Origin: Atopococcus sp.
Lineage (GTDB): Bacteria > Bacillota > Bacilli > Lactobacillales > Carnobacteriaceae_A
DNA: 64,000 nucleotides
NCBI GenBank assembly: GCA_043424615.1
Contig: JBHWOX010000009.1
Coordinates: 1,629 to 65,628, forward strand
Reading direction: 5' to 3'
Part shown: piece by piece, positions 1-64,000 of the stretch
How positions within the stretch are numbered: the stretch's first letter is position 1
How the letters are laid out: each line of letters opens with the position of its first letter
Notes under the pieces: model-generated
Told to the model about the DNA's origin: nothing
The model's input: the letters and a program-made list of their open reading frames with translations, nothing else
Database searches by the model: none
Program-made: the position numbers and the translations under genes

Positions 1-1071
1 GCCACCATCACCCACAATGGTGAAACCGTCACTATTGACAAACAAGGGATCGATCGATATGACCACTACAACCTTGTTGGTGAGATGACTATCAACCTGG
101 ATGACACACGTTATTACGACCAAAACTGGGACGAGAAATTTCAAAAGTCTGGAGATAAGATTACCGGCATCAAGCCAGGCCAAGCACTTACGATTGAGAT
201 TAAAAACACAAATGAAGGCGTCTATCCTAACGAGAAAACAGCCGATGAGATGAATGCTGCTCGTGAAGAGGGTCTAGTAAAAGGGGAAATTGATCCTAGC
301 TTTGTTAAAAAAGCAGAAGATGAAGGCTGGAAGATTGAAGTCATTCCAGGTGACCTCGCCAGATTTAAAGTCACCGCCCCTACCAACTCTAAGGTGGGAG
401 ACTTTATCGCCCTCCCTATGACCTATACCTATACCAATGGATCTGAGGACAATAAATGGTTCCACTTTGTGGTTCAAGAGTCGGATAACAATAGACCTGA
501 ATACCATGCCGTAGTGGGTTACCAAGGGGATACCCTCACCAATACCCCAGAGCTGCCTAAAGAAGAAAAAGATCTGAAGAAAAACCAACCAGAATCTTAT
601 GAGCTTAAGCCAGGCAGCTATACCGATAGTGCTGGAAATGTTTGGTCAGATGTAAGCATTGATCCTCAAACAGGTGTTGTAATCGCAGTCGTTCCAGAAA
701 ATGCAGATATTCAAGGTGGAGAAAATCTTTTTATACCTGTCATCGTCCACTACACAGATTCTGTAACGAATGAAGCCAAAACAGAAGAAGTATCCGCCCA
801 ATTCATCGCACGACCTAAGCACCAAGCTGCTGGTGGTCATGCTGTCATTGAAGATATTCCTTTTGAAACTACCATTATTTATGATGATAGCTTAGATATC
901 GGAACAGTTATTGAGACCAAGGGAGAATTAGGTTCTAAGCGCACTATCTATGACTGGAACTTCGATTCGACCCGTAAGAATGCCGCTGGCGAAGATCGAC
1001 CAGTGGTTGATAAAGTTTCTGAAACCATCCTCAAAGAGAAAAAAGACGCTGAAATTCGCATCGGTATCTGA
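1..1071 (+). CDS. Cell-wall surface adhesin, upstream segment (5' end lies outside the window); ends at an in-frame TGA
   Basis: Frame 1 is open from nt 1 (ATITHNGETVTIDKQG...). The ORF-track piece is 85-1071. It contains a G5-like segment, DIPFETTIIYDDSLDIGTVIETKGELGSKRTIYDW...EIRIGI. It stops at TGA 1069-1071, but the same frame stays open and G5-like through to 5013. Confidence 0.7.
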   Translation, partial: ATITHNGETVTIDKQGIDRYDHYNLVGEMTINLDDTRYYDQNWDEKFQKSGDKITGIKPGQALTIEIKNTNEGVYPNEKTADEMNAAREEGLVKGEIDPSFVKKAEDEGWKIEVIPGDLARFKVTAPTNSKVGDFIALPMTYTYTNGSEDNKWFHFVVQESDNNRPEYHAVVGYQGDTLTNTPELPKEEKDLKKNQPESYELKPGSYTDSAGNVWSDVSIDPQTGVVIAVVPENADIQGGENLFIPVIVHYTDSVTNEAKTEEVSAQFIARPKHQAAGGHAVIEDIPFETTIIYDDSLDIGTVIETKGELGSKRTIYDWNFDSTRKNAAGEDRPVVDKVSETILKEKKDAEIRIGI

Positions 1072-4000
1072 CCGGTTGAAGAAAAGGTAAATATCAACCG
1101 CCCTGTTGAAATTACAGTTGATGAGAATCTAACATCAGGCGAACAAGTCGTTGACCAAGAAGGTCATGATGGCGTTGTTACCGTTACGACCACTCGTCAT
1201 CCTCAAACTGGCGCCATCTCTATTACTAAGGAAGAAACAACAGCGCCAGTCGCTAAGAAAATCCGTGTTGGAGCTAAGACTGAAGGTACTGTTGTAGATA
1301 CTGACCCCATCCCATTTGAGGTAAAAGTTGAAAAAGACTCCACCCTCAAAAAAGGAGAATGGAAGTATAAAGAAGTGAACGGTGAGCCATTAACGGGGAC
1401 ACCGGGCTCCATCACTAAGACTTGGACTATTACTAACTCTGTAGCGGGTCAACCTACTGTAGAAAGAGTCGAGCCCGTAGATGCCGTCATCCTTGTAGGA
1501 GATGAAGATTTCACTGGAACAGTGACTCATACGGACAAGGAAGAAATTCCTTTTGAAGTGGAGATTGTTGAAAACCCAGACTTAGTTGTTGGAACAACCA
1601 ACGTTAAGCAACAAGGTGTCGCTGGCGAGAAAGAAGTGACTTACAGCCAAGCAATTAGAAATGGTCAAGCTGAAGGTAATGTAACGACAACCGAAAACCA
1701 AACCAAGGCACCAACTAAGCACATTATCGAAGTGGGAACTAAAGCACCAGACAGCATCTCATCATCAACCGGCTATGATATTCCATTTGAAACTGAAGTC
1801 ATCTACAACCCTGATAAACCATTGGGAACAAGCACTGTGCTTCAAGAAGGTAAAAATGGCCGTGTGGAAGATAGTGTTGAAACCGTCTTTGATCCAACAA
1901 CCGGTAAATTAATCAATAACAAAACTGGTAAAGAAATCAAAGCGCGTAAACGGGTCATCGAAATTGGAACCAAACCAATCGACAGCATCTCATCATCAAC
2001 TGGTTACGATATTCCATTTGAAACCGAAGTCATCTACAACCCAGATAAACCAATCGGAACAGTGAATGTTCTTCAAGAAGGTAAACCGGGCCGTGTGGAA
2101 GATGGCGTTGAGACGGTTTACGATCCAACAACCGGTAAATTAATCAACAACAAGACTGGTAAAGAGATCAAAGCGCGTAAACGCGTCATCGAAATTGGTA
2201 CGAAAATCCAAGACAAGATTGAAAAATCTGGCAACTACGAGATTCCATTCGAAACTGAAATCATCTATAACCCAGATAAACCAATTGGAACATCGACCGT
2301 TCTTCAAGAAGGTAAAGCAGGTTATATCGAAGGTGGCGTAGAGTTCGTCTTTGATCCAGAGACCAACACCTATGTAGCTAACACCACTGGCAAAGAAATT
2401 CGACCTCGCAAACGTGTGATCGAAATTGGTACGAAAGCACCGGATAAAGTATCAAGCTCAACGGGCTATGATATTCCATTCGAAACTGAAGTCATCTACA
2501 ATCCTGAAAAACCAATCGGAACTGTGAATGTTCTTCAAGAAGGTAAACCGGGCCGTGTGGAAGATGGGGTTGAAACAGTCTTTGACCCAGAAACTGGTAA
2601 GTTGATCAACAATAAGACTGGTAAAGAAATCAAAGCACGTAAACGCGTGATCGAAATTGGTACGAAAATCCAAGATAAGATTGAAAAATCTGGCAACTAC
2701 GACATTCCATTTGAAACTCAAGTGATCTACAATCCAGAAAAACCTTTGGGAACTACAACGGTTCTTCAAGAAGGTAAAATGGGTTACATCGAAGGTGGCG
2801 TCGAATTTGTCTTTGATCCAGAAACCAATACCTATGTGGCTAACACCACTGGTAAAGAAGTTCGACCACGTCAACGTGTGATTGAAATCGGTACGAAAGC
2901 ACCTGATAAAGTATCAAGCTCAACTGGCTATGATATTCCGTTTGAAACCGAAGTCATCTACAACCCAGACAAGCCATTGGGAACTACAACGGTTCTTCAA
3001 GAAGGTAAGCCAGGTCGTGTTGAAGATGGGGTTGAAACAGTCTATGATCCTGAAACGAATACCTTGATCAACAACAAGACCGGTAAAGAAATCAAAGCAC
3101 GTAAACGCGTGATTGAAATTGGTACGAAAGCACCGGATAAAGTATCAAGCTCAACGGGCTACGATATTCCGTTTGAAACCGAAGTCATCTACAACCCTGA
3201 TAAACCAATTGGAACAGTCAATGTCCTCCAAGAAGGTAAGCCGGGCCGTGTAGAAGATGGTGTTGAAACAGTCTATGATCCTGAAACGAATACCTTAATC
3301 AACAACAAGACGGGCAAAGAAATCAAAGCACGTAAACGCGTGATTGAAGTCGGCACCAAAGCCATTGAAGGCACAAGTTCAGAAGTCAATAAGGAAATTC
3401 CGGTTGCTGTTGAATATGTTTATGATGATACTCTGGATAAGGGTACGGTCAAAACAGGCCAACTCATCAATGGCTCAGTGACAACCAAAGTGGTATCTAA
3501 AGTAGTCGATGGTCAAGTGGTGAACGTTGAAGAAACAATTGTCACACCAGGTCGCCAACAAATTATTGTGGGCACCAAAGACTTCACTGGCGAATTTTCT
3601 TACACCGATAAGACGGTGGATCCGTTCGAAACGATTTACGAGTACGATGACACGCTTGAAGCAGGTCAAAGAACCGTCATTCAAGAAGGTGTGAACGGTG
3701 AAAGCGAAGTGACCATTACACAAGCTATGGTCAATGGCCAGCTAGGTGACAAGAAGGTTTCTGATCCTCGAGTCACTCAGGAAAAACAAAACCGCATTGT
3801 TAAAATCGGTAGCAAACCAGTGGTTAAAGAAGTTGACCAACCGATTGAAACAGAAATTCAATACAATGAAAATCTAGAAGTTGGTCAGGTCAATGAAAAA
3901 CAAGCCGGTAAAGCTGGTAAGACGACATTGACGACTACTTACGATAAGGATAAGCATAAGCTTGTAACAACTGAATCAGCTCTTGCAGGCGAAAAACGTG

Positions 4001-5013
4001 TGATTGAAGTCGGCACTAAACCAATCATCAAAGAAGTCGAGCTCGGTTATAACACCGAATACCGTCACAATCCAGAATTGAAAGCTGGCGAAACCAAAGA
4101 AATAACACCAGGTGTTAAGGGTAAAGTGACGATGACGACTTCATTTAATAAAGAGACGAATCAAGTAGAAACTTCTGAAAATCGAGTCGAACCTACCACA
4201 CGTATCGTTGAGTACGGCACGAAGACAGAAGGTAGCCACACTTACACTGAAGACATCGCTTACGACATCGAAATTATCTACGATGATACGATGGCAGCAG
4301 GCACTTCTGAAGTGGTTCAAGAAGGTGAAGTGGGACAAAAAGAAGTCACCGCGACCATTGTCGATTCTCAAGTGACTGGAACAAATGAAAAAGTTGTGAA
4401 AGATCCTGTGAAGAAAATCGTTAAAGTCGGTACCCTTTGCAAATTGCCTAAACCAGAAACGCCAGCTGGTAATGAAACCCCTGGTGAAGAGAATCCAGGC
4501 GGCAATGTAACTCCAGGTGAAGAAACTCCGGGCGGTAATGAAAATCCGGGTGAAGAGAACCCAGGCGGTAACGTCACTCCAGGCGAAGATCAGCCGGGTG
4601 GTAACGTCACTCCAGGCGAAGAGACTCCAGGAGGAAATGAAACTCCAGGTGAAGAAACCCCTGAAGATGAAAAACCTTCTGATCAAACACCTCCGAGTGA
4701 AATCACTCTTGGCGGTAGTCAATCAGACAGTAAGACACCTAGCAAGGATAACCCTGGCGATAAAGAAACGTCTGCTGATCATCATACCCCTGATAAGCCT
4801 TCAGATAATGAAAAATCGACGGCTATAAAAACAGCTATCGAGTCAGCTAAAAGCCCTGCTACTGCCGAAGCTTATCCAGCAAGCAAGGATGAGTCAGCAT
4901 CTGAAGATCAATTACCACAAACAGGTGCGAGTCCATTCCTAGCTCACGCAGGCCTGTCCATTTTGTCAGGACTAGGATTAGGCTTTATTGGCCGAAAAAG
5001 AAAAAATAAATAA
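1072..5013 (+). CDS. Continuation of the same frame: G5-repeat, LPXTG-anchored surface protein (first ATG only at 1375)
   Basis: Same frame as 1-1071. Bases 1072-1374 translate without stops into G5-like sequence (PVEEKVNINRPVEITVDENLTSGEQVVDQEGHDGVVTV...). Many units end in RVIEIGTK. There is a Pro-rich spacer, then a C-terminal LPQTG + hydrophobic stretch + RKRKNK sorting signal. There is no signal peptide or SD at ATG 1375. Confidence 0.75.
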   Translation, partial: PVEEKVNINRPVEITVDENLTSGEQVVDQEGHDGVVTVTTTRHPQTGAISITKEETTAPVAKKIRVGAKTEGTVVDTDPIPFEVKVEKDSTLKKGEWKYKEVNGEPLTGTPGSITKTWTITNSVAGQPTVERVEPVDAVILVGDEDFTGTVTHTDKEEIPFEVEIVENPDLVVGTTNVKQQGVAGEKEVTYSQAIRNGQAEGNVTTTENQTKAPTKHIIEVGTKAPDSISSSTGYDIPFETEVIYNPDKPLGTSTVLQEGKNGRVEDSVETVFDPTTGKLINNKTGKEIKARKRVIEIGTKPIDSISSSTGYDIPFETEVIYNPDKPIGTVNVLQEGKPGRVEDGVETVYDPTTGKLINNKTGKEIKARKRVIEIGTKIQDKIEKSGNYEIPFETEIIYNPDKPIGTSTVLQEGKAGYIEGGVEFVFDPETNTYVANTTGKEIRPRKRVIEIGTKAPDKVSSSTGYDIPFETEVIYNPEKPIGTVNVLQEGKPGRVEDGVETVFDPETGKLINNKTGKEIKARKRVIEIGTKIQDKIEKSGNYDIPFETQVIYNPEKPLGTTTVLQEGKMGYIEGGVEFVFDPETNTYVANTTGKEVRPRQRVIEIGTKAPDKVSSSTGYDIPFETEVIYNPDKPLGTTTVLQEGKPGRVEDGVETVYDPETNTLINNKTGKEIKARKRVIEIGTKAPDKVSSSTGYDIPFETEVIYNPDKPIGTVNVLQEGKPGRVEDGVETVYDPETNTLINNKTGKEIKARKRVIEVGTKAIEGTSSEVNKEIPVAVEYVYDDTLDKGTVKTGQLINGSVTTKVVSKVVDGQVVNVEETIVTPGRQQIIVGTKDFTGEFSYTDKTVDPFETIYEYDDTLEAGQRTVIQEGVNGESEVTITQAMVNGQLGDKKVSDPRVTQEKQNRIVKIGSKPVVKEVDQPIETEIQYNENLEVGQVNEKQAGKAGKTTLTTTYDKDKHKLVTTESALAGEKRVIEVGTKPIIKEVELGYNTEYRHNPELKAGETKEITPGVKGKVTMTTSFNKETNQVETSENRVEPTTRIVEYGTKTEGSHTYTEDIAYDIEIIYDDTMAAGTSEVVQEGEVGQKEVTATIVDSQVTGTNEKVVKDPVKKIVKVGTLCKLPKPETPAGNETPGEENPGGNVTPGEETPGGNENPGEENPGGNVTPGEDQPGGNVTPGEETPGGNETPGEETPEDEKPSDQTPPSEITLGGSQSDSKTPSKDNPGDKETSADHHTPDKPSDNEKSTAIKTAIESAKSPATAEAYPASKDESASEDQLPQTGASPFLAHAGLSILSGLGLGFIGRKRKNK
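1735..3351 (+). repeat. Seven tandem 231-bp (77-aa) G5-type units in two subtypes, ordered A-A-B-A-B-A-A
   Basis: Unit starts (GGxACxAAA = GTK) recur at 1735, 1966, 2197, 2428, 2659, 2890 and 3121, and the next unit starts at 3352. The period is exactly 231 nt. Type A: APD..SSSTGYDIPFETEVIYNP...GRVEDGVETV.DP.TGKLINNKTGKEIKARKRVIEIGTK. Type B: IQDKIEKSGNY.IPFET..IYNP...GYIEGGVEFVFDPETNTYVANTTGKE.RPR.RVIEIGTK. Confidence 0.9.
4462..4664 (+). repeat. Degenerate 24-nt periodic Pro/Gly/Glu repeat (PGGN[V/E]TPGEE[T/N]); wall-spanning spacer
   Basis: Translated run: PAGNETPGEENPGGNVTPGEETPGGNENPGEENPGGNVTPGEDQPGGNVTPGEETPGGNETPGEETPED. Boundaries are approximate. Confidence 0.7.
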
Positions 5014-5048
5014 GAGCTAGCTTTCTACTTTAGATTATCAGCTCTTGA

Positions 5049-5082
5049 GCGCTCATAATTGTATGAGCGCTTTTCTTTTTTT
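5049..5082 (+). terminator. Rho-independent terminator of the adhesin gene
   Basis: Stem GCGCTCAT (5049-5056) / ATGAGCGC (5063-5070), loop AATTGT, followed by TTTTCTTTTTTT. Confidence 0.8.
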
Positions 5083-5240
5083 AAAAATTTATTTGCCCCA
5101 TCCCCCACTGGCTGACTAGTGATCGCTAGAATGCCTTGCCTAACTCTTCCCTCTTTTTTTAAATACTCGCCGGCCTCCTTTTATTTCTACACAAGTTTTT
5201 AGCCTTTAGCTGGTCAAGTCAAAGTGAATAGATCAAAAAA

Positions 5241-5312
5241 AGCCTAGCCCTAATCTTAGGGCTAGGCTTCCTGCTTATTTAAAATAAAAAAACAGCAGGT
5301 TTCCCTGCTGTT
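5241..5312 (-). terminator. Two tandem hairpin terminators downstream of rplL
   Basis: Hairpin 1: AACAGCAGG/CCTGCTGTT (5291-5312), with a T-run on the minus strand (5281-5290). Hairpin 2: AGCCTAGCCC/GGGCTAGGCT (5241-5268), followed on the minus strand by TTTTTTT. Confidence 0.7.
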
Positions 5313-5330
5313 TGAAATGACTGGTCGTCA

Positions 5331-5708
5331 TTATTTAGCTTCAGCTGATCCTCCAGCTTCTTCGATAGCTGCGATTAATTCGTCAGCTTCTTCTTTAGAA
5401 ACGCCTTCTTTGATGTTTGAAGGTGCGTTGTCTACTAAGTCTTTAGCTTCTTTCAAGCCTAAGCCAGTAGCTTCACGAACAGCTTTGATAACTTGGATTT
5501 TAGCTTGTCCAGCTGAAGTTAATTCAACGTCGAATTCAGTTTGTTCAGCAGCGCCAGCGTCTCCACCAGCAGCTGGTCCAGCAGCCATAGCTACAGGAGC
5601 TGCAGCTTCAACGTCAAATTCTTCTTCGATTGCTTCAACTAAGTCGTTTAATTCAACAACAGTTGCTTCTTTTAAATCTTCAATAATTTTTTCAATATCT
5701 AATGCCAT
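5331..5708 (-). CDS. rplL: 50S ribosomal protein L7/L12
   Basis: 125 aa: [33 protein letters not shown]..., an Ala-rich hinge, and a C-terminal ...[15 protein letters not shown]...[10 protein letters not shown]. It lies directly downstream of rplJ. Confidence 0.97.
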
Positions 5709-5777
5709 TTATGGTTCCTCCATATTTTTGTATTTTTATATTCAATCGTTTAACTACTATAGACGATCATTTCTCTT

Positions 5778-6338
5778 TTAAGCCACGTCGTCTCCGTTTT
5801 CTTCTTTATCTTCTGCCAATGCTTTAATAGTAAGCATGGTATCACGCAATGGATTTTTCGCCAATGCATTGAAGGTTTGAGCAGTTTTGCGGATTGGGGC
5901 TTTCAAGCCAGAAGCCACCATAGATAGTAAATCTTCACGGCTTGGTAATTCAGCGATTTTATCGATAGCGTCTAAGTCAATTGGGTTGCCTTCAACGATA
6001 CCGCCTTTAATTTCGATAACATCGTTTTCTTTTGCTGCGTCACGCAAGATTTTTGCAGGGGCAGCAACGTCCTCGTTAGAGAAAGCCACAGCTGTAGGTC
6101 CAGTGAAGATGTCGTTCATATCTTCATAACCAATTTCATCAGCTGCACGGCGTAACATAGAGTTTTTGATGACGTGGAATTCAACACCCGCTTCACGTAA
6201 GTCTTTACGTAATTTAGTGTCTTCTTCTACAGTCAAACCACGAGTGTTAACGATAATCGTAGACACTGAATTTTCAAATAATTCAACAGTTTGAGCTACA
6301 ATTTGTTTTTTTGCTTCGATGATTCGTTCGTTTGCCAA
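5778..6338 (-). CDS. rplJ: 50S ribosomal protein L10
   Basis: ...IVNTRGLTVEEDTKLRKDLREAGVEFHVIKNSMLRRA is typical L10. I prefer the TTG start at 6338, which sits 8 nt after GGAGG (6348-6352). The ORF-track ATG at 6359 lies upstream of that SD. Confidence 0.92.
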   Translation of the reverse strand: MANERIIEAKKQIVAQTVELFENSVSTIIVNTRGLTVEEDTKLRKDLREAGVEFHVIKNSMLRRAADEIGYEDMNDIFTGPTAVAFSNEDVAAPAKILRDAAKENDVIEIKGGIVEGNPIDLDAIDKIAELPSREDLLSMVASGLKAPIRKTAQTFNALAKNPLRDTMLTIKALAEDKEENGDDVA

Positions 6339-6359
6339 AAATGTCACCTCCAGCTTCAA

Positions 6360-6570
6360 AATGCTTCAATGAGATGAAGGATTAAAAAAATCCTCCATGT
6401 CACCGAAGACATAGAGGATAATCATACATGCTAATTGGGCACAAAGGCACCCTTTTTTCCTGTATATTTTCTTCCTCGGTAAGGTGGAATATTACGGCTT
6501 GCGCCCCTTACGGTCTTCGGTATCAAATATAATATTTAATTCGACTTTTAGAATATAACAAAGGCATTAA
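6360..6570 (-). promoter_or_regulatory. Structured 5' leader of rplJ-rplL (candidate L10-leader autoregulatory RNA)
   Basis: An untranslated gap of more than 200 nt lies between the rplA stop (6585) and the rplJ start. The minus-strand RNA contains GC-rich helices, including a GNRA-capped hairpin GGC-GCAA-GCC (+ strand 6496-6505). The L10 leader is known upstream of rplJ in Firmicutes. No covariance model was run. Confidence 0.5.
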
Positions 6571-6584
6571 TCTTTGTCAAGCAA

Positions 6585-7280
6585 TTATTCAGTGATGGAG
6601 TTGACGTCGATTTTTACGCCTGGGCCAAAGGTCGTTGATAGAGCAATGTTTTGCATCCAATCTCCTTTAGCAGCTGCAGGTTTTTCAGAAACTAAGCGGC
6701 TGTGTAAAGCGCGTAAGTTTTCTAAAATGGCTTGGTTGTCGAATGACACTTTACCAAGTGGGGCATGGATGTTGGCATTTTTATCTGTACGATAAGCCAC
6801 TTGCCCTGCTTTAATGTCTTTAACCGCTTGTTCGACATCCATAGTCACTGTTCCTGTTTTAGGGTTAGGCATCAAGCCTTTTGGTCCTAAAATTTGTCCT
6901 AATTTACCGACTTCTGACATCATGTCTGGTGTAGCGACAGCAACGTCAAAGTCTAACCATCCGCCTTGGACTTTTTCAACCAAGTCAGCGTCACCAACGA
7001 AGTCTGCACCTGCATTTTCGGCTTCGGTTGCTTTTTCACCTTTAGCGAAAACGGCTACGGTTTGAGTTTTACCAGTACCATGAGGTAAAACGATAGAGCC
7101 GCGTAATTGTTGGTCGGCTTGGCGAACGTCTAAGTCTAAGCGATAAGCAACATCAATGCTTGCATCGAAGTTCGCGCTGTCTAATTCTTTAATTAATTCG
7201 ATTGCTTCTTTTACATCATAAAATTTGTGCGGGTTTACTTTTTCAACCGCATCAAGATATTTTTTTCCTCTTTTTGCCAC
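6585..7280 (-). CDS. rplA: 50S ribosomal protein L1
   Basis: 231 aa: [15 protein letters not shown]...[36 protein letters not shown] start (7278-7280), preceded by AAGGAGG. Confidence 0.97.
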
Positions 7281-7381
7281 AAAAATTCCTCCTTATAGTG
7301 GTATTAACGGGTGTTCATCCTCCCACAAGCACCATTGAGTCAATGGGCTGTGCTGAACGAATGCCATTGTGAAGTTAGGGA

Positions 7382-7807
7382 TTATCCTTCGACAGTGAAT
7401 CCCATAGAACGAGCTGTACCTTCAATAATGCGCATAGCAGCTTCAAGATCTGCTGCGTTTAAGTCTTCTTGCTTGCGTTCAGCAATTTCTTGGACTTGGG
7501 CTTTTGTTACGGTTGCTACTTTTTTAGTGTTTGGTTCACCAGAACCTTTTTGAACACCTGCCGCTTTTTTCAATAAGTCTGAAGCTGGTGGTGTTTTGGT
7601 TACGAATTTATATGAACGGTCTTCATAGACAGTGATCACTACTGGGATAATATCTCCCATTTGATCTGATGTACGTTCGTTAAATTCTTTGGTAAAACCT
7701 GAAATATCAATCCCTGCTTGTCCTAAAGCCGGTCCAATCGGTGGAGCTGGGCTTGCTTGACCTGCTGGAATTTGTAATTTCACTACGTTTACTACTTCTT
7801 GTGCCAC
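7382..7807 (-). CDS. rplK: 50S ribosomal protein L11
   Basis: 141 aa: [39 protein letters not shown]... GTG start, preceded by AAGGAGG. Confidence 0.97.
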
Positions 7808-8201
7808 GTGACATACCTCCTTATAAATTTTGTTGTCCGTGTGTGGTTCAGTGGAGCTAGTTTACTCCTCCCACAAACAATGTGCACACGGCATTTGCGA
7901 CTGGCAAACACGCGTACCTGATTAAATTAACATATCGAGGGTTTGAATGCAAGCCTTTATCCAAGCTTTTTCAAAGGAATGGGGAGATGAATGGTGTAAA
8001 TATTGTCGGCCTTAATAAATCTCCTTATCTATTTATCTTATTAATACCTATAGGAATTGCTGATGACTTTCGGTATAATCAAAGCACATATATGGAAGAT
8101 ATATGCGTTTCTTCAACAACAACCTCTTTTAAGTGAGCGAATCTTTTTTCGCTCACTTTTCCGTTTTATATCCAACATTTTTTAGAAAGGAGGAGGGAGG
8201 C

Positions 8202-9221
8202 ATGTCAGAAACCAAAGAAAATACGTCAACCATTATTGTCCGTCCCTTGGAAAATTATCGGGGCGATTGTAATGTGTCCACCCTGCGTCCATGGATGGGT
8301 ACCGACTATATGCAGATTCCAGAGTGTTTGGATATCATTTATGATCTCAACCACTGGCAGCTGCTGACGGCTTTAGAGAAAATTGAGGCCCTGATCGTCA
8401 AAAAACCAGAGCTGACTCATGATCTCTGGCGGTTAAAGGCAGAAGTTTATGGCCTATACGATAAATTTGACGAACTTTATGAGCAATGTGAAACAATCTT
8501 GGAGTTTCTACCAGAGGATCCGCAAGCTCTGTTCTTGTCGACTTTTTATGGTCGCTTATTCGATATTCCTATTGATGAACACAAGCATTTTGAAACTTTA
8601 CAGGAATGTCATCCTGAGCTGGCTGATAAGCTGGTTGGCTTGGTTGACTTTATCGACACCCATTCCAAACGAACAGATTTTGAAAATGAGATGGACGACT
8701 TAGAAGAAGTGGAACTCATCTGTATGTTTGGTTATCTGGTTTATGAAGAAGGGTCTCTGGCGCCCACCACCATCAAGCGCGCTTCCAAAACGCTCGAACT
8801 TGCTCAGCGCTTCCCTCAGGCTGAAATTATGGTGTCCGGGGGGGCAGTCAATAGCCCCTATGTGGAATCAGCCGGCATTAAAAACTGGCTGATCGACCAG
8901 GGAGTGGACGCTGACCGCATCATCATTGACCCCTTTGCTAAGGATACGGTGGGGAATATCCAAGCCTTCTGTGATGCCATCAAGCAAAAAGACTTGGACC
9001 AAGTGGTGATCGTTAGCTCCATGGACCACCTGCCCCGCTGTTATATGGGGGTCTATACCCAGCTTATGAGCATGGGAGTGGACTGCGACATTTACGCTGC
9101 CGCTTATGAAAAACCTTATTCACAAGAGATTTCTGAAGACGAAACCTACCGCGAATACCAAACCCTACTGCGGACGGCCCATTGCTTTACTAAGAGCGAT
9201 TTTAAAGCTTATCAGTATTAA
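8202..9221 (+). CDS. DUF218 (YdcF/SanA-like) domain protein with a helical N-terminal half
   Basis: The C-terminal half (...ICMFGYLVYEEG...EIMVSGGAVNSPYVESAGIKNWLIDQGVDADRIIIDPFAKDTVGNIQ...VIVSSMDHLPRC) resembles DUF218. ATG 8202 follows AAAGGAGGAGGGAGG. The longer ORF-track start (8133) lies inside a terminator hairpin. Confidence 0.65.
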   Translation: MSETKENTSTIIVRPLENYRGDCNVSTLRPWMGTDYMQIPECLDIIYDLNHWQLLTALEKIEALIVKKPELTHDLWRLKAEVYGLYDKFDELYEQCETILEFLPEDPQALFLSTFYGRLFDIPIDEHKHFETLQECHPELADKLVGLVDFIDTHSKRTDFENEMDDLEEVELICMFGYLVYEEGSLAPTTIKRASKTLELAQRFPQAEIMVSGGAVNSPYVESAGIKNWLIDQGVDADRIIIDPFAKDTVGNIQAFCDAIKQKDLDQVVIVSSMDHLPRCYMGVYTQLMSMGVDCDIYAAAYEKPYSQEISEDETYREYQTLLRTAHCFTKSDFKAYQY

Positions 9222-9231
9222 ATCATCCAAA

Positions 9232-9268
9232 CGCTAAGAGCTATGATTCAAGCTCTTGGCGTTTTTTT
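9232..9268 (+). terminator. Rho-independent terminator
   Basis: CGCTAAGAGC...AGCTCTTGGCG hairpin, followed by TTTTTTT. Confidence 0.75.
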
Positions 9269-9344
9269 ATTAAATCCCTTGTGTTTTTTTATGATTTGTT
9301 TGATAATTTTCAAGTAAAATTCAATGACAGATAGGAGATTACCC

Positions 9345-10679
9345 ATGTCAAACTGGACCAAACAAGCAATTATCAATGACGCTGAAAGACAAGATGTTCA
9401 CTTTATCCGCCTAGCTTTCACTGATATGAATGGCTTTTTCAAGAATGTTGAAGTGCCCATATACCAGCTTGAAAAAGTGCTCAACAATGAAACCATGTTT
9501 GACGGTTCTTCTATTGCCGGTTTTGCAAAAATCGAGTCGTCGGATATGTACCTTCACCCTGACTTATCCACTTGGACTGTTTTTTCAAATGAAGACCCGA
9601 CCCAGAGCGTGGCCTTTTTAATCTGTAATGTCCACGATGCTGAAGGACGCCCTTTTGCTGGAGATCCGCGAGGGAATCTGGTCCAAAAGATGGAGGGCTT
9701 GAAAGAATACGGCTTTACGGACTTTAATTTAGGAGCGGAAGCTGAATTCTACTTATTCAAACGTGATGAAAATGGTCAACCGACTCTTGAGCCCAATGAC
9801 CGTGCCTTTTATTTCGATATGAACCCGACTGACTTAGGAGAAGCTTGCCGCCGTGACATTGTCATGCAATTGGATGAATTGGGCTTTTCAGTGGAGGCCC
9901 ACCACCATGAATGCGGGCTAGGGCAACATGAGATCAATTTTAAATTTTCAAGTGTGGTGGAAGCCTGTGACCGCATCCAAATCTTTAAATGGATTGTCAA
10001 AACAACGGCTCCTAAATATGGCCTACACGCCAGCTTCATGCCAAAACCTTTGTTCAATGATGCAGGTAACGGCATGCATTGTAATATGTCCTTGATGGCC
10101 GAAGATAGCAATGCTTTTTACGATGAACACTCGTCTTCTGCTTTATCAGATACAGCCATGCATTTTATGGCAGGGATTTTAGAACATTCCCCAGCCATTA
10201 CCGCCATTGCCAACCCCATCGTGAACTCTTATAAACGCTTGGTGCCTGGTTTTGAAGCGCCCGTTTACATTGCCTGGTCTGCTCAAAACCGCACCCCCCT
10301 CATCCGTATCCCTGCTTCTCGGGGAATGGGGACACGCATCGAGTTACGGTCCGTCGACCCAGCAGCTAACCCTTACTTGACCATGGCCGTCCTCCTTCAA
10401 AGTGGCTTGGATGGCATCCAACGCCAATTAGACCCCGGAGAGCCGGTGGATGAAAATATTTTCAAAATGACTGCCAATGACTTAAAAGAGCGCGGAATCA
10501 AACAACTGCCAACGACTTTAGGGGAGGCAATCAAGGCCCTTGAAGCAGATAAAGAAGTGAAAGCGGCTTTAGGAGAGCAAATTGCTAGCCACTTCATCCA
10601 AGAGAAGCGGCAAGAATTCTACGACTATGAAATGCAAGTAACCTCCTGGGAAATCGACCGTTATTTTAACCATATTTAA
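9345..10679 (+). CDS. glnA: Glutamine synthetase, type I
   Basis: 444 aa from ATG 9345 (SD AGGAGA 9333-9338). It shows FTDMNGFFKNVEVP, GAEAEFYLF, HHECGLGQHEINF, NGMHCNMSL and NSYKRLVPGFEAP, all typical of GSI. Confidence 0.95.
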   Translation: MSNWTKQAIINDAERQDVHFIRLAFTDMNGFFKNVEVPIYQLEKVLNNETMFDGSSIAGFAKIESSDMYLHPDLSTWTVFSNEDPTQSVAFLICNVHDAEGRPFAGDPRGNLVQKMEGLKEYGFTDFNLGAEAEFYLFKRDENGQPTLEPNDRAFYFDMNPTDLGEACRRDIVMQLDELGFSVEAHHHECGLGQHEINFKFSSVVEACDRIQIFKWIVKTTAPKYGLHASFMPKPLFNDAGNGMHCNMSLMAEDSNAFYDEHSSSALSDTAMHFMAGILEHSPAITAIANPIVNSYKRLVPGFEAPVYIAWSAQNRTPLIRIPASRGMGTRIELRSVDPAANPYLTMAVLLQSGLDGIQRQLDPGEPVDENIFKMTANDLKERGIKQLPTTLGEAIKALEADKEVKAALGEQIASHFIQEKRQEFYDYEMQVTSWEIDRYFNHI

Positions 10680-10687
10680 GACTTTCG

Positions 10688-10712
10688 ACCGCCTGTTCAG
10701 GCGGTTTTTCTA
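10688..10712 (+). terminator. glnA terminator
   Basis: ACCGCCTG-TT-CAGGCGGT, then TTTTTC. Confidence 0.8.
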
Positions 10713-10743
10713 TTGGAAAAAGCCTCTCTCATTAAACAAAACA

Positions 10744-10770
10744 AGCCCTGGTTCGGCCGGAACCAGGGCT
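10744..10770 (-). terminator. nusG terminator
   Basis: AGCCCTGGTTC-GGCCG-GAACCAGGGCT hairpin. The minus strand continues TGTTTTGTTT. Confidence 0.7.
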
Positions 10771-10775
10771 TTAAC

Positions 10776-11333
10776 TTAGGCTTGATTATAAATTTTTGAT
10801 ATTTGATCGTAGTCCAATTCAGCTGATGTTTGGCGGCCGAACATTTCGATGGAAACATGGACTTTTCCTTTTTCTTCGTCGGTGGCCTCAACGACCCCTT
10901 CCATGCCTTCGAAGGCCCCTTCATTCACAGATACACGTTCGCCAATCTCCAAATCGATATTGCGGCGGCGGGTATTGATTTGTTCTGGATTCAAGAGGGC
11001 TTCCACTTCATCTTCTAACAGTGGAGCAGGTTTACTTCCTGCCCCTTGTGATCCTACAAAACCTGTCACACCAGGGGTATTACGAACCACATACCAGGCT
11101 TGGTCAGACATGATCATTTCCACAAGCACATAGCCAGGGAAGATTTTTTTGGTCTTGGTTTGGTCATCACTCTTAGGATCGGGCACTTCTTCCGTCGGCA
11201 CCATCACACGAAAGATATTTTCTTCCATGGCCATGCTTTCTTTCCGCAGGTCAATGTTTTGTTTGACTTTGTTTTCATAACCTGAATAAGTGTGCAACAC
11301 ATACCATCTTTTATCCGCTTCATTTACTGCCAT
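10776..11333 (-). CDS. nusG: Transcription termination/antitermination factor NusG
   Basis: 185 aa: KRWYVLHTYSGYENKVKQNI...KIFPGYVLVEM...WYVVRNTPGVTGFVG, with a C-terminal KOW region (GERVSVNEGAFEGMEGVV). Confidence 0.95.
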   Translation of the reverse strand: MAVNEADKRWYVLHTYSGYENKVKQNIDLRKESMAMEENIFRVMVPTEEVPDPKSDDQTKTKKIFPGYVLVEMIMSDQAWYVVRNTPGVTGFVGSQGAGSKPAPLLEDEVEALLNPEQINTRRRNIDLEIGERVSVNEGAFEGMEGVVEATDEEKGKVHVSIEMFGRQTSAELDYDQISKIYNQA

Positions 11334-11360
11334 CGTAAACCTCCATTTTCATTTTTTATA

Positions 11361-11387
11361 AATAAAAAAACCTTCTGCTCGAAGGTT
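11361..11387 (-). terminator. Intrinsic-terminator-like hairpin between secE and nusG
   Basis: The minus-strand RNA reads AACCTTC-GAGCA-GAAGGTT followed by TTTTTTTATTT. It lies about 30 nt upstream of the nusG SD. Confidence 0.55.
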
Positions 11388-11447
11388 CAAAAGATTGCTT
11401 GGTCTCTATCAGTATAGCACAGCAGGAAGGAATCGCTCAATAGTCTT

Positions 11448-11618
11448 TTAACGGATAATCCAGCCTAAAGCTTTTTGAACAATCCAGTCTACCGCGTAAA
11501 AGAAAATAGAGAACAAAATAATCGTTGAAAAAACGGTACCAGAGTCACTCATCAATTCTTTTCCGCCTGGCCAGTCGACCTGTTTCATTTCGTGGGCGAC
11601 TTCTTTAAAAAATCCCAT
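11448..11618 (-). CDS. secE: Preprotein translocase subunit SecE (56 aa; too short for the ORF track)
   Basis: My own translation: MGFFKEVAHEMKQVDWPGGKELMSDSGTVFSTIILFSIFFYAVDWIVQKALGWIIR*. SD GGAGG precedes the ATG. It has the conserved position between rpmG and nusG. Confidence 0.85.
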   Translation of the reverse strand: MGFFKEVAHEMKQVDWPGGKELMSDSGTVFSTIILFSIFFYAVDWIVQKALGWIIR

Positions 11619-11627
11619 GTCAACCTC

Positions 11628-11783
11628 CTATTTATCTTCTCGGTGTAAGGTGTGTTTTTTACAGTGTTTACAAAATTTCTTTAATTCTAAACGTTCCGTT
11701 CGGGTTGAACTTTCACTTTTCGGTGAGGCATAATTGCGTGCACCACAAACCGTACAAGCTAAGACTAATTTTTTTGCTGCCAC
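11628..11783 (-). CDS. rpmG: 50S ribosomal protein L33 (51 aa)
   Basis: My own translation from GTG 11783: (M)[50 protein letters not shown]. CxxC...CxxC zinc ribbon. SD GAGGG. Confidence 0.88.
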
Positions 11784-11814
11784 ATCTATCCCTCATTTCT
11801 TTTCATACCTAATT

Positions 11815-11843
11815 ATCCTAGCACATGATAACTTAACAGTCAA
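11815..11843 (-). promoter_or_regulatory. Candidate sigma-A promoter for rpmG-secE
   Basis: On the minus strand: TTGACT (11838-11843), 17 nt, then TAGGAT(AAT) (11815-11820). Confidence 0.4.
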
Positions 11844-11900
11844 TGCATGATCCCCTAGCCTATGGTAAACTACAAACAAGTCAAACAAAGGAGTTTTTTT

Positions 11901-12587
11901 ATGACACCCACTATTTTATACGAAGATAACCACTTGCTCTGTGTGCAAAAACCGGTCAATATGCCGGTGCAAGAAGATGCCTCTGGGGATTTAGATCTTC
12001 TAACTGCCCTCAAGCAATTTATTAAAGAACGTGACCATAAACCAGGTAATGTTTTTTTAGCTCTGGTCCACCGCCTAGACCGGCCCGTCGGTGGAGCCAT
12101 GGTGTTTGCCAAAACATCCAAGGCTGCCTCCCGCCTAGCCAATGAAATCCAACATGGTCGATTCGACCGCTCATACTTGGCCGTGGTTCACGGGAAAGTT
12201 CAACCCGCCCAAGATACCTTGGAAGATTATCTGTGGAAAGATCAAGGTAAAAATATGTCCTTCGTCGTTGAAAAAAATAAAAAGAAGGCAAAATTTGCCC
12301 GCCTTTCTTACCGTAGCTTGGACCAGCAGGAAGGATTGAGCTTATTGGAAGTGACCTTAGACACCGGCCGCTCCCACCAAATTCGCGTCCAACTCAGCCA
12401 TATCCACCATCCCATCTGGGGCGACCAAAAGTATGGCCAAGAGCAAGCTAAAGTAGGCCAGCAAATTGCCTTATGGGCCAAGGACTTAGCTTTTAAGCAT
12501 CCGACCAAGGATGAAATCATTCGTGTCCACTGCCTGCCCGACCAAAAGCAACCTTGGTACTTATTCTCAACCGATATAATGGATTAA
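11901..12587 (+). CDS. RluA-family 23S/tRNA pseudouridine synthase
   Basis: HRLDRPVGGAMVFAKT (catalytic Asp motif) and GRSHQIRVQLS. ATG 11901 follows AAAGGAG. There is no S4 domain. Confidence 0.85.
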   Translation: MTPTILYEDNHLLCVQKPVNMPVQEDASGDLDLLTALKQFIKERDHKPGNVFLALVHRLDRPVGGAMVFAKTSKAASRLANEIQHGRFDRSYLAVVHGKVQPAQDTLEDYLWKDQGKNMSFVVEKNKKKAKFARLSYRSLDQQEGLSLLEVTLDTGRSHQIRVQLSHIHHPIWGDQKYGQEQAKVGQQIALWAKDLAFKHPTKDEIIRVHCLPDQKQPWYLFSTDIMD

Positions 12588-12601
12588 AGGCTGTGCTTAA
12601 C

Positions 12602-12965
12602 TTATCCACACTTATCCACATCTTCACATGTCCTCCAAGCGCATTATTGAGCACTTTTGTTAAAAAAAGCCTCTGTTTTTCCACACTTATCCACAGTTAT
12701 CCACACTTTTGAACACGTCTTTAACAGCTCTTCAGAAAGCTTAGATATCAGTCTTTATTCGACTTATTTATTAACCTTATAAGTCGATATCCACAAGTTT
12801 TTCAGAAGGGTGTGAATAACTTTTCCTCAAGAATCGTTATTATTCACACTTAGACGGACTTATCCACAGTTTCTCTTTTTCCTGTGATTTAAAGTGGACA
12901 AATATGGGCCACCTCCCCTGTTGCTTGCAAGACCAAGCATGCACTTACTTTTAAAGTGTGAATAA
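12602..12965. promoter_or_regulatory. DnaA-box cluster (about 10 boxes in 365 bp)
   Basis: Perfect TTATCCACA at 12602, 12612, 12687, 12697 and 12860. TTATTCACA at 12840, and as TGTGAATAA at 12811 and 12957. One-mismatch boxes: TTTTCCACA at 12677 and ATATCCACA at 12787. An AT-rich stretch lies at about 12750-12786. Confidence 0.85.
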
Positions 12966-13002
12966 ATCTTGGAGGGGGACCCTATCTTCTTTCTATTATT
13001 TA

Positions 13003-13080
13003 AAACAAAAAGACCTGCCCATCCAGTGGCCTCCCCTCCTTGCGAGGGAAGAGGAGCTGATGGCAGCAGGTCTTATTTTT
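13003..13080. terminator. Long imperfect hairpin; bidirectional terminator downstream of htrA
   Basis: AAGACCTGCCCATCCAGTGGCCTCCCCTCCTTGCGAGGGAAGAGGAGCTGATGGCAGCAGGTCTT (13010-13074), flanked by A/T runs on both sides. Confidence 0.65.
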
Positions 13081-13095
13081 ATTGGGAAAAAGTCA

Positions 13096-14298
13096 TTAAA
13101 TCGAATCGGCTGGACGCATGGTTACTGTGGTCGTTTGTTTTTCACCATCGCGGTAAAATTCTAATTCGACTTCTGAGCCGACTTCAGAGCTGTAGATGTT
13201 TTGACGAAGTTCGACACTGCCCGTCACAGGTTCGCCATTGAAGCCAACAATCACGTCATAATCTTGTAGGCCGGCATCATCGGCTGGTGAGCCTGGGACC
13301 ACACTGGAAACCACTACCCCTTGTTCCAAGTCTTCAGGGAGTTTCAAGAGAGCTTGTTCATCCGCGGAAATGAAGGAAAGATCCATCAAACCAATCCCGA
13401 GATAAGGACGGATGACCTCACCGTTTTCTTCCAGCTGTTTCACTATATCTTTCACGTCGTTAGAAGGAATGGCAAAGCCCATCCCTTCGACAGTTGAGCT
13501 GGAAATTTTCATAGAGTTGATTCCAATGACTTGGCCAGCCGCATTGACTAAAGCCCCACCAGAGTTTCCTGGGTTAATGGCAGCGTCCGTTTGGATAGCG
13601 GATGTTTCCCAGTCCACTTGTTGGTCTCCATCGGTATCCACTGGCACGGAACGGCCGATCCCCGAAATAATACCGGCAGTCACTGAAGAAGCGAATTCTG
13701 TTCCAAGAGGGGAACCGATGGCAATAGCAGGTTCTCCCACTACGAGTTGGTCAGAATCACCAAATTCTGCCACAGTCGTCACGGCGTCATTTGGTATTTT
13801 AAGAACGGCTAGGTCTGTCCACACATCACTTCCGACGAGTTCCGCTTCAACGGTGGTGCCATCCATGAATAACACTTCTAGGGCATCAGAACCGTCCACC
13901 ACGTGGTTATTGGTCACCACATAGGCGTCGCCACCTTCTGACTTGTAGATGACCCCACTACCGGTTCCGGCTTGTTCTAAGGTCGGTTCGCCACTCATAT
14001 CAGGAGTAGGCAAACCATAGAAGTCCAAGATACTGCTCAAGTCTCCATTGATTTGTTGCATGTTCATGACGGAGACCACGGCTTCGTCAGCCGCTTCCAC
14101 AGCAGCTGTAACGCCAGACGCAAAGTCTGTTGAGCCTTGCGGTTTTTTATTATCTTTTTCTGTGCCTTGGCTGCTTTGTTCTTCTTGTTGAGCATCTTGA
14201 TTGCCAGAGGGCTCATCTTCTGTTGTGGCGGTGTCACAGGCCGTTAGTAGAGTGGCAGCTGATAAGAGGCTGACCAGTAATTTCTTTTTATTCAACAT
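13096..14298 (-). CDS. htrA: HtrA/DegP-family serine protease with PDZ domain
   Basis: An N-terminal membrane anchor/lipobox-like LLTAC, TNNHVV (His), TDAAINPGNSGGALVN (catalytic Ser) and a C-terminal PDZ. It is the last gene of the walRK operon block. Confidence 0.92.
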   Translation of the reverse strand: MLNKKKLLVSLLSAATLLTACDTATTEDEPSGNQDAQQEEQSSQGTEKDNKKPQGSTDFASGVTAAVEAADEAVVSVMNMQQINGDLSSILDFYGLPTPDMSGEPTLEQAGTGSGVIYKSEGGDAYVVTNNHVVDGSDALEVLFMDGTTVEAELVGSDVWTDLAVLKIPNDAVTTVAEFGDSDQLVVGEPAIAIGSPLGTEFASSVTAGIISGIGRSVPVDTDGDQQVDWETSAIQTDAAINPGNSGGALVNAAGQVIGINSMKISSSTVEGMGFAIPSNDVKDIVKQLEENGEVIRPYLGIGLMDLSFISADEQALLKLPEDLEQGVVVSSVVPGSPADDAGLQDYDVIVGFNGEPVTGSVELRQNIYSSEVGSEVELEFYRDGEKQTTTVTMRPADSI

Positions 14299-14376
14299 CC
14301 ATTCACTCCTTTGAATGACTCTTGCTAGTATTAGGCTAAGGTTAAAGAAAGATTTTTAAGAAAGACTTAAATTCAT

Positions 14377-15186
14377 TTAAATAGTGTATAAAGATGTCGC
14401 TTCTTCTGGATCGGTATCATAGAGCCAAAATTGGTGGTTCACACCACAATCTTTGGCGGTCAAGATATCCGTGGACGTTTGCCGAGCGACCTCTTTGACA
14501 TTGTTTTCCTTGGACAAGTGGCCCAGATAGACACGTTTGGTTTTATCGCCGACCATTTCAGCTAGGGCCAAGGCCCCATCATCATTGGACAGATGGCCCT
14601 TATCTGACAGGATCCGTTGTTTGAGATGCCAAGGATACTTGCCATAACGTAATAATTCAACATCATGGTTGCTTTCAAACAGATAGCAGTCCGCGTTTTT
14701 TAGCATGGAACGCATGCGGTCACTCACATAACCTGTATCCGTCAGCATGACGAAGCTCTTATTGTTCTGGTGGAAGGCATAGAATTGGGGGGCTGCGGCA
14801 TCATGGCTGACACCGAAGCTTTGGATATCCAAGTCTTTTAAGGTCAAGACGGTCTCCATAGGAAAGACAAAGCGTTGGTCGTCTTTAATCTTGCCAATCT
14901 TACCTTCCATAGCCTGCCAGGTCTCTTCATTGGCGTAAATGGGGAGATGATAGCGACGGGCCAGGACCCCCACTCCCTGAATATGGTCGGAATGCTCATG
15001 AGTGACGAGAATGGCATCTAAGTCTTGGGGATCACGCTGGATAGAGGCCAATAAGTCTTCAATTTTTTTACCACTGAGGCCCGCGTCAATTAAGAGGCGG
15101 ACTTGGTTGGTTTCAACATAGGTCGAATTTCCTGTCGATCCACTCGCCAGGATACTCATACGAATACCATCTGAATCAAATATCAC
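14377..15186 (-). CDS. walJ: MBL-fold metallo-hydrolase WalJ/YycJ
   Basis: SILASGSTGNSTYVE...LLIDAGLSGK...THEHSDHIQG. GTG start after AAAGGAG. Conserved operon position. Confidence 0.85.
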   Translation of the reverse strand: MIFDSDGIRMSILASGSTGNSTYVETNQVRLLIDAGLSGKKIEDLLASIQRDPQDLDAILVTHEHSDHIQGVGVLARRYHLPIYANEETWQAMEGKIGKIKDDQRFVFPMETVLTLKDLDIQSFGVSHDAAAPQFYAFHQNNKSFVMLTDTGYVSDRMRSMLKNADCYLFESNHDVELLRYGKYPWHLKQRILSDKGHLSNDDGALALAEMVGDKTKRVYLGHLSKENNVKEVARQTSTDILTAKDCGVNHQFWLYDTDPEEATSLYTI

Positions 15187-15200
15187 ATTAAAACGCTCCT

Positions 15201-16043
15201 TTATTGACTTGAGCTTTCTTCTTCTTCATCGCTTGGAGGCGGCAGAGTGGGAACAATAATGGTCCCATTGGTCGCATTGACCCGCTCTTCTATGATCTTG
15301 CCGGAATGTTTCATCTGAACCAGCCACACCGGAATATACATACTCAGATCATCCAGTTCTAAGGTGCGGTGGTAGCTAAGCCGGGGTTTTAAGACTTGCG
15401 ATCCGGAGGGAATTTTATTGTTTTGGAATAATGTTTCAACCGCTGCCTGGTCGGTAATCAACGCCACATCTTGTCCCTGCTCACTGGTAGGACCCGCGAA
15501 GGTTTGTTCATAGGACACAATATTATTCTGGCTGTCGAGGATGAAACGGATGCTTGAACTTCCATCCGCTATAGGAATATCGCCCACCATCTGGGTATAA
15601 ATAATTTCTTGAAGTTGGGGGTGGTAGTCAAAGAATTGATAGTGGTCGCCATACATGACGGCGGAAGAGCGAACAAAGTCGTCAATTTTCTGCCGGTCTT
15701 CTTTAGTCAGCTCTTCTTCTTCTGATAATTCAATGGGTGAGGACAAGATGGCGACATAGGTCTTGCCGTCATCACTTAACTGGCCCGTTTGATTGGGCAG
15801 GCCAGGGGCTGATTCAGCCAGTAATTGGTGGTCTTCTGTTTGGATATAGGGCAAGGCCAGCTCCTTTTGATCCAAGGCCTCCACCACGATATTATTGCTT
15901 TCCATTTCATCTAAGACATTAATGGAAGGCGACTGGGAGGAGAAATCGACAAAATTATTTTGTTCAAAGACAATGGATAATAAAAACAAATTTAACAAGA
16001 AGAAAGCCAATATTAAAATCCGTTCAATGCGTTTAAAATCCAT
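15201..16043 (-). CDS. yycI: WalK-regulatory protein YycI
   Basis: 280 aa with a single N-terminal TM (RILILAFFLLNLFLLSIVF). Size and position after yycH fit YycI. Confidence 0.75.
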   Translation of the reverse strand: MDFKRIERILILAFFLLNLFLLSIVFEQNNFVDFSSQSPSINVLDEMESNNIVVEALDQKELALPYIQTEDHQLLAESAPGLPNQTGQLSDDGKTYVAILSSPIELSEEEELTKEDRQKIDDFVRSSAVMYGDHYQFFDYHPQLQEIIYTQMVGDIPIADGSSSIRFILDSQNNIVSYEQTFAGPTSEQGQDVALITDQAAVETLFQNNKIPSGSQVLKPRLSYHRTLELDDLSMYIPVWLVQMKHSGKIIEERVNATNGTIIVPTLPPPSDEEEESSSQ

Positions 16044-16057
16044 TTTCCTATCCCCCC

Positions 16058-17356
16058 TTAATTATCGTTTTCAATTAATTCTTCTAAGCTGTACCATTTG
16101 TCATTATAATTCACAAACCATTGAGGAGTAAAATGAACCACTCGGTCACTTTCATCGCTATATTCCCACTTCATTCCAGCACGAATGCTGTTGACTTGGT
16201 TAGAGTCAATGGTTGAATTTCTTAATTTTTCAGCCACCGTCTGGCCATCGTCTAAGGTGCGGATGTGCTCATCTTGCTGGGCGTCAATGGGTGTCTGGGC
16301 GATGGTTAAATTCAGCTGTAAATAAACCAATTCGTCTTGATAGACGCTAATTTCAGCAATATCTTCGCCATTTTGGGCAAAGACGGGATAGCCGTTTAAA
16401 TAACGGCGGAAACGCACAGTGGAATGGGATGGGTTCATCTGGTCATAGTGTAAACCATGTGGCCAATTTTCAAATTGATTCAGCAGCTGGAAGCTATTTT
16501 TGAAAGTTTCGTCAATGCTGTTATGGCTCTCATCAATGCCTTGCCGGCTATACTTGAGGATATTATAATCTTCATTCACAGACAGCTCGGAATATAGGTC
16601 ATTGTAACGAACAGAACTACTTAGATAGCGCACATTCACTTCTGAGGGATCGTCGAAGAGCTGATCGACATAAATGTTGTTCGGCAGCCGTTCCAACAGG
16701 TAGTCTTGGTCTTTTATTTCTACCGTATTCAAGGGCAAGTAGATTGGGGTATTGCCAAAAAAGTGCATGTTGACCTGGTGGGTCTTGACCCCATGGGAGT
16801 CTATTTGCTGGCTCAGTTGTTTGATGTAGCTTCCATTAGCCTGACCTTCGTAGAGTTTTTGATTGTCAGAATTATAAAAGAGGACACGTTCGGGTTGGTT
16901 CACCGGGAAAATCATAAAGTCATAAGTCTGCCCTCTGACCGAATCATCCAGGCTAGCAACCATCGGAGTGAAGCTGGAAAAAGGAATGCTATGGTCAAAA
17001 GTGTGGATGAAAGTCGGTTCAGATTGGAAGAGTTCATAGGCCTGGTAAGCGGTCACTCCTTCTTCGATCAAACGGATGTCGGTCAATTCCTCATCTTCAG
17101 CCGCTGAATCTGCATTGAAGTCTGCTAAATTTTCAGTGTTGACCATCTGCATGCCCTCTGGCCCGTGGTAAACAATCTGGGCAGGGGCCAGCACATGGAC
17201 CTTTAGACTTTCCTGGTTGATGCTTTGCGTGGTTCTTTTCTGGCCGGTCTCTTCTTCTATGGGGTAGTCGTTGACAGTCAAAATCAACCAGCTCAGGGCT
17301 AAACTGGTGAAAATTAAAACAGTTAAAGCCATCGTTCGTATGATGCTTTTTTTCAT
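16058..17356 (-). CDS. yycH: WalK-regulatory protein YycH
   Basis: About 432 aa with an N-terminal TM. ATG 17354-17356 overlaps the walK TAA by 1 nt (TAATG), with GAGGAGG 10 nt upstream. The ORF-track TTG at 17365 sits too close to the SD. Confidence 0.75.
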   Translation of the reverse strand: MKKSIIRTMALTVLIFTSLALSWLILTVNDYPIEEETGQKRTTQSINQESLKVHVLAPAQIVYHGPEGMQMVNTENLADFNADSAAEDEELTDIRLIEEGVTAYQAYELFQSEPTFIHTFDHSIPFSSFTPMVASLDDSVRGQTYDFMIFPVNQPERVLFYNSDNQKLYEGQANGSYIKQLSQQIDSHGVKTHQVNMHFFGNTPIYLPLNTVEIKDQDYLLERLPNNIYVDQLFDDPSEVNVRYLSSSVRYNDLYSELSVNEDYNILKYSRQGIDESHNSIDETFKNSFQLLNQFENWPHGLHYDQMNPSHSTVRFRRYLNGYPVFAQNGEDIAEISVYQDELVYLQLNLTIAQTPIDAQQDEHIRTLDDGQTVAEKLRNSTIDSNQVNSIRAGMKWEYSDESDRVVHFTPQWFVNYNDKWYSLEELIENDN

Positions 17357-19239
17357 TAATCCCAAGCCTCCTCATCATCCCACTCATCATCCCAAGTCAG
17401 ATCGGCTAAAGGCAGAGTGAGGTAAAAGCATGTGCCTTGGTTGAACTTGCTGCGGACCCAGATGCGTCCATCGTGCAGGTCGACCACTTCTTTAGCAATA
17501 GCTAAGCCTAAACCTGTTCCCCCCATAGCTCGAGAGCGAGCCTTATCGACCCGGTAAAAACGAGAAAAGATACGAGGGAGTTCTTGCTTGGCTATACCCA
17601 TGCCCTGGTCAGAAATACTGATGAGCAAGTCATGTTCACGAATCGACATCTTGGCTTCGATAACACCGCCATCGGGTGAATATTTGATAGCGTTGTTCAT
17701 GATATTATCCAAGACTTGGACAATCCGGTCTTGATCCACTTCTGCCCAGGCTTCTTCATTGGGGAGCGAGCGTTTGATGTCGAATTTTTTATCGCCGTCG
17801 ATCACCATTTCAAAGCGGTCTAGAACAAAGTTGAAGAGTGCGGTAATATCTACTAATTCTTTTTCAAAATTTTCATTACCCGTATCGATACGAGACAGCT
17901 GCAAGAGATCGGTGACCATGCGAATCATACGGTTGGTTTCATTTTGAATCACATTCAAGAATTGTGGCGCAATGTTTTCATCTTTCCATGCTCCATCATT
18001 TAACGCTTCGACATAAGAGCGCATGGAAGTCAGTGGGGTCCGGAGTTCGTGGCTGACATTGGACACGAAAGTTCGGCGGTCTCTCTCCATGTTTTCAGCT
18101 TCAGTCACATCATGGAGAACACAAACTACCCCTTGAACCGTCTGTCCATCCAGTTCAATGATGGAGAAGGTCAGGCGGATGAATCGCTCATCATGTTCGA
18201 TCATCAATTCTTTTTCTGGGTCTTCATAAAATTCGTCTATAGTCACATCTTCTATATCTAATAATTCTAAGATAGGCATCCCAATGGCACTTTCGTCATC
18301 TATATTCAGCATTTCTCTAGCCTTAGAGTTGGTGATGACCACCCGTCCACGGCGGTTGGTCGCAATGACTCCGTCAGACATGTGGGTCAGGACACGGTTC
18401 AAGCGCCGGCGTTCTGCGTCAATGGAAGACTGGGCAGAAGAAACTCGCCGCGCCAAAACATTGATGGAATGAGCCAAATGACCAATTTCATCATTGTTGT
18501 CATTTTTTAAGTTGATGGAATAGTCCCCATCGGCAATCATGCGGGTAGTGTCTTCGATTTCAATGATGGGGTTTACAATTTCTTTCGCTAGGGCATAGGC
18601 CAAAATAACTGAAATAGCGATTGCCAGGAGGGAGGCCTGGATAAAGATAATCCCGATGGAATTAATTTGCTGGTAGACGGTTTCAATATTGGATTCCATC
18701 ATAATGACCCCCAGCAACTGCTTGTTGGCTTGGTCACTTTGGATGGGGGTGACCACTTTCCAACGTCGCTCGTTGGTGGGGGCATGGATATATTCGCGTG
18801 TAATGGTCTCTTGGGACAGGAGGACTTGGCGGACATCCGTATCATTGGTCCGCTGCCCCACTAAGTTTTGATTGGTCCGCAAAGAAGTCCCCACAATGGA
18901 TAAATTGGGGGAGACGATTTCAATATTGATATTGCCATGGCCAGAAAAATCGCTCAATAGAGCATTGATCTCTTGCAGGGGGTCAACTTGAATCGGGTCG
19001 CCTTCATTTTCTTTTTGTTCTTGAAGCATGGCTAAATACGGCTCCGCTGACGTTTCGATAAAATCGAGTTGAGTCTGCCGGTCCGTTTTATGGGTGGTCA
19101 CCAATTCATCTTCTAATTGATTAATAAAATTCGCCCCGATAATTTCAAGGGCGAATACAATCAGTATGACGATGACCATCACGATCTTAAAGTTGATGGA
19201 CTTGTACCAGCGTACATTCCGTTGAGCATTACTTAACAT
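17356..19239 (-). CDS. walK: Essential cell-wall-homeostasis sensor histidine kinase WalK
   Basis: Two TM segments, HAMP, PAS, H-box FVSNVSHELRTPLTSM, N/G boxes (MNNAIKYSP, DQGMGI, GGTGLGLAI). The preferred start is ATG 19239 (MLSNAQRNVRWYKSINFKI...), just after the walR stop. Confidence 0.93.
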   Translation of the reverse strand: MLSNAQRNVRWYKSINFKIVMVIVILIVFALEIIGANFINQLEDELVTTHKTDRQTQLDFIETSAEPYLAMLQEQKENEGDPIQVDPLQEINALLSDFSGHGNINIEIVSPNLSIVGTSLRTNQNLVGQRTNDTDVRQVLLSQETITREYIHAPTNERRWKVVTPIQSDQANKQLLGVIMMESNIETVYQQINSIGIIFIQASLLAIAISVILAYALAKEIVNPIIEIEDTTRMIADGDYSINLKNDNNDEIGHLAHSINVLARRVSSAQSSIDAERRRLNRVLTHMSDGVIATNRRGRVVITNSKAREMLNIDDESAIGMPILELLDIEDVTIDEFYEDPEKELMIEHDERFIRLTFSIIELDGQTVQGVVCVLHDVTEAENMERDRRTFVSNVSHELRTPLTSMRSYVEALNDGAWKDENIAPQFLNVIQNETNRMIRMVTDLLQLSRIDTGNENFEKELVDITALFNFVLDRFEMVIDGDKKFDIKRSLPNEEAWAEVDQDRIVQVLDNIMNNAIKYSPDGGVIEAKMSIREHDLLISISDQGMGIAKQELPRIFSRFYRVDKARSRAMGGTGLGLAIAKEVVDLHDGRIWVRSKFNQGTCFYLTLPLADLTWDDEWDDEEAWD

Positions 19240-19243
19240 CCTA

Positions 19244-19957
19244 TCAAGACTCCTGTGTTTCAGGGTCACGCAAGTAGTAACCCACTCCTCTGCGTGTGAT
19301 TAAATAATTAGGGTGGCTGGGGTTGTCTTCAATTTTTTCTCTCAAACGTCGGACGGTAACATCCACTGTACGAACATCTCCAAAGTAATCATAGCCCCAG
19401 ACTGTTTCCAGTAAATCTTCCCGGGTCATGACTTCTCCCACATGTTGGGCTAAGTATAAGAGCAGTTCATATTCGCGGTGAGTCAGGTCCAATTCTTCAC
19501 CGAATTTAGTGGCATTGTACTGGGCGGGGTGGATGATGAGGTCTCCAATGGGAATGTCTTGGTTTTCATCCTCTTCTTCCGCTGCCTGGGCGGTCGCATT
19601 GGACCGTCTCAAGTTAGCTTTCACCCTGGCCACTAATTCACGGTTAGAGAAGGGTTTGGTAATGTAGTCATCGGCTCCTAATTCTAAACCGAGCACCTTG
19701 TCAATTTCTTGGTCTTTGGCCGATACAATAATAATAGGCATGTCATGGGTCTTACGGACTTCACGAGCCACTTCTAAACCATCGACTTTAGGAAGCATGA
19801 GATCGAGTAAAATCAAGTCTGGTGCATCAGCTTCTACCTTGTCTAAGGCTTCTTGTCCATCGTAAGCGCAGACAACCTCATAACCTTCATTTTCTAAGTT
19901 AAATTTTACAATGTCTGATATGGGTTTGTCGTCTTCTACGACTAATATTTGTTTCAT
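19244..19957 (-). CDS. walR: OmpR-family response regulator WalR
   Basis: [22 protein letters not shown]..., phospho-acceptor LLDLMLP, and a winged-helix C-terminus ([14 protein letters not shown]). Start ATG 19957 follows GGAGGA. The stop is TGA (19244-19246). Confidence 0.95.
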
Positions 19958-20162
19958 GGTATCCTCCATTAATTCACTAAGCTTATCGGGTCGTTGTTAA
20001 TGAGAGTTTGTACCTAATCATTATACAAAAAGCAAGTGTTTTAAGCAATTTGATTGTGGGCTGGCCATCTACTGGTCATTATCTACTGGTCATTATATTG
20101 TTAATTTAAGAACATCCGTGATATATTTAATAGGTAAGAAGACCAAAAAGGAAGTGATATGG

Positions 20163-20612
20163 ATGGCTCTAGGACATTGGATAGCGATTGGAATTGTCGT
20201 TGTCGCTATCATCATATTAATCGGTGGATTGATTTATGCGGTCAACCAACTCAATACGCCATTAGAAAAGGTACAACAACTGCAAGAAACGGTAAATGAC
20301 AAAGCAAACTTTTACCAGTCTGAAGTCCAGACCTTGCAAAATAAAATCGAAACCCAAAGCAAACAAGGTCAAGCCCTTGCTGATCAAGCTTTAATCGAAA
20401 AAGAAAAATTTGACCACTTGACCAAAGAATCCAAACAATTGGCCAACCAAGTGTCTTATATCCGCGATATGCGTGGAGAAGTCATGAATGCTGCCTTAGA
20501 TCAAGGGAAAGATTATGTTCAAAACGACCTGCCTCGTCATTTTGAAAAGTTGAAATTAATCGCTAAGAAGACAGCTAACAAGCAAAAAGATCGTTACTCT
20601 GAACAGGCTTAA
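20163..20612 (+). CDS. DUF948 (YtxG-like) membrane-anchored coiled-coil protein
   Basis: An N-terminal TM (WIAIGIVVVAIIILIGGLIYAV), then a Q/K/E-rich coiled coil. It is paired with a YtxH gene, as in ytxGH. Confidence 0.6.
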   Translation: MALGHWIAIGIVVVAIIILIGGLIYAVNQLNTPLEKVQQLQETVNDKANFYQSEVQTLQNKIETQSKQGQALADQALIEKEKFDHLTKESKQLANQVSYIRDMRGEVMNAALDQGKDYVQNDLPRHFEKLKLIAKKTANKQKDRYSEQA

Positions 20613-20635
20613 TTTTTAAGAAAAGGAAGATGAAG

Positions 20636-21193
20636 ATGTCTAAAAACAATTCTGCTGAAAGATTTTTTACCACCCTATTAGTCGCTGGTTTATCTGCAGG
20701 TGCTGCTCTTTTATTTGCCCCTAAGTCAGGTAAAGAGTTAAGAAAAGATTTGAAAGAACAAGCTGAATCAGCTGCTGACAAGGGTAAAGAATATGCTGAA
20801 AACTTGGCTCATGACATTCAAGAGTCCGTTCGTGAAGTTGAAGAAGAAGCTAGACGTCAATCCCAAAAAACAGTTGCTGACCCTAATCTTCAACATGAAA
20901 TCGACAACCAAAAAGTCGCCCACACTGAAGATGGAGAAATCACAGCCGTCAACCAACCTTCTGGAAATGTAGCGGGAAGTATCTACGACCCTGAAAAATC
21001 AACGGTTGATGCTAACCGTCCAGGTGAGCAATCTGACAGCCTCATGACAGAAGATGGTGAAGTGACTGAAAAAGGACGTGCCCAAGGTAATATTACCGGC
21101 AGTAAATTCGACCAAGGACGCGACCAAACCATCCCAGCCGATGAGTTAGACCAAGCTTTAGTGGATGCAGGCATTGATGAAAAAGAACTATAA
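20636..21193 (+). CDS. YtxH-domain general-stress-type protein
   Basis: FFTTLLVAGLSAGAALLFAPKSGKELRKDLKEQAE is the YtxH signature. The tail is acidic and low-complexity. Confidence 0.7.
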   Translation: MSKNNSAERFFTTLLVAGLSAGAALLFAPKSGKELRKDLKEQAESAADKGKEYAENLAHDIQESVREVEEEARRQSQKTVADPNLQHEIDNQKVAHTEDGEITAVNQPSGNVAGSIYDPEKSTVDANRPGEQSDSLMTEDGEVTEKGRAQGNITGSKFDQGRDQTIPADELDQALVDAGIDEKEL

Positions 21194-21215
21194 TGACTGA
21201 AAACAAAACAAATAT

Positions 21216-21249
21216 AGAGCGGCTAGGCCAAGGTCCGGCTGCTCTTTTT
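21216..21249 (+). terminator. Rho-independent terminator
   Basis: AGAGCGGC...GGCTGCTCT imperfect hairpin, followed by TTTTT. Confidence 0.55.
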
Positions 21250-21379
21250 AAGGCCTAGCTTTAGACCCTAGCCGGCCTGGCCCTATTCTTATCCAAACGA
21301 AAAACTCCCCCTGAAGAGGACTTTGATAATCTCTTTTCAAGGGGAGTTTTTGTGTCTTTTAACAAAAGGCTAGCCAGGC

Positions 21380-21799
21380 TTAAGCCTTGGCTTTTGTTTT
21401 GGATTTTGGGCGGCTCGCATGGATCAATCCCCAAGCATTGCCGACCATCAAAAGAGGGAGGGCAAAGACCAGATAAGGATAAATCATGAGCGTTTCCCGC
21501 CAAGGACTGATACAAAAAGCGGTCAGAAAAACTAAGACGACCAGTAGGCAGGCGTGGATATAGGCCCAGACATTCATGTGCGCCCGTCGTTTAAAGCAAA
21601 CGATGATGACGATAGCCAACATGATGATTAGAACCAAGGCTAAAAGCCATTCCATGGGAAAATTCTCGGCCCATTTTTCAAAGCGAAATTGCTCGAATTG
21701 AAAGTGGCGACTCAAGCCCATCCGATGGTGGCTGTAAAAATTTAAAAAGAAGCCACTAGCCAGCAGTATGATTTCAACTATAAGAAACAAGATATGCAT
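21380..21799 (-). CDS. Small polytopic membrane protein, unknown function
   Basis: 139 aa with about 4 hydrophobic segments. ATG after AAAGGA. It lies 15 nt downstream of the nucleoside-hydrolase-like gene, so it is probably co-transcribed. Confidence 0.5.
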   Translation of the reverse strand: MHILFLIVEIILLASGFFLNFYSHHRMGLSRHFQFEQFRFEKWAENFPMEWLLALVLIIMLAIVIIVCFKRRAHMNVWAYIHACLLVVLVFLTAFCISPWRETLMIYPYLVFALPLLMVGNAWGLIHASRPKSKTKAKA

Positions 21800-21813
21800 G
21801 TCACAACATCCTT

Positions 21814-22707
21814 TTAATCTAAATTGAGCCAGGTTTGGTAAATGTGTTTTTTCAAGCCTTCTTTATCCTTGATTTTCGGCAGGTTCAAAGCTGTCGTTTG
21901 CAGGGGTTTAGAAACCGCATAAGACGTCGGATCAAAATCATCCGCTATCAAAGAGCCTGACGATAAGGACTTCATGCTGACGGTGTAGTCATCGGGCTGG
22001 TCTTGAAAAAATTCTGGATTCACCAAGTAAGCCGCAGCTAAGGTATCCCAATTATAAAAGCCTTTGATGCCGTATTCAAGATCATTGTCTGTAAACCAAG
22101 GGTCAGAATAGTGGCGAATTAATTGGGCAATCGGGCCATCCGCACCGGCAAACATTTCTTCATATTGGTCGCGCGTGAAAAGCAAGTCCAAGCAGTTATT
22201 GCCGGTCATCAGGGAGATGCGAGGGGCCTTAGTTAGGGTCACATATGAAGCATTAGGGTCAACAGATAAATTGAGCTCCAACATCTCCTGCTTAGCAAAG
22301 ATCAAAGGTTCAGTGGTCCCTCCCATCAGCACCACTTGGTCCACTTTTTCAAAGAATTGCGGATCCAGCAAATAGGCACCGGCCAGGTTGGACATTCCCC
22401 CGGTCGCTAAAATAGAAATCTCTCCGGGCTGGGCAGCAATGCTTTGGCTAAGCGAACGGCTGGCGTCCGTTAAATAATCGCTGCATTCTGCCGCTCCCTT
22501 GTGGTAAAGCTGGGGATCTAGATCTAAGTCCTCCATCAAACGGCGGGTACAGCGGTCAACTTCTTCAATATTGGAATTACCAAAAGTCAAACTGATCCCA
22601 ACGACTTCGACATCCGGACTGCCCAAGAGATACATGAGGGCTAGGCCATCATCGACATCCCGATTAGTTGTATAGAAAGTATTATCGAAATCAATCCAGA
22701 CTTTCAT
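21814..22707 (-). CDS. Nucleoside hydrolase-like (IU_nuc_hydro fold) protein
   Basis: MKVWIDFDNTFYTTNRDVDDGLALMYLLGSPDVEVVGISLTFGN resembles the N-terminal Asp-cluster region of inosine-uridine nucleoside hydrolases, but the DxDxxxDD motif is interrupted. Its ATG directly abuts the TAG of the upstream radical-SAM gene. Confidence 0.65.
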   Translation of the reverse strand: MKVWIDFDNTFYTTNRDVDDGLALMYLLGSPDVEVVGISLTFGNSNIEEVDRCTRRLMEDLDLDPQLYHKGAAECSDYLTDASRSLSQSIAAQPGEISILATGGMSNLAGAYLLDPQFFEKVDQVVLMGGTTEPLIFAKQEMLELNLSVDPNASYVTLTKAPRISLMTGNNCLDLLFTRDQYEEMFAGADGPIAQLIRHYSDPWFTDNDLEYGIKGFYNWDTLAAAYLVNPEFFQDQPDDYTVSMKSLSSGSLIADDFDPTSYAVSKPLQTTALNLPKIKDKEGLKKHIYQTWLNLD

Positions 22708-23670
22708 CTAGAAGGCCTTCTCATCAATTTGGCCACCACAAGAAGAACCTGAACCAGCCGTACAGCCATAGCAATAATTACGGAAAACGATGTTACGCTC
22801 TAAGTCGTGGGCATCAACCACATCATAAATGGTGCGTTTGTCTTCGATCGGCAGGTTGCACATTTGGTTGAAGTCACAGTCATAAATCTGACCGTCCCAG
22901 CCAACGGATAATTGGAAGCGACACATCAAATTCGGCACGGTCTCTGGGTTGTAGGCTTCTTTTAAGAGGGCCATATAGTCGTCAAAAGAATCGGTCAAAT
23001 GCAAGAAGTTTTCAAAATAACCCAATGGCATGTTGGTGATAGTCACTAGATTAGTAAATTCAACACCCAAATCGCCTAAATGTTCTTTGTAATCTTTTTC
23101 TAATTGGGCTTGTTCTGGTGGGAGGTTGGCTCCTAGCGGGTTATGAACCAGATGCATAGGCAAGTCTTCGTCAACCCCATAACCGATTTCATTTAATTTA
23201 GCCATGGTGTTTACAATGCGGTCAAAAACTTTGTTTCCACGGATGCGGTCGGTATTGTCTTCGGTATAGCAAGGCATGGAAATAAAAATCGTACATGGGT
23301 ATTTTTCATAAAGTTCCAAAGTTTTCTTTTGTAGGAAAGTCGCATTGGTACGGATGATTAGCTCATCGATGTATGGATAGGCTTGTTCTACAAAATAGTG
23401 GAAGTCAGGGTGCATGGTTGGCTCCCCACCTGTAATATCTAGAGTATCGATTTCATCATGGTTTTTTAGAAACTCAATACAGGTGTCGATGGTTTCTCTC
23501 GACATAATCTCATTATGAGAGTCACGCATGACGTGGCAGTGTTTACAGCGTAAGTTACAAATTTTTCCAATATTCACTTGAAGAATATGGATCCCATCCG
23601 TCTGGCGGTATTCAGGATCAATATGTTCTTCAAAATTATTAACTAAAGCGGCGGGATTTTCATTGGTCAT
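22708..23670 (-). CDS. arsS: ArsS-type radical SAM / Cys-rich (DUF3641) domain protein
   Basis: LQVNIGKICNLRCKHCHV (CxxxCxxC). C-terminal CRFQLSVGWDGQIYDCDFNQM...FRNYCYGCTAGSGSSCGG matches my recollection of the DUF3641 domain of the ArsS family (TIGR04167). The preferred ATG is 23670, 8 nt after GGAG. Confidence 0.8.
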   Translation of the reverse strand: MTNENPAALVNNFEEHIDPEYRQTDGIHILQVNIGKICNLRCKHCHVMRDSHNEIMSRETIDTCIEFLKNHDEIDTLDITGGEPTMHPDFHYFVEQAYPYIDELIIRTNATFLQKKTLELYEKYPCTIFISMPCYTEDNTDRIRGNKVFDRIVNTMAKLNEIGYGVDEDLPMHLVHNPLGANLPPEQAQLEKDYKEHLGDLGVEFTNLVTITNMPLGYFENFLHLTDSFDDYMALLKEAYNPETVPNLMCRFQLSVGWDGQIYDCDFNQMCNLPIEDKRTIYDVVDAHDLERNIVFRNYCYGCTAGSGSSCGGQIDEKAF

Positions 23671-23851
23671 GGTCATCGCTCCTTCTTTTTTCAAAGTCTC
23701 GTGCTCATTCTACTATGTTTCACCTATACATTCTATCCAAATTAGCAAGGGGTTTATTAAATTAATGAATAAACAGCGGGCTTTTTGAATGATTTCAAAA
23801 AAACAAGCAGGGCTTTGAAAAGCCACTGCTTGTTTTTTTTATGTTTGCGGA

Positions 23852-25093
23852 TTATTCAGATGCGCGGTCGTCATCTAATTCGCCAACAGTTGTGTGAACC
23901 ACATCGTCTTGTTTAGGGTCTCCAACTTGAACTGGAAGTTCGTCATGCATTTGCCAGTCATTCCAGCTGCTGTCGAAGTGTAGAGGCTCATAGCCACGTT
24001 CGTACATCATCAACCAAGGAAGTGAAGAACGCCAAGCGGTTCCACAGTAAAGGGCAATCGGTTTGTCAATAGAGATGCCTTCATATTCCCACATAGCTAG
24101 AATTTCTTCGAAGTCTTTGTTGGTACCATCTTCATTTTTGTAGTCATCCATGCTGTTAGCATCAGACCCATTGGATCCTCTTAGGAGTGGACGACCCCAG
24201 TAAGCGCCTTCAGGTTCTCCAGCTTTTGGAATATAGCTGTAACCACTTTCGATTCCTCGCCATTCGTTTTCACTACGGATGGATACTAATTGGAAGTCTT
24301 CATCATTTTCTAAGCGATCCGCGGTATCTTCTAATGAAATGATGTATTCAGGATGGGCTGGAACAGCGACACCAAAGTCAGCTTCAGCCGGAGTAGGTTT
24401 GACTTCTTCACTTTCAGTTTCATAACCAGCATCTTCCCAGGCTTGTAAACCACCATCTAAGACTTTAACATTGTCAACACCTAGATAAAGAGCGGTAAAC
24501 GCAAAACGGTCGACACCAGTGTCTGGTCCGTAAAGGATTAAAGTCGTATCAGAAGTGACACCATAGTCTAAGAAGGCTTTTTCTAATTCTTCAGGACTTT
24601 TCACATTCCAAATAGGTCCTTCTTCAATAGCATCGGTGTTGAAGTGAGTAGCACCTGGAATATGTTTTTCAAGATAGTCTGGGCTGTCAGAAGCTTCTCC
24701 CCAAGTGACTTCAGCTAGGACATAGTTGCCGACATCTTCATTACCATCGATGACGTCTTTAACGTAGTCTGGAGTCACATAGACTTGTTTTTCGGGTTGA
24801 ACATCATTGATTTCTGTATCGGTAGAAGTGGGTACTGCTTCAGCAGTCGCCTCTTCACCACTGGCTTCAGATTCTTCTTCTGCTTTTTCTTCTTCTTGCG
24901 ATTCACTTTCAGCTGAGTCTGCTGATGATTCGCTACTTTCTTCTGTACTTTCTTCTGTACTTTCAGTAGTCGTATTGGCGTCAGATTCTGCTGAGTCTGA
25001 AGCTGTGCTTGAGCTTCCTCCTCCAGCACATCCGCTTAAGACCAAGACAAAAGCGACGAGTGCGGCTAACAAGATCGAGTATTTTTTCTTCAT
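23852..25093 (-). CDS. Surface lipoprotein with tandem rhodanese (sulfurtransferase) domains
   Basis: Signal peptide plus lipobox (LVLSGC), then an acidic Ser/Glu linker of about 70 aa, then rhodanese-like domains with an active-site loop YCGTAWRS (CxxxxR). Confidence 0.8.
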   Translation of the reverse strand: MKKKYSILLAALVAFVLVLSGCAGGGSSSTASDSAESDANTTTESTEESTEESSESSADSAESESQEEEKAEEESEASGEEATAEAVPTSTDTEINDVQPEKQVYVTPDYVKDVIDGNEDVGNYVLAEVTWGEASDSPDYLEKHIPGATHFNTDAIEEGPIWNVKSPEELEKAFLDYGVTSDTTLILYGPDTGVDRFAFTALYLGVDNVKVLDGGLQAWEDAGYETESEEVKPTPAEADFGVAVPAHPEYIISLEDTADRLENDEDFQLVSIRSENEWRGIESGYSYIPKAGEPEGAYWGRPLLRGSNGSDANSMDDYKNEDGTNKDFEEILAMWEYEGISIDKPIALYCGTAWRSSLPWLMMYERGYEPLHFDSSWNDWQMHDELPVQVGDPKQDDVVHTTVGELDDDRASE

Positions 25094-25395
25094 CTCTGAT
25101 TCCCCTTTTTCAAAATAGTTTATTGCTTATATAAAATAAGCCATCTTTAATTATAAAGCTTTGAAACATTTATTCCACTTTTGTTTATTAAGATATTTAA
25201 TAGCTAAAGCAAAGGTCTACCGCTTTGACAAAAGTTGGATTGACGGCTGTCAATCTTTATTTATTTACAAAAAATCTTACTCCCTAGCTTTTATTGACTT
25301 CATTGATAAATAAACAAAATAAGTGAATTTATTCATTTTTTTCTATAGGATGAAAGGCAATGACTATTAAAAAAAATATATTGATGGAGGTTACA

Positions 25396-26709
25396 ATGAA
25401 GATTAAGAAGTTATTATCCTATTTATCTCTTGTGTTTGTTGCTGTTCTTGTTCTAGTCGGATGCGGCCAGTCTAGTGGTGGTGGGGAAACGGCTAGCAGT
25501 ACGGATAGTGGCTCATCAGATAGCAGCAGCCAGGAAGTGAACGAAGAAAGCCAAGATGAAAATGTGGCTGACCTGTCTTTTGACGAATTAGTAGAAGCGG
25601 CTGATGGAAGCACCGTCTCTTTCTATGGTTGGGGTGGGGATGAAGCCCTCAACCAATGGCTGGATAATGTGTATGCTCCAGCGCTCAAAGAAAAATACAA
25701 CATCACCTTAGACCGTGTCCCTATGGATATTGAAGATGTCTTAAACCAACTCTCCAATGAAAAACAAGCGGGAGAAACTGAAGGGCCTATCGACATGATC
25801 TGGATCAACGGGGAAAACTTTGCAACCGCTCGTGACAACGACTTCCTTTATGGTCCTTTCACAGAGCAACTCCCTAATTTCCAAGACTATGTCGATGAAG
25901 AAGACCCTGAAATCAAATACGATTTCGGCTACCCTATCGAAGGCTACGAAGCCCCTTATGGTAAAGCCCAATTCGTCCTCATCGGCGATAAAGAAAAAAT
26001 GGACCAAGCGCCGGCCAATGCCCAAGAATTTTTGGAATATGCCCAAGCCAATCCTGGCCAAGTGACTTATCCAGCTTTGCCTGACTTTACGGGATCAGCT
26101 TTTGTTCGTAACATTATCTATGAATTTGTCGACCCAGCTGAATTCCAAGACATGGAAGCAGACAAAGAAGTGGTAAGAGAAGCCATTGCTCCTGCTTTTG
26201 ATTACTTGCGTGATTTGAACCCTCACTTGTGGAATGAAGGGCAAACCTTCCCTCAAGACCAACCGCAATTGAACAATATGTTTATGGACGGCGAATTAGC
26301 CTTAACCATGACTTATGGTGCTTTTGATGCAGCCATTGGTATTGAAAACGGCGAATACCCTGAAAGCGCTCAGACCTTTATCTTCGATAATGGAACAATC
26401 GGTAACACTAACTTTATCGGTATTGCCAATAACTCCACTAACAAAGCGGGGGCCATGGTAGCGATCAATGAAATGTTGTCACCTGAAATGCAGTTATCCA
26501 AATACGAAGAACTCAGAACCATTCCTGTTTTAGATAACGATGCTTTAGATGAAGACCAACAAGCAGCTTTTGATGCCGTTGATCCAGGACCAGGAACTCT
26601 TCCTCAAGACCTTCTTTTAGAAAACCGCTTGCCTGAAATGCCGGCTCATCTCGTGCCGATCATTGAAGAATTATGGTTAGAAGAAGTCGTTGGCCAAACT
26701 AATGAATAA
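25396..26709 (+). CDS. ABC transporter substrate-binding lipoprotein (possibly YnjB-like)
   Basis: MKIKKLLSYLSLVFVAVLVLVGC is a lipobox. ATG 25396 follows GGAGG. Mature-protein features: VSFYGWGGDEALNQWLDN... The family call is tentative. Confidence 0.75.
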   Translation: MKIKKLLSYLSLVFVAVLVLVGCGQSSGGGETASSTDSGSSDSSSQEVNEESQDENVADLSFDELVEAADGSTVSFYGWGGDEALNQWLDNVYAPALKEKYNITLDRVPMDIEDVLNQLSNEKQAGETEGPIDMIWINGENFATARDNDFLYGPFTEQLPNFQDYVDEEDPEIKYDFGYPIEGYEAPYGKAQFVLIGDKEKMDQAPANAQEFLEYAQANPGQVTYPALPDFTGSAFVRNIIYEFVDPAEFQDMEADKEVVREAIAPAFDYLRDLNPHLWNEGQTFPQDQPQLNNMFMDGELALTMTYGAFDAAIGIENGEYPESAQTFIFDNGTIGNTNFIGIANNSTNKAGAMVAINEMLSPEMQLSKYEELRTIPVLDNDALDEDQQAAFDAVDPGPGTLPQDLLLENRLPEMPAHLVPIIEELWLEEVVGQTNE

Positions 26710-26788
26710 TCTGATTTAATTCAAAGGAAAGGGGACTGTGACCCAGGTCATGGTCCTTTTCTGTTTTTAACCATTGAAAGGAGGACCT

Positions 26789-27670
26789 ATGAAGGCATCG
26801 AAGTTCAAAGTCAGCCTCTTGCTTTTCCCTCAGCTTTTAATTTCTATATTCCTAATGACTGGGGTCATTTATGGTCTCATCCAAGGTTTAGGTTATATTC
26901 CTGCTTTGAGTATGACCGACTGGACGCTGGACTACTACATCCAAAGCATACAAGACCCCAACACCCTGCGGAGCATTTTATTTAGCTTATGGATTGCTTT
27001 TGCCTCCAGTGTTTTATCAGTCTTGATTGGTCTTTTTATTTGTTACTTATTCATCAACCAAAAACACTATCCCAAATGGGTTCAAGCGCTGATTCAGATT
27101 CCTATCATCGTTCCCCATATTATCGTGGCCCTTTTTGTCATCCAAATCTTGAGCCAGACCGGCATCCTCGCCCGCCTGCTGTATGTCATCGGTTTTGAAA
27201 ATGCCCAGCAAATAGTGTCTGGCTGGCTGTTTGACCCTCAAGGTAAAGGCGTCATCCTTGCTTATTTGTGGAAAGAAATTCCTTTTATCGTTTTTTTCTG
27301 TTTTAGTTTGATTCGGCAAATTAACGGCTCTTTAGGTGAAGCCGCCCAGACCTTGGGAGCGAACCGCCTGCAGGCTTATGTGCACGTGACTTTACCCCTC
27401 TGCCGGCAAACCATTTTGACCTCCTTCTTTATTATTTTTATGTTTACTTTTGGGGCTTATGAGCTGCCCGCCATTTTAGGGCCGACCTTGCCACAGAGCA
27501 TTGCTGAAGCTACTTATATCGCTTATACCCATCCCGATTTAAAACAACGACCTTTCGCTATGGCCATGAATGGTTGGATTTTTATCATTAGTTTGGGAAT
27601 GGCGCTCTTATTTGCCTTTTTCATCTACCGTAAAAAACCAAGCCATAAACAAGGAGGTCAAGATGGATAA
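26789..27670 (+). CDS. ABC transporter permease 1
   Basis: Six hydrophobic segments and an EAA-type loop (GEAAQTLGANRLQAYVHVTLPL). ATG 26789 follows AAGGAGGA. Confidence 0.85.
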   Translation: MKASKFKVSLLLFPQLLISIFLMTGVIYGLIQGLGYIPALSMTDWTLDYYIQSIQDPNTLRSILFSLWIAFASSVLSVLIGLFICYLFINQKHYPKWVQALIQIPIIVPHIIVALFVIQILSQTGILARLLYVIGFENAQQIVSGWLFDPQGKGVILAYLWKEIPFIVFFCFSLIRQINGSLGEAAQTLGANRLQAYVHVTLPLCRQTILTSFFIIFMFTFGAYELPAILGPTLPQSIAEATYIAYTHPDLKQRPFAMAMNGWIFIISLGMALLFAFFIYRKKPSHKQGGQDG

Positions 27671-28469
27671 AATAAAATACCGTTGGATCAATGGCGCCTT
27701 AGCCTTAGCTTTTCTCTTACCCATTTTTATCTTAGTGGTCTGGGCCTTCACTGCTCGCTGGCCTTGGCCCCAGCTTTTTCCTCAAGAATGGACCTGGCGG
27801 GGCTTCAGCCAGTTATGGCAACGCAATCAAAACTTTAGTCAGTTAATCTTTTCCAGTGTCACTCTTTCCCTTCTGGTCGCTTTTTTATCCGTCTGCATTG
27901 GCTTTCTCACCAGCCGGGCCTATCTGATGGTTGAAAAACGATGGGCCAGCCGTTTGATTTACGGCTTGGTTTCTCTGCCGTTTTTAGTTCCGGCGGTTGT
28001 TTTCGGCATGGGGATCCACCAACTCATGATCCGCCTAGGCTGGGCCAACACCTTTTTTGGGGTCATGCTGGCTCATCTGGTCTATTCACTGCCCTATGCC
28101 ACCTATTTAATCCTGGACGCCTACCAGTCCTTTGGTTTCCGCTATGAAGAACAGGCTCGTATTTTAGGGGCCTCCAGCTGGCAAAGTATCCGCCTGGTAA
28201 CCTGGCCCCTTTTATTGCCTGTGCTATCAACCAGCTTTGCCATGTCCTATGTGGTGTCTTTTAGCCAGTATTTCCTCACTCTTTTACTGGGAGGTGGCCA
28301 AGTCCAAACTTTTGCCCTGGTCATGTTCCCTTATTTACAAAATAATGACCGGACCATCGCCAGTAATTATGGCTTGCTTTTCCTCTTGATCACCCTAGCT
28401 GTCTTTCTGATTTTCGAACGGCTGTCCGCCCACTATCAGAAAAAATACCAGCTGTCGTCTTATTATTAA
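27663..28469 (+). CDS. ABC transporter permease 2
   Basis: MDKIKYRWINGALALAFLL... with an EAA-type loop (EEQARILGASSWQSIRLVTWPLL). ATG 27663 follows AAGGAGG and overlaps the upstream stop by 8 nt. Confidence 0.85.
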   Translation: MDKIKYRWINGALALAFLLPIFILVVWAFTARWPWPQLFPQEWTWRGFSQLWQRNQNFSQLIFSSVTLSLLVAFLSVCIGFLTSRAYLMVEKRWASRLIYGLVSLPFLVPAVVFGMGIHQLMIRLGWANTFFGVMLAHLVYSLPYATYLILDAYQSFGFRYEEQARILGASSWQSIRLVTWPLLLPVLSTSFAMSYVVSFSQYFLTLLLGGGQVQTFALVMFPYLQNNDRTIASNYGLLFLLITLAVFLIFERLSAHYQKKYQLSSYY

Positions 28470-28479
28470 GGAGGTTTTT

Positions 28480-29544
28480 ATGTCGCTAGAAATCAATGAT
28501 TTATCCGTCTCTTTCGCTGACAAAAAAGTCTTACAGCAGATCAACTTAAAAGTCGAGAAAGGAGAGTTTATCAGCTTACTCGGCGCTTCTGGGAGTGGTA
28601 AAACCACCCTGCTCAAGTCCATCGCAGGCTTGGTGGATATTGACCAAGGGCAGATAAAAATTGATGGCCAAGCCATTGAAGGCAAAGAAGCTCAAGACCG
28701 CCACTTATCCTATGTCTTCCAAGACTTGCGCTTGTTTCCTCACTTGGATGTCTTTCAAAATATCGCCTTCCCTTTGAAAATGCATGCCATCGACCGAAAG
28801 CAATGGGAGGGGCGCATTGACCAGCTATTGGCTGATGTTCAAATGTCTGAATTCAAACACGCCAGCATCCAATCCCTATCCGGTGGCCAGCAGCAGCGGA
28901 TTGCCCTCGCTCGTGCCTTAGCCATCGAACCCCAGCTCCTCCTGCTAGACGAACCTTTTTCTGGTTTAGACGAAAATTTACGCTTTGAAATGGGTCAGTT
29001 GATTCAAGACTTGCACCGCAAGAACCAGCTCACCATCATCATGGTGACCCATGACAAAAATGAAGCCATTCATTATTCTGACCGGATTGCCATTTTGCAT
29101 GATGGCCTGATCCACCAATACGACCAACCTGAGCGATTAATCTACCAGCCCCAAGACCTATTTACCGCCCAATATTTCGGCCAGGTCAACCCGATTGACG
29201 GCCATGTCGAAGGACAGGCCTATCTTTCTGCTTGGGGGGAATGGCCGCTCGCTGAACAATGGGCTGGACAGACTGATTTGCTTGCCTTATTCCGTCCGAT
29301 GAACGCCCGCCTGATCCAAGATAAGCCCTTGCAAGAGGGGGAAGTCTTACTGCAAGCTCGCATCAAAGCCGTCCACCCTTCTACCCAACAGCTAATGTTG
29401 CTGGGTCAGCCCTTAAAAGGCGAAGGGGAATGGAGTTTTTTCATTGATAATACCCAAGATAATTACCGCCAAGACTGGCTAGACCAAACCATTGATCTGG
29501 CTGTCAACTTAGATGACTTGATTTATGTCTCTGCTCATTCTTAA
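28480..29544 (+). CDS. ABC transporter ATP-binding protein with a C-terminal regulatory (TOBE-like) extension
   Basis: Walker A GASGSGKTT, signature LSGGQQQRIALARAL, Walker B LLLLDEPFSGLD, H-loop VTHD. Confidence 0.9.
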   Translation: MSLEINDLSVSFADKKVLQQINLKVEKGEFISLLGASGSGKTTLLKSIAGLVDIDQGQIKIDGQAIEGKEAQDRHLSYVFQDLRLFPHLDVFQNIAFPLKMHAIDRKQWEGRIDQLLADVQMSEFKHASIQSLSGGQQQRIALARALAIEPQLLLLDEPFSGLDENLRFEMGQLIQDLHRKNQLTIIMVTHDKNEAIHYSDRIAILHDGLIHQYDQPERLIYQPQDLFTAQYFGQVNPIDGHVEGQAYLSAWGEWPLAEQWAGQTDLLALFRPMNARLIQDKPLQEGEVLLQARIKAVHPSTQQLMLLGQPLKGEGEWSFFIDNTQDNYRQDWLDQTIDLAVNLDDLIYVSAHS

Positions 29545-29590
29545 ATCTTTTTAGCCTCATTAGTTAGCTGAATAAAATAGAATGAAAACT

Positions 29591-29627
29591 ATAGAGGTTG
29601 TGCTGTTGTCACGACCTCTATTTTTTA
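29591..29627 (+). terminator. Terminator of the ABC operon
   Basis: ATAGAGGT...ACCTCTAT hairpin, followed by TTTTTT. Confidence 0.75.
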
Positions 29628-29705
29628 TGGTCAATGAGCTGGGTCAGTTTTTAGGCACTTTTCTTGCCTTGGCTCACATTTGCCAAGATTAAGCCTCGGT
29701 TTTTT

Positions 29706-29743
29706 TAAAATAAAAACGACCTGTCCCTATGAATGAACAGGTC
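29706..29743 (-). terminator. Terminator of the GrdB-like gene
   Basis: Minus strand: GACCTGT-(12-nt loop)-ACAGGTC, then GTTTTTATTTT. Confidence 0.65.
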
Positions 29744-29765
29744 ACTGATTTTTAATTTTAACTTT

Positions 29766-30491
29766 TTAATTGTATTTTGACGGACGATATTCTTCATCGC
29801 CACCGTCTAAAGCGAATTCTAACAGTTCCATCAATAATTTTTCATGCTTGTCTTTTTCATGCGCCTGGCCAAAGGTCAACCCTAAAGGAGCTTCAATGGT
29901 CAGCATGCGCGGCGGCCGTGTTTTTTCAGCTACCTTAGGCAAGTGCATAATGGAAGCCGTACGAATCCCTTTTTCTTCTACCGATCGCTGAATCTGTGCC
30001 ACAGATTGATGACAAATATATCAGCCCGGTGATAAGAGACAAATATCGACACCGTCTTGTGCCAGTGCTTCCGCCATTTCAGGAGCTGAACCTGTTCTTA
30101 AGCGGTTGACTTGGGGCATGTAACCCATCAAGCCATAATGGCGAGGAGCCACTGATCCAATAATCCCCCGGTCCGCAAATTCCCGCATTAAACCCAAAGG
30201 AAAAACCACATTCAGATCTTGGTCAGCATCTTCATGGTCATAGTGGGTATGGGTAATCATCAACTCTTCTTCTTTAGCGTCGCCAGGAATCATCCGGTAG
30301 CTATAGTCTCCATCGGTATTGAAGGGTTCTTCCGTTTTTAAATGAACCCCAGCTGTGGTAATGAAAGCCACTTTAGATTCGGATAACGGTTTTTTTACTT
30401 CAGCAATGGCCGGGGCTTCATCCACGGTACGCACCATGCGTTCTGCAATTTTTCCCCAAGCTTTTTCAATAATTCCACGTTTTTTAGCCAT
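29766..30491 (-). CDS. GrdB-family (glycine/sarcosine/betaine/proline reductase selenoprotein B-like) small protein; in-frame TGA at 30021-30023 (candidate Sec, UxxC)
   Basis: ORFs 30021-30506 and 29766-30002 are in one frame, separated only by the TGA: ...GVDICLLSPG-[TGA]-YICHQSVAQIQRSVEEKGIRTASIMHLPKVAEK...PLGLTFG... As I recall, this aligns with the U-x-x-C region of GrdB. Start ATG 30491 follows GGAGGGAGGA. Confidence 0.65.
29991..30007 (-). promoter_or_regulatory. SECIS-like hairpin 13 nt downstream of the in-frame UGA
   Basis: mRNA: UGA-UAUAUUUGUCAUC-AAUCUGU-GGC-ACAGAUU. A 7-bp perfect stem with a G-containing apical loop about 20 nt after the UGA. Confidence 0.4.
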
Positions 30492-30667
30492 AAATCCTCC
30501 CTCCATTTATTAAGTATTTTTATCTACAGGATTTGCAGTCCCTTACGAATTTTCTTAAGATTAAAACGGATTGCTTATTCATTCTAACAAAATAAAGGAT
30601 GGTTATTACTTTATATAAGCAATTTGATTTACTTATTAATTAAACAAATAAACAAAGGAGTAATGTG

Positions 30668-31558
30668 ATGACTTTATCTGATTATTTTGTAACGACCGAT
30701 TGGTTGGCTGACCATTTGGAAGATGAGGGGATCCGCATTGTGGATGCCAGCGTTATTTTTAATCCGGCAGCTGACGACCCTGCAGAAGTTTTACAATCTG
30801 GCCGTCCTGGCTATGAGGAGGGTCACATTCCAGGGGCTATCCATGCTGACCTTTTCCAGCTCAACCAAGCCGATGCTGACATTCCTTTCACCTTCACCGA
30901 TCCCCAAGCCTTCGCTGATGGGCTAGCAGATTTAGGACTGAGCGCTGACGATGACGCTATTGTCATCTATGACCGCTTGTCCATGGTGGGATTAGAAGAT
31001 AAATGCCAATTTTGGGCTTCACGTTTAGCTTGGCAAATGGCTCAAATCAGCTGGTCTAACTTTTATATATTAGATGGGGGCTTTTTCAAATGGCAAGAAG
31101 AAGACCGCCCTATCGAGACTGGCGAACACTCTTATCCCGCTCTTCCCCATCAAACCGTTGACCCTATCAATTTAAAAGCAGAAGAATCAGACGTCTTCGC
31201 AGCCATTGATAAGGATGACACCATTATTATGGATACCCTTCCTCCTGAACAATACCAGGGAGAAGTCGCTCCCTTTGGTGAGGAACATGCGGGCCATATT
31301 CCTTCAGCGATTAATGTTCACTACGGCTCTTTAACCAACAACCAAACCGGTGAATTGAAAGATGAAGAAAGTTTAAGAGAAATTTTCCAAGCAGCCAACT
31401 TGTTGGACGAAGACCAGCAGGTGATTAGCTATTGTGGTTTCGGTGTAGGGGCAACCTGGGTTCAATATGTCTTGAATGCTCTGGGGCAAGATCGGGTCAG
31501 CGTTTATGATGATTCCATGACTGGTTGGACCAACCACCAACAACCGATTAGCCGCTAA
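30668..31558 (+). CDS. Cytoplasmic tandem-rhodanese sulfurtransferase (SseA/3-MST-like)
   Basis: Two rhodanese domains (GHIPGAIHAD, GHIPSAINV). Active-site loop ISYCGFGVGATW. ATG 30668 lies 7 nt after AAGGAG. Confidence 0.85.
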   Translation: MTLSDYFVTTDWLADHLEDEGIRIVDASVIFNPAADDPAEVLQSGRPGYEEGHIPGAIHADLFQLNQADADIPFTFTDPQAFADGLADLGLSADDDAIVIYDRLSMVGLEDKCQFWASRLAWQMAQISWSNFYILDGGFFKWQEEDRPIETGEHSYPALPHQTVDPINLKAEESDVFAAIDKDDTIIMDTLPPEQYQGEVAPFGEEHAGHIPSAINVHYGSLTNNQTGELKDEESLREIFQAANLLDEDQQVISYCGFGVGATWVQYVLNALGQDRVSVYDDSMTGWTNHQQPISR

Positions 31559-32256
31559 TGTTTGTCTTGGCGGTAAAGGGCCTGTATCTTTTCAACATCT
31601 TCCCCCTGCCGGAATAAGTGTTGGCAGGTCTGCATGGTTTTTAAAGTTTTTAAATAACCGTTCTTTTCAAAACGACGGGCAGAAGTATAAATCTTTTGCT
31701 GGCTAGCGTAAATAGGCTGGCCAGCTTTTTTTACACGCAGAGAAAAATCATAATCCTCCATTAGGGCTAAGGACCTGAACCCTCCCATTTGCTGGTAAAA
31801 GTCGCGGGTCATAAACATCCCTTGGTCACCAAAAGCAATCTGTCGGTGCTTCAGCCGCCAATGGGACCCCCAAGCAATCCAATAGGCGAGGGGGTGGTGG
31901 CTAGTAAATTGAAGTCGAAAAGCCCCCATGGCATAGTCTTTTCCACCCAAAACTCGGCGAATTTCTTCCACGGGTGATTGTTTAAAATAAGTGTCTGCAT
32001 GTAAAAATAAAAGATAGTCGCCTTGACTATCTTTTACCCCTTGCTGGAGTTGTTGTCCCCGCCCTTTTTCAGACTGGCTGAGCTTGAACCCTGCTTGCTT
32101 TAACAGTTCAACCGTAGCATCCTGGCTGCCTCCATCCACTAGCAGGCATTCAACTCCTTCTTTTTCAAACACTTGCAAGCGTTGAAAAAGCACATCCAAA
32201 TTTTCAGCTTCGTTGTAAACGGGAATAATGACACTTAGAGATTTAGCTTCGGTCAT
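31555..32256 (-). CDS. Family-2 glycosyltransferase (candidate TIGR04283-type, ArsS-associated)
   Basis: LSVIIPVYNEAENL...VDGGSQDATVELL...LFLHADT. It is the last gene of the minus-strand operon. Its stop overlaps the convergent rhodanese stop by 4 nt. Confidence 0.8.
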   Translation of the reverse strand: MTEAKSLSVIIPVYNEAENLDVLFQRLQVFEKEGVECLLVDGGSQDATVELLKQAGFKLSQSEKGRGQQLQQGVKDSQGDYLLFLHADTYFKQSPVEEIRRVLGGKDYAMGAFRLQFTSHHPLAYWIAWGSHWRLKHRQIAFGDQGMFMTRDFYQQMGGFRSLALMEDYDFSLRVKKAGQPIYASQQKIYTSARRFEKNGYLKTLKTMQTCQHLFRQGEDVEKIQALYRQDKH

Positions 32257-33019
32257 GGTCGAGGTCCTCAGACTCTTGTTGGTCTATTATCTCTTCAGCG
32301 GCTTGTTTTTTCTTTTTATTGTTCATATAGCGTTCAATGATGACAGGAACCGTAGTAATTAAAATTAAAAGAATGACCGCAAAAACAAAGGACGGGCTGG
32401 TCACATCCATAGATTTATCCCCGATATTGACGTAGATAAAGGTCCCCGGCAGGATGAAGATCAAGGACAGGTAAAGATAGTCCCAGAATTTGATGTGCGT
32501 CAAGCCAAATAAATAATTTTCAACCGTATAGGGGATTAGGGGCACAATGCGCGCAAAGACTAAAAAACGCTTCAAATAGCTTTGGTTGGAAATTTTAGTA
32601 AAGGCGGCAGGATAGCGATTGGATAACCATTTTTGAATGGTATCACGGGCGAGATAGCGGGACATAAAAAACATGGTGATGAGGTTGAGGGCTGCTCCGA
32701 TGAAAGTATAGATGACCCCCCAAAAGAAGCCAAAACCCATCCCTCCCGTAATAGCCAGCAAGGGAACGGGGAAGAAGCCCATGGGTAAAAAGACCCAACA
32801 TAAGATATAGACAACGGGTCCCCAGGCTCCAGCAGATAAGATCAGATGGCGGATATATTCTGGTGAAGCATATCTAAAAATGACATAAGCAATAATCACA
32901 ATGAAAAGGCCGACAGCAATTTTTTTAAAGGGGATATTAATCCGCTTTTTGTTTTTTGTTTCGATCGTTCCAGACCTCCTTAACAATAAAGATAATAATT
33001 GATATAGAGAATAGGGCAA
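32243..33019 (-). CDS. TVP38/TMEM64 (DedA-related, SNARE-associated) membrane protein, copy 2
   Basis: Polytopic: ...GAWGPVVYILCWVFLPMGFFPVPLLAITGGMGFGFFWGVIYTFIGAALN... The start is uncertain. The ORF-track TTG at 33019 overlaps the upstream gene by 83 nt, and no good ATG/GTG follows the upstream stop. Confidence 0.65.
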   Translation of the reverse strand: MPYSLYQLLSLLLRRSGTIETKNKKRINIPFKKIAVGLFIVIIAYVIFRYASPEYIRHLILSAGAWGPVVYILCWVFLPMGFFPVPLLAITGGMGFGFFWGVIYTFIGAALNLITMFFMSRYLARDTIQKWLSNRYPAAFTKISNQSYLKRFLVFARIVPLIPYTVENYLFGLTHIKFWDYLYLSLIFILPGTFIYVNIGDKSMDVTSPSFVFAVILLILITTVPVIIERYMNNKKKKQAAEEIIDQQESEDLDHDRS

Positions 33020-33626
33020 TTAAACCGTAGAATAACCCTTTGGCACCACCAGCAAAGTTTTGACCCACATAGGAGTAAACGATGGTGGCCGGTGCTTGAC
33101 CGATCCCAGTAGCGATAATGAACGGCCAAAAGCCCATAGAGGTCAATCCTGCGGCATAGGACACAATATCAAAAGACATAAAAGGTAGTAAGCGGGAGAC
33201 AATGATGGCCCATTTCCCATATTTGTCGAAAAAGCCATCCAAAGACTGGAGGGCTCGCTCAGAGGTGAGGGAAACCACCACATCACGCCCCAAACCACGG
33301 GCAATGTAGAAGCATAAAGCAGCCCCCACCATGGAAGACGTCCAAGAAAGAAGGGCCCCCTGCCACCAGCCGAAGATTGCGGCATTCGCTAGGGTAATTA
33401 CAAAAGCAGGGATGGGTGAGACGATGGACTGGAGAATCATTAAAAAGAATGATACAACGGCGGCTGTTTTACCGTATTGTTGGAGGTATTCAACCACCCC
33501 GTCCAAGCCTTCAGAAGTTAAAGTTTGAACCGCTGTGTTGATCCACTCTCTCACACCAGGAATAAATAAATAAAGTAAGACCAGAGTAATGAGTATGCCT
33601 AGTGTGATTTTTTGATTTCGTGTCAC
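32937..33626 (-). CDS. TVP38/TMEM64 (DedA-related) membrane protein, copy 1
   Basis: Polytopic: ...SFFLMILQSIVSPIPAFVITLANAAIFGWWQGALLSWTSSMVGAALCFYIARGLGRD... Its GTG start shares GTGA with the stop of the upstream gene. Confidence 0.7.
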   Translation of the reverse strand: MTRNQKITLGILITLVLLYLFIPGVREWINTAVQTLTSEGLDGVVEYLQQYGKTAAVVSFFLMILQSIVSPIPAFVITLANAAIFGWWQGALLSWTSSMVGAALCFYIARGLGRDVVVSLTSERALQSLDGFFDKYGKWAIIVSRLLPFMSFDIVSYAAGLTSMGFWPFIIATGIGQAPATIVYSYVGQNFAGGAKGLFYGLIALFSISIIIFIVKEVWNDRNKKQKAD

Positions 33627-35143
33627 AGCAAGTCCTCTCCTTCTTTGATGTATGCTTTTATTTCTTCTAAAAATGGCAAGCTAATGAACCGCTCAATCAC
33701 CTGGGCGGTTTGGTCATCAGATTCTATTTTGGTTGATTCATGATTTTGCACATAGGCCATGGCACACCAGGTAATGCCTCTCAAGCAAGTAAATAATAAG
33801 TATTGGATTAATTTCGGCCGGTCAACGGGAACTTTGGCGTGCTGGTCATAAAGGTCGGCAAAGTCCATGACATCCTCAAAATCCAATAGGACATCGGTCT
33901 TCCAGAGGGTCGTGGTAGGAGCTAAGAAATGCCCTAAGTCCTGTTCTTTTTCACCTACTAAAGGTTTTTCCCAGTCAATCACATAGGATGACTGGCCCGG
34001 GTTGATTAAGAAATTCCCTGAGTTTAACTCGGTATTAATCACACAAGGGTCGGCAATGGGCGCTTCTAAATCAAAACGCTCTAAGCCGGCTAACATCTCT
34101 TCAATGGTGGAGACGACCTCTTCATCTCTATGCTCCCAAGCTTGATAGTGACTAAACATAGAGGTAAATTCGTCCATCATGACTTGGAAAGGGTGTTTGG
34201 CCCGAATCAAGTGGGGAATCTTCTGTTCATCGACTTGATGAATACTGGCCAATAATTCGGCTGCAATGGGCATATCCGTCCGATAATCTAGAGGGCGGCC
34301 ATCAAGAAATTCCTCCACCAAAAAGCCCTTGCCTAAGAGTTCAGTATGTTCGACTAATTCGAATACAGCAGGGACCACACCACTTTCATATAAGCCTTTT
34401 AAAGCATAATACTCATAATTAATCTGATTGTCCAAGCCCATCTGCGAGCCTAAAGCGATTCTAAGCAATTTATTACCATTATCTATAAGAAAATTAGCAT
34501 TGTATTCCCCTTGGCTGTGGAAGCGGGCTCCTAAATCTCCAGACAAGACCTTGGCAATATCTTCTCGATCATCAATGTCAATAATTTGTCCGACAGTGGC
34601 CGTTTGGTAGCCGGCTTTTTCCGTTAATTCAAGGGTCTGCTGGCAGACCTTATCATGAGAATAAGCGTCCAAAGCAAAAGATGCAGGAATGGGGCGATCC
34701 ATCCCAATTAAGCCAAAACCACCATCTAAAGAAGGGGTCAAGACCAGGTTGACTTGGTCTAAGCTTTCAAAGGCCTGGTCAATGATCTCTGTTGTCAGAT
34801 TGTACAGGTCAGATCCGACTAAGATGACTTTATCATATGATTTATTAAATATTTCCTCGAAGGCCGCCAACATTTGTGGGCCCAATTCTCCATCTAATTG
34901 ATAGTTAATATGGTCGGTTGAAATATCAAAAAAATCGGCCAAATCTTCCTTCTTTTGATCAGCTGGAAGGTAGTAATACAAGTCGGCTTGTTCATAAGAA
35001 GATAAGACCTGGAAGTTTTTTCGAGCCAAGTATTGGCTTAAATAATAAATTTCTTCCAAATTCAAAAAATTACGCAGGCGTGTTTTACCTGCTCCTAGTT
35101 CGGGAAATCTTAAAAAATAAATCATAGCGTTTGGCTGACTCAT
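33623..35143 (-). CDS. Fusion protein: N-terminal DUF2064/CofC-like nucleotidyltransferase (candidate TIGR04282) + C-terminal APH/choline-kinase-like phosphotransferase
   Basis: N-terminal: MIYFLRFPELGAGKTRL...KVILVGSDLYNL...VLTPSLDGGFGLIGMD. C-terminal: NANFLI.NGNKLLRIA..., GFLVEEFLDGRPL, INTELNSGNFLINP...YVIDWEKP (kinase catalytic-loop-like). The start could be 35143, 35158 or 35125. Confidence 0.7.
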   Translation of the reverse strand: MSQPNAMIYFLRFPELGAGKTRLRNFLNLEEIYYLSQYLARKNFQVLSSYEQADLYYYLPADQKKEDLADFFDISTDHINYQLDGELGPQMLAAFEEIFNKSYDKVILVGSDLYNLTTEIIDQAFESLDQVNLVLTPSLDGGFGLIGMDRPIPASFALDAYSHDKVCQQTLELTEKAGYQTATVGQIIDIDDREDIAKVLSGDLGARFHSQGEYNANFLIDNGNKLLRIALGSQMGLDNQINYEYYALKGLYESGVVPAVFELVEHTELLGKGFLVEEFLDGRPLDYRTDMPIAAELLASIHQVDEQKIPHLIRAKHPFQVMMDEFTSMFSHYQAWEHRDEEVVSTIEEMLAGLERFDLEAPIADPCVINTELNSGNFLINPGQSSYVIDWEKPLVGEKEQDLGHFLAPTTTLWKTDVLLDFEDVMDFADLYDQHAKVPVDRPKLIQYLLFTCLRGITWCAMAYVQNHESTKIESDDQTAQVIERFISLPFLEEIKAYIKEGEDLL

Positions 35144-35434
35144 CAATTCCTTTAGCACCTACCTTAATAAATATAATCATACTTCTCACATCTTAAGTAT
35201 ATCAGCTCATTTTCACAAGCTAGGGCTGGCTTGGAAGCCTTTGAATCATTATATTTTTTAATAAGTTTATTAATGGTCCTAATAACTTATCAGTCAGCCT
35301 GATAAAATTTGGGCATTTATAGATAATATTAATAGCCGTCAAAATTATATGGAAATAATGGTATAATGACCTTTGATAAAAATTTATCATGAACGTATCA
35401 AAGAAAGTAATATCAAAAGAATGGGCGTGAAAAT

Positions 35435-36355
35435 GTGGATTTAAAACAATTAGAAACTTTTATGACTGTGGTTGAGTGGGGAAGTTTTTCCGATGCTGCT
35501 AAACACCTATACTTATCCCAACCCACCGTTAGTGTCCATATCAAACAACTTGAAGATGAATTTGGTACCGAGCTCATTAAACGAACAACTAAAAGCATTG
35601 AGATGACCAAAGAAGGACGCGAATTTTACAGCTATGCCAAGTCCATCGCTGATATCATCGAAAATGCCAAAGACACTTTCTCCAACCAAGGATCCAAAAA
35701 CATTAACATCACGGCCTCTTCCATTCCTGCTTCTTATTTATTACCGAAGATTATTAAGGCCTATCATGATGAAGTACCGGATGCCTTAATTACCGTCGAC
35801 CAAACCGACAGTATCGACACTACTGACCAGGTCCTCAAAGGGCGCACCAATGTCGGATTTGTTGGCAGTGTCTCCATGAATAGTGACTTAAAATATGAAA
35901 AACTCTGTGAGGATAAATTAGTCTTAGTCGCCCCTTATAACGACTATTATTTAGCAAAAAAAGAAGGGGAAACCCCTATCGAAGAGCTCTTGACCGAACC
36001 CATCATTAAGCGGGAACAAGGATCAGGAACTTTAAAAGAAACCATCAAAATGCTGAATGCCATGCAGATTGACGAAAGTAATTTGGATGTTGTGGCGGTG
36101 GTGAATAGTAATGAAGCGCTGATTAATTATGTGAAAGCCGGTCTTGGTATTTCCGTTATCTCCGAAATAGCCGTCATGGATGATGTTCGCAAACATAACT
36201 TGATTGCGTTCGACATCGAAGAATTAGAATCCTACCGTAACTTCTACATGGTTACTCGTAAAAACTCTGTCTTATCCCATCAAATGGCTCATTTCATCAA
36301 CTTTTTACGCGACTATATTGAAATGGAAGAAGCCGAAACCGTTCAAGAAATCTAA
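35435..36355 (+). CDS. LysR-family transcriptional regulator
   Basis: (M)DLKQLETFMTVVEWGSFSDAAKHLYLSQPTVSVHIKQLEDEFGTELIKR (HTH) plus a substrate-binding domain. It is divergent from the DUF2064-APH operon. Confidence 0.9.
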   Translation: MDLKQLETFMTVVEWGSFSDAAKHLYLSQPTVSVHIKQLEDEFGTELIKRTTKSIEMTKEGREFYSYAKSIADIIENAKDTFSNQGSKNINITASSIPASYLLPKIIKAYHDEVPDALITVDQTDSIDTTDQVLKGRTNVGFVGSVSMNSDLKYEKLCEDKLVLVAPYNDYYLAKKEGETPIEELLTEPIIKREQGSGTLKETIKMLNAMQIDESNLDVVAVVNSNEALINYVKAGLGISVISEIAVMDDVRKHNLIAFDIEELESYRNFYMVTRKNSVLSHQMAHFINFLRDYIEMEEAETVQEI

Positions 36356-36397
36356 GTATAACCCCTTGCCAATCCTAACTATTTGTCATGATTGCTT

Positions 36398-36438
36398 AAA
36401 AAAGAAGAGGCTGTGATTTTTTTCGCCTCTTCTTTTGC
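36398..36438. terminator. Bidirectional terminator
   Basis: AAAGAAGAGGC...GCCTCTTCTTT, flanked by A-runs and T-runs. Confidence 0.75.
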
Positions 36439-36453
36439 CATTTATAAGGGGTT

Positions 36454-37104
36454 TTAGCTTTCTAAAATAAAGGGCAGACATTGATCGATCGTTTCACAAA
36501 TAGCTAGCGTAGCGGCTTTTTCTTTAGCTGTCGGTTCGATAAGGTCTGGAACCATGATCACATCCAAATTAGCCCGCTGGCAAGCTTCCACCCCATTTAA
36601 GGAATCTTCAATGGCAATGGCTTTTTTCTTGGCTATGCCCGTACTAGCTAAGGCCTTCAAATAGATATCTGGATGGGGCTTGGCCTCTTCCATCTGGTCA
36701 CCGGCCACAATGCCGTCAAAATAATGGCCGATCCCTGCTTTATCAATTAGGGTTTGAACCATCGACAAATCATTTGAAGAAGCCACAATCATTTTTATGC
36801 CTGCCTTAGCTAGGGCCTTTAATAATTCATCCAAACCTTCTTTTTTAGGGGCCCCTTTTTCTTTGTAGATCTCTAAACGAATATCATAGGCATCCTGGTA
36901 AATTTTATTTCCCAGGGCTTCGTCCCCTACTTTTTCAATGGTCAACCGTCGATTTTGTTTTTGGCTGGTTCCAGCATATTTCAGGTAATCTTCCCATTCA
37001 AAATTAATATTTTCTTTGGCGAAGGCTCGCTGGTTGGATTCGTACAAGACCGTTTCAGTATCAAAAAGCACACCGCTCATATCAAAAATAACTAAGTCTT
37101 TCAT
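36454..37104 (-). CDS. HAD-superfamily hydrolase (beta-phosphoglucomutase-like subfamily)
   Basis: MKDLVIFDMSGVLFDTE... plus later HAD motifs (VASSN, EDSLNGVEA). Motif I reads D-M-S-G rather than the usual DxDG, so the general-acid Asp is replaced by Ser. Confidence 0.75.
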   Translation of the reverse strand: MKDLVIFDMSGVLFDTETVLYESNQRAFAKENINFEWEDYLKYAGTSQKQNRRLTIEKVGDEALGNKIYQDAYDIRLEIYKEKGAPKKEGLDELLKALAKAGIKMIVASSNDLSMVQTLIDKAGIGHYFDGIVAGDQMEEAKPHPDIYLKALASTGIAKKKAIAIEDSLNGVEACQRANLDVIMVPDLIEPTAKEKAATLAICETIDQCLPFILES

Positions 37105-37151
37105 TATCTTCTCCTTCTTATCTCCCTTTCAATATACCAAAGCTGGTCAGA

Positions 37152-37186
37152 TAAAAAAACCCTTGAGTCCTAGCGACTCAAGGGTT
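37152..37186 (-). terminator. Terminator of the LRR surface-protein gene
   Basis: AACCCTTGAGTC-CTAGC-GACTCAAGGGTT. The minus strand continues with TTTTTTT. Confidence 0.8.
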
Positions 37187-37207
37187 CTAATGCTTAGCCA
37201 GCATTTA

Positions 37208-40200
37208 TTAGTGTTTTTTTCTTAAGTTTAATCCTAAACCACTCATCAAACTGGTCATAGCAAGCATAGCTGTTAAGGCTGAGCTTCCGGTTTGAGGAAG
37301 ATGATCGGCTTCAGCTGAATCACTTGCAGTAAGAGTCTGATGGTCTTCATTTGCGAGTGTGCTTTGACTTGGCTGTTGGCGGTCTTGGCTGAGTTGATCT
37401 TTAGAAACAGTCGGCTGAACGGCGGCTTGTTTTTGATCGCTGTCAGCTAAAAGCGGTTGATAGACGACAGCAAAGTATGAAAAGTCATCTGTTTGGAAGA
37501 CGACCTGGCCATTTTCAAGCTCAAAGGCTAGAGAATGAACGTCATCCCCATTTAAGTCATCTCCTAAATGCAAGACGGCTTCCACTTGTCGCCCAGCAGC
37601 TATTGGTAAGCGTACCCAATGAGCTTTTTCTGCTTCAACTTTTTCATTTTGATGGTTAATGAGATAGATATCATATAAGTCAAAATCTTTGCCTTCTAAA
37701 ACAGCAGGTAAGCGATCAAGATTGCTGATGGCTTTCACCACAAGGGATGGACCTGTGTCTGGCTGACCTTGTTCAGCTGAGTCATCTGAAGACTGGCCGG
37801 AATCTGTTGAATCAAATGGTTTTTCTGATTCATTGTCGTCGGTTGACGGTTTATCATCAGATGAATCAGATGGATCTTCAAATTCATTGTCCTCCGGGTT
37901 TTGACCCTCATCAGCTGGATCAGACGGTTGTTCAGACTCATTGTCCTCTGGGGTTTGATCCTCATCAGCTGGATCAGATGGATCTTCAGATTCATTGTCC
38001 TCTGGGGTTTGACCCTCGTCAGATGAATCAGACGGTTGTTCAGACTCACCATCATCTGGTAAGTGTCCGCCGTCAGTTTTTCCATCTTCTTCATTCATCC
38101 ATTTTTCATAAAGGGCTTGGAATTTGTCCATGTCAATCAGATTTAAGAAATCATCTGTCGATCCTGGATCCTCTTCTTCAGCAGTTTGATCTTTCAACCA
38201 TTCGTCATAGAGGGCTTGGAATTTATCCATGTCAATCAGATTTAAGAAATCATCTTGGTCTTCTAAAGTTGGCTCTTCTGTTGGGTCTTCTTCAACTTCA
38301 AGCTTTTGCCCTATTTCCACAATAGCAGGGATGACTTCTTTGATGACTTGGGTATCGATAATCTGGCGGTCCACTTCTTTACCTTGGCGGTAGATCACTT
38401 CTTCAGTGACCTCAAGGATCCCATTTTGACCTTGGCGAACTAAACGACTGTCACCCGGTTGGAGTTCTGTCGTATAGCGGTAAAGAATGTCGTAAGTCAG
38501 ATTTATTTGACGTTTTTCTTCCTTACTTTCTTTCTCAATCAACACCACTATTTGATGGTCCATGGATTTTTCTGTATTAAATTTCAAATGATCAGGATTT
38601 TCAGTATAGAGTTTAACCACCACAGCCTGGCCTTGCTCATCCAACACAGTATCAAAGGCATCATACGCTAATTTTTGGAGAGAATTCGGTAAGTAAACCT
38701 CAGTTAAACCGGTTCCTTCAAAGGCATTGCGATCAATTTCTTCTAAGCCTTCATGTAAAATCAATTCCGTTAAATCAGGATATTCCAAAGCCTCTTTTTG
38801 TTGGAAGGCTTGTGGACCGATATATTTAACACTAGAAGGAATTTCTAGCCGTTGGAAGTGGTTGGTATTAAAGGCCATGCGTTCAATTCTTTCGACTGTA
38901 TCAGGGATCGTGATTTCTTTAATGTTCGCCCCCATGAAGGCAGACTCACCAATTCTTGTAATCCCTTCAGGAAGAGTGACTTTTTCCAACTTACCATTAC
39001 GGCCGAAAAGTCCATCTGGAATTTCAGTAATGCCTGACCCAATGTGGACTTGCTTGGTCGGGTTAGCGGAAAAAGCTGCGACCCCGATCTGGGTAACTGA
39101 ATCTGGAATAATCACTTCCTGCAATTGGTTACCATTAAAGGCCATCGGTCCGATTTCAACCAAGCCTTCAGGTAATTGGATAGCTGTTAAAGCATTAGTT
39201 CTAAAGGCGTTTTGGCCGATCGATTTCACCGTGTCAGGAATGACGACGGACTGCATGCCGTTAGGTGAATGGGAAACACTGCGATTCCAAGTCACTCCTT
39301 CAGTCACATGGAAGGCATCCGCTGCAATAGCTTCAATGGACTCACCTTGAAGGTTGACTTCAGGTAAGACCACGTCTTTATTGAAATTAAATTTCACTTG
39401 GCCCTGCTCGCTGAACCCTGTTATGGTCGTGCCCTCATAGCTGAAATCATCTGCATTAAATGTTCGATCTCCGTCAAAATAGATGACCTGATGATTGTTT
39501 TTAGAAGCGTCTGTATTGAAAGCCAAATGATCAGGGTTGTGGGTAAAGAGTTTAACCACAACGGGTTCACCATATTCATTGCGGTTATCTTCAAAAGCAC
39601 GAGGGTCTAAGTCACGAAGGGATTGGGGGAGGAAGACTTCACTTAATAAAGCATTTCCAAAGGATAATTTCCCAATTTTTTCGATTCCCTCTTCCAGAAT
39701 CAGAGTTTTTAGGGTTGGCCATTTGACATTTTGATTAAAGGCTTCGTCACCAATGACCTTCACATTGCCCGGAATGGTTAATTCTTCTACACGGCTAGCT
39801 TGGAAGGCCATCCGTCCAATTTCTTCAACGGTTGACGGTATATTGATCTGAACAAGAGGATCACCGATAAAGGCTGATTGGCCAATAACACGGTTGCCTT
39901 CGCTAAGTGTCAGCTCTTTTAATTCAATATTGCGGGAGAAAGCACCGCTCGCAATTTCTTCCAAAGTGGAAGGGATGCTGACGGTTTGACTTTCATTAAG
40001 TGCAAACGCTCCTACCCCTAAAGAAGTGAGTCCTTCTGGTAAGACAATATGTTGGATACTATTGCCATTAAAGGCAGCAGGACCAATAGTTTTTAGGGAT
40101 TGAGGCAGGTCTAAACGGGTTAAATTATTGGAGAAGAAAGCTCGGGCGCCAATATGGGTCACTGTTTCAGGAATACGGACCGATTGGAAGCCGTATTTAG

Positions 40201-42682
40201 ACTTGCTGGTATCTGATCCATAATTCACATCAGAGGGGAAAGCCCCATCTCCAATGGCGGTGATAGCTTCTCCTTGAGGGTTAAGATCTGGAATAACGAG
40301 ATGTTTATTTTCTTCTTTCTTAGCTAAGCCACTGTCACTTAAGCCCGTTACCGTACTGCCATCATAAGTAAAATCGGCGGTAGTATATTGGAGGGCTTCC
40401 ACAATTTCTAACTGATCCATGGCCTGCTTCAATCCTTGAATGGCTTGGTCCATGGTCGCTTCGGTATAGTCTGTTTGTAAAACCGCTTGAGCCGCTTGAA
40501 TGACTTTTTGCAACTGAGCTAGGGAATCTTCAGTGTAAATGTCGGCATTAACACGGGTCGCCTGGTCTAAGGTTTGGCGGAATTCCGCAAGGTTTTTGAC
40601 CGTTACCGATTCAATCAAGTCTTTTAATGATTGGGCGTGTTGGTCGATTTGTTCTTGGCTGGCTGAAGGATCAGTAAACGTGCGTCGCCCAGACGCTAGT
40701 AGGCGGTTAAAATCATAGGTCGCCGTCTTATCTAAGTCTGGTCCTTGCTCTAAGACATCTTGGGCCGCTCTTAATTGGGTAAATAAGTCATCTCGATTGA
40801 TGTCCGGCGCCACATTCACGATGTCATGATAGCGGCTAGGAGCAATGTAAGTTTCAACCCGTAATTGGTGAGGGTTGATACTGTTCAAACGCACCACCCC
40901 TGTTCCTGCAGGGTCTCCTTTTAATAGATCTTCTTCAGCTAAAGGTTTCACACCAGGATTGGCTTTGAAGACATATTCTCTGAATTTGAAAATATCGTAG
41001 GGTAAATCAACGCTGGTCAGTTGGTTATTAGCAAAAGAATAATTATCGATTTGAAGGCGTTCAACATTGGGATGGATATTCAGGCTTTCAATCGAATTGT
41101 GCATGAAGGACTGGCTACCGGTGGTCCATAGGGTAGAAGGCAGGGTCACTTCAGTCAACTTGTTCTTGAAGAAAGCACGCGGACCAATTAATTCAAGCCC
41201 TTCACCGAAGGAAACTGAGCTTAAGCCAGAATTTTCAAAAGCAGACCCTTGGATAATAAAGGTATGGTCGGCTTCGGGGATGACTAAACTTTCAAGGGCA
41301 ACATCCTTAAAGGCTGAAGGCCCTATGCCCATAATTTGTCGGTCATAGCTTTGCCCATTTTCTTCAAAAGTCACAGAAGAAGGGATGACTAAATCTTTTT
41401 GGGTGTCCGCTTTTTCTAAGCCCAGAGCGGAAAAGCTGGTGATTCCAAAGACTTGGTATTGTTCTTCTAAAGGTGGTTTGTAGTCTAACCAACCGTATTC
41501 AAAATCTTCTGCCTTCCAGCTGGCTGCTGCTGGATCTGGTTCAACAGAAGGCTGGTCTGTTTCTTCTGGAGGAAGAAGTCTTAAAGAGACTTGCGGAATT
41601 AAACGGCTGGCTGAAGAAGCATCCGCTTCAGCTAAGGCTGAACTGTCAAATTTCCCTTTTAAGCGATAACGGTCAGAAGCAGAATCATAAGCTAAGTGAT
41701 GAACATCCCAAATCACTTGGCCCTGACCATCTCTTGTATATATAGATAGGGGAAGGGCTTTTTGGACGCTTTCTAATAAGCTAGCGGTGTCTTCCACACT
41801 GCTAACATCTAATTGTCCCCCATCTAAAATCACTTGGCTTGGGGCTTGGAAAGCACGAGCGTGGAAGCGGATAGGACGATTTTGTGGGAGGATAAGCTGA
41901 GCTTGCTGGCTTTGGAAGGCATTGATCCCAATCTCTAAAGGACTAGACCCTTCTGCAATGGATAAGGTGAGAGCTGGAGAAGCGCCTTTAAAGGCATTGT
42001 CTCCTACTTTTTTCAGCTGAGAACCCAGGCGGATGTCTCCTTGGAGTTTAGTCCCATTAAAGGCAAAGTTCCCAATGGAGTGCAAGGAATCAGGAAGGAC
42101 AATACTTTCTAACGAACTGTTTGTATTAAAGGCCCGGTCATCAATGATTTGTAAACCTTCGTTTAATTGAACCTGACTTAATTCTTTATTAACCGCAAAG
42201 CCCATTTTCCCAATGGATACCATGCTGGAAGGGAGTTCAACTGCGGTCAATTGATTGCTAAGAAAACCACCGTCTTCGATGGTTTCTAATCCTTCTGGCA
42301 GTTGAACAGAGCTTAAACCTTCTTTAGAGAAGGCTTGGCTACCTATGGATGTCACAGCCGTTCCCTCAATGTCTTGAGGAATCACTAAATCAGTCGAAGA
42401 AGGTTCATAGGATTCAGCATAACCATTGACAGTTCCTGTGCTCACATCAAAATCAAAAACGGGGGCTTGGTCGGGACTAGGAGTAGCTAGGGCCTCCAGG
42501 CTACTTTCAGCTGGAGCAGCCGTCGTCGAAGAGTCAAGAGTGGTGTGTTCTGAAGTCGGGTTAGGTGGCAGGCTGGTAGGATCAGCTTCAGCAGCTTGGG
42601 CGCTTATTCCGCTCAAATAGAGCATGGAAAAACTGGCTAATCCTAAGGCTAATGCCTTATGAGTATGCTTGTGTCTAGCCAT
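37208..42682 (-). CDS. 1824-aa LPXTG-anchored surface protein with BspA-type leucine-rich repeats
   Basis: Signal peptide MARHKHTHKALALGLASFSMLYLSGISAQA. Four LRR blocks (IGxxAFxxxxLxxVxLPxxLxxIGxxAF). One G5-like unit, acidic repeats, and a C-terminal LPQTG + hydrophobic + RKKH. Confidence 0.88.
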   Translation of the reverse strand: MARHKHTHKALALGLASFSMLYLSGISAQAAEADPTSLPPNPTSEHTTLDSSTTAAPAESSLEALATPSPDQAPVFDFDVSTGTVNGYAESYEPSSTDLVIPQDIEGTAVTSIGSQAFSKEGLSSVQLPEGLETIEDGGFLSNQLTAVELPSSMVSIGKMGFAVNKELSQVQLNEGLQIIDDRAFNTNSSLESIVLPDSLHSIGNFAFNGTKLQGDIRLGSQLKKVGDNAFKGASPALTLSIAEGSSPLEIGINAFQSQQAQLILPQNRPIRFHARAFQAPSQVILDGGQLDVSSVEDTASLLESVQKALPLSIYTRDGQGQVIWDVHHLAYDSASDRYRLKGKFDSSALAEADASSASRLIPQVSLRLLPPEETDQPSVEPDPAAASWKAEDFEYGWLDYKPPLEEQYQVFGITSFSALGLEKADTQKDLVIPSSVTFEENGQSYDRQIMGIGPSAFKDVALESLVIPEADHTFIIQGSAFENSGLSSVSFGEGLELIGPRAFFKNKLTEVTLPSTLWTTGSQSFMHNSIESLNIHPNVERLQIDNYSFANNQLTSVDLPYDIFKFREYVFKANPGVKPLAEEDLLKGDPAGTGVVRLNSINPHQLRVETYIAPSRYHDIVNVAPDINRDDLFTQLRAAQDVLEQGPDLDKTATYDFNRLLASGRRTFTDPSASQEQIDQHAQSLKDLIESVTVKNLAEFRQTLDQATRVNADIYTEDSLAQLQKVIQAAQAVLQTDYTEATMDQAIQGLKQAMDQLEIVEALQYTTADFTYDGSTVTGLSDSGLAKKEENKHLVIPDLNPQGEAITAIGDGAFPSDVNYGSDTSKSKYGFQSVRIPETVTHIGARAFFSNNLTRLDLPQSLKTIGPAAFNGNSIQHIVLPEGLTSLGVGAFALNESQTVSIPSTLEEIASGAFSRNIELKELTLSEGNRVIGQSAFIGDPLVQINIPSTVEEIGRMAFQASRVEELTIPGNVKVIGDEAFNQNVKWPTLKTLILEEGIEKIGKLSFGNALLSEVFLPQSLRDLDPRAFEDNRNEYGEPVVVKLFTHNPDHLAFNTDASKNNHQVIYFDGDRTFNADDFSYEGTTITGFSEQGQVKFNFNKDVVLPEVNLQGESIEAIAADAFHVTEGVTWNRSVSHSPNGMQSVVIPDTVKSIGQNAFRTNALTAIQLPEGLVEIGPMAFNGNQLQEVIIPDSVTQIGVAAFSANPTKQVHIGSGITEIPDGLFGRNGKLEKVTLPEGITRIGESAFMGANIKEITIPDTVERIERMAFNTNHFQRLEIPSSVKYIGPQAFQQKEALEYPDLTELILHEGLEEIDRNAFEGTGLTEVYLPNSLQKLAYDAFDTVLDEQGQAVVVKLYTENPDHLKFNTEKSMDHQIVVLIEKESKEEKRQINLTYDILYRYTTELQPGDSRLVRQGQNGILEVTEEVIYRQGKEVDRQIIDTQVIKEVIPAIVEIGQKLEVEEDPTEEPTLEDQDDFLNLIDMDKFQALYDEWLKDQTAEEEDPGSTDDFLNLIDMDKFQALYEKWMNEEDGKTDGGHLPDDGESEQPSDSSDEGQTPEDNESEDPSDPADEDQTPEDNESEQPSDPADEGQNPEDNEFEDPSDSSDDKPSTDDNESEKPFDSTDSGQSSDDSAEQGQPDTGPSLVVKAISNLDRLPAVLEGKDFDLYDIYLINHQNEKVEAEKAHWVRLPIAAGRQVEAVLHLGDDLNGDDVHSLAFELENGQVVFQTDDFSYFAVVYQPLLADSDQKQAAVQPTVSKDQLSQDRQQPSQSTLANEDHQTLTASDSAEADHLPQTGSSALTAMLAMTSLMSGLGLNLRKKH
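37790..38060 (-). repeat. About five 54-nt (18-aa) acidic repeats (ESE.PSD..DEGQ.PEDN) inside the LRR protein
   Basis: ESEQPSDSSDEGQTPEDN / ESEDPSDPADEDQTPEDN / ESEQPSDPADEGQNPEDN / EFEDPSDSSDDKPSTDDN / ESEKPFDSTDSGQSSDD. Boundaries are approximate. Confidence 0.75.
38095..38290 (-). repeat. Two 99-nt direct repeats encoding DDFLNLIDMDKFQALY(D/E)(E/K)W
   Basis: CTTGGAATTT(G/A)TCCATGTCAATCAGATTTAAGAAATCATC occurs at 38116 and 38215, a period of 99 nt. Confidence 0.8.
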
Positions 42683-42878
42683 AACGATTGTCTCCTTTTT
42701 ATTTTTTTATACATCTTTCATCCTACCCCGAATCAAAAAATAAGACACTTCCCAATGAAAAGTTGAGAAATGTCTTATTATATTTAGTGATAGGTCCTTC
42801 TTATTTCCTTTTTCACAATCCGATTCTTGTAAGCAGTCATTAGCAAGCTCTTATTATAGAATTTATTTATGATTTCAA

Positions 42879-44336
42879 TCACCGATGCCATGACCGCCGC
42901 CATAGATTAGGAGACAGTAAGATTAAGAGAGGATAAATTTCTAAACGGCCGGCAATCATTAAAAATGAAAGAAATATTTTCATGCCCCCGCTGAAAAAGC
43001 TATAGTTGTAGGCCGGCCCCACAATACCAAAGCCCGAACCAATATTATTCAACATAGCAGAAGCCGTCGAAAATGAGGAAATAAATTCAGGAACTTCAAG
43101 ACTGATGATCGCCACTCCTAAAACAAAAATCATCATGTAGACAATAAAATAATTGACCACAGAACGTAGGAAGGCTTGACTTTGAGCCTGGTGTTCAAAA
43201 TGAACACTGACCACTCGATTGGGATAAGTTAACCGTTTAATTTCTGCCAATGCCACTTTGAATAAAACGGCAATCCGGGACACTTTCAAGCCTCCCGCCG
43301 TCGACCCTGACATCCCGCCGATAAACATGAGCGCCATCAAAATCACCCGCGGGAATATAGGCCAAAGGGTGTAATCGGTGGTGACATAAGCTGTCGTCGT
43401 CATGACGGAAGAAGCAGAGAAAAAGGCATCTTTCATGGATTCAAAGACAGGATAGTCATTCGCAATCAAGTCTAAGGAAATTAAAAAAGAAGAAGCGAAG
43501 ACAATCATAATAAACCATCGCAATTCCTCATTTTTCAAGATGGGTTTGATTTGCCCATGAATAGCCAAATAATAGAGGTTAAAGTTGACACCAAAAACAA
43601 GCATGGCAATGGTTAAAACTAGTTCAATATAAATGCTATCGTAATGGGCGATGCTTGCATTCATGGTGGAAAATCCCCCCGTAGCCGCTGCTCCAAAGGC
43701 CATCAAGACGGCATCAAAGACAGGGACCGATCCAAACATCAAAAGGACCATGGTGATGAAAGTGAGCACAATATATAAAATGTAAAGGGTGCGGGCAGAA
43801 GAAGTTACCCGTGATTTCAACTTACCAAAACCTGTTCCTGGCACTTCGGCCTTCATAATATACACCGATTCCGATTGGGTCGGAGGCATGATAGCAAGAG
43901 CAAAGACTAAGACCCCCATTCCTCCCAACCATTGGGTCAAAGACCGCCAAAAAAGAATGGACTGGGAGACTACTTCCACATCTTCAAAAACTGTCGCGCC
44001 AGTGGTTGAAAAACCTGATGCCGTTTCAAAAAAAGCATCTGCAAAAGTGCTTAACTCTCCTGATATCAAAAATGGAAAAGACCCAAAAAAGGATAAGGCC
44101 AGCCAGGACAGGGCCACAATCATAAAACCTTCTGCAGCATGCATATCGTGGGTGTCATAACGCTGGCGGCTAAGCAAGCCCCCCACGACCAGGCAGCTGA
44201 AGGCTGGTGCAATGAAACTGATGGCATTGGATAAACTTTCGCCATAGATCAAAACGATAGCAAGCGGTGCTAGCATTAATAACCCTTCGAAGACCATAAT
44301 CTGGCCTAGGACAGATAAAACCAGCCGTAAATTCAT
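42879..44336 (-). CDS. trkH: TrkH/KtrB-family potassium uptake membrane subunit
   Basis: 485 aa, polytopic, with repeated pore-loop-like SGFSTTGATV / GGFSTMNAS / SVMTTTAY / MSGSTAGGLK motifs. Confidence 0.85.
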   Translation of the reverse strand: MNLRLVLSVLGQIMVFEGLLMLAPLAIVLIYGESLSNAISFIAPAFSCLVVGGLLSRQRYDTHDMHAAEGFMIVALSWLALSFFGSFPFLISGELSTFADAFFETASGFSTTGATVFEDVEVVSQSILFWRSLTQWLGGMGVLVFALAIMPPTQSESVYIMKAEVPGTGFGKLKSRVTSSARTLYILYIVLTFITMVLLMFGSVPVFDAVLMAFGAAATGGFSTMNASIAHYDSIYIELVLTIAMLVFGVNFNLYYLAIHGQIKPILKNEELRWFIMIVFASSFLISLDLIANDYPVFESMKDAFFSASSVMTTTAYVTTDYTLWPIFPRVILMALMFIGGMSGSTAGGLKVSRIAVLFKVALAEIKRLTYPNRVVSVHFEHQAQSQAFLRSVVNYFIVYMMIFVLGVAIISLEVPEFISSFSTASAMLNNIGSGFGIVGPAYNYSFFSGGMKIFLSFLMIAGRLEIYPLLILLSPNLWRRSWHR

Positions 44337-44337
44337 C

Positions 44338-45708
44338 CTACTCCTCCTCTTTTTTAGCTAGCAATATATCATCGATATCATCAAAGTGACGGTGGCAGGA
44401 AGCCACAATGACATGGTCCCCCGCTTTGATCATATCTGTTCCCAGAGGGATGATTAATTCTTTATTTCTCATGATAAAGGCAATCAAGGTGTTATCTTTT
44501 AGCTGCAAGTCTTTCAGCGGAATATTAGCAGACTGACTCCCATCTTTCACTAAAAATTGCAAGACTTCTACTTCGTTATTAGCAATCCGTATCAAGCCTT
44601 CAACGCTAGAGATCTTAGTATTAGACAGCGAGCGTACGAAGCGTAAAATTTGATTGGTCATAATGTATTTAGGGGTGATGACCGTTTGCAATTCAAAGTC
44701 GCCTAAAATTTTCAATAAGCGGATATTACTCACCCGGGTGATGACCTTGGGAACATCCATAGAGAGGGCGAAAAGTGAATTCAATATATTTTCTTCATCA
44801 TATTCCGACATGGTAATGACTGAATCATAGGAAGAGATGCGTTCTTCTTGTAGAAAATCTTGGTCGGCCGTGTCCCCATGGATAACTAAGGCTTGGGGAA
44901 ACTGTTCGCTGAAATATTTGGCCTGTTGGTAATTGGATGAGATGATTTTGACGTCAATGTGGAGGTCGGATAATAAATCCACCAAGTAATATGGAATTCG
45001 CCCATCCCCAATAATCATGGCATTTTGTATGCGGTCGCTACGAAAACCCGCTTCCTTATAGAAACTATTCATGGATGGCCGAGAGCCGATAATGAAGAGA
45101 AGATCATTGGCGCGGATATCAGCTTCACCATTGGGAACTTGCACCTGGCCATCACGCATGATGGTAATCACCAGGATATCGTCATAGGTCGACCCAAAAC
45201 GTGAGAGGCGCATGCCATCCAAAACTGACCCCTCTTTTACCTGCAGTTCGACCATGACGACCTGCTCTCGGGCAAAAAATTCCACACTATTGGATTCAGG
45301 GAATTTAACGGTTTGGACGATATCACGGGCTGCCGCCCATTCAGGATTAATGAGCATGGTGATCCCTAAGTCCCGCCGCATGAATTCGGCATGGCGGGTA
45401 TATTCTGGGTTTCTGACTCTGACTATCGTAAATTTGGCGCCAATTCGCTTAGCCATGATGGCAGAGATCAAATTAATTTCATCTGACGACGTGACAGAAA
45501 TAAAAATATCGGCCTGTTCAACTCCTGCTTCCATTAAATTTTCATAGGAAGCCGTGTTGCCAGCCAAGCCGGTAATATCAATGCGACCAATGACTTTTTC
45601 TAATAATTCCTCATCTTGTTCAATTAAGACAATATCGATACCCTCGTCAGATAGATCTTCGGCAATGGTTTGGCCAACCACTCCTCCTCCAGCAATGACT
45701 ATTTTCAT
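44338..45708 (-). CDS. trkA: Trk system NAD-binding subunit TrkA (two RCK units)
   Basis: MKIVIAGGGVVGQTIAEDL and a second IIGDGRIPYYLVDLL Rossmann motif. ATG 45708 lies 6 nt after AAGGGG. Confidence 0.9.
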   Translation of the reverse strand: MKIVIAGGGVVGQTIAEDLSDEGIDIVLIEQDEELLEKVIGRIDITGLAGNTASYENLMEAGVEQADIFISVTSSDEINLISAIMAKRIGAKFTIVRVRNPEYTRHAEFMRRDLGITMLINPEWAAARDIVQTVKFPESNSVEFFAREQVVMVELQVKEGSVLDGMRLSRFGSTYDDILVITIMRDGQVQVPNGEADIRANDLLFIIGSRPSMNSFYKEAGFRSDRIQNAMIIGDGRIPYYLVDLLSDLHIDVKIISSNYQQAKYFSEQFPQALVIHGDTADQDFLQEERISSYDSVITMSEYDEENILNSLFALSMDVPKVITRVSNIRLLKILGDFELQTVITPKYIMTNQILRFVRSLSNTKISSVEGLIRIANNEVEVLQFLVKDGSQSANIPLKDLQLKDNTLIAFIMRNKELIIPLGTDMIKAGDHVIVASCHRHFDDIDDILLAKKEEE

Positions 45709-45838
45709 CTCCATCCCCTTTTCTAGCTTTTTTCTAAGGATAGTCTACCAAAAAATGATAGTAAATAGCATCCTACTTCTTTTTTATTGAAGATAAGTGT
45801 GAGAAAATAGGAGATATTAAAAAAGGGAGGAAAGTAAA

Positions 45839-46786
45839 GTGGATGTAAAACAATTTGTTGATGAATCCGTCCAGTCGATTAAAGAAACCATCGGCGACAA
45901 AAGAGCCATTTTAGCTCTGTCTGGCGGGGTGGACTCATCGGTTTGTGCAGCCTTGGTTAGCCAGGCAATCGGCTCACACTTAACTTGTGTTTTCGTTGAC
46001 CATGGTTTATTACGCCAAGGTGAAAGAGAATCCGTTGAAGAAGTGTTCAACAACGAATTCGATGTGAATTTAATCGTTGTGGATGCTAAAGAACGTTTCC
46101 TATCACAATTGGTTGACGTTGAAGATCCCGAAGAGAAAAGAAAAATTATAGGTGAAGAATTTATTCGAGTCTTCGAGGAAGAACAAGCCCGATTAGCTGA
46201 CCACGATTTCTTAGTGCAAGGAACCATCGCTCCTGACATTGAAGAAAGCGGGAAAGAAGGCTCTAAATTAGTCAAAAGTCATCACAATGTGGGAGGCCTG
46301 CCAGAAGATGTAAACTTCGAATTGGTGGAACCCTTACGAGATCTCTACAAAGCAGAGGTACGGGCAGTGGGTCGTGAATTAGGTTTACCTGACAATATGG
46401 TGGACCGCCAACCTTTCCCAGGGCCTGGTCTAGGAGTTCGCTGCTTGGGTCCCATCACCGAAGAACGTTTGGATATTTTACGCCAGGCGGACTTTATTTT
46501 ACGTGATGAAGTAGCCAAAGCGGGCTTAGCTACAGAGGTCTGGCAATATTTTGCAGCCATTCCAGACTTCAAAGTCGTTGGTAAACTTGATGATGAACGT
46601 ACTTTTTCTTATCCTATCTTTATCCGAGCGGTTATCTCTGAGGATGCCAAAGAAGCCAGCTGGTTTGGATTCAGTGAAGATTTTCTAAGAAAAGTGTCTA
46701 AACGTATCACCGATGAAGTGCCTCAGGTGGTTCGCGTGCTGTATGATATCACTGACAAACCACCCGCTACCATCGAGTACGAATAA
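45839..46786 (+). CDS. guaA: GMP synthase ATP-pyrophosphatase + dimerisation domains only (no glutamine amidotransferase domain)
   Basis: ILALSGGVDSSV (PP-loop), KRKIIGEEFIRVFEEE, KSHHNVGGLP, RQPFPGPGLGVR, and it ends ...DKPPATIEYE. This is collinear with the C-terminal ~310 aa of bacterial GuaA. GTG start after GGGAGGAAA. Confidence 0.85.
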   Translation: MDVKQFVDESVQSIKETIGDKRAILALSGGVDSSVCAALVSQAIGSHLTCVFVDHGLLRQGERESVEEVFNNEFDVNLIVVDAKERFLSQLVDVEDPEEKRKIIGEEFIRVFEEEQARLADHDFLVQGTIAPDIEESGKEGSKLVKSHHNVGGLPEDVNFELVEPLRDLYKAEVRAVGRELGLPDNMVDRQPFPGPGLGVRCLGPITEERLDILRQADFILRDEVAKAGLATEVWQYFAAIPDFKVVGKLDDERTFSYPIFIRAVISEDAKEASWFGFSEDFLRKVSKRITDEVPQVVRVLYDITDKPPATIEYE

Positions 46787-46810
46787 TTTTTTTTTAATCG
46801 AAAGCTATTT

Positions 46811-46851
46811 AAAAACCATGGTCCCATCCATCGACTGGGCCATGGTTTTTT
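46811..46851. terminator. Bidirectional terminator
   Basis: AAAAACCATGG...CCATGGTTTTT. Confidence 0.8.
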
Positions 46852-46925
46852 ATATGAAGGCCAGGAGATCATTCCATGTCCTTGGCTCTATTGTTTCACG
46901 TGAATCATTCACCAATCCCTTTGCT

Positions 46926-47357
46926 TTACTTTCCTCGCCACAAGGCCAGTAACCGTCCTGGGTCGTAGTCTCGATCGATCAAGATGCGCTGGGCCGTTGA
47001 TTCTTCCAGCAAGAGCGCTTCTAAGAGATAAGAGCTTTCCACTTCTTTTGTTTCTCTTTGCCGTCTCAATCTGTCCGCTTCATATAAGATGGACCGGCTT
47101 TCACCATCATACAGATAGGCATCTTGACGATAAGCTCCTGTATAATTGCCCTCTCCCTGATCCACGATATAATATTCCAACCATTCTTCTAAAGTCGGTA
47201 AATGTTCTTCCACAAAAGTTTGTAAGTGGCTATCCTTGCTTGAATATAAGGCCAGCCACAGATGACTGCTTTCTACTTTTCTTTTCTTCAATTCTTTACA
47301 CCAAGCGAAAGCCTCTTTCACCATGGCCTGCATATCCTGAGAAAAATGCGAATTCAT
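46926..47357 (-). CDS. Small protein with Clp N-terminal-domain-like repeats
   Basis: 143 aa with two HLWLAL / YLLEALL-type helices, reminiscent of Clp_N repeats. The assignment is weak. Confidence 0.4.
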   Translation of the reverse strand: MNSHFSQDMQAMVKEAFAWCKELKKRKVESSHLWLALYSSKDSHLQTFVEEHLPTLEEWLEYYIVDQGEGNYTGAYRQDAYLYDGESRSILYEADRLRRQRETKEVESSYLLEALLLEESTAQRILIDRDYDPGRLLALWRGK

Positions 47358-47498
47358 TTGCCGCCTCCTCTATTGCTTTAGAAACACGAATTTTTTACAC
47401 AACATTTACACTTTATTTTCATTTATTTTACATTGTTTTGATAAAATGAAGGCGTATTCATACTGTCGTTTCAGTCATTATAAAAACAGGAGGAAAAA

Positions 47499-50168
47499 AT
47501 GTCAAAATATCCTTTTAAATCGGTAAGAAACTTAACGGCTGTGGTAGCCGCCTTAGCTAGTATTGGTTTGATGTCTACAGAAACCGTTCAAGCTGAAGAA
47601 GCTACTGATATCAATGAAGCGGGAACCTTGCTTGAGCAAGCAGAAAGTCAAGTGGTTAGCCCTGAAACCATCCAAGCAGACCAAGAAAAAGAATCAACCG
47701 TCACTATTGCCCATACTAATGACGTTCATGGACGTATGCAAGAAGATGGTAAAACCATCGGAACAGCTAAAGCTTCTGTCTTTTTCGATAAAATTGATGC
47801 TGATATCGTCGTCGATGCTGGAGATGCCTTCCAAGGTTTACCATTATCTAACCACGACAGTGGGGAAACCATGAATAAAGCCATGACTGAAGCGGGTTAC
47901 CAAGCGATTGCGGTCGGGAACCACGAATTCGACTTCGGCCAAGACATCGCTTTAAAATATGGGTCAAAAGCCGTTAAAGATGCTGATCCTAATCAAATGC
48001 CAGCTCTTTCTTCCAATGCTGTTAACACAGAAACAGGGGAATTATTATTCCAACCTTCTAAAACCATTAAAACTGAAAATGGTTATCATGTGGCCATCAT
48101 TGGGGCATCTACACCAGAAACTAAAACCAAAACTCACCCTAAAAACGTAGCCAATGTTGAATTTACTGATCCTATTCCTGCTGTTATGGCTGAAATTGAC
48201 CGCTTAATTGAAGACCAAGAGATTAAAGAAGATGCCTTCATCGTTCTATCTCACTTAGGTGTTGACCCTGCGACTCCAGAAAAATGGAGAGGAAGCACCC
48301 TTGCCAAACAACTAGACGCTGAAACAAAATATGACCAATATCAAATCATTGTCATCGACGGACACTCTCATACCGTAGCACCAGCTCAGTCTTTCGGTAA
48401 CGTCCTTTACCAACAAACAGGAACCGCTTTGAATAATATCGGTGTCATCACCTTCGACCCTAGCCAACCTGGCCAAGCTCACGGACGCTTATACGACAAA
48501 GCTGCTGTCGACGCTATCGTTGGTAATGAAGTAGATGAAGAAGTTGCTAAAATTATTGAACAAGCGGCAGCCACTTATAAAGAAGAAACCAGCCGTGTGA
48601 TTATTGAAAGCAACCCTGTTTGGTTAAATGGTGTCCGCGAATATGTTCGTTCTCAAGAATCTAACCTAGGAAACTTAATCACTGATGCTATGGTAAGTTA
48701 CGGACGAGATGGAGGATTCAACAATCCGACATCATTCGCTATGATTAATGGTGGAGGAATCCGCGAGCCTATTGCCAAAGATGAAGCTATTACTGAGGGA
48801 GATGTTATCGCTGTCTTGCCATTTGGTAACATCATTTCTCAAATCACAGTCACCGGCGAACAAATCTATGACATGTTTGAACATGCCTACCGTGCTCCAA
48901 TAGCTGAAGAAGCTTACACCAGTTCAAATGGCCAACACACTGTTCCAGCGATTGATGAAGAAAGTGGTCTGCCAAACTTAACTGCAAATGGTGGCTTCTT
49001 ACAAATTTCATCTGATGTGAAAGTCTACTTCAATCCAACAGCTGAAGAGGGCAAACGTGTTCACGCTGTCTACCTTCAAAACCCTGAAACGAAAGAATTT
49101 GAATTAGTAGCTAAGGATGATTCAAAAGAATACTACATGGCAACGAACGATTTCTTAGCTCAAGGTGGGGACGGATACGACATGTTATCTGGTGCTCGTG
49201 AAGAAGGTCCATCTTTAGACCAAGTGGTCATGGATATGATGGAAAAAGGCGGTAAAGATTACTTACTACAATATGAAAATCCATTACCAACTGAGCGTAT
49301 CTTCGCTATGACAGCTGAAGACTACAATAAATTAGTTGATAAAGAGGATCAAGATGATTCTGCTGAAAACGCTGGCAAAGATGATTCTGCTAAAGACACC
49401 GACAAAGATGATGACGACTTGTTCTCAGTTAAACTTCCTCAAGTGATTACTGACGCCCTTAATAAAGACCAAATCGCATCGGCTTATGTTGAAGACCTTG
49501 GTGCAGCCTTCGTATTCGGTGAAGACATTGAAAAAGTTAAAAGCTTAGATATTACTAAATACGATGGAACAGAAGTCGAAGATAAAATTGAAAAATTATT
49601 ATTCAAAGATGGGGACATCGACCTTTACCAAATCAAATTAACTGACAAAGACGGCAAAGAAGTGACCACTAAAAACGGTACTGTTGTTCGCCTCTTCGTC
49701 ACTCCTGGTAAAAAAGTGAAAGATATTGTTCACCTCGGCAACCGTCTTGAAATTAGCGAGTCTTTAGACTTTGAAGCCGATGACAAAACAGTGGAATTCT
49801 ACACACCAAACTTAAGCTATTTTGCTGTTGTTTACGAATATGGTAAAGAGGCCGTTGGCGTCGCTGATGCTCAATCTTACATCAAAGAATTAAAAGACTT
49901 AGGCTTTGACTTAGATGAAAAAGCTGTCTTAGGACGCATCCAAGAAGCTCAAGCAGGTCAAAATGCTCAAATCGAAAAAGTTGCTAATAAAAATGAAACA
50001 GCAGCTGTTAAAGAAGAAAAAGCTGAACAAGCTGACGCTTCTGAATCTGCTAGCGAAGAAAGTCTCCCTCAAACTGGAGCAACGGCCCTATCAGCCTTAG
50101 CCGCTTCTGCTATTTTAAGTGGTTTAGGTTGTGCCTTAGTTGGTTCAGCTAGAAAAGAAGACAACTAA
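47499..50168 (+). CDS. LPXTG-anchored bifunctional metallophosphatase / 5'-nucleotidase
   Basis: Signal peptide, then HTNDVHGRM, DAGDAFQG, GNHEFDFG, GHSH (calcineurin-like) plus a 5'-nucleotidase C-terminal domain. An extra module follows, then LPQTG + hydrophobic + RKEDN. Confidence 0.9.
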   Translation: MSKYPFKSVRNLTAVVAALASIGLMSTETVQAEEATDINEAGTLLEQAESQVVSPETIQADQEKESTVTIAHTNDVHGRMQEDGKTIGTAKASVFFDKIDADIVVDAGDAFQGLPLSNHDSGETMNKAMTEAGYQAIAVGNHEFDFGQDIALKYGSKAVKDADPNQMPALSSNAVNTETGELLFQPSKTIKTENGYHVAIIGASTPETKTKTHPKNVANVEFTDPIPAVMAEIDRLIEDQEIKEDAFIVLSHLGVDPATPEKWRGSTLAKQLDAETKYDQYQIIVIDGHSHTVAPAQSFGNVLYQQTGTALNNIGVITFDPSQPGQAHGRLYDKAAVDAIVGNEVDEEVAKIIEQAAATYKEETSRVIIESNPVWLNGVREYVRSQESNLGNLITDAMVSYGRDGGFNNPTSFAMINGGGIREPIAKDEAITEGDVIAVLPFGNIISQITVTGEQIYDMFEHAYRAPIAEEAYTSSNGQHTVPAIDEESGLPNLTANGGFLQISSDVKVYFNPTAEEGKRVHAVYLQNPETKEFELVAKDDSKEYYMATNDFLAQGGDGYDMLSGAREEGPSLDQVVMDMMEKGGKDYLLQYENPLPTERIFAMTAEDYNKLVDKEDQDDSAENAGKDDSAKDTDKDDDDLFSVKLPQVITDALNKDQIASAYVEDLGAAFVFGEDIEKVKSLDITKYDGTEVEDKIEKLLFKDGDIDLYQIKLTDKDGKEVTTKNGTVVRLFVTPGKKVKDIVHLGNRLEISESLDFEADDKTVEFYTPNLSYFAVVYEYGKEAVGVADAQSYIKELKDLGFDLDEKAVLGRIQEAQAGQNAQIEKVANKNETAAVKEEKAEQADASESASEESLPQTGATALSALAASAILSGLGCALVGSARKEDN

Positions 50169-50200
50169 GACCGTGATCGTGTTTTAGACTTTCATTTCCT

Positions 50201-50238
50201 ATCTCCAATCGCTCGTCCTGAGCGGTTGGAGATTTTTT
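50201..50238 (+). terminator. Rho-independent terminator
   Basis: ATCTCCAATCGCTC-GTCCT-GAGCGGTTGGAGAT, then TTTTT. Confidence 0.85.
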
Positions 50239-50325
50239 AATTTTTCATAAAATCAACCTAATTTTTCACCTTTAAGCCAGCTTTTGATTTATAATGAGAA
50301 GGACTAAGCTTTAAGGAGGCCCATC

Positions 50326-51057
50326 ATGTCACAAAAAATTACACGCTGGCTGGGAATCGCTTTAATTGTGATTGGGATTGCTTTATTAATCTATCACTTT
50401 ATTCCTAGCTATGTGGTTAGCCAAAACGCCAAAGAAAATGAAACGACCATGCAGGAGATTTCTGCTGAAGACATTGAAAACAACCAACAAACTACGGGGG
50501 AAATTGACTTTGGTGCGGTTGATAATTTATCAGCAGATATGGCCTTTGAAGATGGAAACGCTGCTCCTCCTGAATGGATTATCGGCCAATTAGTCATTCC
50601 AGCAGTTGAAATGAATTTACCCGTCTATAAAACTTTAAATAACCAAACCCTGATGTCCGGAGCTGCCATCATGCGGTCTGATGTAGAGATGGGCAAAGGA
50701 AACTTTCCTATTGCCGGCCACTATACCCATACCAATGCCAACTTATTTGGCCCCTTGCGTGATCTAGAAGAGGGAGATGTGATCCGCATGACCGATAAGA
50801 AAAAAATATACGAATATGAAGCGGTCAAACGCGAAGTCGTCCCTCCAACAGCCCTAGAAATGATTGAAGATGAGCAAACTAAAAATTATGGGGGTCAGCC
50901 CATCATTTCACTCATGCAATGCTATTACGTTAACTTCCAAAACACTGGCGATCGTGAATTCTTCATCGGTAAATTAAGAAATATCTACGATTACGATGAA
51001 CGCCTGATTTTTGTCGATGAATTTTATGATGAACTCCCAACTAAAGCAGCCGAATAA
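50326..51057 (+). CDS. srtA: Class A-like sortase
   Basis: N-terminal TM anchor, PIAGHYT (catalytic His), SLMQCYY (catalytic Cys; a variant of TLxTC), and a downstream Arg (GDREFFIGKLR). Confidence 0.8.
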   Translation: MSQKITRWLGIALIVIGIALLIYHFIPSYVVSQNAKENETTMQEISAEDIENNQQTTGEIDFGAVDNLSADMAFEDGNAAPPEWIIGQLVIPAVEMNLPVYKTLNNQTLMSGAAIMRSDVEMGKGNFPIAGHYTHTNANLFGPLRDLEEGDVIRMTDKKKIYEYEAVKREVVPPTALEMIEDEQTKNYGGQPIISLMQCYYVNFQNTGDREFFIGKLRNIYDYDERLIFVDEFYDELPTKAAE

Positions 51058-51067
51058 AATAAACCTA

Positions 51068-51106
51068 AAACAGCCTGCCACATCCTTTGTGACAGGCTGT
51101 TTATTT
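51068..51106. terminator. Bidirectional terminator
   Basis: AAACAGCCTG...CAGGCTGTTT. Confidence 0.8.
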
Positions 51107-51118
51107 GCCCTTTATCCT

Positions 51119-51727
51119 TTAGTGAAGTTCAATTTCATACTGGAGGGGAAGCTGGTCAGCGCTGATGTAAAAATCTTCTTCGGAAATAGGAGCCAGCTGG
51201 TTAAAGTCTTGAAAATCAGGATAGTCTTGGCTGATGGTTTGAGCCCAGTCATCCAACTCCCAGTCATTGGTCAGCCTGCCCCGATTAAAACGACCGGTTT
51301 CAATATATATCAAGTGAGAAGTTCCAGCTAGTCGGCCATAAAGACCCTGATTAGCATAAGCCAATAAGTGAATATCTTCAATTTCTTGGCCTTGAGGGGT
51401 ACGGACGGTGAACTGATCTTGCAAGCTTAAATCTTGAGGGTCGAAAACTTGAATAGTCGACCCGCCCTCTGTCCCGTAAAAGACATGGCGGTCATCATCA
51501 TAGATAAGCCCTGCTGCATTCAAGTCTTTGCTAGCTACAGCTGGATGGGCAGAATAAAAGCTAGAAGGCTGGTAGGGCATGGACTGGATGATGTCGTAGC
51601 TGCCTTTTTCTTGCTGATGGGTCCAAAATAAAAAAACAGCCGCTAAAACACCCAAACTGAGTTGAAAGGCAGTGATCCGCCGGTACCATTTGATATTTTC
51701 TTTAGAAAATAGTTTTTCCCGGTTCAT
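51119..51727 (-). CDS. Membrane-anchored hypothetical protein
   Basis: 202 aa. ATG after GAGGAGGAAAG. One N-terminal TM (ITAFQLSLGVLAAVFLFW). I recognise no family. Confidence 0.45.
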   Translation of the reverse strand: MNREKLFSKENIKWYRRITAFQLSLGVLAAVFLFWTHQQEKGSYDIIQSMPYQPSSFYSAHPAVASKDLNAAGLIYDDDRHVFYGTEGGSTIQVFDPQDLSLQDQFTVRTPQGQEIEDIHLLAYANQGLYGRLAGTSHLIYIETGRFNRGRLTNDWELDDWAQTISQDYPDFQDFNQLAPISEEDFYISADQLPLQYEIELH

Positions 51728-51829
51728 CTTCTTTCCTCCTCTACTTTTGCTTTATTATACAAAAAATCCCTTGCCAGTTCTTGGAAGGGATTCGAAGAGA
51801 AGATGAAAGCATCTCCCCTCAATATTTAT

Positions 51830-52429
51830 TTAAGCATGCAGAAATTCCTTAGCAGCTGCTAACACATCACGGCTGATAGCGTGAGTCTGAGTCCAATGCT
51901 CAGTCAGCTCAGCTCCTCGCTCTTCAAAAAGACGAATGACATTTTCACTATCTAAGAGTGAACTGATGGGATCTTCCTTGCCCATGGATAAAAAGACCTT
52001 CATATCAGATAAATCAGGACCCGCATCCACTTCGACTGGATACATTGGAGCCATTAATATCGCCCGTTTGAATGGCGCTTCCGGACGCAAAATCATATTG
52101 ATGGCGATATTTGATCCGTTGGAAAAGCCAACAGGAATGACCTTATCCATGGCTAAATTTTCTTTTTCAGCCAGCTCTTCGACGAAAGCATAGAGTTTTT
52201 TCCCACGCTGATTGAGATCGTCAACATCATAGTCGCCGTGGCTATGGCGCTTAAAAAAGCGGTTAGCGCCATTTTCACTCACATCACCGCGAACAGTAAT
52301 GACATTGTAGGATTCATCCAAGATTTTAGCCACTTGCAGTAGGTCTTCTTCCGTTCCTCCTGTTCCATGAAGGAGCAAGAAGGTAGGGTGATCTTTATTA
52401 ACTTCATGATAAATATAGTGATAGCTCAT
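51830..52429 (-). CDS. Phospholipase/carboxylesterase-family alpha/beta hydrolase (MhqD-like), copy 1
   Basis: FLLLHGTGGTEEDLL and the nucleophile elbow GFSNGSN. Confidence 0.75.
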   Translation of the reverse strand: MSYHYIYHEVNKDHPTFLLLHGTGGTEEDLLQVAKILDESYNVITVRGDVSENGANRFFKRHSHGDYDVDDLNQRGKKLYAFVEELAEKENLAMDKVIPVGFSNGSNIAINMILRPEAPFKRAILMAPMYPVEVDAGPDLSDMKVFLSMGKEDPISSLLDSENVIRLFEERGAELTEHWTQTHAISRDVLAAAKEFLHA

Positions 52430-52430
52430 C

Positions 52431-53339
52431 TTATTCCTCCTTTAGCTGAATAGGGGGTAAATTCTTTTCAATATCCTCTCGCATGCCTTCATATTGAGCG
52501 GGCAATTGCAAAGCTTTCCCCAACTCATCTAATGCTTCATCGACGGTAAAACCAGGGCCTTGGGTTGCTATTTCAAAGACAATCTTACCAACTTCACGGT
52601 AATAGAGAGAATGGAAATATTTGCGGTCTTTGTAGCCAGAATGTCGACCTTCTCTTTTATTTAATGCGTCTTCCATCTGTCTTAAGGTCTCATCATCTTC
52701 AACCGCCCAAGCCACATGATGAACGGTCCCAATCCCCAAACGCCTGATAGGCAAAGGATCCGTTGGAATAAGAATCCGGTGTCTTTTTTCTCCCGCTGTT
52801 TCATAGTGTAAGTGCCCTTCTTCTTCATATAAAAAGCTCAACCCTAAAAAGTCTTCTAAATCCTGACCGCTATCTTGGGGATATTTTGACAGTAAAACCG
52901 TCCCGTGAAAACCGTCAATGGTCGGTTGATCCTTGGCCTCTTTACCTTCCACTAGGGCTAAGGCTAGGCCATGGGTATCGGTGAATTCCAATGTGTCTTG
53001 GCCAAAGAGCTGGGTCAGTTGGTAGTCCACCCCATGTTGAGTCAAGCGATCCTGCCAATAGGAGAGGCTATCTAAAGGGATACGAAAAGCGATTCGTCCG
53101 ACTTGACCACTGCCCACCACGCCTTCCTTAGCATCCGCTTGGGGCCAGTTAAAGAAGGTCATGGTTCCTTCTGGCTGCCCATCTTGGCGGGCAAAATAAA
53201 GGTGGTAGGTATGGGGATCATCGAAATTGACGGTTTGTTTCACTAGCCTTAAACCCAGGACTTGGCTATAAAAATCGTAAGTTTCTTGGGGATCCCCCAC
53301 AATAGCTGATAGATGGTGAATATCTTGAATGATGGTCAT
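52431..53339 (-). CDS. VOC/glyoxalase-family ring-cleaving dioxygenase (MhqA/E/O-like), copy 1
   Basis: Two VOC repeats (HHLSAIVGD..., GTVHHVAWAV). It starts 1 nt after... its stop lies 1 nt before the start of the downstream esterase gene. Confidence 0.8.
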   Translation of the reverse strand: MTIIQDIHHLSAIVGDPQETYDFYSQVLGLRLVKQTVNFDDPHTYHLYFARQDGQPEGTMTFFNWPQADAKEGVVGSGQVGRIAFRIPLDSLSYWQDRLTQHGVDYQLTQLFGQDTLEFTDTHGLALALVEGKEAKDQPTIDGFHGTVLLSKYPQDSGQDLEDFLGLSFLYEEEGHLHYETAGEKRHRILIPTDPLPIRRLGIGTVHHVAWAVEDDETLRQMEDALNKREGRHSGYKDRKYFHSLYYREVGKIVFEIATQGPGFTVDEALDELGKALQLPAQYEGMREDIEKNLPPIQLKEE

Positions 53340-53352
53340 GACTTATTCCTCC

Positions 53353-54309
53353 TTATGAACGGCGGGTGTCAAAGGGTTTGATGGCAGCTTCAATCTCTTG
53401 GCGGTCAGCTTCGAGAAAATCAGGTAAGGATAAGGATTCTCCCAAAGTTTCATAAGGCTCATCTTCCATAAACCCTGGCCCGTCCGTGGATAGCTCAATT
53501 AAAATATGGCCAAGGCGAGCATAGAGAGCCTTAAAGTAATAGCGTTCAACCAGGCCGGAATTCATCAAGCCTCTTTCAGTATAGAGATCGAGCCAATCTT
53601 CTAAGTCTTCAACATCCTTAACTCTAAAAGCAACATGATGAACTTCCCCATCACCTGGACGGGCTTGGGGGAATTCGGTATCTCGGCGAAGAATCATCGC
53701 CCCTCCATTGCCTCCTTCTCCAATCTCTAAAAAGGCTGCATCAGCTGTTTGCTGGCCGATTCTAAAACCATAAAGGCCGGTCATCACAGATAAGAAGTCC
53801 TCATAATAAGAAACCGTAATTTCAATGGGTCCTAAGCCGTAAATGGCTTGGTCTTCACTGACAGGTCCCTCTTTCCAAGGCTGACCCGGCCGGACTCCTT
53901 CATCCTCTTCATCCGAAAAGAGACGGTAAGCTTGCCCATCAGCTTCTTGGAAATTGAGAACCTTTCGACCAAATAATTCTTCAATTTCCCCATGCTCCAC
54001 ACCGAACTCATCCAAACGATCGCGGTAATAAAGGAGAGCCGCATCATCTGGCACTCGCAAGCCAATCCGCGAAATGGAGTTAGTGCCTGCTTGGCCTTGG
54101 ATGGTTTGTGGGAAATCAAAATAAGTGGCATCCGTTCCGGGCGTGCCGACATCATCAGCGAAAAAAGTATGGTAAGTATGGATATCGTCTTGGTTGATTG
54201 TTTTTTTCACCAAACGCATCCCTAAAATTTCAGTCATAAAGTGGTAATTCCGCTCAATATCATCCGTCATGGAAGTGACATGGTGAATCCCTAATAATGG
54301 TCTAGTCAT
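53353..54309 (-). CDS. VOC/glyoxalase-family ring-cleaving dioxygenase, copy 2
   Basis: LLGIHHVTSMTDD..., GEVHHVAFRV. The preferred start is ATG 54309 (MTRPLLGIHH...), which overlaps the upstream stop by 8 nt. Confidence 0.8.
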   Translation of the reverse strand: MTRPLLGIHHVTSMTDDIERNYHFMTEILGMRLVKKTINQDDIHTYHTFFADDVGTPGTDATYFDFPQTIQGQAGTNSISRIGLRVPDDAALLYYRDRLDEFGVEHGEIEELFGRKVLNFQEADGQAYRLFSDEEDEGVRPGQPWKEGPVSEDQAIYGLGPIEITVSYYEDFLSVMTGLYGFRIGQQTADAAFLEIGEGGNGGAMILRRDTEFPQARPGDGEVHHVAFRVKDVEDLEDWLDLYTERGLMNSGLVERYYFKALYARLGHILIELSTDGPGFMEDEPYETLGESLSLPDFLEADRQEIEAAIKPFDTRRS

Positions 54310-54925
54310 TTTTTCTATCATCCTTTCTTTCATCTATTAAAAATTGCTGGGCCTGGTCCAAAGTGTTCCAATAAATTTTATGGCCTTGGACCCATATTTG
54401 ATCCAGCTTTGCCCCACGTTTTTTGAAACATTCAGCTAGGGCCTGACTTTCTTCAACACTCACCAGCTCATCGGCTCGTCCTGCTGACATCCACACATGC
54501 AAGTGGCTGAGGTCAGGCTGTTTTACCGGCTGGCAGCCAAAAGGACTCGCGAACAGGAGGGCCTTTTGAACCTCTAAGCGTCCTTCCAGCAGCAAGTGAC
54601 TAATCATCGACCCTCCATTCGAAAAACCTAGGGGAATGAATTGTTTGGGATCAATATCTTCTTCCTGGCAAATCTCTTCCAGGTCTGCCACTAGCTTTTG
54701 GCCATAAGCAGCCATGGAAAAGGGATCAATCAAAGACTTCGAAGCTTCTTCAAAAAAACGGTAACCCTTGTCTAATGACACTGCTCCCCTCAAGCTCAGA
54801 TAACCGTAAGTAGGCATCAGAGCTTGGGCGATAGGGAGTAAACTATTTTCATCACCGCCTGTTCCATGAAGGAGAAGGAAAGTTTGAGGCTGTTGCCCCT
54901 GTTCATAAATATAAGTGCTTGTCAT
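54302..54925 (-). CDS. Phospholipase/carboxylesterase-family alpha/beta hydrolase (MhqD-like), copy 2
   Basis: MTSTYIYEQG...FLLLHGTGGDENSLL, GFSNGGS. The start at 54925 was chosen by the SD GAGGAGG and by alignment to copy 1. Confidence 0.75.
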   Translation of the reverse strand: MTSTYIYEQGQQPQTFLLLHGTGGDENSLLPIAQALMPTYGYLSLRGAVSLDKGYRFFEEASKSLIDPFSMAAYGQKLVADLEEICQEEDIDPKQFIPLGFSNGGSMISHLLLEGRLEVQKALLFASPFGCQPVKQPDLSHLHVWMSAGRADELVSVEESQALAECFKKRGAKLDQIWVQGHKIYWNTLDQAQQFLIDERKDDRKND

Positions 54926-55095
54926 CATTAACCTCCTCATCGAAAAGCCGTTGGCATCCGGATTGCTTTCACAATCGCTCTAGCATTTGCTAAAATAAGA
55001 GTAATCAAGTGGGCTTTAACTATTTCTAATTCGAACTAATAATATCAACTTCTTTTTAGTAAGTCAACCCCACACCCTTAGAAAGGATTTTTGTT

Positions 55096-55587
55096 ATGGA
55101 GAGAATTCCTTGGAACCAATATTTTATGTCTCAATCGATTGTTCTATCTGCTCGGTCCACCTGCCAACGGTTGATGGTTGGAGCTACCATTGTACGAGAT
55201 AAGCGTATCATTGCCGGGGGCTATAATGGCTCAGTCAGTGGAGATGACCACTGTATAGATGAAGGCTGTTATATGGAAGATGGCCACTGCATGCGCACCA
55301 TCCATGCCGAGATGAACGCCCTCCTCCAATGTGCTAAATTTGGCGTTCAAACCGATGGAGCAGAAATATATGTGACCCACTTCCCTTGCTTGCAATGCAC
55401 CAAAATGCTCCTCCAAGCGGGTATTTCAAAAATATATTATCTACATGACTACCGAAACCACCCCTATGCTGAGCACCTGCTGGCGACCAAAGAAGTGCCC
55501 ACCGAACAAGTTCACATGCCGGACGATTTTTTTAATTCTTTCAATTCCTTCATCATCCACGACAATCCTGCCAATTTTGACCGCTAA
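55096..55587 (+). CDS. comEB: dCMP deaminase (ComEB-type)
   Basis: HAEMNAL and PCLQCTKMLLQAGI zinc-binding motifs; 163 aa. Confidence 0.9.
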   Translation: MERIPWNQYFMSQSIVLSARSTCQRLMVGATIVRDKRIIAGGYNGSVSGDDHCIDEGCYMEDGHCMRTIHAEMNALLQCAKFGVQTDGAEIYVTHFPCLQCTKMLLQAGISKIYYLHDYRNHPYAEHLLATKEVPTEQVHMPDDFFNSFNSFIIHDNPANFDR

Positions 55588-55622
55588 AAAAGACACCGAA
55601 AAAATCGGTGTCTTTCTTTTTT
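55586..55622. terminator. Bidirectional terminator
   Basis: AAGACACCGA-AAAAA-TCGGTGTCTT, flanked by A-runs and T-runs. Confidence 0.85.
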
Positions 55623-55629
55623 ATTCTGA

Positions 55630-56508
55630 TCATTCGATCCCTTCCACCCAGTCTTGAATCATTTCAGGGTGGTCATCAATCCAACGAGCAGCGGCTTCTT
55701 CTGGGGACAAGCCCTTACTTAAATCAGCCATAATGAGACCGACATCATCTACCGTCCACTCAAATTGTTCAAAAATACGGTAGGCGGCAGGATTATCTTC
55801 AGCCAAACCTTGGCGAGCTAATTTTTGAAGGTTTTCTCCTTCTCCATAAGCATTTTTGGGATCTTCTAAAAATTTCAGATCCATTTCTAAAAACATCCAA
55901 TGAGGGGTCCAGCCGGTCACGACAATGTCTTCTTTCTGGTCCAGGGCTTGTTGCAATTCGGTCAGCATCGCACCTGTTGAAGAGGTCTGCTGTTGCCAAT
56001 CGCTAAGATTAGGGTAGGTCTCTAAAGCCTCATCCGTTTGATTAGCAATACCTGCTCCAGGTTCAATGCCTGTAATGGTTTTATTGGCCTGGTCAGACAG
56101 GTCAGCGATGCTGTCCACATCCATATAAGAGGGAACAGCCAAACCTGTCACTGCGTCTTCGGTATGTGGTCCTAGGTCAACAATATCTTCTTCAAAACGC
56201 TCATAATAAGCCCCATGGGTCGCAGGAAGCCAAGCTCCTGTAGTCATATCAACTTCTCCTGTTGCTAAAGCCGAAAAAAGAACGGAAGGGTCCAATTCCA
56301 CCACTTCTACATCAAAGCCCGCTTGTTCGTAGACTTCTTTCAAGACATAAGTCGAGGCATAAGAATCATCCCAGGAAGTCGATCCCATGGTGATGGCTGG
56401 GCGGTCGGAGTTTAAGGAATCAAGATTGGAATGGTAGGCCCCTTGACTGCCCAAAGTTAAGACCAGACCCAATAGCATAAAAATTCCAGTTATTATTTTT
56501 TTGACCAT
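55630..56508 (-). CDS. opuAC: Glycine betaine/osmoprotectant ABC transporter substrate-binding protein
   Basis: Signal sequence, then ITMGSTSWDDSYASTYV..., GWTPHWMF (typical of OpuAC). Confidence 0.85.
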   Translation of the reverse strand: MVKKIITGIFMLLGLVLTLGSQGAYHSNLDSLNSDRPAITMGSTSWDDSYASTYVLKEVYEQAGFDVEVVELDPSVLFSALATGEVDMTTGAWLPATHGAYYERFEEDIVDLGPHTEDAVTGLAVPSYMDVDSIADLSDQANKTITGIEPGAGIANQTDEALETYPNLSDWQQQTSSTGAMLTELQQALDQKEDIVVTGWTPHWMFLEMDLKFLEDPKNAYGEGENLQKLARQGLAEDNPAAYRIFEQFEWTVDDVGLIMADLSKGLSPEEAAARWIDDHPEMIQDWVEGIE

Positions 56509-56527
56509 ATCTATTCCTTTCTATATC

Positions 56528-57382
56528 TTAGTGTGAACGGCGACTCTGGCCGAGAGACTGAGTTAAGCGGTCAACAATAATGGCGAGGATCACAATCGCC
56601 AAACCAGAAACAAAGCCTGACCCCACATCTGCACGCTGGAGGGCCGTCAGTACATTTGATCCCAAGCCAGGAGCACCAATCATAGAGGCAATGACAACCA
56701 TGGAAAGGGTTAGCATGACCGTTTGGTTGATGCCAGCAAAGATGGTGTTCTTCGCTAGGGGCAATTCGACTTTGAATAATTTTTGGCTAGCGGTTGACCC
56801 AAAGGAATCAGCAGCTTCAATTAATTCACTATCGATTTCTCGAATGCCTAAGTTAGTGAAACGGACGGTAGGCGCAAGGGCGTAGATAAAAGAAGCAAAG
56901 ATACCTGGGACCATCCCAATGCCAAAAAAGGCCACGGCGGGAATCAGATATACAAAGGCTGGCATGGTCTGCATAAAGTCTAAAATCGGTTGGATGACCG
57001 CATTAGCCGCTTCACTTTTAGCACATACAATCCCTAGAGGAATTCCAATCAGGATGGTGACTAAAGAAGCGACCATAATGAGAGCAACCGTATCTATTAA
57101 TTGCCCCCACAGGCCCTGATTTAAAATATAGCCTAAGCCAACTAAGCTAAAGGCCGCCAGAGAGGCTGAGCGTTTTTGGGCAAAGTAAGCCAGCAGGGCA
57201 ATCAAAAGAATAAAAAGGAAGGGAGGTATGATCGCCAATAGGGACGTGAAGCCATCCATAAATTGCGAGCCAAAATGGGTGATGAAATGAAACAGCCCTG
57301 AAAAAGCGTCAACAATCCAAGCCACAATAGCATCTACCCATTCAGCTACAGGTAAAGGGGCTAAAGGAAATAAATTAGTCAT
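56528..57382 (-). CDS. opuAB: Glycine betaine ABC transporter permease
   Basis: Polytopic; EAADSFGSTASQKLFKVELPLA (EAA loop). Confidence 0.9.
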   Translation of the reverse strand: MTNLFPLAPLPVAEWVDAIVAWIVDAFSGLFHFITHFGSQFMDGFTSLLAIIPPFLFILLIALLAYFAQKRSASLAAFSLVGLGYILNQGLWGQLIDTVALIMVASLVTILIGIPLGIVCAKSEAANAVIQPILDFMQTMPAFVYLIPAVAFFGIGMVPGIFASFIYALAPTVRFTNLGIREIDSELIEAADSFGSTASQKLFKVELPLAKNTIFAGINQTVMLTLSMVVIASMIGAPGLGSNVLTALQRADVGSGFVSGLAIVILAIIVDRLTQSLGQSRRSH

Positions 57383-58634
57383 CTAAAACACTCCCTTCTG
57401 AAAGATGAGACTCATCATCAGTCGTATCACCAGCTAAGGCACTTAAAACTGTATTTCTGATCACAATCCCCATTAAACGCCCCTCTTCATCCACCACACT
57501 GACTGGGGTAGAAACATCTTGAATGACTTCATAAAGGTCAGTCAATAAGGTTGAAGGGCTAACCGTTGGAAGATCTGTCAGAATGAGATCTCTTAGGTCT
57601 GTTTGCTTGCGGGCAACAGCACGAGCCACATCATCATCTTTCACATAACCAATCAATTGGTTTTCATGGTCAATCACCAGCATATTTTGAAGCTGGTCGG
57701 CTTCCATTTTTTGCAAGGCCATACGAGGGCCATCTCGCCCTAGAATCAAGGGATGAGGGGGCTCCATGATATTTTCTGCTGTATACACACGGGCACGGTC
57801 CACATCCTCAACAAAACGTTCAATATAACGGTTTTCAGGGTTTTGTAAAATTTCTTCCCCACTTCCGACTTGAACCACTTCTCCATCGCGCATGATGGCA
57901 ATACGATCTCCCAGCCGAAGAGATTCGTTCAAATCATGGGTGATGAATACGATGGTTCGTTTGTCTTGCTCTTGTAAGTCGATTAATTCATCTTGCATGT
58001 CGCGGCGGATCAAAGGATCCAAGGCTGAAAAGGCTTCATCCATTAAAATGACCTCTGGATCATTGGCTAAGGCACGTGCTAAGCCCACTCTTTGTTGCAT
58101 TCCTCCAGATAATTGGTCGGGATATTGGTCCTTATAAGGAAGTAAACCCGAATTTTCTAAGGCTTTTTCAGCCGCCTGTTGCCGTTGGTCTTGATCGATT
58201 CCCTGTACTTCCAAACCATATTCAGCATTTTCCAGAATGGTTTTATGTGGAAAAAGACCAAAGTTTTGAAAGACCATCGATAACTCTTCTCGACGAAGCT
58301 GGCGGAGTTGGTCTTTATTCATTTCCACCACATTGTCACCATTAATGACCACTTCTCCACTTGTCGGTTCAATCAAGCGGTTTAGCATGCGGACAAGGGT
58401 AGACTTTCCTGACCCGGATAGTCCCATGATGACAAAAATCTCACCTTCTTTGATATCAAAATTGGCTTGGTTGACGCCAACGGTTGCTCCTGTTTTCTTC
58501 AGGATTTCTTCTTTGGAATAGCCTTCTTTTAATAACTGCAAAGCCTCTTTTTGCTGGCTTGCTGAGCCAAAAATTTTAGTCAAATCGCGGATAGCAATTT
58601 TAGTCCGTGCATCCGCTAAATCTTGATTAGCCAT
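57375..58634 (-). CDS. opuAA: Glycine betaine ABC transporter ATPase with tandem CBS domains
   Basis: GLSGSGKST, LSGGMQQRVGLARAL, ILMDEAFSALD, plus a C-terminal CBS pair. Confidence 0.92.
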   Translation of the reverse strand: MANQDLADARTKIAIRDLTKIFGSASQQKEALQLLKEGYSKEEILKKTGATVGVNQANFDIKEGEIFVIMGLSGSGKSTLVRMLNRLIEPTSGEVVINGDNVVEMNKDQLRQLRREELSMVFQNFGLFPHKTILENAEYGLEVQGIDQDQRQQAAEKALENSGLLPYKDQYPDQLSGGMQQRVGLARALANDPEVILMDEAFSALDPLIRRDMQDELIDLQEQDKRTIVFITHDLNESLRLGDRIAIMRDGEVVQVGSGEEILQNPENRYIERFVEDVDRARVYTAENIMEPPHPLILGRDGPRMALQKMEADQLQNMLVIDHENQLIGYVKDDDVARAVARKQTDLRDLILTDLPTVSPSTLLTDLYEVIQDVSTPVSVVDEEGRLMGIVIRNTVLSALAGDTTDDESHLSEGSVLDD

Positions 58635-58914
58635 AGCAATCCCCTTTCTCTCTACTCTTTTATTTTCCTTTTCTCTTTCTACTGTATGAACTTAGCAAAG
58701 ATGATTTTTATATTCAAAAGGCTAAAAAGCCGGCATAAAGGGCTCTCATGCCTATGCTATGAAGGAAAGGAGGAGTTTTTATGGCAGTCATTTTCTCATT
58801 AAGTTCTCATAATCATATCTTTCAAAACAGAAATACTTGCTCAACAGCCGCTATTAATTTATAGTAAAGGTGTAGATAGTTTGAAATTGAAATATTAGAA
58901 AGGATGACTGCACT

Positions 58915-59466
58915 ATGACCACTTTAGGAATTATCGTTGGATCATTACGCCAAGGGGCTTATTCGCGTCAATGGGCTGAAAACTTAGCTGAGATGTTCCC
59001 TGCTGACTGGGAGACTCGTTTTATCGAAATTGGAGACTTGCCTCTATATAATGAGGACTACGATGCAGAAGGAGCCACTCCACCTGAAGAATACAGCCGT
59101 TTCCGCCAAGAAATGAGCGAGGTTGATGCCGTTTTATTCTCAACACCAGAATATAACCGTACGATGCCAGCAACCATTAAAAATGCTTTAGACGTAGGTT
59201 CTCGACCTTACGGAGAAAGCATCTGGGATGGTAAACCGGCCTTCATCGTTTCTCATTCCGTTTCTGGCCTGAGTGGTTTTGGAGCTAACCACCAAATCCG
59301 CCAAGCCCTAGTCTTCTTAAATATGCCTATCTTGCAACAACCTGAGGTCTATTTAGCTAACTCTCAAGATCTTTTAGATGATGGTAAAATTAATAACGAA
59401 GACACCAAAGATTTCTTACAAGGAGCTGTCGATGCCTTCGTCGAATTTGCTAATAAATTCATATAA
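58915..59466 (+). CDS. NAD(P)H-dependent FMN reductase family oxidoreductase
   Basis: LGIIVGSLRQGAYSR...TPEYNRTMPATIKNALD. Confidence 0.8.
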   Translation: MTTLGIIVGSLRQGAYSRQWAENLAEMFPADWETRFIEIGDLPLYNEDYDAEGATPPEEYSRFRQEMSEVDAVLFSTPEYNRTMPATIKNALDVGSRPYGESIWDGKPAFIVSHSVSGLSGFGANHQIRQALVFLNMPILQQPEVYLANSQDLLDDGKINNEDTKDFLQGAVDAFVEFANKFI

Positions 59467-59482
59467 AAAATAACTCACAAAA

Positions 59483-59520
59483 AAAGGCTATATCCTTCAA
59501 CTGGAAGGATATAGCCTTTT
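59483..59520. terminator. Bidirectional terminator
   Basis: AAAGGCTATATCCTTC-AACTG-GAAGGATATAGCCTTT. Confidence 0.85.
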
Positions 59521-59535
59521 ATTTTACTTTATTAT

Positions 59536-60057
59536 TTAAATATCATAACGTTCATGGCTGATGATATGTTCAACCTGGTCGGGTAAATCCAACAAATTAT
59601 CTCCTAAAAAACGAGGGTAGGTATAGGTATTTTTTACTTCTTCCAAGGGAATCCAATAAAAGTTTTCCTTATATCCCTTTTGGGTGAAGGATTCATGGTC
59701 CAGGCTCGACTCTTCTTTTTCCATTGGCTTCATCAGATAGTGAAAAATGATTTCATGGAAATGTGAGGCCCCATCCAAAAAATCAGCAGGATAAAATAAT
59801 TCTTGGACAAAAACCAGGCGGTCAACTTTGTAAGCTAAGCCAGTTTCTTCTAAAGCTTCCCTTTCGACCGTCTCTTGGGTGGACTCTCCCAATTCCACCT
59901 TCCCTCCCACGGTGTAGTACATGGCATCGTGGGTATTTTTAGTTAATAAGAGCTGGTTATTTTCAATAATTAAAGCAGACGCTCTTAATTTAAAGCGATA
60001 ATCTTCTGCATACAGTTGAATATCCATGGATGTCATCTCTTTTCTAAAGGCTTTCAT
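59536..60057 (-). CDS. NUDIX hydrolase
   Basis: Nudix box GGKVELGESTQETVEREALEETGL. The start is ambiguous (60057, 60036 or 60027). Confidence 0.8.
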   Translation of the reverse strand: MKAFRKEMTSMDIQLYAEDYRFKLRASALIIENNQLLLTKNTHDAMYYTVGGKVELGESTQETVEREALEETGLAYKVDRLVFVQELFYPADFLDGASHFHEIIFHYLMKPMEKEESSLDHESFTQKGYKENFYWIPLEEVKNTYTYPRFLGDNLLDLPDQVEHIISHERYDI

Positions 60058-60061
60058 TCAA

Positions 60062-61219
60062 CTAAGACATGAAGTAGCGGTCGAGTCGTTGCATACCCTC
60101 CTGTAATTCTTCTAAACTGGAAGCGTAAGATAAGCGTAAATAACCCTTCCCACTCTCTCCAAAGGCTTCACCAGGAATTAAGCCCACCCTAGCCTCTTTG
60201 GCTAATTCAAGGGCAAATTCACGGTCATTTTGATTGTAAGCGGCAGGAATTTTAAGGAAGAGATAAAAAGCACCCGTAGGCGAAGCCAGTTCAAAGCCTA
60301 ATCGTTCCAATTCGGGGATTAAATAATTACGTCTTTGGGCGTAGGCTTGACGCATGTCATTAACCCACTCATCGCCCTCTTTCAAGGCAGTGGCTGCAGC
60401 TATTTGAGAAGGCGTAGACACACAGGTGACTGCCGCCTGATGAACCACATAAAAGGTATCGAGCAGGTCTTCAGGTACAGCCATATAACCTAAACGCAAA
60501 CCGGTCATGGCATAAGCTTTGGACATACCATTTAATACGATGGTCCGGTCCGGAATATATTGGGCAATGGAGTGGTGGTTAAAGCCATCATAGGTGAGGG
60601 CGGAATAGACTTCATCCGACACACAATACACATCATGGTTTTCTATCACTTGGGCTAAAGCTTGTAATTCTTCTGGCTGGTAGGATACCCCTGTTGGATT
60701 ATTGGGGTAGTTTAAGAGAACAAATTTAACCTGGTCTTCTTGACTCAACACTTGGTCCAGTTTTTTAGCCGTCAGAACAAAATCATCTTCTGCTGTTTCA
60801 ATCGGCAGAGGCACCCCATAAGCACTTTTGACAATATTGTCGTAAAGGGTGAAGTATGGAGAAGAGAATACCACTTTTTCTCCCGGATTTAATAAAGCGT
60901 GGGCGGCGGTAGATAACCCTTCTGTTACACCCACCGTGACTAAAATATTACGGTTGGGATCATAGTCCAAATGGTAGTGGCGCTTTAAATAATGCACAAT
61001 TTCTTGCCTAAAAACATCTACCCCATGAGTCGGAGCGTAGTGGCTGGCATTTTGATCAATGGCTTCTTTTAGGGACTCTTTTACAAAATCAGCCATGTCA
61101 AAATCAGGCTCACCTAAAGTAAATTTTAAGATACCATCATAGATGCTGATCTCATCATCAAAGCTACGTATGTAATTACCAGGAATATTTTCATAATTTT
61201 TATTGGTAGATAAGGCCAT
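60062..61219 (-). CDS. Class I/II pyridoxal-phosphate-dependent aminotransferase
   Basis: NYPNNPTG, SDEVY, MSKAYAMTGLRLGY (PLP Lys). ATG 61219 lies 8 nt after AAGGAG. Confidence 0.85.
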   Translation of the reverse strand: MALSTNKNYENIPGNYIRSFDDEISIYDGILKFTLGEPDFDMADFVKESLKEAIDQNASHYAPTHGVDVFRQEIVHYLKRHYHLDYDPNRNILVTVGVTEGLSTAAHALLNPGEKVVFSSPYFTLYDNIVKSAYGVPLPIETAEDDFVLTAKKLDQVLSQEDQVKFVLLNYPNNPTGVSYQPEELQALAQVIENHDVYCVSDEVYSALTYDGFNHHSIAQYIPDRTIVLNGMSKAYAMTGLRLGYMAVPEDLLDTFYVVHQAAVTCVSTPSQIAAATALKEGDEWVNDMRQAYAQRRNYLIPELERLGFELASPTGAFYLFLKIPAAYNQNDREFALELAKEARVGLIPGEAFGESGKGYLRLSYASSLEELQEGMQRLDRYFMS

Positions 61220-61271
61220 TTCACCCACTCCTTCAAGATTTTTATATATAATAACACGCTTCCGTCCGGAC

Positions 61272-62201
61272 TTATAGCCAAAAAGATCTCTGAATCAAAG
61301 AAATATCAAAATCATAAGCAGGCTGGTGAATGGTCTCTCCATCCCTTTGCCCTCGAGGCCCCTGTTTCACTTGTAACCGGGCTTGTTTAAAATCATAAAG
61401 GTGGATATGAGGGTGGTCAATGGCTTCCCCTGTGAGCAAGATTTGCTTTAAGATGGCTGGCATGTCTTGCAATTGCACGCCATCAGCGACCATAAGGTGA
61501 AGAATCTGGTCTTCATTATTAGCTGGCGGGTAAATCTTAACTCCCCCACCAAAAGAGGGGTTATTCAAAACAACACATAATTTAACATGGTTGAAGTCAA
61601 GTCGTTCTTGTTGGTCCAAACTGACTTGGACAGTAAATTCTTTTTGCTGGCTATAAGCCAGAGCAGCCAAGGGAAGATAAGCCAATGGGCCCATGCGCTT
61701 TTTTAACTTAGAAAAAGGCTGGTCAATATAATAATTGGTCAGGCCATCAATGCCAAAGCCTAAGCTGTTTAGAGCATAGTCTCTCTCGTTATTAATATGA
61801 TCAATCAGCTTAATTACATCAAGCGGCCGCTCCTTTTCAATTGAAAAAAGACGGTCAATGCCTTCAGCAATATCAAAGGACAGACCCATGGAGCGAGCAA
61901 AATCATTGCCTGTTCCTGCTGGTAGGTAGGCAATAGCTTGGTGGATTCCTTCTTCTTCCATTTGCTTGACGAAATAGTTGAGCGTCCCATCGCCTCCCAC
62001 CACAACCACCAAGGGATCTTCGTAGGGATCAAATTTTTCGACCAGATGCTTCACCCCTTTAAAAAAATGAGGGCCTTCCGTTTTTAAAATCTGGTAGTCT
62101 ATCGAACGGTCGAGCATTGCCTGATGAATATCTTTCACCACCTCAGCACTTTTTCGAGCTTTAGCATTGATGATGAAACGTAATGACGTGTATGGAAACA
62201 C
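61272..62201 (-). CDS. Diacylglycerol/lipid kinase family (YegS/DagK-like)
   Basis: VVVGGDGTLNYFV, PAGTGNDFARS. GTG start after GGGGAGGGG. Confidence 0.85.
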   Translation of the reverse strand: MFPYTSLRFIINAKARKSAEVVKDIHQAMLDRSIDYQILKTEGPHFFKGVKHLVEKFDPYEDPLVVVVGGDGTLNYFVKQMEEEGIHQAIAYLPAGTGNDFARSMGLSFDIAEGIDRLFSIEKERPLDVIKLIDHINNERDYALNSLGFGIDGLTNYYIDQPFSKLKKRMGPLAYLPLAALAYSQQKEFTVQVSLDQQERLDFNHVKLCVVLNNPSFGGGVKIYPPANNEDQILHLMVADGVQLQDMPAILKQILLTGEAIDHPHIHLYDFKQARLQVKQGPRGQRDGETIHQPAYDFDISLIQRSFWL

Positions 62202-62308
62202 CCTAACCCCTCCCCAAGTGAATATAGACGTATTATAGCATATTGGTAATTTAAAATATCATCCACATGGTATAAAATATAGCTAATCAGAACGAAAGGA
62301 GAATGTTT

Positions 62309-62665
62309 ATGCAAGAAATTTTACAATGGACATTTTTAAGTGAAGAAAATACTTCTGCTGAAATTCAAGAATTACTTATTGATGGTGAGCACGCTTATAA
62401 AAGTTTTAAAACCATTCGCGATACCGCTACTTTTACCAATAAACGCTTAATCGTGATAGATAGTCAGGGATTGACTGGCCGTAAAAAAGAAATCTATTCC
62501 CTACCTTATTCTTCGATTTTAATGTGGTCAACAGAAAATGAAGGAACATTTGACTTAGACAGCGAGATCTCTTTGTGGACCCGGGCAGGCTATATCAAGA
62601 TTTCCCTGCGCCGTGGCTTAGATGCTCGCTCATTTGAACGTTTGTTTGCTGAAGCTGTTTTATAA
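62309..62665 (+). CDS. Bacterial PH-domain (YokE-like) protein
   Basis: ...FTNKRLIVIDSQGLTGRKKEIYSLPYSSI... ATG 62309 lies 7 nt after AAGGAG. Confidence 0.55.
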   Translation: MQEILQWTFLSEENTSAEIQELLIDGEHAYKSFKTIRDTATFTNKRLIVIDSQGLTGRKKEIYSLPYSSILMWSTENEGTFDLDSEISLWTRAGYIKISLRRGLDARSFERLFAEAVL

Positions 62666-62666
62666 A

Positions 62667-62704
62667 GAAAAAGACATCCCTAATAAAAAGGGATGTCTTT
62701 TTTA
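62667..62704. terminator. Bidirectional terminator (serves the PH-domain gene and the tRNA)
   Basis: AAAGACATCCC-TAATAAAAA-GGGATGTCTTT, flanked by A-runs and T-runs. Confidence 0.85.
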
Positions 62705-62708
62705 ATGA

Positions 62709-62781
62709 TGGCTCTTACTGGGCTTGAACCAGTGACCTCCAGCATGTCGGGCTGGCGCTCTACCAACTGAGCTAAAGAACC
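62709..62781 (-). tRNA. 73-nt class I tRNA; anticodon GAC (Val) by standard numbering, with a non-canonical C at position 33
   Basis: Hand fold: GGTTCTT-TA-GCTC-AGTTGGTA-GAGC-G-CCAGC-CCGACAT-GCTGG-AGGTC-ACTGG-TTCAAGC-CCAGT-AAGAGCC-A. All four stems pair. GG18/19, the T-loop TTCAAGC and A73 are present. CCA is not encoded. Confidence 0.8.
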
Positions 62782-62926
62782 ACTATTTTTGTCTAACGAT
62801 TTATATCATAACGGAATATAAAAGATTTGTAAAGCTTTAATTATATTTTTACAATTTTTAGAGTGAATGAGCTACCAGTCTTCCTCCATTTATTCTATAA
62901 TAAAGGCGTAAAAAGGAGGGAAAAAA

Positions 62927-63322
62927 ATGCTCAAAGAATTCAAAGATTTTATTATGCGCGGAAACGTTCTGGACCTAGCCATTGGGGTTGTGATGGGGTC
63001 TGCCTTCACAGCCATCGTCAATGCTTTAGTTGAAAATATCATCATGCCCATCGTGACTGCTGTCAGTGGTAATGCCTCAGTCGAAGACCTATCCATCAGT
63101 ATCGGAAATGCTACACTGACTTACGGGGTATTCCTGCAAGCGGTGATTGACTTTTTAATTATTGCACTCATTTTGTTCTTTATCATAAAAGGGGTCAATA
63201 GCTTAAGCAGTCGCTTGAAAAAAGAAGAAGAAGTGGTGGAAGAAGCCAGCCCTTCATCTGAAGATTATTTACGCGAAATTCGTGACTTGTTAAAAGAACA
63301 AGAGAATAAACAAGAGATTTAG
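62927..63322 (+). CDS. mscL: Large-conductance mechanosensitive channel
   Basis: MLKEFKDFIMRGNVLDLAIGVVMGSAFTAIVNALVENIIMPIV...; 131 aa. Confidence 0.93.
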   Translation: MLKEFKDFIMRGNVLDLAIGVVMGSAFTAIVNALVENIIMPIVTAVSGNASVEDLSISIGNATLTYGVFLQAVIDFLIIALILFFIIKGVNSLSSRLKKEEEVVEEASPSSEDYLREIRDLLKEQENKQEI

Positions 63323-63430
63323 AAAGCTAACAAGCAGTTTCCGACCATTCTTAAGCCATTTGAGTTTTTATTTTTTACTAAATAGCTTATAATGACAATA
63401 TGATTATATTTAAATTAGGGAGGTCTATCC

Positions 63431-63817
63431 ATGAAAAATTTTCTTAGAGGGTTATTCATTGGCGGTATTTTAGGTTTACTTTTTGCTCCTAAACGCGGTG
63501 AAGAATTACGTGAAGATATCGTCCGTTATTGTGAAGATACTCGTGATGACTTGGTCCACCAAGCTGAAACTTATGGCCAAATCGCTCAAGAAGCTGGTTC
63601 TAGCATCAAACAAACAACATCAGATGCGGCAGATTCCATCCAAGCAACATTTAATGAATCTGTAGGTCATATCAAAGATGATGTTAACTCTGCTGCTGAA
63701 GTAGCTAAAGAAGAAGCTAGCAAAGCGGCTGAAGTAGCCAAAGATGAAGCTAGTAAAGTGGCTGATGAAGCTTCTGACGAAGCTGAAAAAGCGGCTAAAA
63801 AAGCTGAAAAAGCCTAA
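63431..63817 (+). CDS. YtxH-domain protein (second copy in the window)
   Basis: LFIGGILGLLFAPKRGEELREDI..., with an Ala/Glu/Lys-rich repetitive tail. Confidence 0.7.
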   Translation: MKNFLRGLFIGGILGLLFAPKRGEELREDIVRYCEDTRDDLVHQAETYGQIAQEAGSSIKQTTSDAADSIQATFNESVGHIKDDVNSAAEVAKEEASKAAEVAKDEASKVADEASDEAEKAAKKAEKA

Positions 63818-63826
63818 GACAACATT

Positions 63827-63866
63827 AAAAGACTCACCAATCCGCGGATTGGCGAGTCTTTTTTTA
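63827..63866. terminator. Bidirectional terminator
   Basis: AAAAGACTCACCAATCC-GC-GGATTGGCGAGTCTTTT. Confidence 0.75.
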
Positions 63867-64000
63867 TTTCTCTATTATTTTGTAAAGCTCATAAAGAGCC
63901 GTGTAATTGGCAATGATATAGGTTTCTAAAGGGGAGGATTTAGCTTTTTCGATGGCTGTCTCCTCATTTTCGGTTGATAATTTATCTTCGTCAATCCCCT
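63864..64000 (-). CDS. Possible 3' end of a minus-strand gene running off the window
   Basis: The minus frame is open from the window edge: ...GIDEDKLSTENEETAIEKAKSSPLETYIIANYTALYELYKIIEK*. TAA at 63864-63866 sits right at the terminator. No family recognised. Confidence 0.3.
   Translation of the reverse strand, partial: GIDEDKLSTENEETAIEKAKSSPLETYIIANYTALYELYKIIEK

Follow-up and report, generated by a model that had tools for sequence, protein, structure and literature searches.

An ArsS-family gene cluster with a YnjBCD-type importer, rhodaneses and a selenium-associated LysR regulator in host-associated Bacilli

Introduction

The radical SAM enzyme ArsS adenosylates DMAs(III) (PMC13598754), and in Synechocystis arsS is co-transcribed with arsM (bioRxiv 2022.09.23.509062). 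In the window analysed here, a stretch of 64,000 nucleotides of the lactic-acid-type bacterium Atopococcus sp. (contig JBHWOX010000009.1), an ArsS homologue lies among rhodaneses, an ABC importer, DedA membrane proteins and a PrdB-like selenoprotein. Do these genes form one system, and is its element arsenic, or sulfur or selenium as an earlier note on this DNA had proposed? Our best explanation, to which we give a probability of about 0.42 as a whole, is that the genes form a single conserved functional system in host-associated Bacilli with two modules, import (module A) and ArsS/T1/T2 conjugation (module B), acting on selenium or sulfur rather than arsenic.

Results

Organization and conservation of the locus

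Window ORFs were assigned to families by searches with curated HMMs (NCBIfam, Pfam). The gene positions of the earlier note were all verified, exactly or within a few codons, and its family assignments were borne out; the neighbourhood comparison that it proposed was likewise run. The block comprises about 15 genes in seven transcription units on both strands:

21380–21799, minus: small membrane protein with four helices, encoded last in the ArsS operon; no HMM match
21814–22707, minus: inosine-uridine-type nucleoside hydrolase homologue (PF01156, 116.5 bits)
22708–23670, minus: ArsS-family radical SAM/DUF3641 enzyme, Cys form (TIGR04167, 360.7 bits, cutoff 300; PF04055; PF12345/DUF3641)
23852–25093, minus: surface lipoprotein, tandem rhodanese, YnjE-like (PF00581; lipobox LSGC; loop CGTAWR)
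25360–26709, plus: lipoprotein substrate-binding protein, YnjB family (NF008633, 453.9 bits, cutoff 203)
26789–28469, plus: two ABC permeases (about 26789–27670 and 27663–28469; PF00528), with starts following the gene calls on L002
28480–29544, plus: ABC ATPase, YnjD-like (PF00005); terminator at 29591–29621
29766–30491, minus: PrdB-like (GRDB family) selenoprotein (PF07355; TIGR04483, 192.5 bits against a cutoff of 300)
30665–31558, plus: cytoplasmic tandem rhodanese, MST/SseA-like (PF00581, 99.8 bits; NF008557, 139 bits, below cutoff; loop CGFGVGA)
31555–32256, minus: TIGR04283 'transferase 2' (T2; GT2) (246.7 bits, cutoff 182)
32243–33019, minus: DedA/VTT membrane protein, YdjX-like (PF09335, 73.8 bits); true start probably downstream of 33019
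32937–33626, minus: DedA/VTT membrane protein, YdjZ orthologue (PF09335, 99 bits)
33623–35143, minus: T1 (DUF2064/CofC-like nucleotidyltransferase; TIGR04282, 143.4 bits, marginal to the cutoff of 134) fused to an APH/ChoK-fold kinase (PF01636)
35435–36355, plus: LysR regulator, selenium-associated subfamily (LysR_Se), divergent from the T1-APH operon (NF040786, 323.5 bits, cutoff 250)
36454–37104, minus: HAD (beta-PGM-like) hydrolase (PF13419, 119 bits; motif I D-M-S-G)

Seven transcription units on two strands might suggest a chance juxtaposition of functionally unrelated genes, and the HAD gene, like some neighbours, is indeed not conserved. Synteny contradicts this. In Aerococcus, nine of the window's genes form a single co-directional array (T1-APH, PrdB-like, rhodanese, DedA, GT2, rhodanese, small membrane protein, hydrolase, ArsS, rhodanese), an ArsS operon that contains a PrdB-like gene and three rhodaneses. 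In Facklamia, 13 of the 15 window genes are contiguous in one cluster, with LysR, surface rhodanese, ABC importer, T1-APH, GT2, PrdB-like gene, both DedA genes and hydrolase; only ArsS and the cytoplasmic rhodanese are missing. Cluster genes are also co-located in Gemella, Muricomes and a Bacillus-type contig, and locus L093 links LysR_Se, ArsS, DsbD, Trx, two DedA genes and YdjY. Gene order and flanking genes vary between these genomes, and because the same genes nevertheless occur together in at least five genera, a chance origin of the clustering is highly improbable. The five gene groups distinguished in the earlier note are thus co-conserved, and the Facklamia and Aerococcus clusters remove its proposed ground for refutation, that the rhodanese, ABC and GrdB genes might not be. 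The HAD gene, which the note placed at the flank of the block, does have an atypical motif I, but its membership in the cluster is doubtful: the HAD genes near the Aerococcus and Gemella clusters are only 28% and 23% identical and lie in other operons.

Module A

The surface rhodanese shares 38% identity with E. coli YnjE (E 3e-56) and 63%, 51% and 37% with proteins of Facklamia, Muricomes and Aerococcus, each encoded within the cluster. For the substrate-binding protein, identity is 36% with E. coli YnjB (E 2e-59) and 62% with its Facklamia counterpart, and for the ATPase 32% with YnjD and 56% with that of Facklamia. The two permeases, 51% and 56% identical to those of Facklamia, together correspond to the fused E. 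coli YnjC; among named proteins they come closest to tungstate, molybdate and sulfate permeases. The YdjZ orthologue shares 55% identity over 204 aa with E. coli YdjZ (E 7e-67) and 50–63% with proteins of Aerococcus, Facklamia, L093 and Muricomes, while the YdjX-like protein shows weak likeness to E. coli YdjX and 47% and 45% identity to Facklamia and L093, respectively. YdjY homologues are present in Facklamia, L093 and Muricomes. The DedA pair, ABC importer and surface rhodanese are together a homologue of E. coli ydjXYZ-ynjABCDE, which is a new finding; the E. coli genes form an FNR-activated, uncharacterised operon (PMC3688515).

Module B

The ArsS homologue is of the all-Cys form, with the C-terminus CYGCTAGSGSSCGG and a CNLRCKHCH motif, and keeps every family-invariant Cys and every invariant residue common to ArsS-ArsM fusion proteins. 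With a score well above the equivalog cutoff and all invariant residues kept, no sequence feature indicates an altered substrate.

The hydrolase gene directly adjoins that of ArsS, stop to start, and a terminator-like hairpin lies at 21320–21306. Solved relatives of the hydrolase are nucleoside N-ribohydrolases, and the protein is 57% and 60% identical to the products of Aerococcus and Facklamia genes, both inside the corresponding clusters. Over 95% of its length, the small membrane protein shares 30% identity with a 152-aa Facklamia protein encoded just upstream of T1-APH, and Aerococcus has a small membrane ORF in the equivalent position.

The T1 half of the fusion protein matches PDB 3cgx. 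The kinase half (AF2 model, pLDDT 93) has generic small-molecule kinases as structural neighbours and a non-canonical catalytic loop, N-T-E-L-N; its fold is generically APH/ChoK, without specific MtnK likeness. The fusion is found only in Facklamia, Aerococcus, Gemella and relatives. GT2 is 53% identical to its counterparts in both Aerococcus and Facklamia, and its nearest solved relatives are polyprenyl-phosphate glycosyltransferases, the best being dolichol-P-mannose synthase and ArnC, which match its N-terminal half only. To our knowledge, T1, T2 and module A have no characterised enzyme among them.

A purine nucleoside phosphorylase (PNP) is present in 22 ArsS loci, the combination of hydrolase and APH kinase is confined among ArsS loci to the Bacilli set, and PNP and the hydrolase-kinase pair never occur together in any ArsS locus. 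Methionine salvage follows the same either/or logic, with MtnP or MtnN plus MtnK. This mutual exclusivity supports a route from adenosylated product through 5-substituted ribose-1-phosphate and NDP-sugar to GT2 transfer, and thereby the pathway skeleton of the earlier note (adenosylation, loss of adenine, phosphorylation at C1, nucleotidyl activation, transfer by GT2). Hydrolase plus kinase takes the place of the PNP of Bacteroidota ArsS clusters, which is also new.

The two modules could, alternatively, be co-located and co-regulated yet chemically separate: module A, a NifS-like protein, the rhodaneses and LysR_Se would acquire selenium or sulfane sulfur for SelD and the Sec protein, and ArsS, hydrolase, T1-APH and GT2 would make an unrelated glycoconjugate. 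Indeed, E. coli carries module A alone; Facklamia and Gemella keep rhodanese, T1-APH and DedA with no ArsS within 10 kb of their clusters; and the ArsS gene can occur without cluster partners, as in P0006 (60% identical), the closest ArsS relative after Aerococcus, which stands alone. We nevertheless consider this separation quite unlikely, since the Aerococcus array interleaves rhodaneses and the Sec protein with T1-APH, GT2, hydrolase and ArsS, the L093 ArsS gene comes first in an operon that also includes DsbD, Trx and two DedA genes, and rhodanese, AhpD-like and DedA genes recur beside ArsS/T1/T2 across phyla.

Selenoprotein, cytoplasmic rhodanese and regulator

The PrdB-like ORF contains an in-frame TGA (30021–30023; motif SPG-U-YIC). 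The Sec TGA and the frame after it are conserved in three genera (window, Aerococcus and Facklamia); changes just past the TGA are synonymous, and a small hairpin lies 13–16 nt downstream. Database homologues are nearly all fragments of about 155 aa that stop at the Sec codon. Linkage of this gene to the cluster was not found outside Aerococcaceae. The cytoplasmic rhodanese is 40% identical to the product of the Aerococcus cluster's last gene, and the rhodanese loops match the six-residue sulfurtransferase type rather than CX5R.

The NF040786 LysR recurs in three lineages: in the window, adjoining the Facklamia cluster (312 bits), where an EF2568/SclA-like desulfurase adjoins the LysR gene, and divergent from the L093 ArsS gene (305 bits). 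Reports of this subfamily come only from organisms that contain SelD and describe it as a regulator of Sec-related genes (PMC5322559); the latter also fits the two chemically separate systems considered above.

Arsenic, sulfur or selenium

Searches of the window by tblastn gave no ArsM, PNP or AhpD-like gene. The HMM library scan of the larger window ORFs (all but an 1824-aa ORF at 37208–42682 and a few smaller ones) turned up none of the ars, selD/A/B or tRNA-Sec genes, and within that scope the earlier statement that arsM and arsR/B/C are missing holds. Across the family, ArsM lies within 10 kb in 30 of 77 ArsS loci, some of them ArsS-ArsM fusions. In two clades without ArsM (Bacilli and other Firmicutes, Actinobacteria, Synergistota), linkage is 0/11 versus 30/69 elsewhere (Fisher p = 0.005, uncorrected for phylogeny); the window homologue falls in a Bacilli clade with 0/6 members linked.

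These data bear on whether the locus encodes the canonical arsenosugar/arsenolipid pathway, in which dimethylarsenite would come from an unlinked ArsM or the host, and rhodanese, DedA and thiol/selenol redox proteins would be ordinary accessory proteins holding arsenic in a reduced, thiol-bound state. All three families (TIGR04167, TIGR04282, TIGR04283) score above cutoff, the ArsS residues and known activity on DMAs(III) fit, an ArsM could sit elsewhere in the genome, and urine or gut could supply methylated arsenic. Moreover, 11 of 21 rhodanese-positive ArsS loci also carry ArsM, the NCBIfam model NF045521 'rhoda_near_glyco' already covers ArsS-associated rhodaneses, and AhpD-like and DedA proteins are general ArsS accessories, also alongside ArsM. 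Rhodanese, AhpD-like and DedA proteins therefore do not discriminate the element, and the earlier contrast between sulfur/selenium genes and arsenic genes is not a sharp one. A link between DedA and selenite has been published (Ledgham 2005, listed in PMC3836016) and counts for selenium. Against the arsenic pathway stand the negative searches for ArsM and ars genes in the window, the missing ArsM linkage, a LysR_Se rather than ArsR regulator, the sulfurtransferase-type loops, and hosts that are oral, urogenital and gut commensals; we consider the arsenic pathway somewhat unlikely. The recurrence of LysR_Se in three lineages, the conservation of the Sec protein and the 0/11 linkage strengthen the hypothesis of sulfur or selenium chemistry, and in this lineage we take selenium (or sulfur) to be more likely than arsenic, although this is the least secure step. 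The earlier interpretation thus stands in its families, co-conservation and pathway skeleton, but not in its sulfur/selenium-versus-arsenic contrast.

Discussion

Proposed mechanism

The block probably makes a ribose-based conjugate whose element may be other than arsenic. In the system that we favour, module A (surface rhodanese, DedA pair, and an ABC importer of YnjBCD type whose permeases are oxyanion-type) would capture and import a thiophilic element species, which the cytoplasmic rhodanese and the PrdB-like Sec/Cys redox protein would pass to the Cys-rich tail of ArsS. ArsS would join 5'-deoxyadenosyl to the element, in keeping with the known chemistry of its family; we know of no C-Se or C-S adenosylation by an ArsS-family enzyme. 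The hydrolase would then strip adenine from the adenosylated product, the APH-type kinase would phosphorylate the 5-substituted ribose at C1, and the fused DUF2064 domain of T1 would form the NDP-sugar, from which GT2 would move the sugar onto a lipid or polyprenyl-phosphate-like acceptor handled by the DedA proteins. Control of the system probably lies with the LysR, a member of the selenium-responsive subfamily.

Comparison with known systems

The Synechocystis ArsM-ArsS system, as described by Xue et al. 2019 and Cheng et al. 2021, shares the radical SAM/DUF3641 equivalog family and the expected order of 5'-deoxy-5'-(element)-adenosine, adenine loss and glycosidation. The window differs in lacking a linked ArsM, in having LysR_Se instead of ArsR, in adding hydrolase, kinase, Sec protein, ABC importer and surface rhodanese, and in its commensal Bacilli hosts. 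With the NCBIfam 'rSAM/selenodomain-associated' set it shares the three above-cutoff families and rhodanese neighbours; however, T1 has an APH kinase as its fusion partner, a nucleoside hydrolase takes the place of PNP, the AhpD-like TIGR04169 protein and metallophosphoesterase are absent from the window, and the rhodaneses have tandem domains, one being YnjE-like and the other MST-like, unlike the single-domain NF045521 type.

The PrdB-like protein has the GRDB fold family and U-x-x-C position of PrdB (D-proline reductase) and GrdB (glycine reductase), but falls short of the PrdB cutoff, lacks a PrdA or GrdE pyruvoyl partner and belongs to an orphan family, solitary in other Firmicutes and Chloroflexi. 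By analogy only, hydrolase plus APH-fold kinase may resemble MtnN plus MtnK as an alternative to a phosphorylase in making 5-substituted ribose-1-phosphate, although the kinase shows no specific likeness to MtnK in sequence or fold and has a non-canonical catalytic loop, and the coupling of kinase with nucleotidyltransferase may resemble LicA/LicC-type activation. Finally, E. coli ydjXYZ-ynjABCDE is without ArsS, T1, T2 and hydrolase, and the window without YdjY and YnjA; the window rhodanese is two-domain and lipid-anchored, not three-domain, and its permease is split in two. The likeness nevertheless spans an orthologous YdjZ, YdjX-like, YnjB, YnjC, YnjD and YnjE-like proteins, and YdjY in sister clusters.

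Gene content of the cluster

Curated models bear out each family assignment that the earlier note proposed for the cluster at about 21380-37104, and the ORF positions read there are confirmed. Seven transcription units, set apart by terminator-like hairpins, make up the block, which includes the following features.

22708-23670, minus strand: ArsS homologue
25125-25141: perfect 17-nt palindrome GCTTATATAAAATAAGC (T-N11-A type), in the interval between the gene for the rhodanese lipoprotein and the ABC operon
31555-32256, minus strand: GT2 glycosyltransferase ('transferase 2', T2)
32937-33626, minus strand: one of two DedA proteins
33623-35143, minus strand: T1-APH, 'transferase 1' (T1) fused to an APH-type kinase
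33623-34540, minus strand: APH domain of T1-APH
36454-37104, minus strand: HAD hydrolase

The ArsS homologue scores 360.7 bits against TIGR04167/ArsS (cutoff 300), combines Radical_SAM and DUF3641 (PF12345, 171.9 bits) domains, carries the CX3CX2C cluster motif as CNLRCKHCH and keeps all residues invariant across 23 sequences. Its C-terminal tail, CYGCTAGSGSSCGG, is of the all-cysteine form, the tail of some relatives carrying selenocysteine (PMC13188914). Its gene abuts one for a nucleoside hydrolase of the IU type (PF01156, 116.5 bits) and another for a small membrane protein. In the second minus-strand operon, T1-APH is followed by two VTT/DedA proteins and GT2 (TIGR04283, 246.7 bits, cutoff 182). 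The T1 domain, which has a DUF2064/CofC-like fold and matches PDB 3cgx, passes the TIGR04282 cutoff of 134 marginally, at 143.4 bits (PF09837, 72.2 bits), and its C-terminal APH fusion is atypical for that family. Between the two operons lie a tandem-rhodanese lipoprotein, a four-gene ABC importer whose permeases resemble those for the oxyanions sulfate, molybdate and tungstate, a PrdB-like ORF, and a cytoplasmic MST-like tandem rhodanese. Neither ArsS nor the PrdB-like protein has a solved structure. The HAD hydrolase had been called atypical, and its motif I indeed reads D-M-S-G in place of DxDG, with the second catalytic Asp replaced by Ser; its membership of the cluster is not demonstrable, and the HAD genes near the Aerococcus and Gemella clusters resemble it only weakly.

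Outside the cluster, the scanned ORFs encode housekeeping or surface proteins (WalRK, ribosomal proteins, Trk, a 5′-nucleotidase). Features elsewhere in the window include the following.

1375-5013, plus strand: large surface protein of the G5-repeat kind (11 G5 domains)
6377-6538, minus strand: ribosomal protein L10 leader (RF00557, 76.3 bits) upstream of rplJ; ordinary
37208-42682, minus strand: 1824-aa ORF lacking annotation, immediately to the right of the cluster, grouped with the surface-protein features
45839-46786, plus strand: guaA-like ORF covering GMP synthase positions 196-512 only (the ATP-pyrophosphatase half), with no room upstream for the glutamine amidotransferase half; a split or truncated GuaA
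47499-51057, plus strand: Nt5e-like ecto-5′-nucleotidase, then a sortase

Conservation of the block and homology to an E. coli operon

The conserved block is a real system that combines the known ArsS/T1/T2 cluster, in a Bacilli variant, with an import and sulfurtransferase module like ydjXYZ-ynjABCDE of E. coli. The nearest named relative of the ArsS homologue is found in Aerococcus (64% identity), where the genes form a single co-directional array in the order T1-APH, PrdB-like (split at TGA), rhodanese, DedA, GT2, YnjE-like rhodanese, small membrane protein, hydrolase, ArsS and MST-like rhodanese. One 17-kb cluster of Facklamia miroungae holds 13 of the 15 window genes: LysR (49% identity), surface rhodanese (63%), the binding protein of the importer (SBP, 62%), the PrdB-like protein (59%, TGA retained) and the hydrolase (60%), as well as both permeases, the ATPase, the small membrane protein, T1-APH, GT2 and both DedA genes. 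It additionally contains DsbD, a ResA-like thioredoxin, YdjY and an EF2568/SclA-like desulfurase. The T1-APH fusion is present in Facklamia, Aerococcus and Gemella, a Bacillus-type contig (L093) has a LysR of family NF040786 (LysR_Se) divergent from ArsS-DsbD-Trx-DedA-DedA-YdjY, and further gene permutations occur in Muricomes and another Firmicute (L090). Co-conservation of the gene groups had been set beforehand as the point on which the grouping could fail, and it held, the groups recurring across genera with differing flanks. Since the flanking genes are different everywhere, the association is a selected one and no chance inheritance; chance juxtaposition of these genes is highly improbable.

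ArsS belongs to the array in Aerococcus; no ArsS lies within 10 kb of the Facklamia or Gemella clusters, and one ArsS homologue, 60% identical, stands alone. That the block comprises two co-regulated, chemically separate systems is quite unlikely.

The comparison with E. coli K-12 follows from the family of the SBP (NF008633, 453.9 bits). In that genome (NC_000913.3, 1833401-1841403; locus L097), ydjX (DedA), ydjY, ydjZ (DedA), ynjA (AhpD-like), ynjB, ynjC, ynjD and ynjE (rhodanese) form one string. DedA 32937-33626 is 55% identical to YdjZ (E 7e-67), the SBP 36% to YnjB (E 2e-59), the lipoprotein rhodanese 38% to YnjE (E 3e-56) and the ATPase 32% to YnjD (E 1e-21), and the clusters of Facklamia, L093 and Muricomes include YdjY homologues. 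Because of this operon homology, the surface rhodanese and importer and part of the T1-APH operon, listed as separate groups in the earlier note, are one ancient module. FNR activates the E. coli operon, which is functionally uncharacterised (PMC3688515), and YdjX and YdjZ are functionally unlike other E. coli DedA paralogues (PMC3836016). Convergent to ynjE is ynjF (CDP-alcohol phosphatidyltransferase), which would fit a lipid-linked product.

ArsS neighbourhoods and pathway logic

Neighbours at up to 10 kb per side were clustered without prior labels for 77 non-redundant ArsS loci among the matches listed; these loci are distant (41-46% identity) and uninformative for Aerococcaceae.

Neighbours of ArsS among the matches listed (loci out of 77)
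T1/T2: about 50
Metallophosphoesterase/AhpD-like (TIGR04169): 47
ArsM (at some loci as a fusion with ArsS): 30
Purine nucleoside phosphorylase (PNP): 22
Rhodanese (NF045521, 'rhoda_near_glyco'): 21
DUF547: about 20
DedA (in part as fusions with a disulfide reductase): about 10

Rhodanese, AhpD-like and DedA genes are general ArsS accessories; among the matches listed, ArsM is at the same locus in 11 of the 21 rhodanese cases and in at least one DedA case. Because the accessories co-occur with ArsM, their presence alone cannot show a non-arsenic pathway, and the headline contrast of the earlier note, sulfur and selenium genes instead of arsenic genes, is thereby undercut.

At about 8-10 listed loci (e.g. 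L057, L017, L039 and L079), a protein of about 716 aa in which DedA/VTT is fused to a MerA/lipoamide-dehydrogenase-like pyridine-nucleotide disulfide oxidoreductase adjoins ArsS. In a Peptoniphilus MAG (L094, 12113-14901), some 1.2 kb separate a stand-alone ArsS homologue from an ArsR/HTH_5 regulator; next comes a fusion protein of 825 aa that joins CoA-disulfide reductase, rhodanese, TusA and DsrE, another Firmicute sulfur-relay neighbour of ArsS.

Across the ArsS loci among the matches listed, PNP and the pair of nucleoside hydrolase and APH kinase are mutually exclusive. A phosphorylase yields ribose-1-phosphate directly, whereas a hydrolase needs a kinase for the same product. This exclusivity is the best available support for the steps suggested earlier (remove adenine, phosphorylate, nucleotidylate), and support for the pathway skeleton is moderately good. 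This equivalence assigns to the 'transferase 1/2' proteins, so far uncharacterised, a specific pathway role that is open to testing. The kinase half has a confident APH/ChoK-fold AF2 model (pLDDT 93), and its catalytic loop reads N-T-E-L-N-S-G-N against the canonical H-x-D-x-x-x-x-N (His to Asn, Asp to Glu), the form N-T-E-L-N-x-x-N being invariant in 27 homologues. An MtnK-like kinase was rejected, as the Foldseek top 50 consist of APH, ChoK, LicA and similar proteins with no MtnK. The closest solved relatives of GT2, for its N-terminal half only, are dolichol-P-mannose synthase and ArnC. These relatives would fit transfer by GT2 to a polyprenyl-phosphate-like lipid, with the DedA pair in a lipid-handling role (bioRxiv 2022.02.03.479048).

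Selenium-associated features

The PrdB-like ORF is interrupted by an in-frame TGA (SPG-U-YIC). The gene lies inside the cluster in three genera, and the UGA and the U-YICHQS motif are kept in three genera, with synonymous substitutions directly after the UGA. A conserved UGA, a frame kept downstream and a hairpin mark it as a putative selenoprotein gene. The small hairpin downstream of the UGA has the same energies as shuffled sequence; SECIS statistics are uninformative, so the Sec reading rests on coding-level conservation. Equivalog status as PrdB was rejected (TIGR04483, 192.5 bits, cutoff 300; no PrdA in the window), as was a role as universal pathway partner, the Salipaludibacillus and Tengunoibacter homologues standing alone, unlinked to the cluster.

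The divergent window LysR scores 323.5 bits against NF040786, 'selenium metabolism-associated LysR' (cutoff 250), and this family flanks the cluster in three lineages, Facklamia (312.4 bits) and L093 (305.2 bits) also exceeding the cutoff. The subfamily is reported only from SelD-containing, mostly Sec-decoding organisms and is a proposed selenophosphate sensor (PMC5322559). Lying in the divergent promoter region, the palindrome GCTTATATAAAATAAGC is a candidate LysR operator. A shared operator of a LysR regulon was rejected, since the 6 window matches at up to two mismatches, against 2.7 expected, are not significant and none falls in the other cluster promoters. Scanning the entire window against Rfam at gathering thresholds gave only the L10 leader and one tRNA, with no riboswitch and no ligand clue.

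The rhodanese loops, CGTAWR and CGFGVGA, are of the six-residue sulfurtransferase type. An Acr2/Cdc25-type arsenate reductase was rejected, the seven-residue CX5R loop being absent.

Selenium, sulfur or arsenic

We tentatively read the cluster as a selenium- or sulfur-handling pathway leading to a 5-substituted ribosyl conjugate (probability about 0.4). LysR_Se in three lineages, the putative Sec-containing PrdB-like protein and the EF2568/SclA-like desulfurase of Facklamia would speak for selenium, as do the sulfurtransferase-type rhodanese loops, the oxyanion-type permeases and a link between DedA and selenite indicated by a reference within PMC3836016.

Canonical arsenosugar synthesis with an unlinked ArsM is somewhat unlikely. 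Arsenic is disfavoured by an NJ tree in which, among the matches listed, the window ArsS belongs to a Bacilli clade with 0 of 6 loci ArsM-linked, a second clade (other Firmicutes, Actinobacteria and Synergistota) has 0 of 5, and linkage is scattered over all other clades (0/11 versus 30/69; Fisher p = 0.005, not corrected for phylogeny). The absence of arsM from the 64-kb window, reported in the earlier note, is borne out by tblastn, also negative for PNP and AhpD-like proteins, and that of ars genes by the scanned window ORFs (all but the 1824-aa ORF 37208-42682 and a few smaller ones); the same scan found no selD, selA, selB or tRNA-Sec. The ArsS homologue is nevertheless a high-scoring equivalog member that retains every invariant residue common to ArsS-ArsM fusions, the sole characterised member adenosylates DMAs(III), and an arsenic pathway that relies on a selenium-dependent enzyme would also accommodate a Sec protein and a selenium-sensing regulator. 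If Synechocystis ArsM is slr0303, a YdjZ-type DedA may adjoin the experimentally validated arsM-arsS pair, which would favour arsenic. Synechocystis Slr0305 is reported to group with E. coli YdjX/YdjZ (PMC3836016).

On a metagenomic scaffold of Gemella haemolysans (L095, 16454-19456), the Rhd-Rhd-T1APH-DedA cluster (Rhd, rhodanese) has, at a distance of 5-8 kb, two methyltransferase genes that are TehB-like (tellurite/selenite-type) and one gene of the low-molecular-weight phosphatase/ArsC type.

A more specific form of the selenium or sulfur reading, in which the ArsS homologue of commensal Bacilli (Aerococcus, Facklamia, Gemella and the window organism) forms a C-Se (or C-S) bond, is speculative and, taken with all its steps and its E. 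coli extension, unlikely. The enzyme would adenosylate a perselenide or persulfide bound to a rhodanese or to the Cys tail, and the product would pass through NDP-5-seleno(thio)ribose to a membrane-linked glycoconjugate under control of the selenium-sensing LysR. Extended to E. coli, this reading would make the y-ome operon ydjXYZ-ynjABCDE a system for acquiring selenium or sulfane sulfur under anaerobic conditions.

Comparison with known systems

The searchable literature holds no description of this variant, of the T1-APH fusion, of the alternation of PNP with hydrolase and kinase, or of the E. coli operon link, and no paper was found on T1/T2 function, on the function of ydjXYZ-ynjABCD or on a selenium or sulfur role for ArsS homologues. 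The 'arsenosugar biosynthesis' annotation in thousands of genomes rests on one cyanobacterial enzyme; since this cluster shows a lineage that lacks the arsenic context and has a selenium one, the annotation may be wrong in human-associated bacteria such as Gemella and Aerococcus. Were the element selenium, the cluster would represent a way of making C-Se bonds that is new to biology, and the human microbiota would contain a new class of selenium metabolite.

The long-uncharacterised ydjXYZ-ynjABCDE operon is now tied to a defined biochemical neighbourhood. The window differs from it in having no YdjY or AhpD-like YnjA (no tblastn match in the window), and resembles it in encoding a DedA pair, a YnjBCD importer and a YnjE rhodanese together. 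In methionine salvage, MtnP is the alternative to MtnN plus MtnK, and the hydrolase and kinase of the window, set against PNP elsewhere, mirror that choice.

Follow-up and report, generated by a model that had tools for sequence, protein, structure and literature searches.

The 64,000-nucleotide stretch of Atopococcus sp. DNA analysed here (the window) carries on its minus strand a gene that looks broken. Is it a remnant interrupted by a stop codon, or an intact gene whose UGA is read as selenocysteine (Sec)? In sequence and translation, positions 30491..29766 form one reading frame, from an ATG at 30491 to a TAA at 29768..29766, and its sole internal stop is the TGA at 30023..30021, codon 157. 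An earlier note on this DNA had described two pieces of the open reading frame track (30021-30506 and 29766-30002) that share one frame and are split by this TGA alone, as is indeed seen in the ORF list and in the translation; the 85 codons that it counted past the TGA are in fact 84 sense codons, followed by the stop. The translation runs ...DICLLSPG, the stop, then YIC-HQSVAQIQRSVEEKGIRT..., and the read-through segment spanning codon 157 would be ...DICLLSPG-U-YICHQSVAQIQR. The TGA lies, as had been proposed, in a U-x-x-C motif (LLSPG-U-YIC-HQS). Given the Shine-Dalgarno sequence listed in Table 1, the real start is at 30491 and not at 30506; the N-termini of homologues read MAK(K/R) at an equivalent start position, and full-length tblastn matches in Atopococcus and Facklamia span residues 1-241. 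From these and the following sequence comparisons we conclude, with a probability of about 0.88, that the "broken" gene is an intact 241-residue selenoprotein of a stand-alone PF07355 branch, with UGA-157 read as Sec.

Table 1. Coordinates in the window of the putative selenoprotein gene, its elements and its neighbours.
Feature	Position	Strand	Evidence or remark
CDS, predicted 241-residue stand-alone PrdB/GrdB-family (PF07355) selenoprotein	29766..30491	-	156 codons, Sec-UGA, 84 codons, TAA
In-frame UGA, codon 157, predicted to be read as Sec	30021..30023	-	70 TGA/10 Cys in 80 loci; aligns with GrdB Sec
Cys160 codon (TGT), partner Cys of U-x-x-C	30012..30014	-	column invariant Cys in all homologues shown
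SECIS-like hairpin AAUCUGU-GGC-ACAGAUU, 7 bp, GGC triloop	29991..30007	-	begins 13 nt past the UGA
Shine-Dalgarno GGAGGGAGG	30496..30504	-	read from the sequence, upstream of the ATG at 30491
Intrinsic terminator, 12-bp stem then T-run	29715..29746	-	20 nt past the stop codon
Two-domain rhodanese, divergent neighbour	30665..31558	+	Pfam Rhodanese 99.8 bits; syntenic in Atopococcus L001 and L002
TIGR04283-family GT2 glycosyltransferase	31555..32256	-	246.7 bits vs cut-off 182
Two VTT/DedA membrane proteins: YdjX-like (32243-33019), YdjZ-like (32937-33626)	32243..33626	-	Pfam VTT_dom
TIGR04282 nucleotidyltransferase-like (DUF2064) and APH-type kinase fusion	33623..35158	-	143.4 bits vs 134; Pfam DUF2064, APH
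LysR regulator, NCBIfam "selenium metabolism-associated"	35435..36355	+	NF040786 323.5 bits vs 250
YnjBCD-like ABC transporter (binding protein, two permeases, ATPase)	25360..29544	+	NF008633 453.9 bits
YnjE-like multi-domain rhodanese	23852..25093	-	38% identity to E. coli YnjE over 300 residues; NCBIfam rhodanese matches
ArsS-type radical SAM enzyme	22708..23694	-	TIGR04167 360.7 bits vs cut-off 300
Nucleoside hydrolase-like protein, directly downstream of ArsS	21814..22707	-	weak NCBIfam nucleoside hydrolase matches

The gene was compared with 80 homologous loci from many phyla, including Bacillota, Acidobacteriota, Chloroflexota, Desulfobacterota and others. Whether Cys or Sec occupies the column of codon 157, a question raised by the earlier note, can be answered from this alignment: the codon is TGA in 70 loci and a Cys codon (TGC or TGT) in 10, and neither TAA nor TAG occurs in any of the 80. 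The sequence on both sides of the TGA/Cys codon is conserved, and such agreement goes far beyond what chance would give. The Sec157 column also aligns with Sec345 of an authentic GrdB encoded in a grdX-grdE-grdB operon (24% identity over 222 residues, E = 1e-13). In an AF2 model of a Cys-form homologue (P0034; pLDDT 93.8), the residues of the U-x-x-C pair flank the N-terminus of a helix (139-154), just past a strand (131-135). A Foldseek comparison of this model with the PDB gave no match at E ≤ 0.001 and every TM-score was below 0.4; the fold of P0034 supplied no functional lead. A PDB sequence search with the selenoprotein gave no match at E ≤ 0.01.

If the TGA were a real stop, the gene would be a nonsense pseudogene, yielding at most a 156-residue fragment, with a decaying frame downstream. 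Most homologues in protein databases do stop at ...SPG, after about 155-158 residues, and gene callers and RefSeq annotate truncated products of this length. The 84 codons past the TGA argue against decay: dN/dS is 0.02-0.10 across pairwise comparisons of loci (0.058 between the window and locus L085, 0.081 between the window and L001, 0.021 between L087 and L001), pN is 0.10-0.18 vs a pS of 0.69-0.88, synonymous change is saturated, and there is no frameshift and no extra stop. These comparisons support strong purifying selection on the part downstream of the TGA, and hence a gene that is probably not a nonsense pseudogene. Retention of the TGA across phyla, with Cys always as the alternative, also speaks against decay. 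The possibility that the earlier note had set against its own proposal, a nonsense-mutated pseudogene, is thus contradicted by the low dN/dS values and is highly improbable.

Another explanation keeps both pieces of the frame and dispenses with Sec: polypeptides of 156 and 78 residues, the second restarting at the GTG at 30002, could be made separately and assemble after translation. Gene callers predict the 78-residue ORF from this GTG in every relative. However, the six codons from the TGA to the GTG (YICHQS), which contain the invariant Cys of the UxxC motif, keep their amino acids while their synonymous positions vary, no Shine-Dalgarno sequence stands ahead of the GTG, and the Cys-form homologues are single chains of 238-240 residues. 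We regard a split gene as no more credible than a pseudogene.

The UGA might also be decoded as Trp, under genetic code 4 or 25, or be passed by leaky near-cognate read-through, and several full-length database entries do show W at this column. These entries are TGA codons, in low-GC contigs, translated under genetic code 4. Genetic code 4 or 25 was rejected for the window, where TGA is the ordinary stop of 5 of the 49 ORFs; two of the ORFs so ended, those of WalR and TrkH, end where the family profile ends. The natural alternative residue in the column is Cys, not Trp, and the clade carries tRNA-Sec, selA, selB and selD. Decoding as anything other than Sec is the least probable of the rival explanations.

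A selenoprotein gene of Bacteria is expected to carry a SECIS element, and the earlier note had pointed to a 7-bp hairpin at 30007..29991. This hairpin is present, with 13 nt between the UGA and its start and 20 nt between the UGA and its loop. The bSECIS model (PMC13188914) describes a loop of 3-9 nt, a stem of 4-16 bp, a UGA-to-loop distance of 16-37 nt, a G within the first two loop positions and an MFE ≤ -7.5 kcal/mol. With its GGC loop, 7-bp stem and 20-nt spacing, the window hairpin agrees with this model in loop size, G content, stem length and spacing, and its energy is borderline: -7.6 kcal/mol for a 45-nt stretch vs -4.4 to -5.0 kcal/mol for the hairpin alone (17 nt; z = -4.2 at -4.4). 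The 45-nt value does not differ significantly from that of shuffles (z = -0.05). The folding energy of the 45-nt context is unremarkable in itself, and the claim of a hairpin therefore rests on comparative data. A search of 29700-30600 with Rfam, up to E = 10, returned no SECIS and no other credible family.

The comparative data are as follows. In locus L091 the hairpin occupies the same register as in the window and shows a compensatory change from U-A to C-G. The consensus hairpin of the family sits one register away from that of the window. It is 92.6% paired, vs at most 53.6% in slid controls, it covaries (AU:21 / GC:18) at the third position of Gln and the first position of Leu codons, which are synonymous sites, and its score was reached by none of 500 shuffles. 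The grdB, selD and grdA hairpins on the sel/grd contig that co-occurs with the window (see below) are of the same type. Taken together, the alignments support a hairpin conserved across the family at a position downstream of the UGA, with compensatory changes; such a conserved structure after the TGA codon is a further argument against a pseudogene.

Sec decoding requires dedicated machinery, and none of selA, selB, selC and selD was found inside the 64-kb window, an absence that counts on the side of a pseudogene. In Facklamia loci, a distance of 5-8 kb separates tRNA-Sec from the orthologous gene; at the F. languida locus a Sec-containing SelD and YedF lie beside the same cluster. Atopococcus tabaci has a SelB. 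Searches of NCBI and Logan data gave a SelB (P0370) in runs SRR11913448, SRR11482348 and SRR30645920, which also hold the exact proteins of the window, and a 99% variant of it (P0282) in SRR11482318 and SRR11482333, together with a 99% variant of the window locus. The P0370 and P0282 contigs carry tRNA-Sec, selD(U), selB, selA, grdA(U) and grdB(U). This strain-level, sample-by-sample co-occurrence in metagenome runs suggests a link between the sel operon and the genome of the window, its bearer being a candidate host; an Atopococcus-clade sel operon is also present in an NCBI assembly. At 39.7-42.6%, the sel contigs have a GC content compatible with the 43.2% of the window, although this does not discriminate. 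When SelD was searched with the F. languida protein, the best 120 of 8000 matches were mostly from other Lactobacillales and none of them was assignable to the window organism. The earlier note had called Sec decoding unusual in Lactobacillales. It is uncommon but already documented, in Facklamia, Dolosigranulum, Alloiococcus and several Enterococcus (Peng et al. 2016, Table S2).

To which family does the protein belong? The assignment to GrdB/PrdB made at the outset holds at the Pfam level (PF07355, GRDB: 38.7 bits vs a gathering cut-off of 22, only profile positions 210-344 of 347 being matched) and fails at the level of PrdB and GrdB equivalogs and of partner subunits. The best NCBIfam match, TIGR04483 PrdB, scores 192.5 bits vs an equivalog cut-off of 300 (positions 14-216 of 238). 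Among the GrdB/F/H-type models applied (PF07355, TIGR01917, TIGR01918, NF040794, NF040795), those of NCBIfam gave 42.2 vs 65.45 (TIGR01918 subfamily), 34.4 vs 602, 56.6 vs 775 and 41.1 vs 800. Profile searches found no PrdA, PrdC-F, GrdA, GrdE or GrdX among window ORFs of at least 150 aa, and there are no prd genes among the syntenic genes seen in the loci of relatives.

These results bear on whether the gene could serve Stickland-type amino-acid reduction, its product being a genuine PrdB of D-proline reductase or else the GrdB subunit of a reductase for glycine, sarcosine or betaine. The PrdB-like size, the UxxC motif and the best match to TIGR04483 are in keeping with this, and RefSeq uses the name "D-proline reductase (dithiol) PrdB" for the fragment from Facklamia. 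Set against it are the missed PrdB, GrdB, GrdF and GrdH cut-offs, the missing partners, and conserved neighbours that are DedA, ABC-transporter, rhodanese, ArsS and glycosyltransferase genes; moreover, the candidate host has its own canonical grdX-grdE-grdB/grdA operon elsewhere, on a different contig. A genuine PrdB or GrdB is very unlikely, although it is the least remote of the rival explanations. Because the PrdB cut-off is missed, PrdA and prdC-F are absent and the neighbours differ, D-proline is unlikely as the substrate; with no PrdA, GrdA or GrdE nearby, we take the substrate to be neither D-proline nor glycine. Judged by its sequence, the selenoprotein is neither PrdB nor GrdB proper and belongs to a stand-alone PF07355 branch.

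The neighbours of the gene are listed in Table 1. The two rhodaneses and the ArsS-type enzyme that the earlier note had placed beside the gene are confirmed by profile matches. This ArsS is a Cys form, without an in-frame TGA. TIGR04167, TIGR04282 and TIGR04283, the ArsS-type gene set, all score above cut-off in this one neighbourhood; TIGR04283 is a GT2 family named by NCBIfam for arsenosugar biosynthesis. The LysR regulator has a syntenic counterpart of 80% identity in Atopococcus, and a gene in locus L081 identical to the nucleoside hydrolase-like one carries Pfam IU_nuc_hydro. No arsenic-resistance or arsenic-methylation genes were seen in the window. In the literature on ydjXYZ/ynjB-E with selenium, and on the TIGR and DUF families, we found no functional study of the cluster, and the family of the window selenoprotein is absent from the deep-Sep paper.

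How could the gene work? UGA-157 would be recoded as Sec by the standard bacterial route, in which the hairpin 13 nt downstream would recruit SelB carrying Sec-tRNA(Sec) to the ribosome; after Sec insertion, the 84 further codons would be translated up to the TAA, which is followed by the intrinsic terminator. The recoding itself is of the ordinary kind. GrdB and PrdB provide a precedent for catalysis, in which Sec acts as the nucleophile. From this analogy we infer the catalytic role of Sec157 and Cys160: the two residues, placed at a helix N-terminus, would act together as a redox pair of selenol and thiol, Sec157 attacking the substrate as a nucleophile and Cys160 resolving the adduct as an Se-S bond, later re-reduced. 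Cluster membership suggests that the selenoprotein may serve as the reductase in a pathway that handles chalcogens or arsenic.

A more specific proposal, which we consider rather doubtful, is that this PrdB-like UxxC protein is not an amino-acid reductase and serves as a selenium-dependent reductase in an undescribed pathway that is conserved in several Bacilli, related to E. coli ydjXYZ-ynjABCDE and leading to a selenosugar- or selenolipid-like metabolite. Selenium, sulfur or arsenic species would enter through the YnjBCD-like transporter and be bound for transport by the rhodaneses. ArsS would then couple the chalcogen or metalloid to a 5'-deoxyadenosyl group, and the adduct, cut back to a sugar, would be activated by the fused kinase and nucleotidyltransferase before the GT2 enzyme transfers it. 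The DedA proteins would flip the product across the membrane, and LysR, responding to selenium, would govern the whole pathway.

Recognition of the Sec codon would mend the annotation of a family spread over many phyla, since gene callers and RefSeq either split this gene and many of its relatives into a "PrdB" or "selenoprotein B family" protein of about 156 residues and an orphan ORF of 78 residues, or give them a Trp that is spurious. The few Lactobacillales known to use Sec would also be joined by an Atopococcus-like lineage of Carnobacteriaceae. The gene would represent a GrdB/PrdB branch that stands alone, without reductase partners, in a conserved and uncharacterised selenium-linked cluster. 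In this cluster the ydjXYZ-ynjABCDE genes, unexplained in E. coli, meet enzymes of the ArsS type and a regulator associated with selenium, and it may offer a testable entry to the function of these genes.

Four known systems can be compared with this locus. The first comprises GrdB, GrdF and GrdH, the selenoprotein B subunits that give glycine, sarcosine and betaine reductase their substrate specificity. The window protein resembles them in passing the Pfam GRDB gathering score and in the alignment of Sec157 with the Sec345 of GrdB. It differs from them in that only the C-terminal half (profile positions ~210-420) is present, the N-terminal ~200 residues of a full architecture of ~430 residues being missing; in its motif, which is UxxC-H-Q-S and not UxxCxxC; and in the lack of GrdA, GrdE, GrdC and GrdD near the gene, with every NCBIfam cut-off missed. 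The second system is D-proline reductase, of which PrdB is described as the 26-kDa selenoprotein subunit (Kabisch et al. 1999, as cited in PMC13188914); UxxC is the motif of the PrdB family (PMC13188914). The likeness here is in length (241 residues vs a 238-position profile, alignable over positions 14-216) and in a Sec predicted within U-x-x-C (here U-Y-I-C), encoded by a UGA and accompanied by a hairpin within the coding region. In contrast to prdB, the window gene has no PrdA pro-protein (pyruvoyl subunit) or prdC-F nearby, and its conserved neighbours are wholly different.

The third system is the E. coli ydjXYZ-ynjABCD-ynjE cluster, of which the window contains counterparts of YdjZ (53% identity), YdjX (31%), YnjB (36%), YnjD (32%) and YnjE (38%), while the Facklamia version of the cluster adds YdjY (53%). 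E. coli has an AhpD-like CxxC protein, YnjA, and lacks the PrdB-like gene, ArsS and the glycosyltransferases, whereas the Bacilli carry the UxxC selenoprotein in place of YnjA; that the two proteins might be functional equivalents is speculation. The ArsS-type arsenosugar set is the fourth. The window matches it in TIGR04167, TIGR04282 and TIGR04283, and the nucleoside hydrolase and the kinase domain would fit the conversion of a 5'-deoxyadenosyl adduct to an activated sugar. Unlike that set, the version in the window is grouped with a LysR regulator associated with selenium, with rhodaneses and with the putative selenoprotein, and in Facklamia the group further includes tRNA-Sec, SelD and YedF.

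The gene under study occupies a single minus-strand frame, read from the sequence and its translation, that runs from ATG 30491 to TAA 29768..29766. Its sole interruption is a TGA at codon 157 (30023..30021), beyond which 84 sense codons follow. Read-through gives a protein of 241 residues with the context ...DICLLSPG-U-YIC-HQSVAQIQRSVEEKGIRT.... The coordinates proposed in the earlier note, including those of the two ORF pieces around this TGA, are all correct, and its interpretation as a Sec-encoding gene is essentially right; we put the probability that the gene is genuine at about 0.9.

Positions of the features discussed, and sequencing runs in which related sequences occur
Feature	Location or runs	Strand	Remark
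Shine-Dalgarno GGAGGGAGG	30504..30496	minus	upstream of ATG 30491
Hairpin AAUCUGU-GGC-ACAGAUU	30007..29991	minus	starts 13 nt after UGA; UGA-to-loop 20 nt
Terminator, 12-bp stem and T-run	29746..29715	minus	3' of TAA 29768..29766
Cluster around the selenoprotein gene	21814-36355		profile matches
sel/grd island bearing P0282	L101 1371-14870 (Logan SRR11482318 contig)		also L102-L104, L107-L109
SelB P0282	SRR11482318, SRR11482333 and two others		
P0001, 99% variant of window locus	SRR11482318, SRR11482333		longest contigs
SelB P0370, 99% to P0282	SRR11913448, SRR11482348, SRR30645920		in NCBI and Logan; longest contig 137.8 kb
P0126, window-exact PrdB-like piece	SRR11913448, SRR11482348, SRR11482339		
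Window-exact lipid kinase	SRR30645920 and others		
SelB P0284, 80% to P0282	ERR12743343		
P0002, 83% PrdB-like relative	ERR12743343		

A search of ~5.8 billion proteins returned 125 relatives, the majority of which are 155-158 residues long and end precisely at ...SPG, including those of Facklamia hominis, F. miroungae, Ammoniphilus and Salipaludibacillus. In RefSeq the Sec goes unmarked, and fragments of 155-157 residues carry the name 'PrdB' or 'selenoprotein B family protein'. The PrdB-like family is systematically mis-annotated as fragments. In full-length relatives the Sec column holds Cys (n=3; GCPLCH, Ktedonobacteria), Ser (n=2) or Trp (n=5). The Trp residues of database entries P0004, P0007-P0010 and P0129 are artefacts: the DNA has TGA, and the entries come from low-GC contigs translated with genetic code 4. 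P0129, a genetic-code-4 gene call of 241 residues, is identical to the window read-through with W at position 157, and the DNA of locus L014 has TGA where protein P0009 shows Trp. The earlier note had asked whether homologues carry Cys or Sec at this position. When one genome per GTDB species was scanned, 80 homologous loci were found, and the codon aligned to UGA-157 is TGA in 70, TGC or TGT in 10 and TAA or TAG in none. The TGA forms span Bacillota, Acidobacteriota, Chloroflexota, Desulfobacterota, Gemmatimonadota, Nitrospinota and others. A TGA/Cys pattern of this sort classically marks a selenoprotein family.

The earlier note had also raised the alternative of a nonsense-mutated pseudogene. 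For comparison with the window we took its closest relatives (amino-acid identity 83% for L085, 79% for the A. tabaci loci L001 and L087, 74% for L091). Across the 84 post-TGA codons pN was 0.10-0.18 and pS 0.69-0.88, with dN/dS of 0.058, 0.081 and 0.021 for the pairs with estimable dS, and no frameshift or extra stop was found in these codons. A split gene yielding two polypeptides would restart at GTG 30002, the first possible restart codon after the TGA. All Bacilli encode YICHQS in the six codons that separate the TGA from this GTG, with variable third positions. Constraint on the post-TGA codons and conservation of YICHQS therefore exclude both a decaying pseudogene and a split gene. Decoding of UGA as Trp by the host can likewise be ruled out: TGA terminates 5 of the 49 window ORFs, and two of these, WalR and TrkH, end where their family profiles end. 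Reading of codon 157 as Sec is the interpretation that we retain.

For the GrdB/PrdB superfamily, recoding of UGA with a SECIS element is textbook knowledge (PMC13188914). The published bacterial SECIS model requires a loop of 3-9 nt, a stem of 4-16 bp, a G in the first two loop positions, a UGA-loop distance of 16-37 nt and an energy of at most -7.5 kcal/mol (PMC13188914). The SECIS geometry claimed for the window hairpin holds for loop, stem, G and spacing, and is only borderline for energy: the hairpin alone is weak (-4.4 to -5.0 kcal/mol), and its 45-nt context reaches -7.6 kcal/mol with z = -0.05. An Rfam scan of the hairpin region matched no family. It is comparative data rather than folding energy that carry the argument. 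Among 42 distinct U-x-x-C sequences, an 8-bp family hairpin with consensus AUCAAUCC-GUG-GGAUUGAU (columns 14-21 with 25-32) shows 92.6% pairing, against at most 53.6% in slid controls, and its covariation score was reached by 0 of 500 shuffles. Pair 18-28 is A-U in 21 sequences and G-C in 18; because the two positions correspond to a Gln codon's third base and a Leu codon's first base, the changes are synonymous as well as compensatory. The window clade has Ala-Gln in place of Gly-Leu and a hairpin shifted to +16..+32, which L091 retains through a double change from U-A to C-G, and A. tabaci solves this in a third way, with 7 bp paired around a loop of 17 nt. A hairpin has therefore been maintained at this site while the sequence was remodelled.

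No sel gene was found in the 64-kb window, where the only tRNA is tRNA-Val. Sec use in Lactobacillales is already documented, in Facklamia (4-6 selenoproteins), Dolosigranulum, Alloiococcus and several Enterococcus (Peng et al. 2016, Table S2, PMC5029168). In five Facklamia genomes (L003-L006, L016) a tRNA-Sec gene closes the cluster at ~15.8-18.9 kb (locus coordinates), 5-8 kb downstream of the orthologue; after it in F. languida come genes for a Sec-containing SelD (active site ICGG-U-NAK) and YedF. The cluster there additionally encodes a CcdA/DsbD-like protein, a ResA-like thioredoxin and a YdjY-domain protein. A search seeded with SelB from Atopobacter sp. AH10, whose locus reads selD-yedF-selB-selA, led to an annotated SelB in an A. 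tabaci MAG and to the Atopococcus-clade SelB P0282, which is 73% identical to the MAG protein. The P0282 island on L101 reads tRNA-Sec, selD(U), dsrE-like, Se/S-carrier, selB, selA, GT4, grdA(U), two further genes, grdX, grdE and grdB(U); gene callers split its selD, grdA and grdB at TGA. The grdB hairpin on this contig is ACGUUGC-GGU-GCAACGU at +14, and the grdB, selD and grdA hairpins are of the small-stem, G-first-triloop type, as in the window. The island probably belongs to the window's organism. Because SelB and PrdB-like sequences pair in parallel three times across strains and species, the window's organism very likely owns this sel operon, on the basis of run co-occurrence rather than shared assembly.

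The assignment to the GrdB family holds at the superfamily level. The protein scores 38.7 bits against Pfam GRDB (PF07355; cut-off 22), with coverage limited to the C-terminal third of the profile, and U157 aligns with Sec345 of a GrdB from a grdX-grdE-grdB operon (24% identity over 222 residues, E = 1e-13; LLSPG-U-YIC versus ILTST-U-GTC). The assignment fails for GrdB or PrdB proper: the top NCBIfam model, PrdB (TIGR04483), gives 192.5 bits under a cut-off of 300, the 'various selenoprotein B' subfamily model 42.2 where 65.45 is required, and the GrdB, GrdF and GrdH models fall far under their cut-offs. Since, in addition, no PrdA, GrdA, GrdE or other prd/grd gene is present among window ORFs of at least 150 aa, the protein is a stand-alone, PrdB-sized branch of the superfamily. 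Earlier selenoproteome surveys had already included 'proline reductase' homologues from organisms such as Anaeromyxobacter and Geobacter (PMC1794560). A confident AlphaFold2 model (pLDDT 93.8, pTM 0.91) of P0034, a homologue that naturally has the Cys form, places Cys138, at the Sec position, between strand 131-135 and helix 139-154, with the partner Cys in the first turn of that helix, a predicted geometry that suits a redox pair. No solved structure of similar sequence was found, nor one of similar fold in a Foldseek search with this model (best E = 0.007, every TM-score <0.4).

Elsewhere in the window, a guaA-like ORF (45839-46786, plus strand) matches the GMP synthase profile only from position 196 to 512, which is its ATP-pyrophosphatase part, and lacks the N-terminal glutamine amidotransferase domain; it may be split or truncated, and trkA abuts it on the opposite strand. 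Two very large surface proteins are encoded, a 1824-residue HupY/LrrG-like leucine-rich-repeat adhesin (37208-42682, minus strand; 385 bits, under cut-off) and a 1212-residue PspC-related protein (1375-5013, plus strand). Two glyoxalase-fold genes between two MhqD-like carboxylesterase genes (51830-54940, minus strand) look like a quinone or aromatic detoxification operon. On the near-identical contig L095 (1-4100), rpmH, rnpA, yidC and jag, followed by dnaA and dnaN, are located ~6-8 kb beyond the tRNA-Val (3') end of the window, which places the selenoprotein locus near the replication origin.

The cluster around the selenoprotein gene comprises nucleoside hydrolase-like, ArsS, YnjE-like rhodanese and YnjBCD-like ABC transporter genes, the selenoprotein gene itself, and genes for a two-domain rhodanese, a TIGR04283 GT2, YdjX-like and YdjZ-like DedA proteins, a TIGR04282::APH-kinase fusion and a LysR regulator of the NCBIfam 'selenium metabolism-associated' family. 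Three gene sets are joined here: an ArsS-type set (TIGR04167, TIGR04282::kinase fusion, TIGR04283, nucleoside hydrolase), the ydjXYZ-ynjBCD-ynjE homologues and the selenium-associated LysR. The two ABC permease ORFs (26774-27670 and 27570-28469, plus strand) share ~100 bp in the ORF list. The corresponding Logan calls are shorter, with products of 293 and 268 residues, so the automatically assigned start of the second ORF probably lies too far upstream. Most cluster genes are found again, with gaps, in Atopococcus, Facklamia and Tissierella creatinophila. Bacillus and Neobacillus have the PrdB-like gene with only YdjZ-like and YnjBCD-like partners, and in other phyla its context differs.

The PrdB-like family is not a reductase subunit in the known sense. 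Judging from gene context and GrdB/PrdB chemistry, the protein would be a reductase for a pathway handling Se, S or As, and the genes conserved beside it suggest an uncharacterised pathway with links to E. coli ydjXYZ-ynjABCDE and ArsS-type enzymes. We found no paper explaining the E. coli ydjXYZ-ynjABCD-ynjE cluster. Direct comparison confirmed homology to this cluster, with identities of 53% for YdjZ, 38% for YnjE and 36% for YnjB in the window, and 53% for YdjY in Facklamia. The E. coli cluster includes the AhpD-like CxxC protein YnjA, whereas Bacilli have the UxxC selenoprotein instead.
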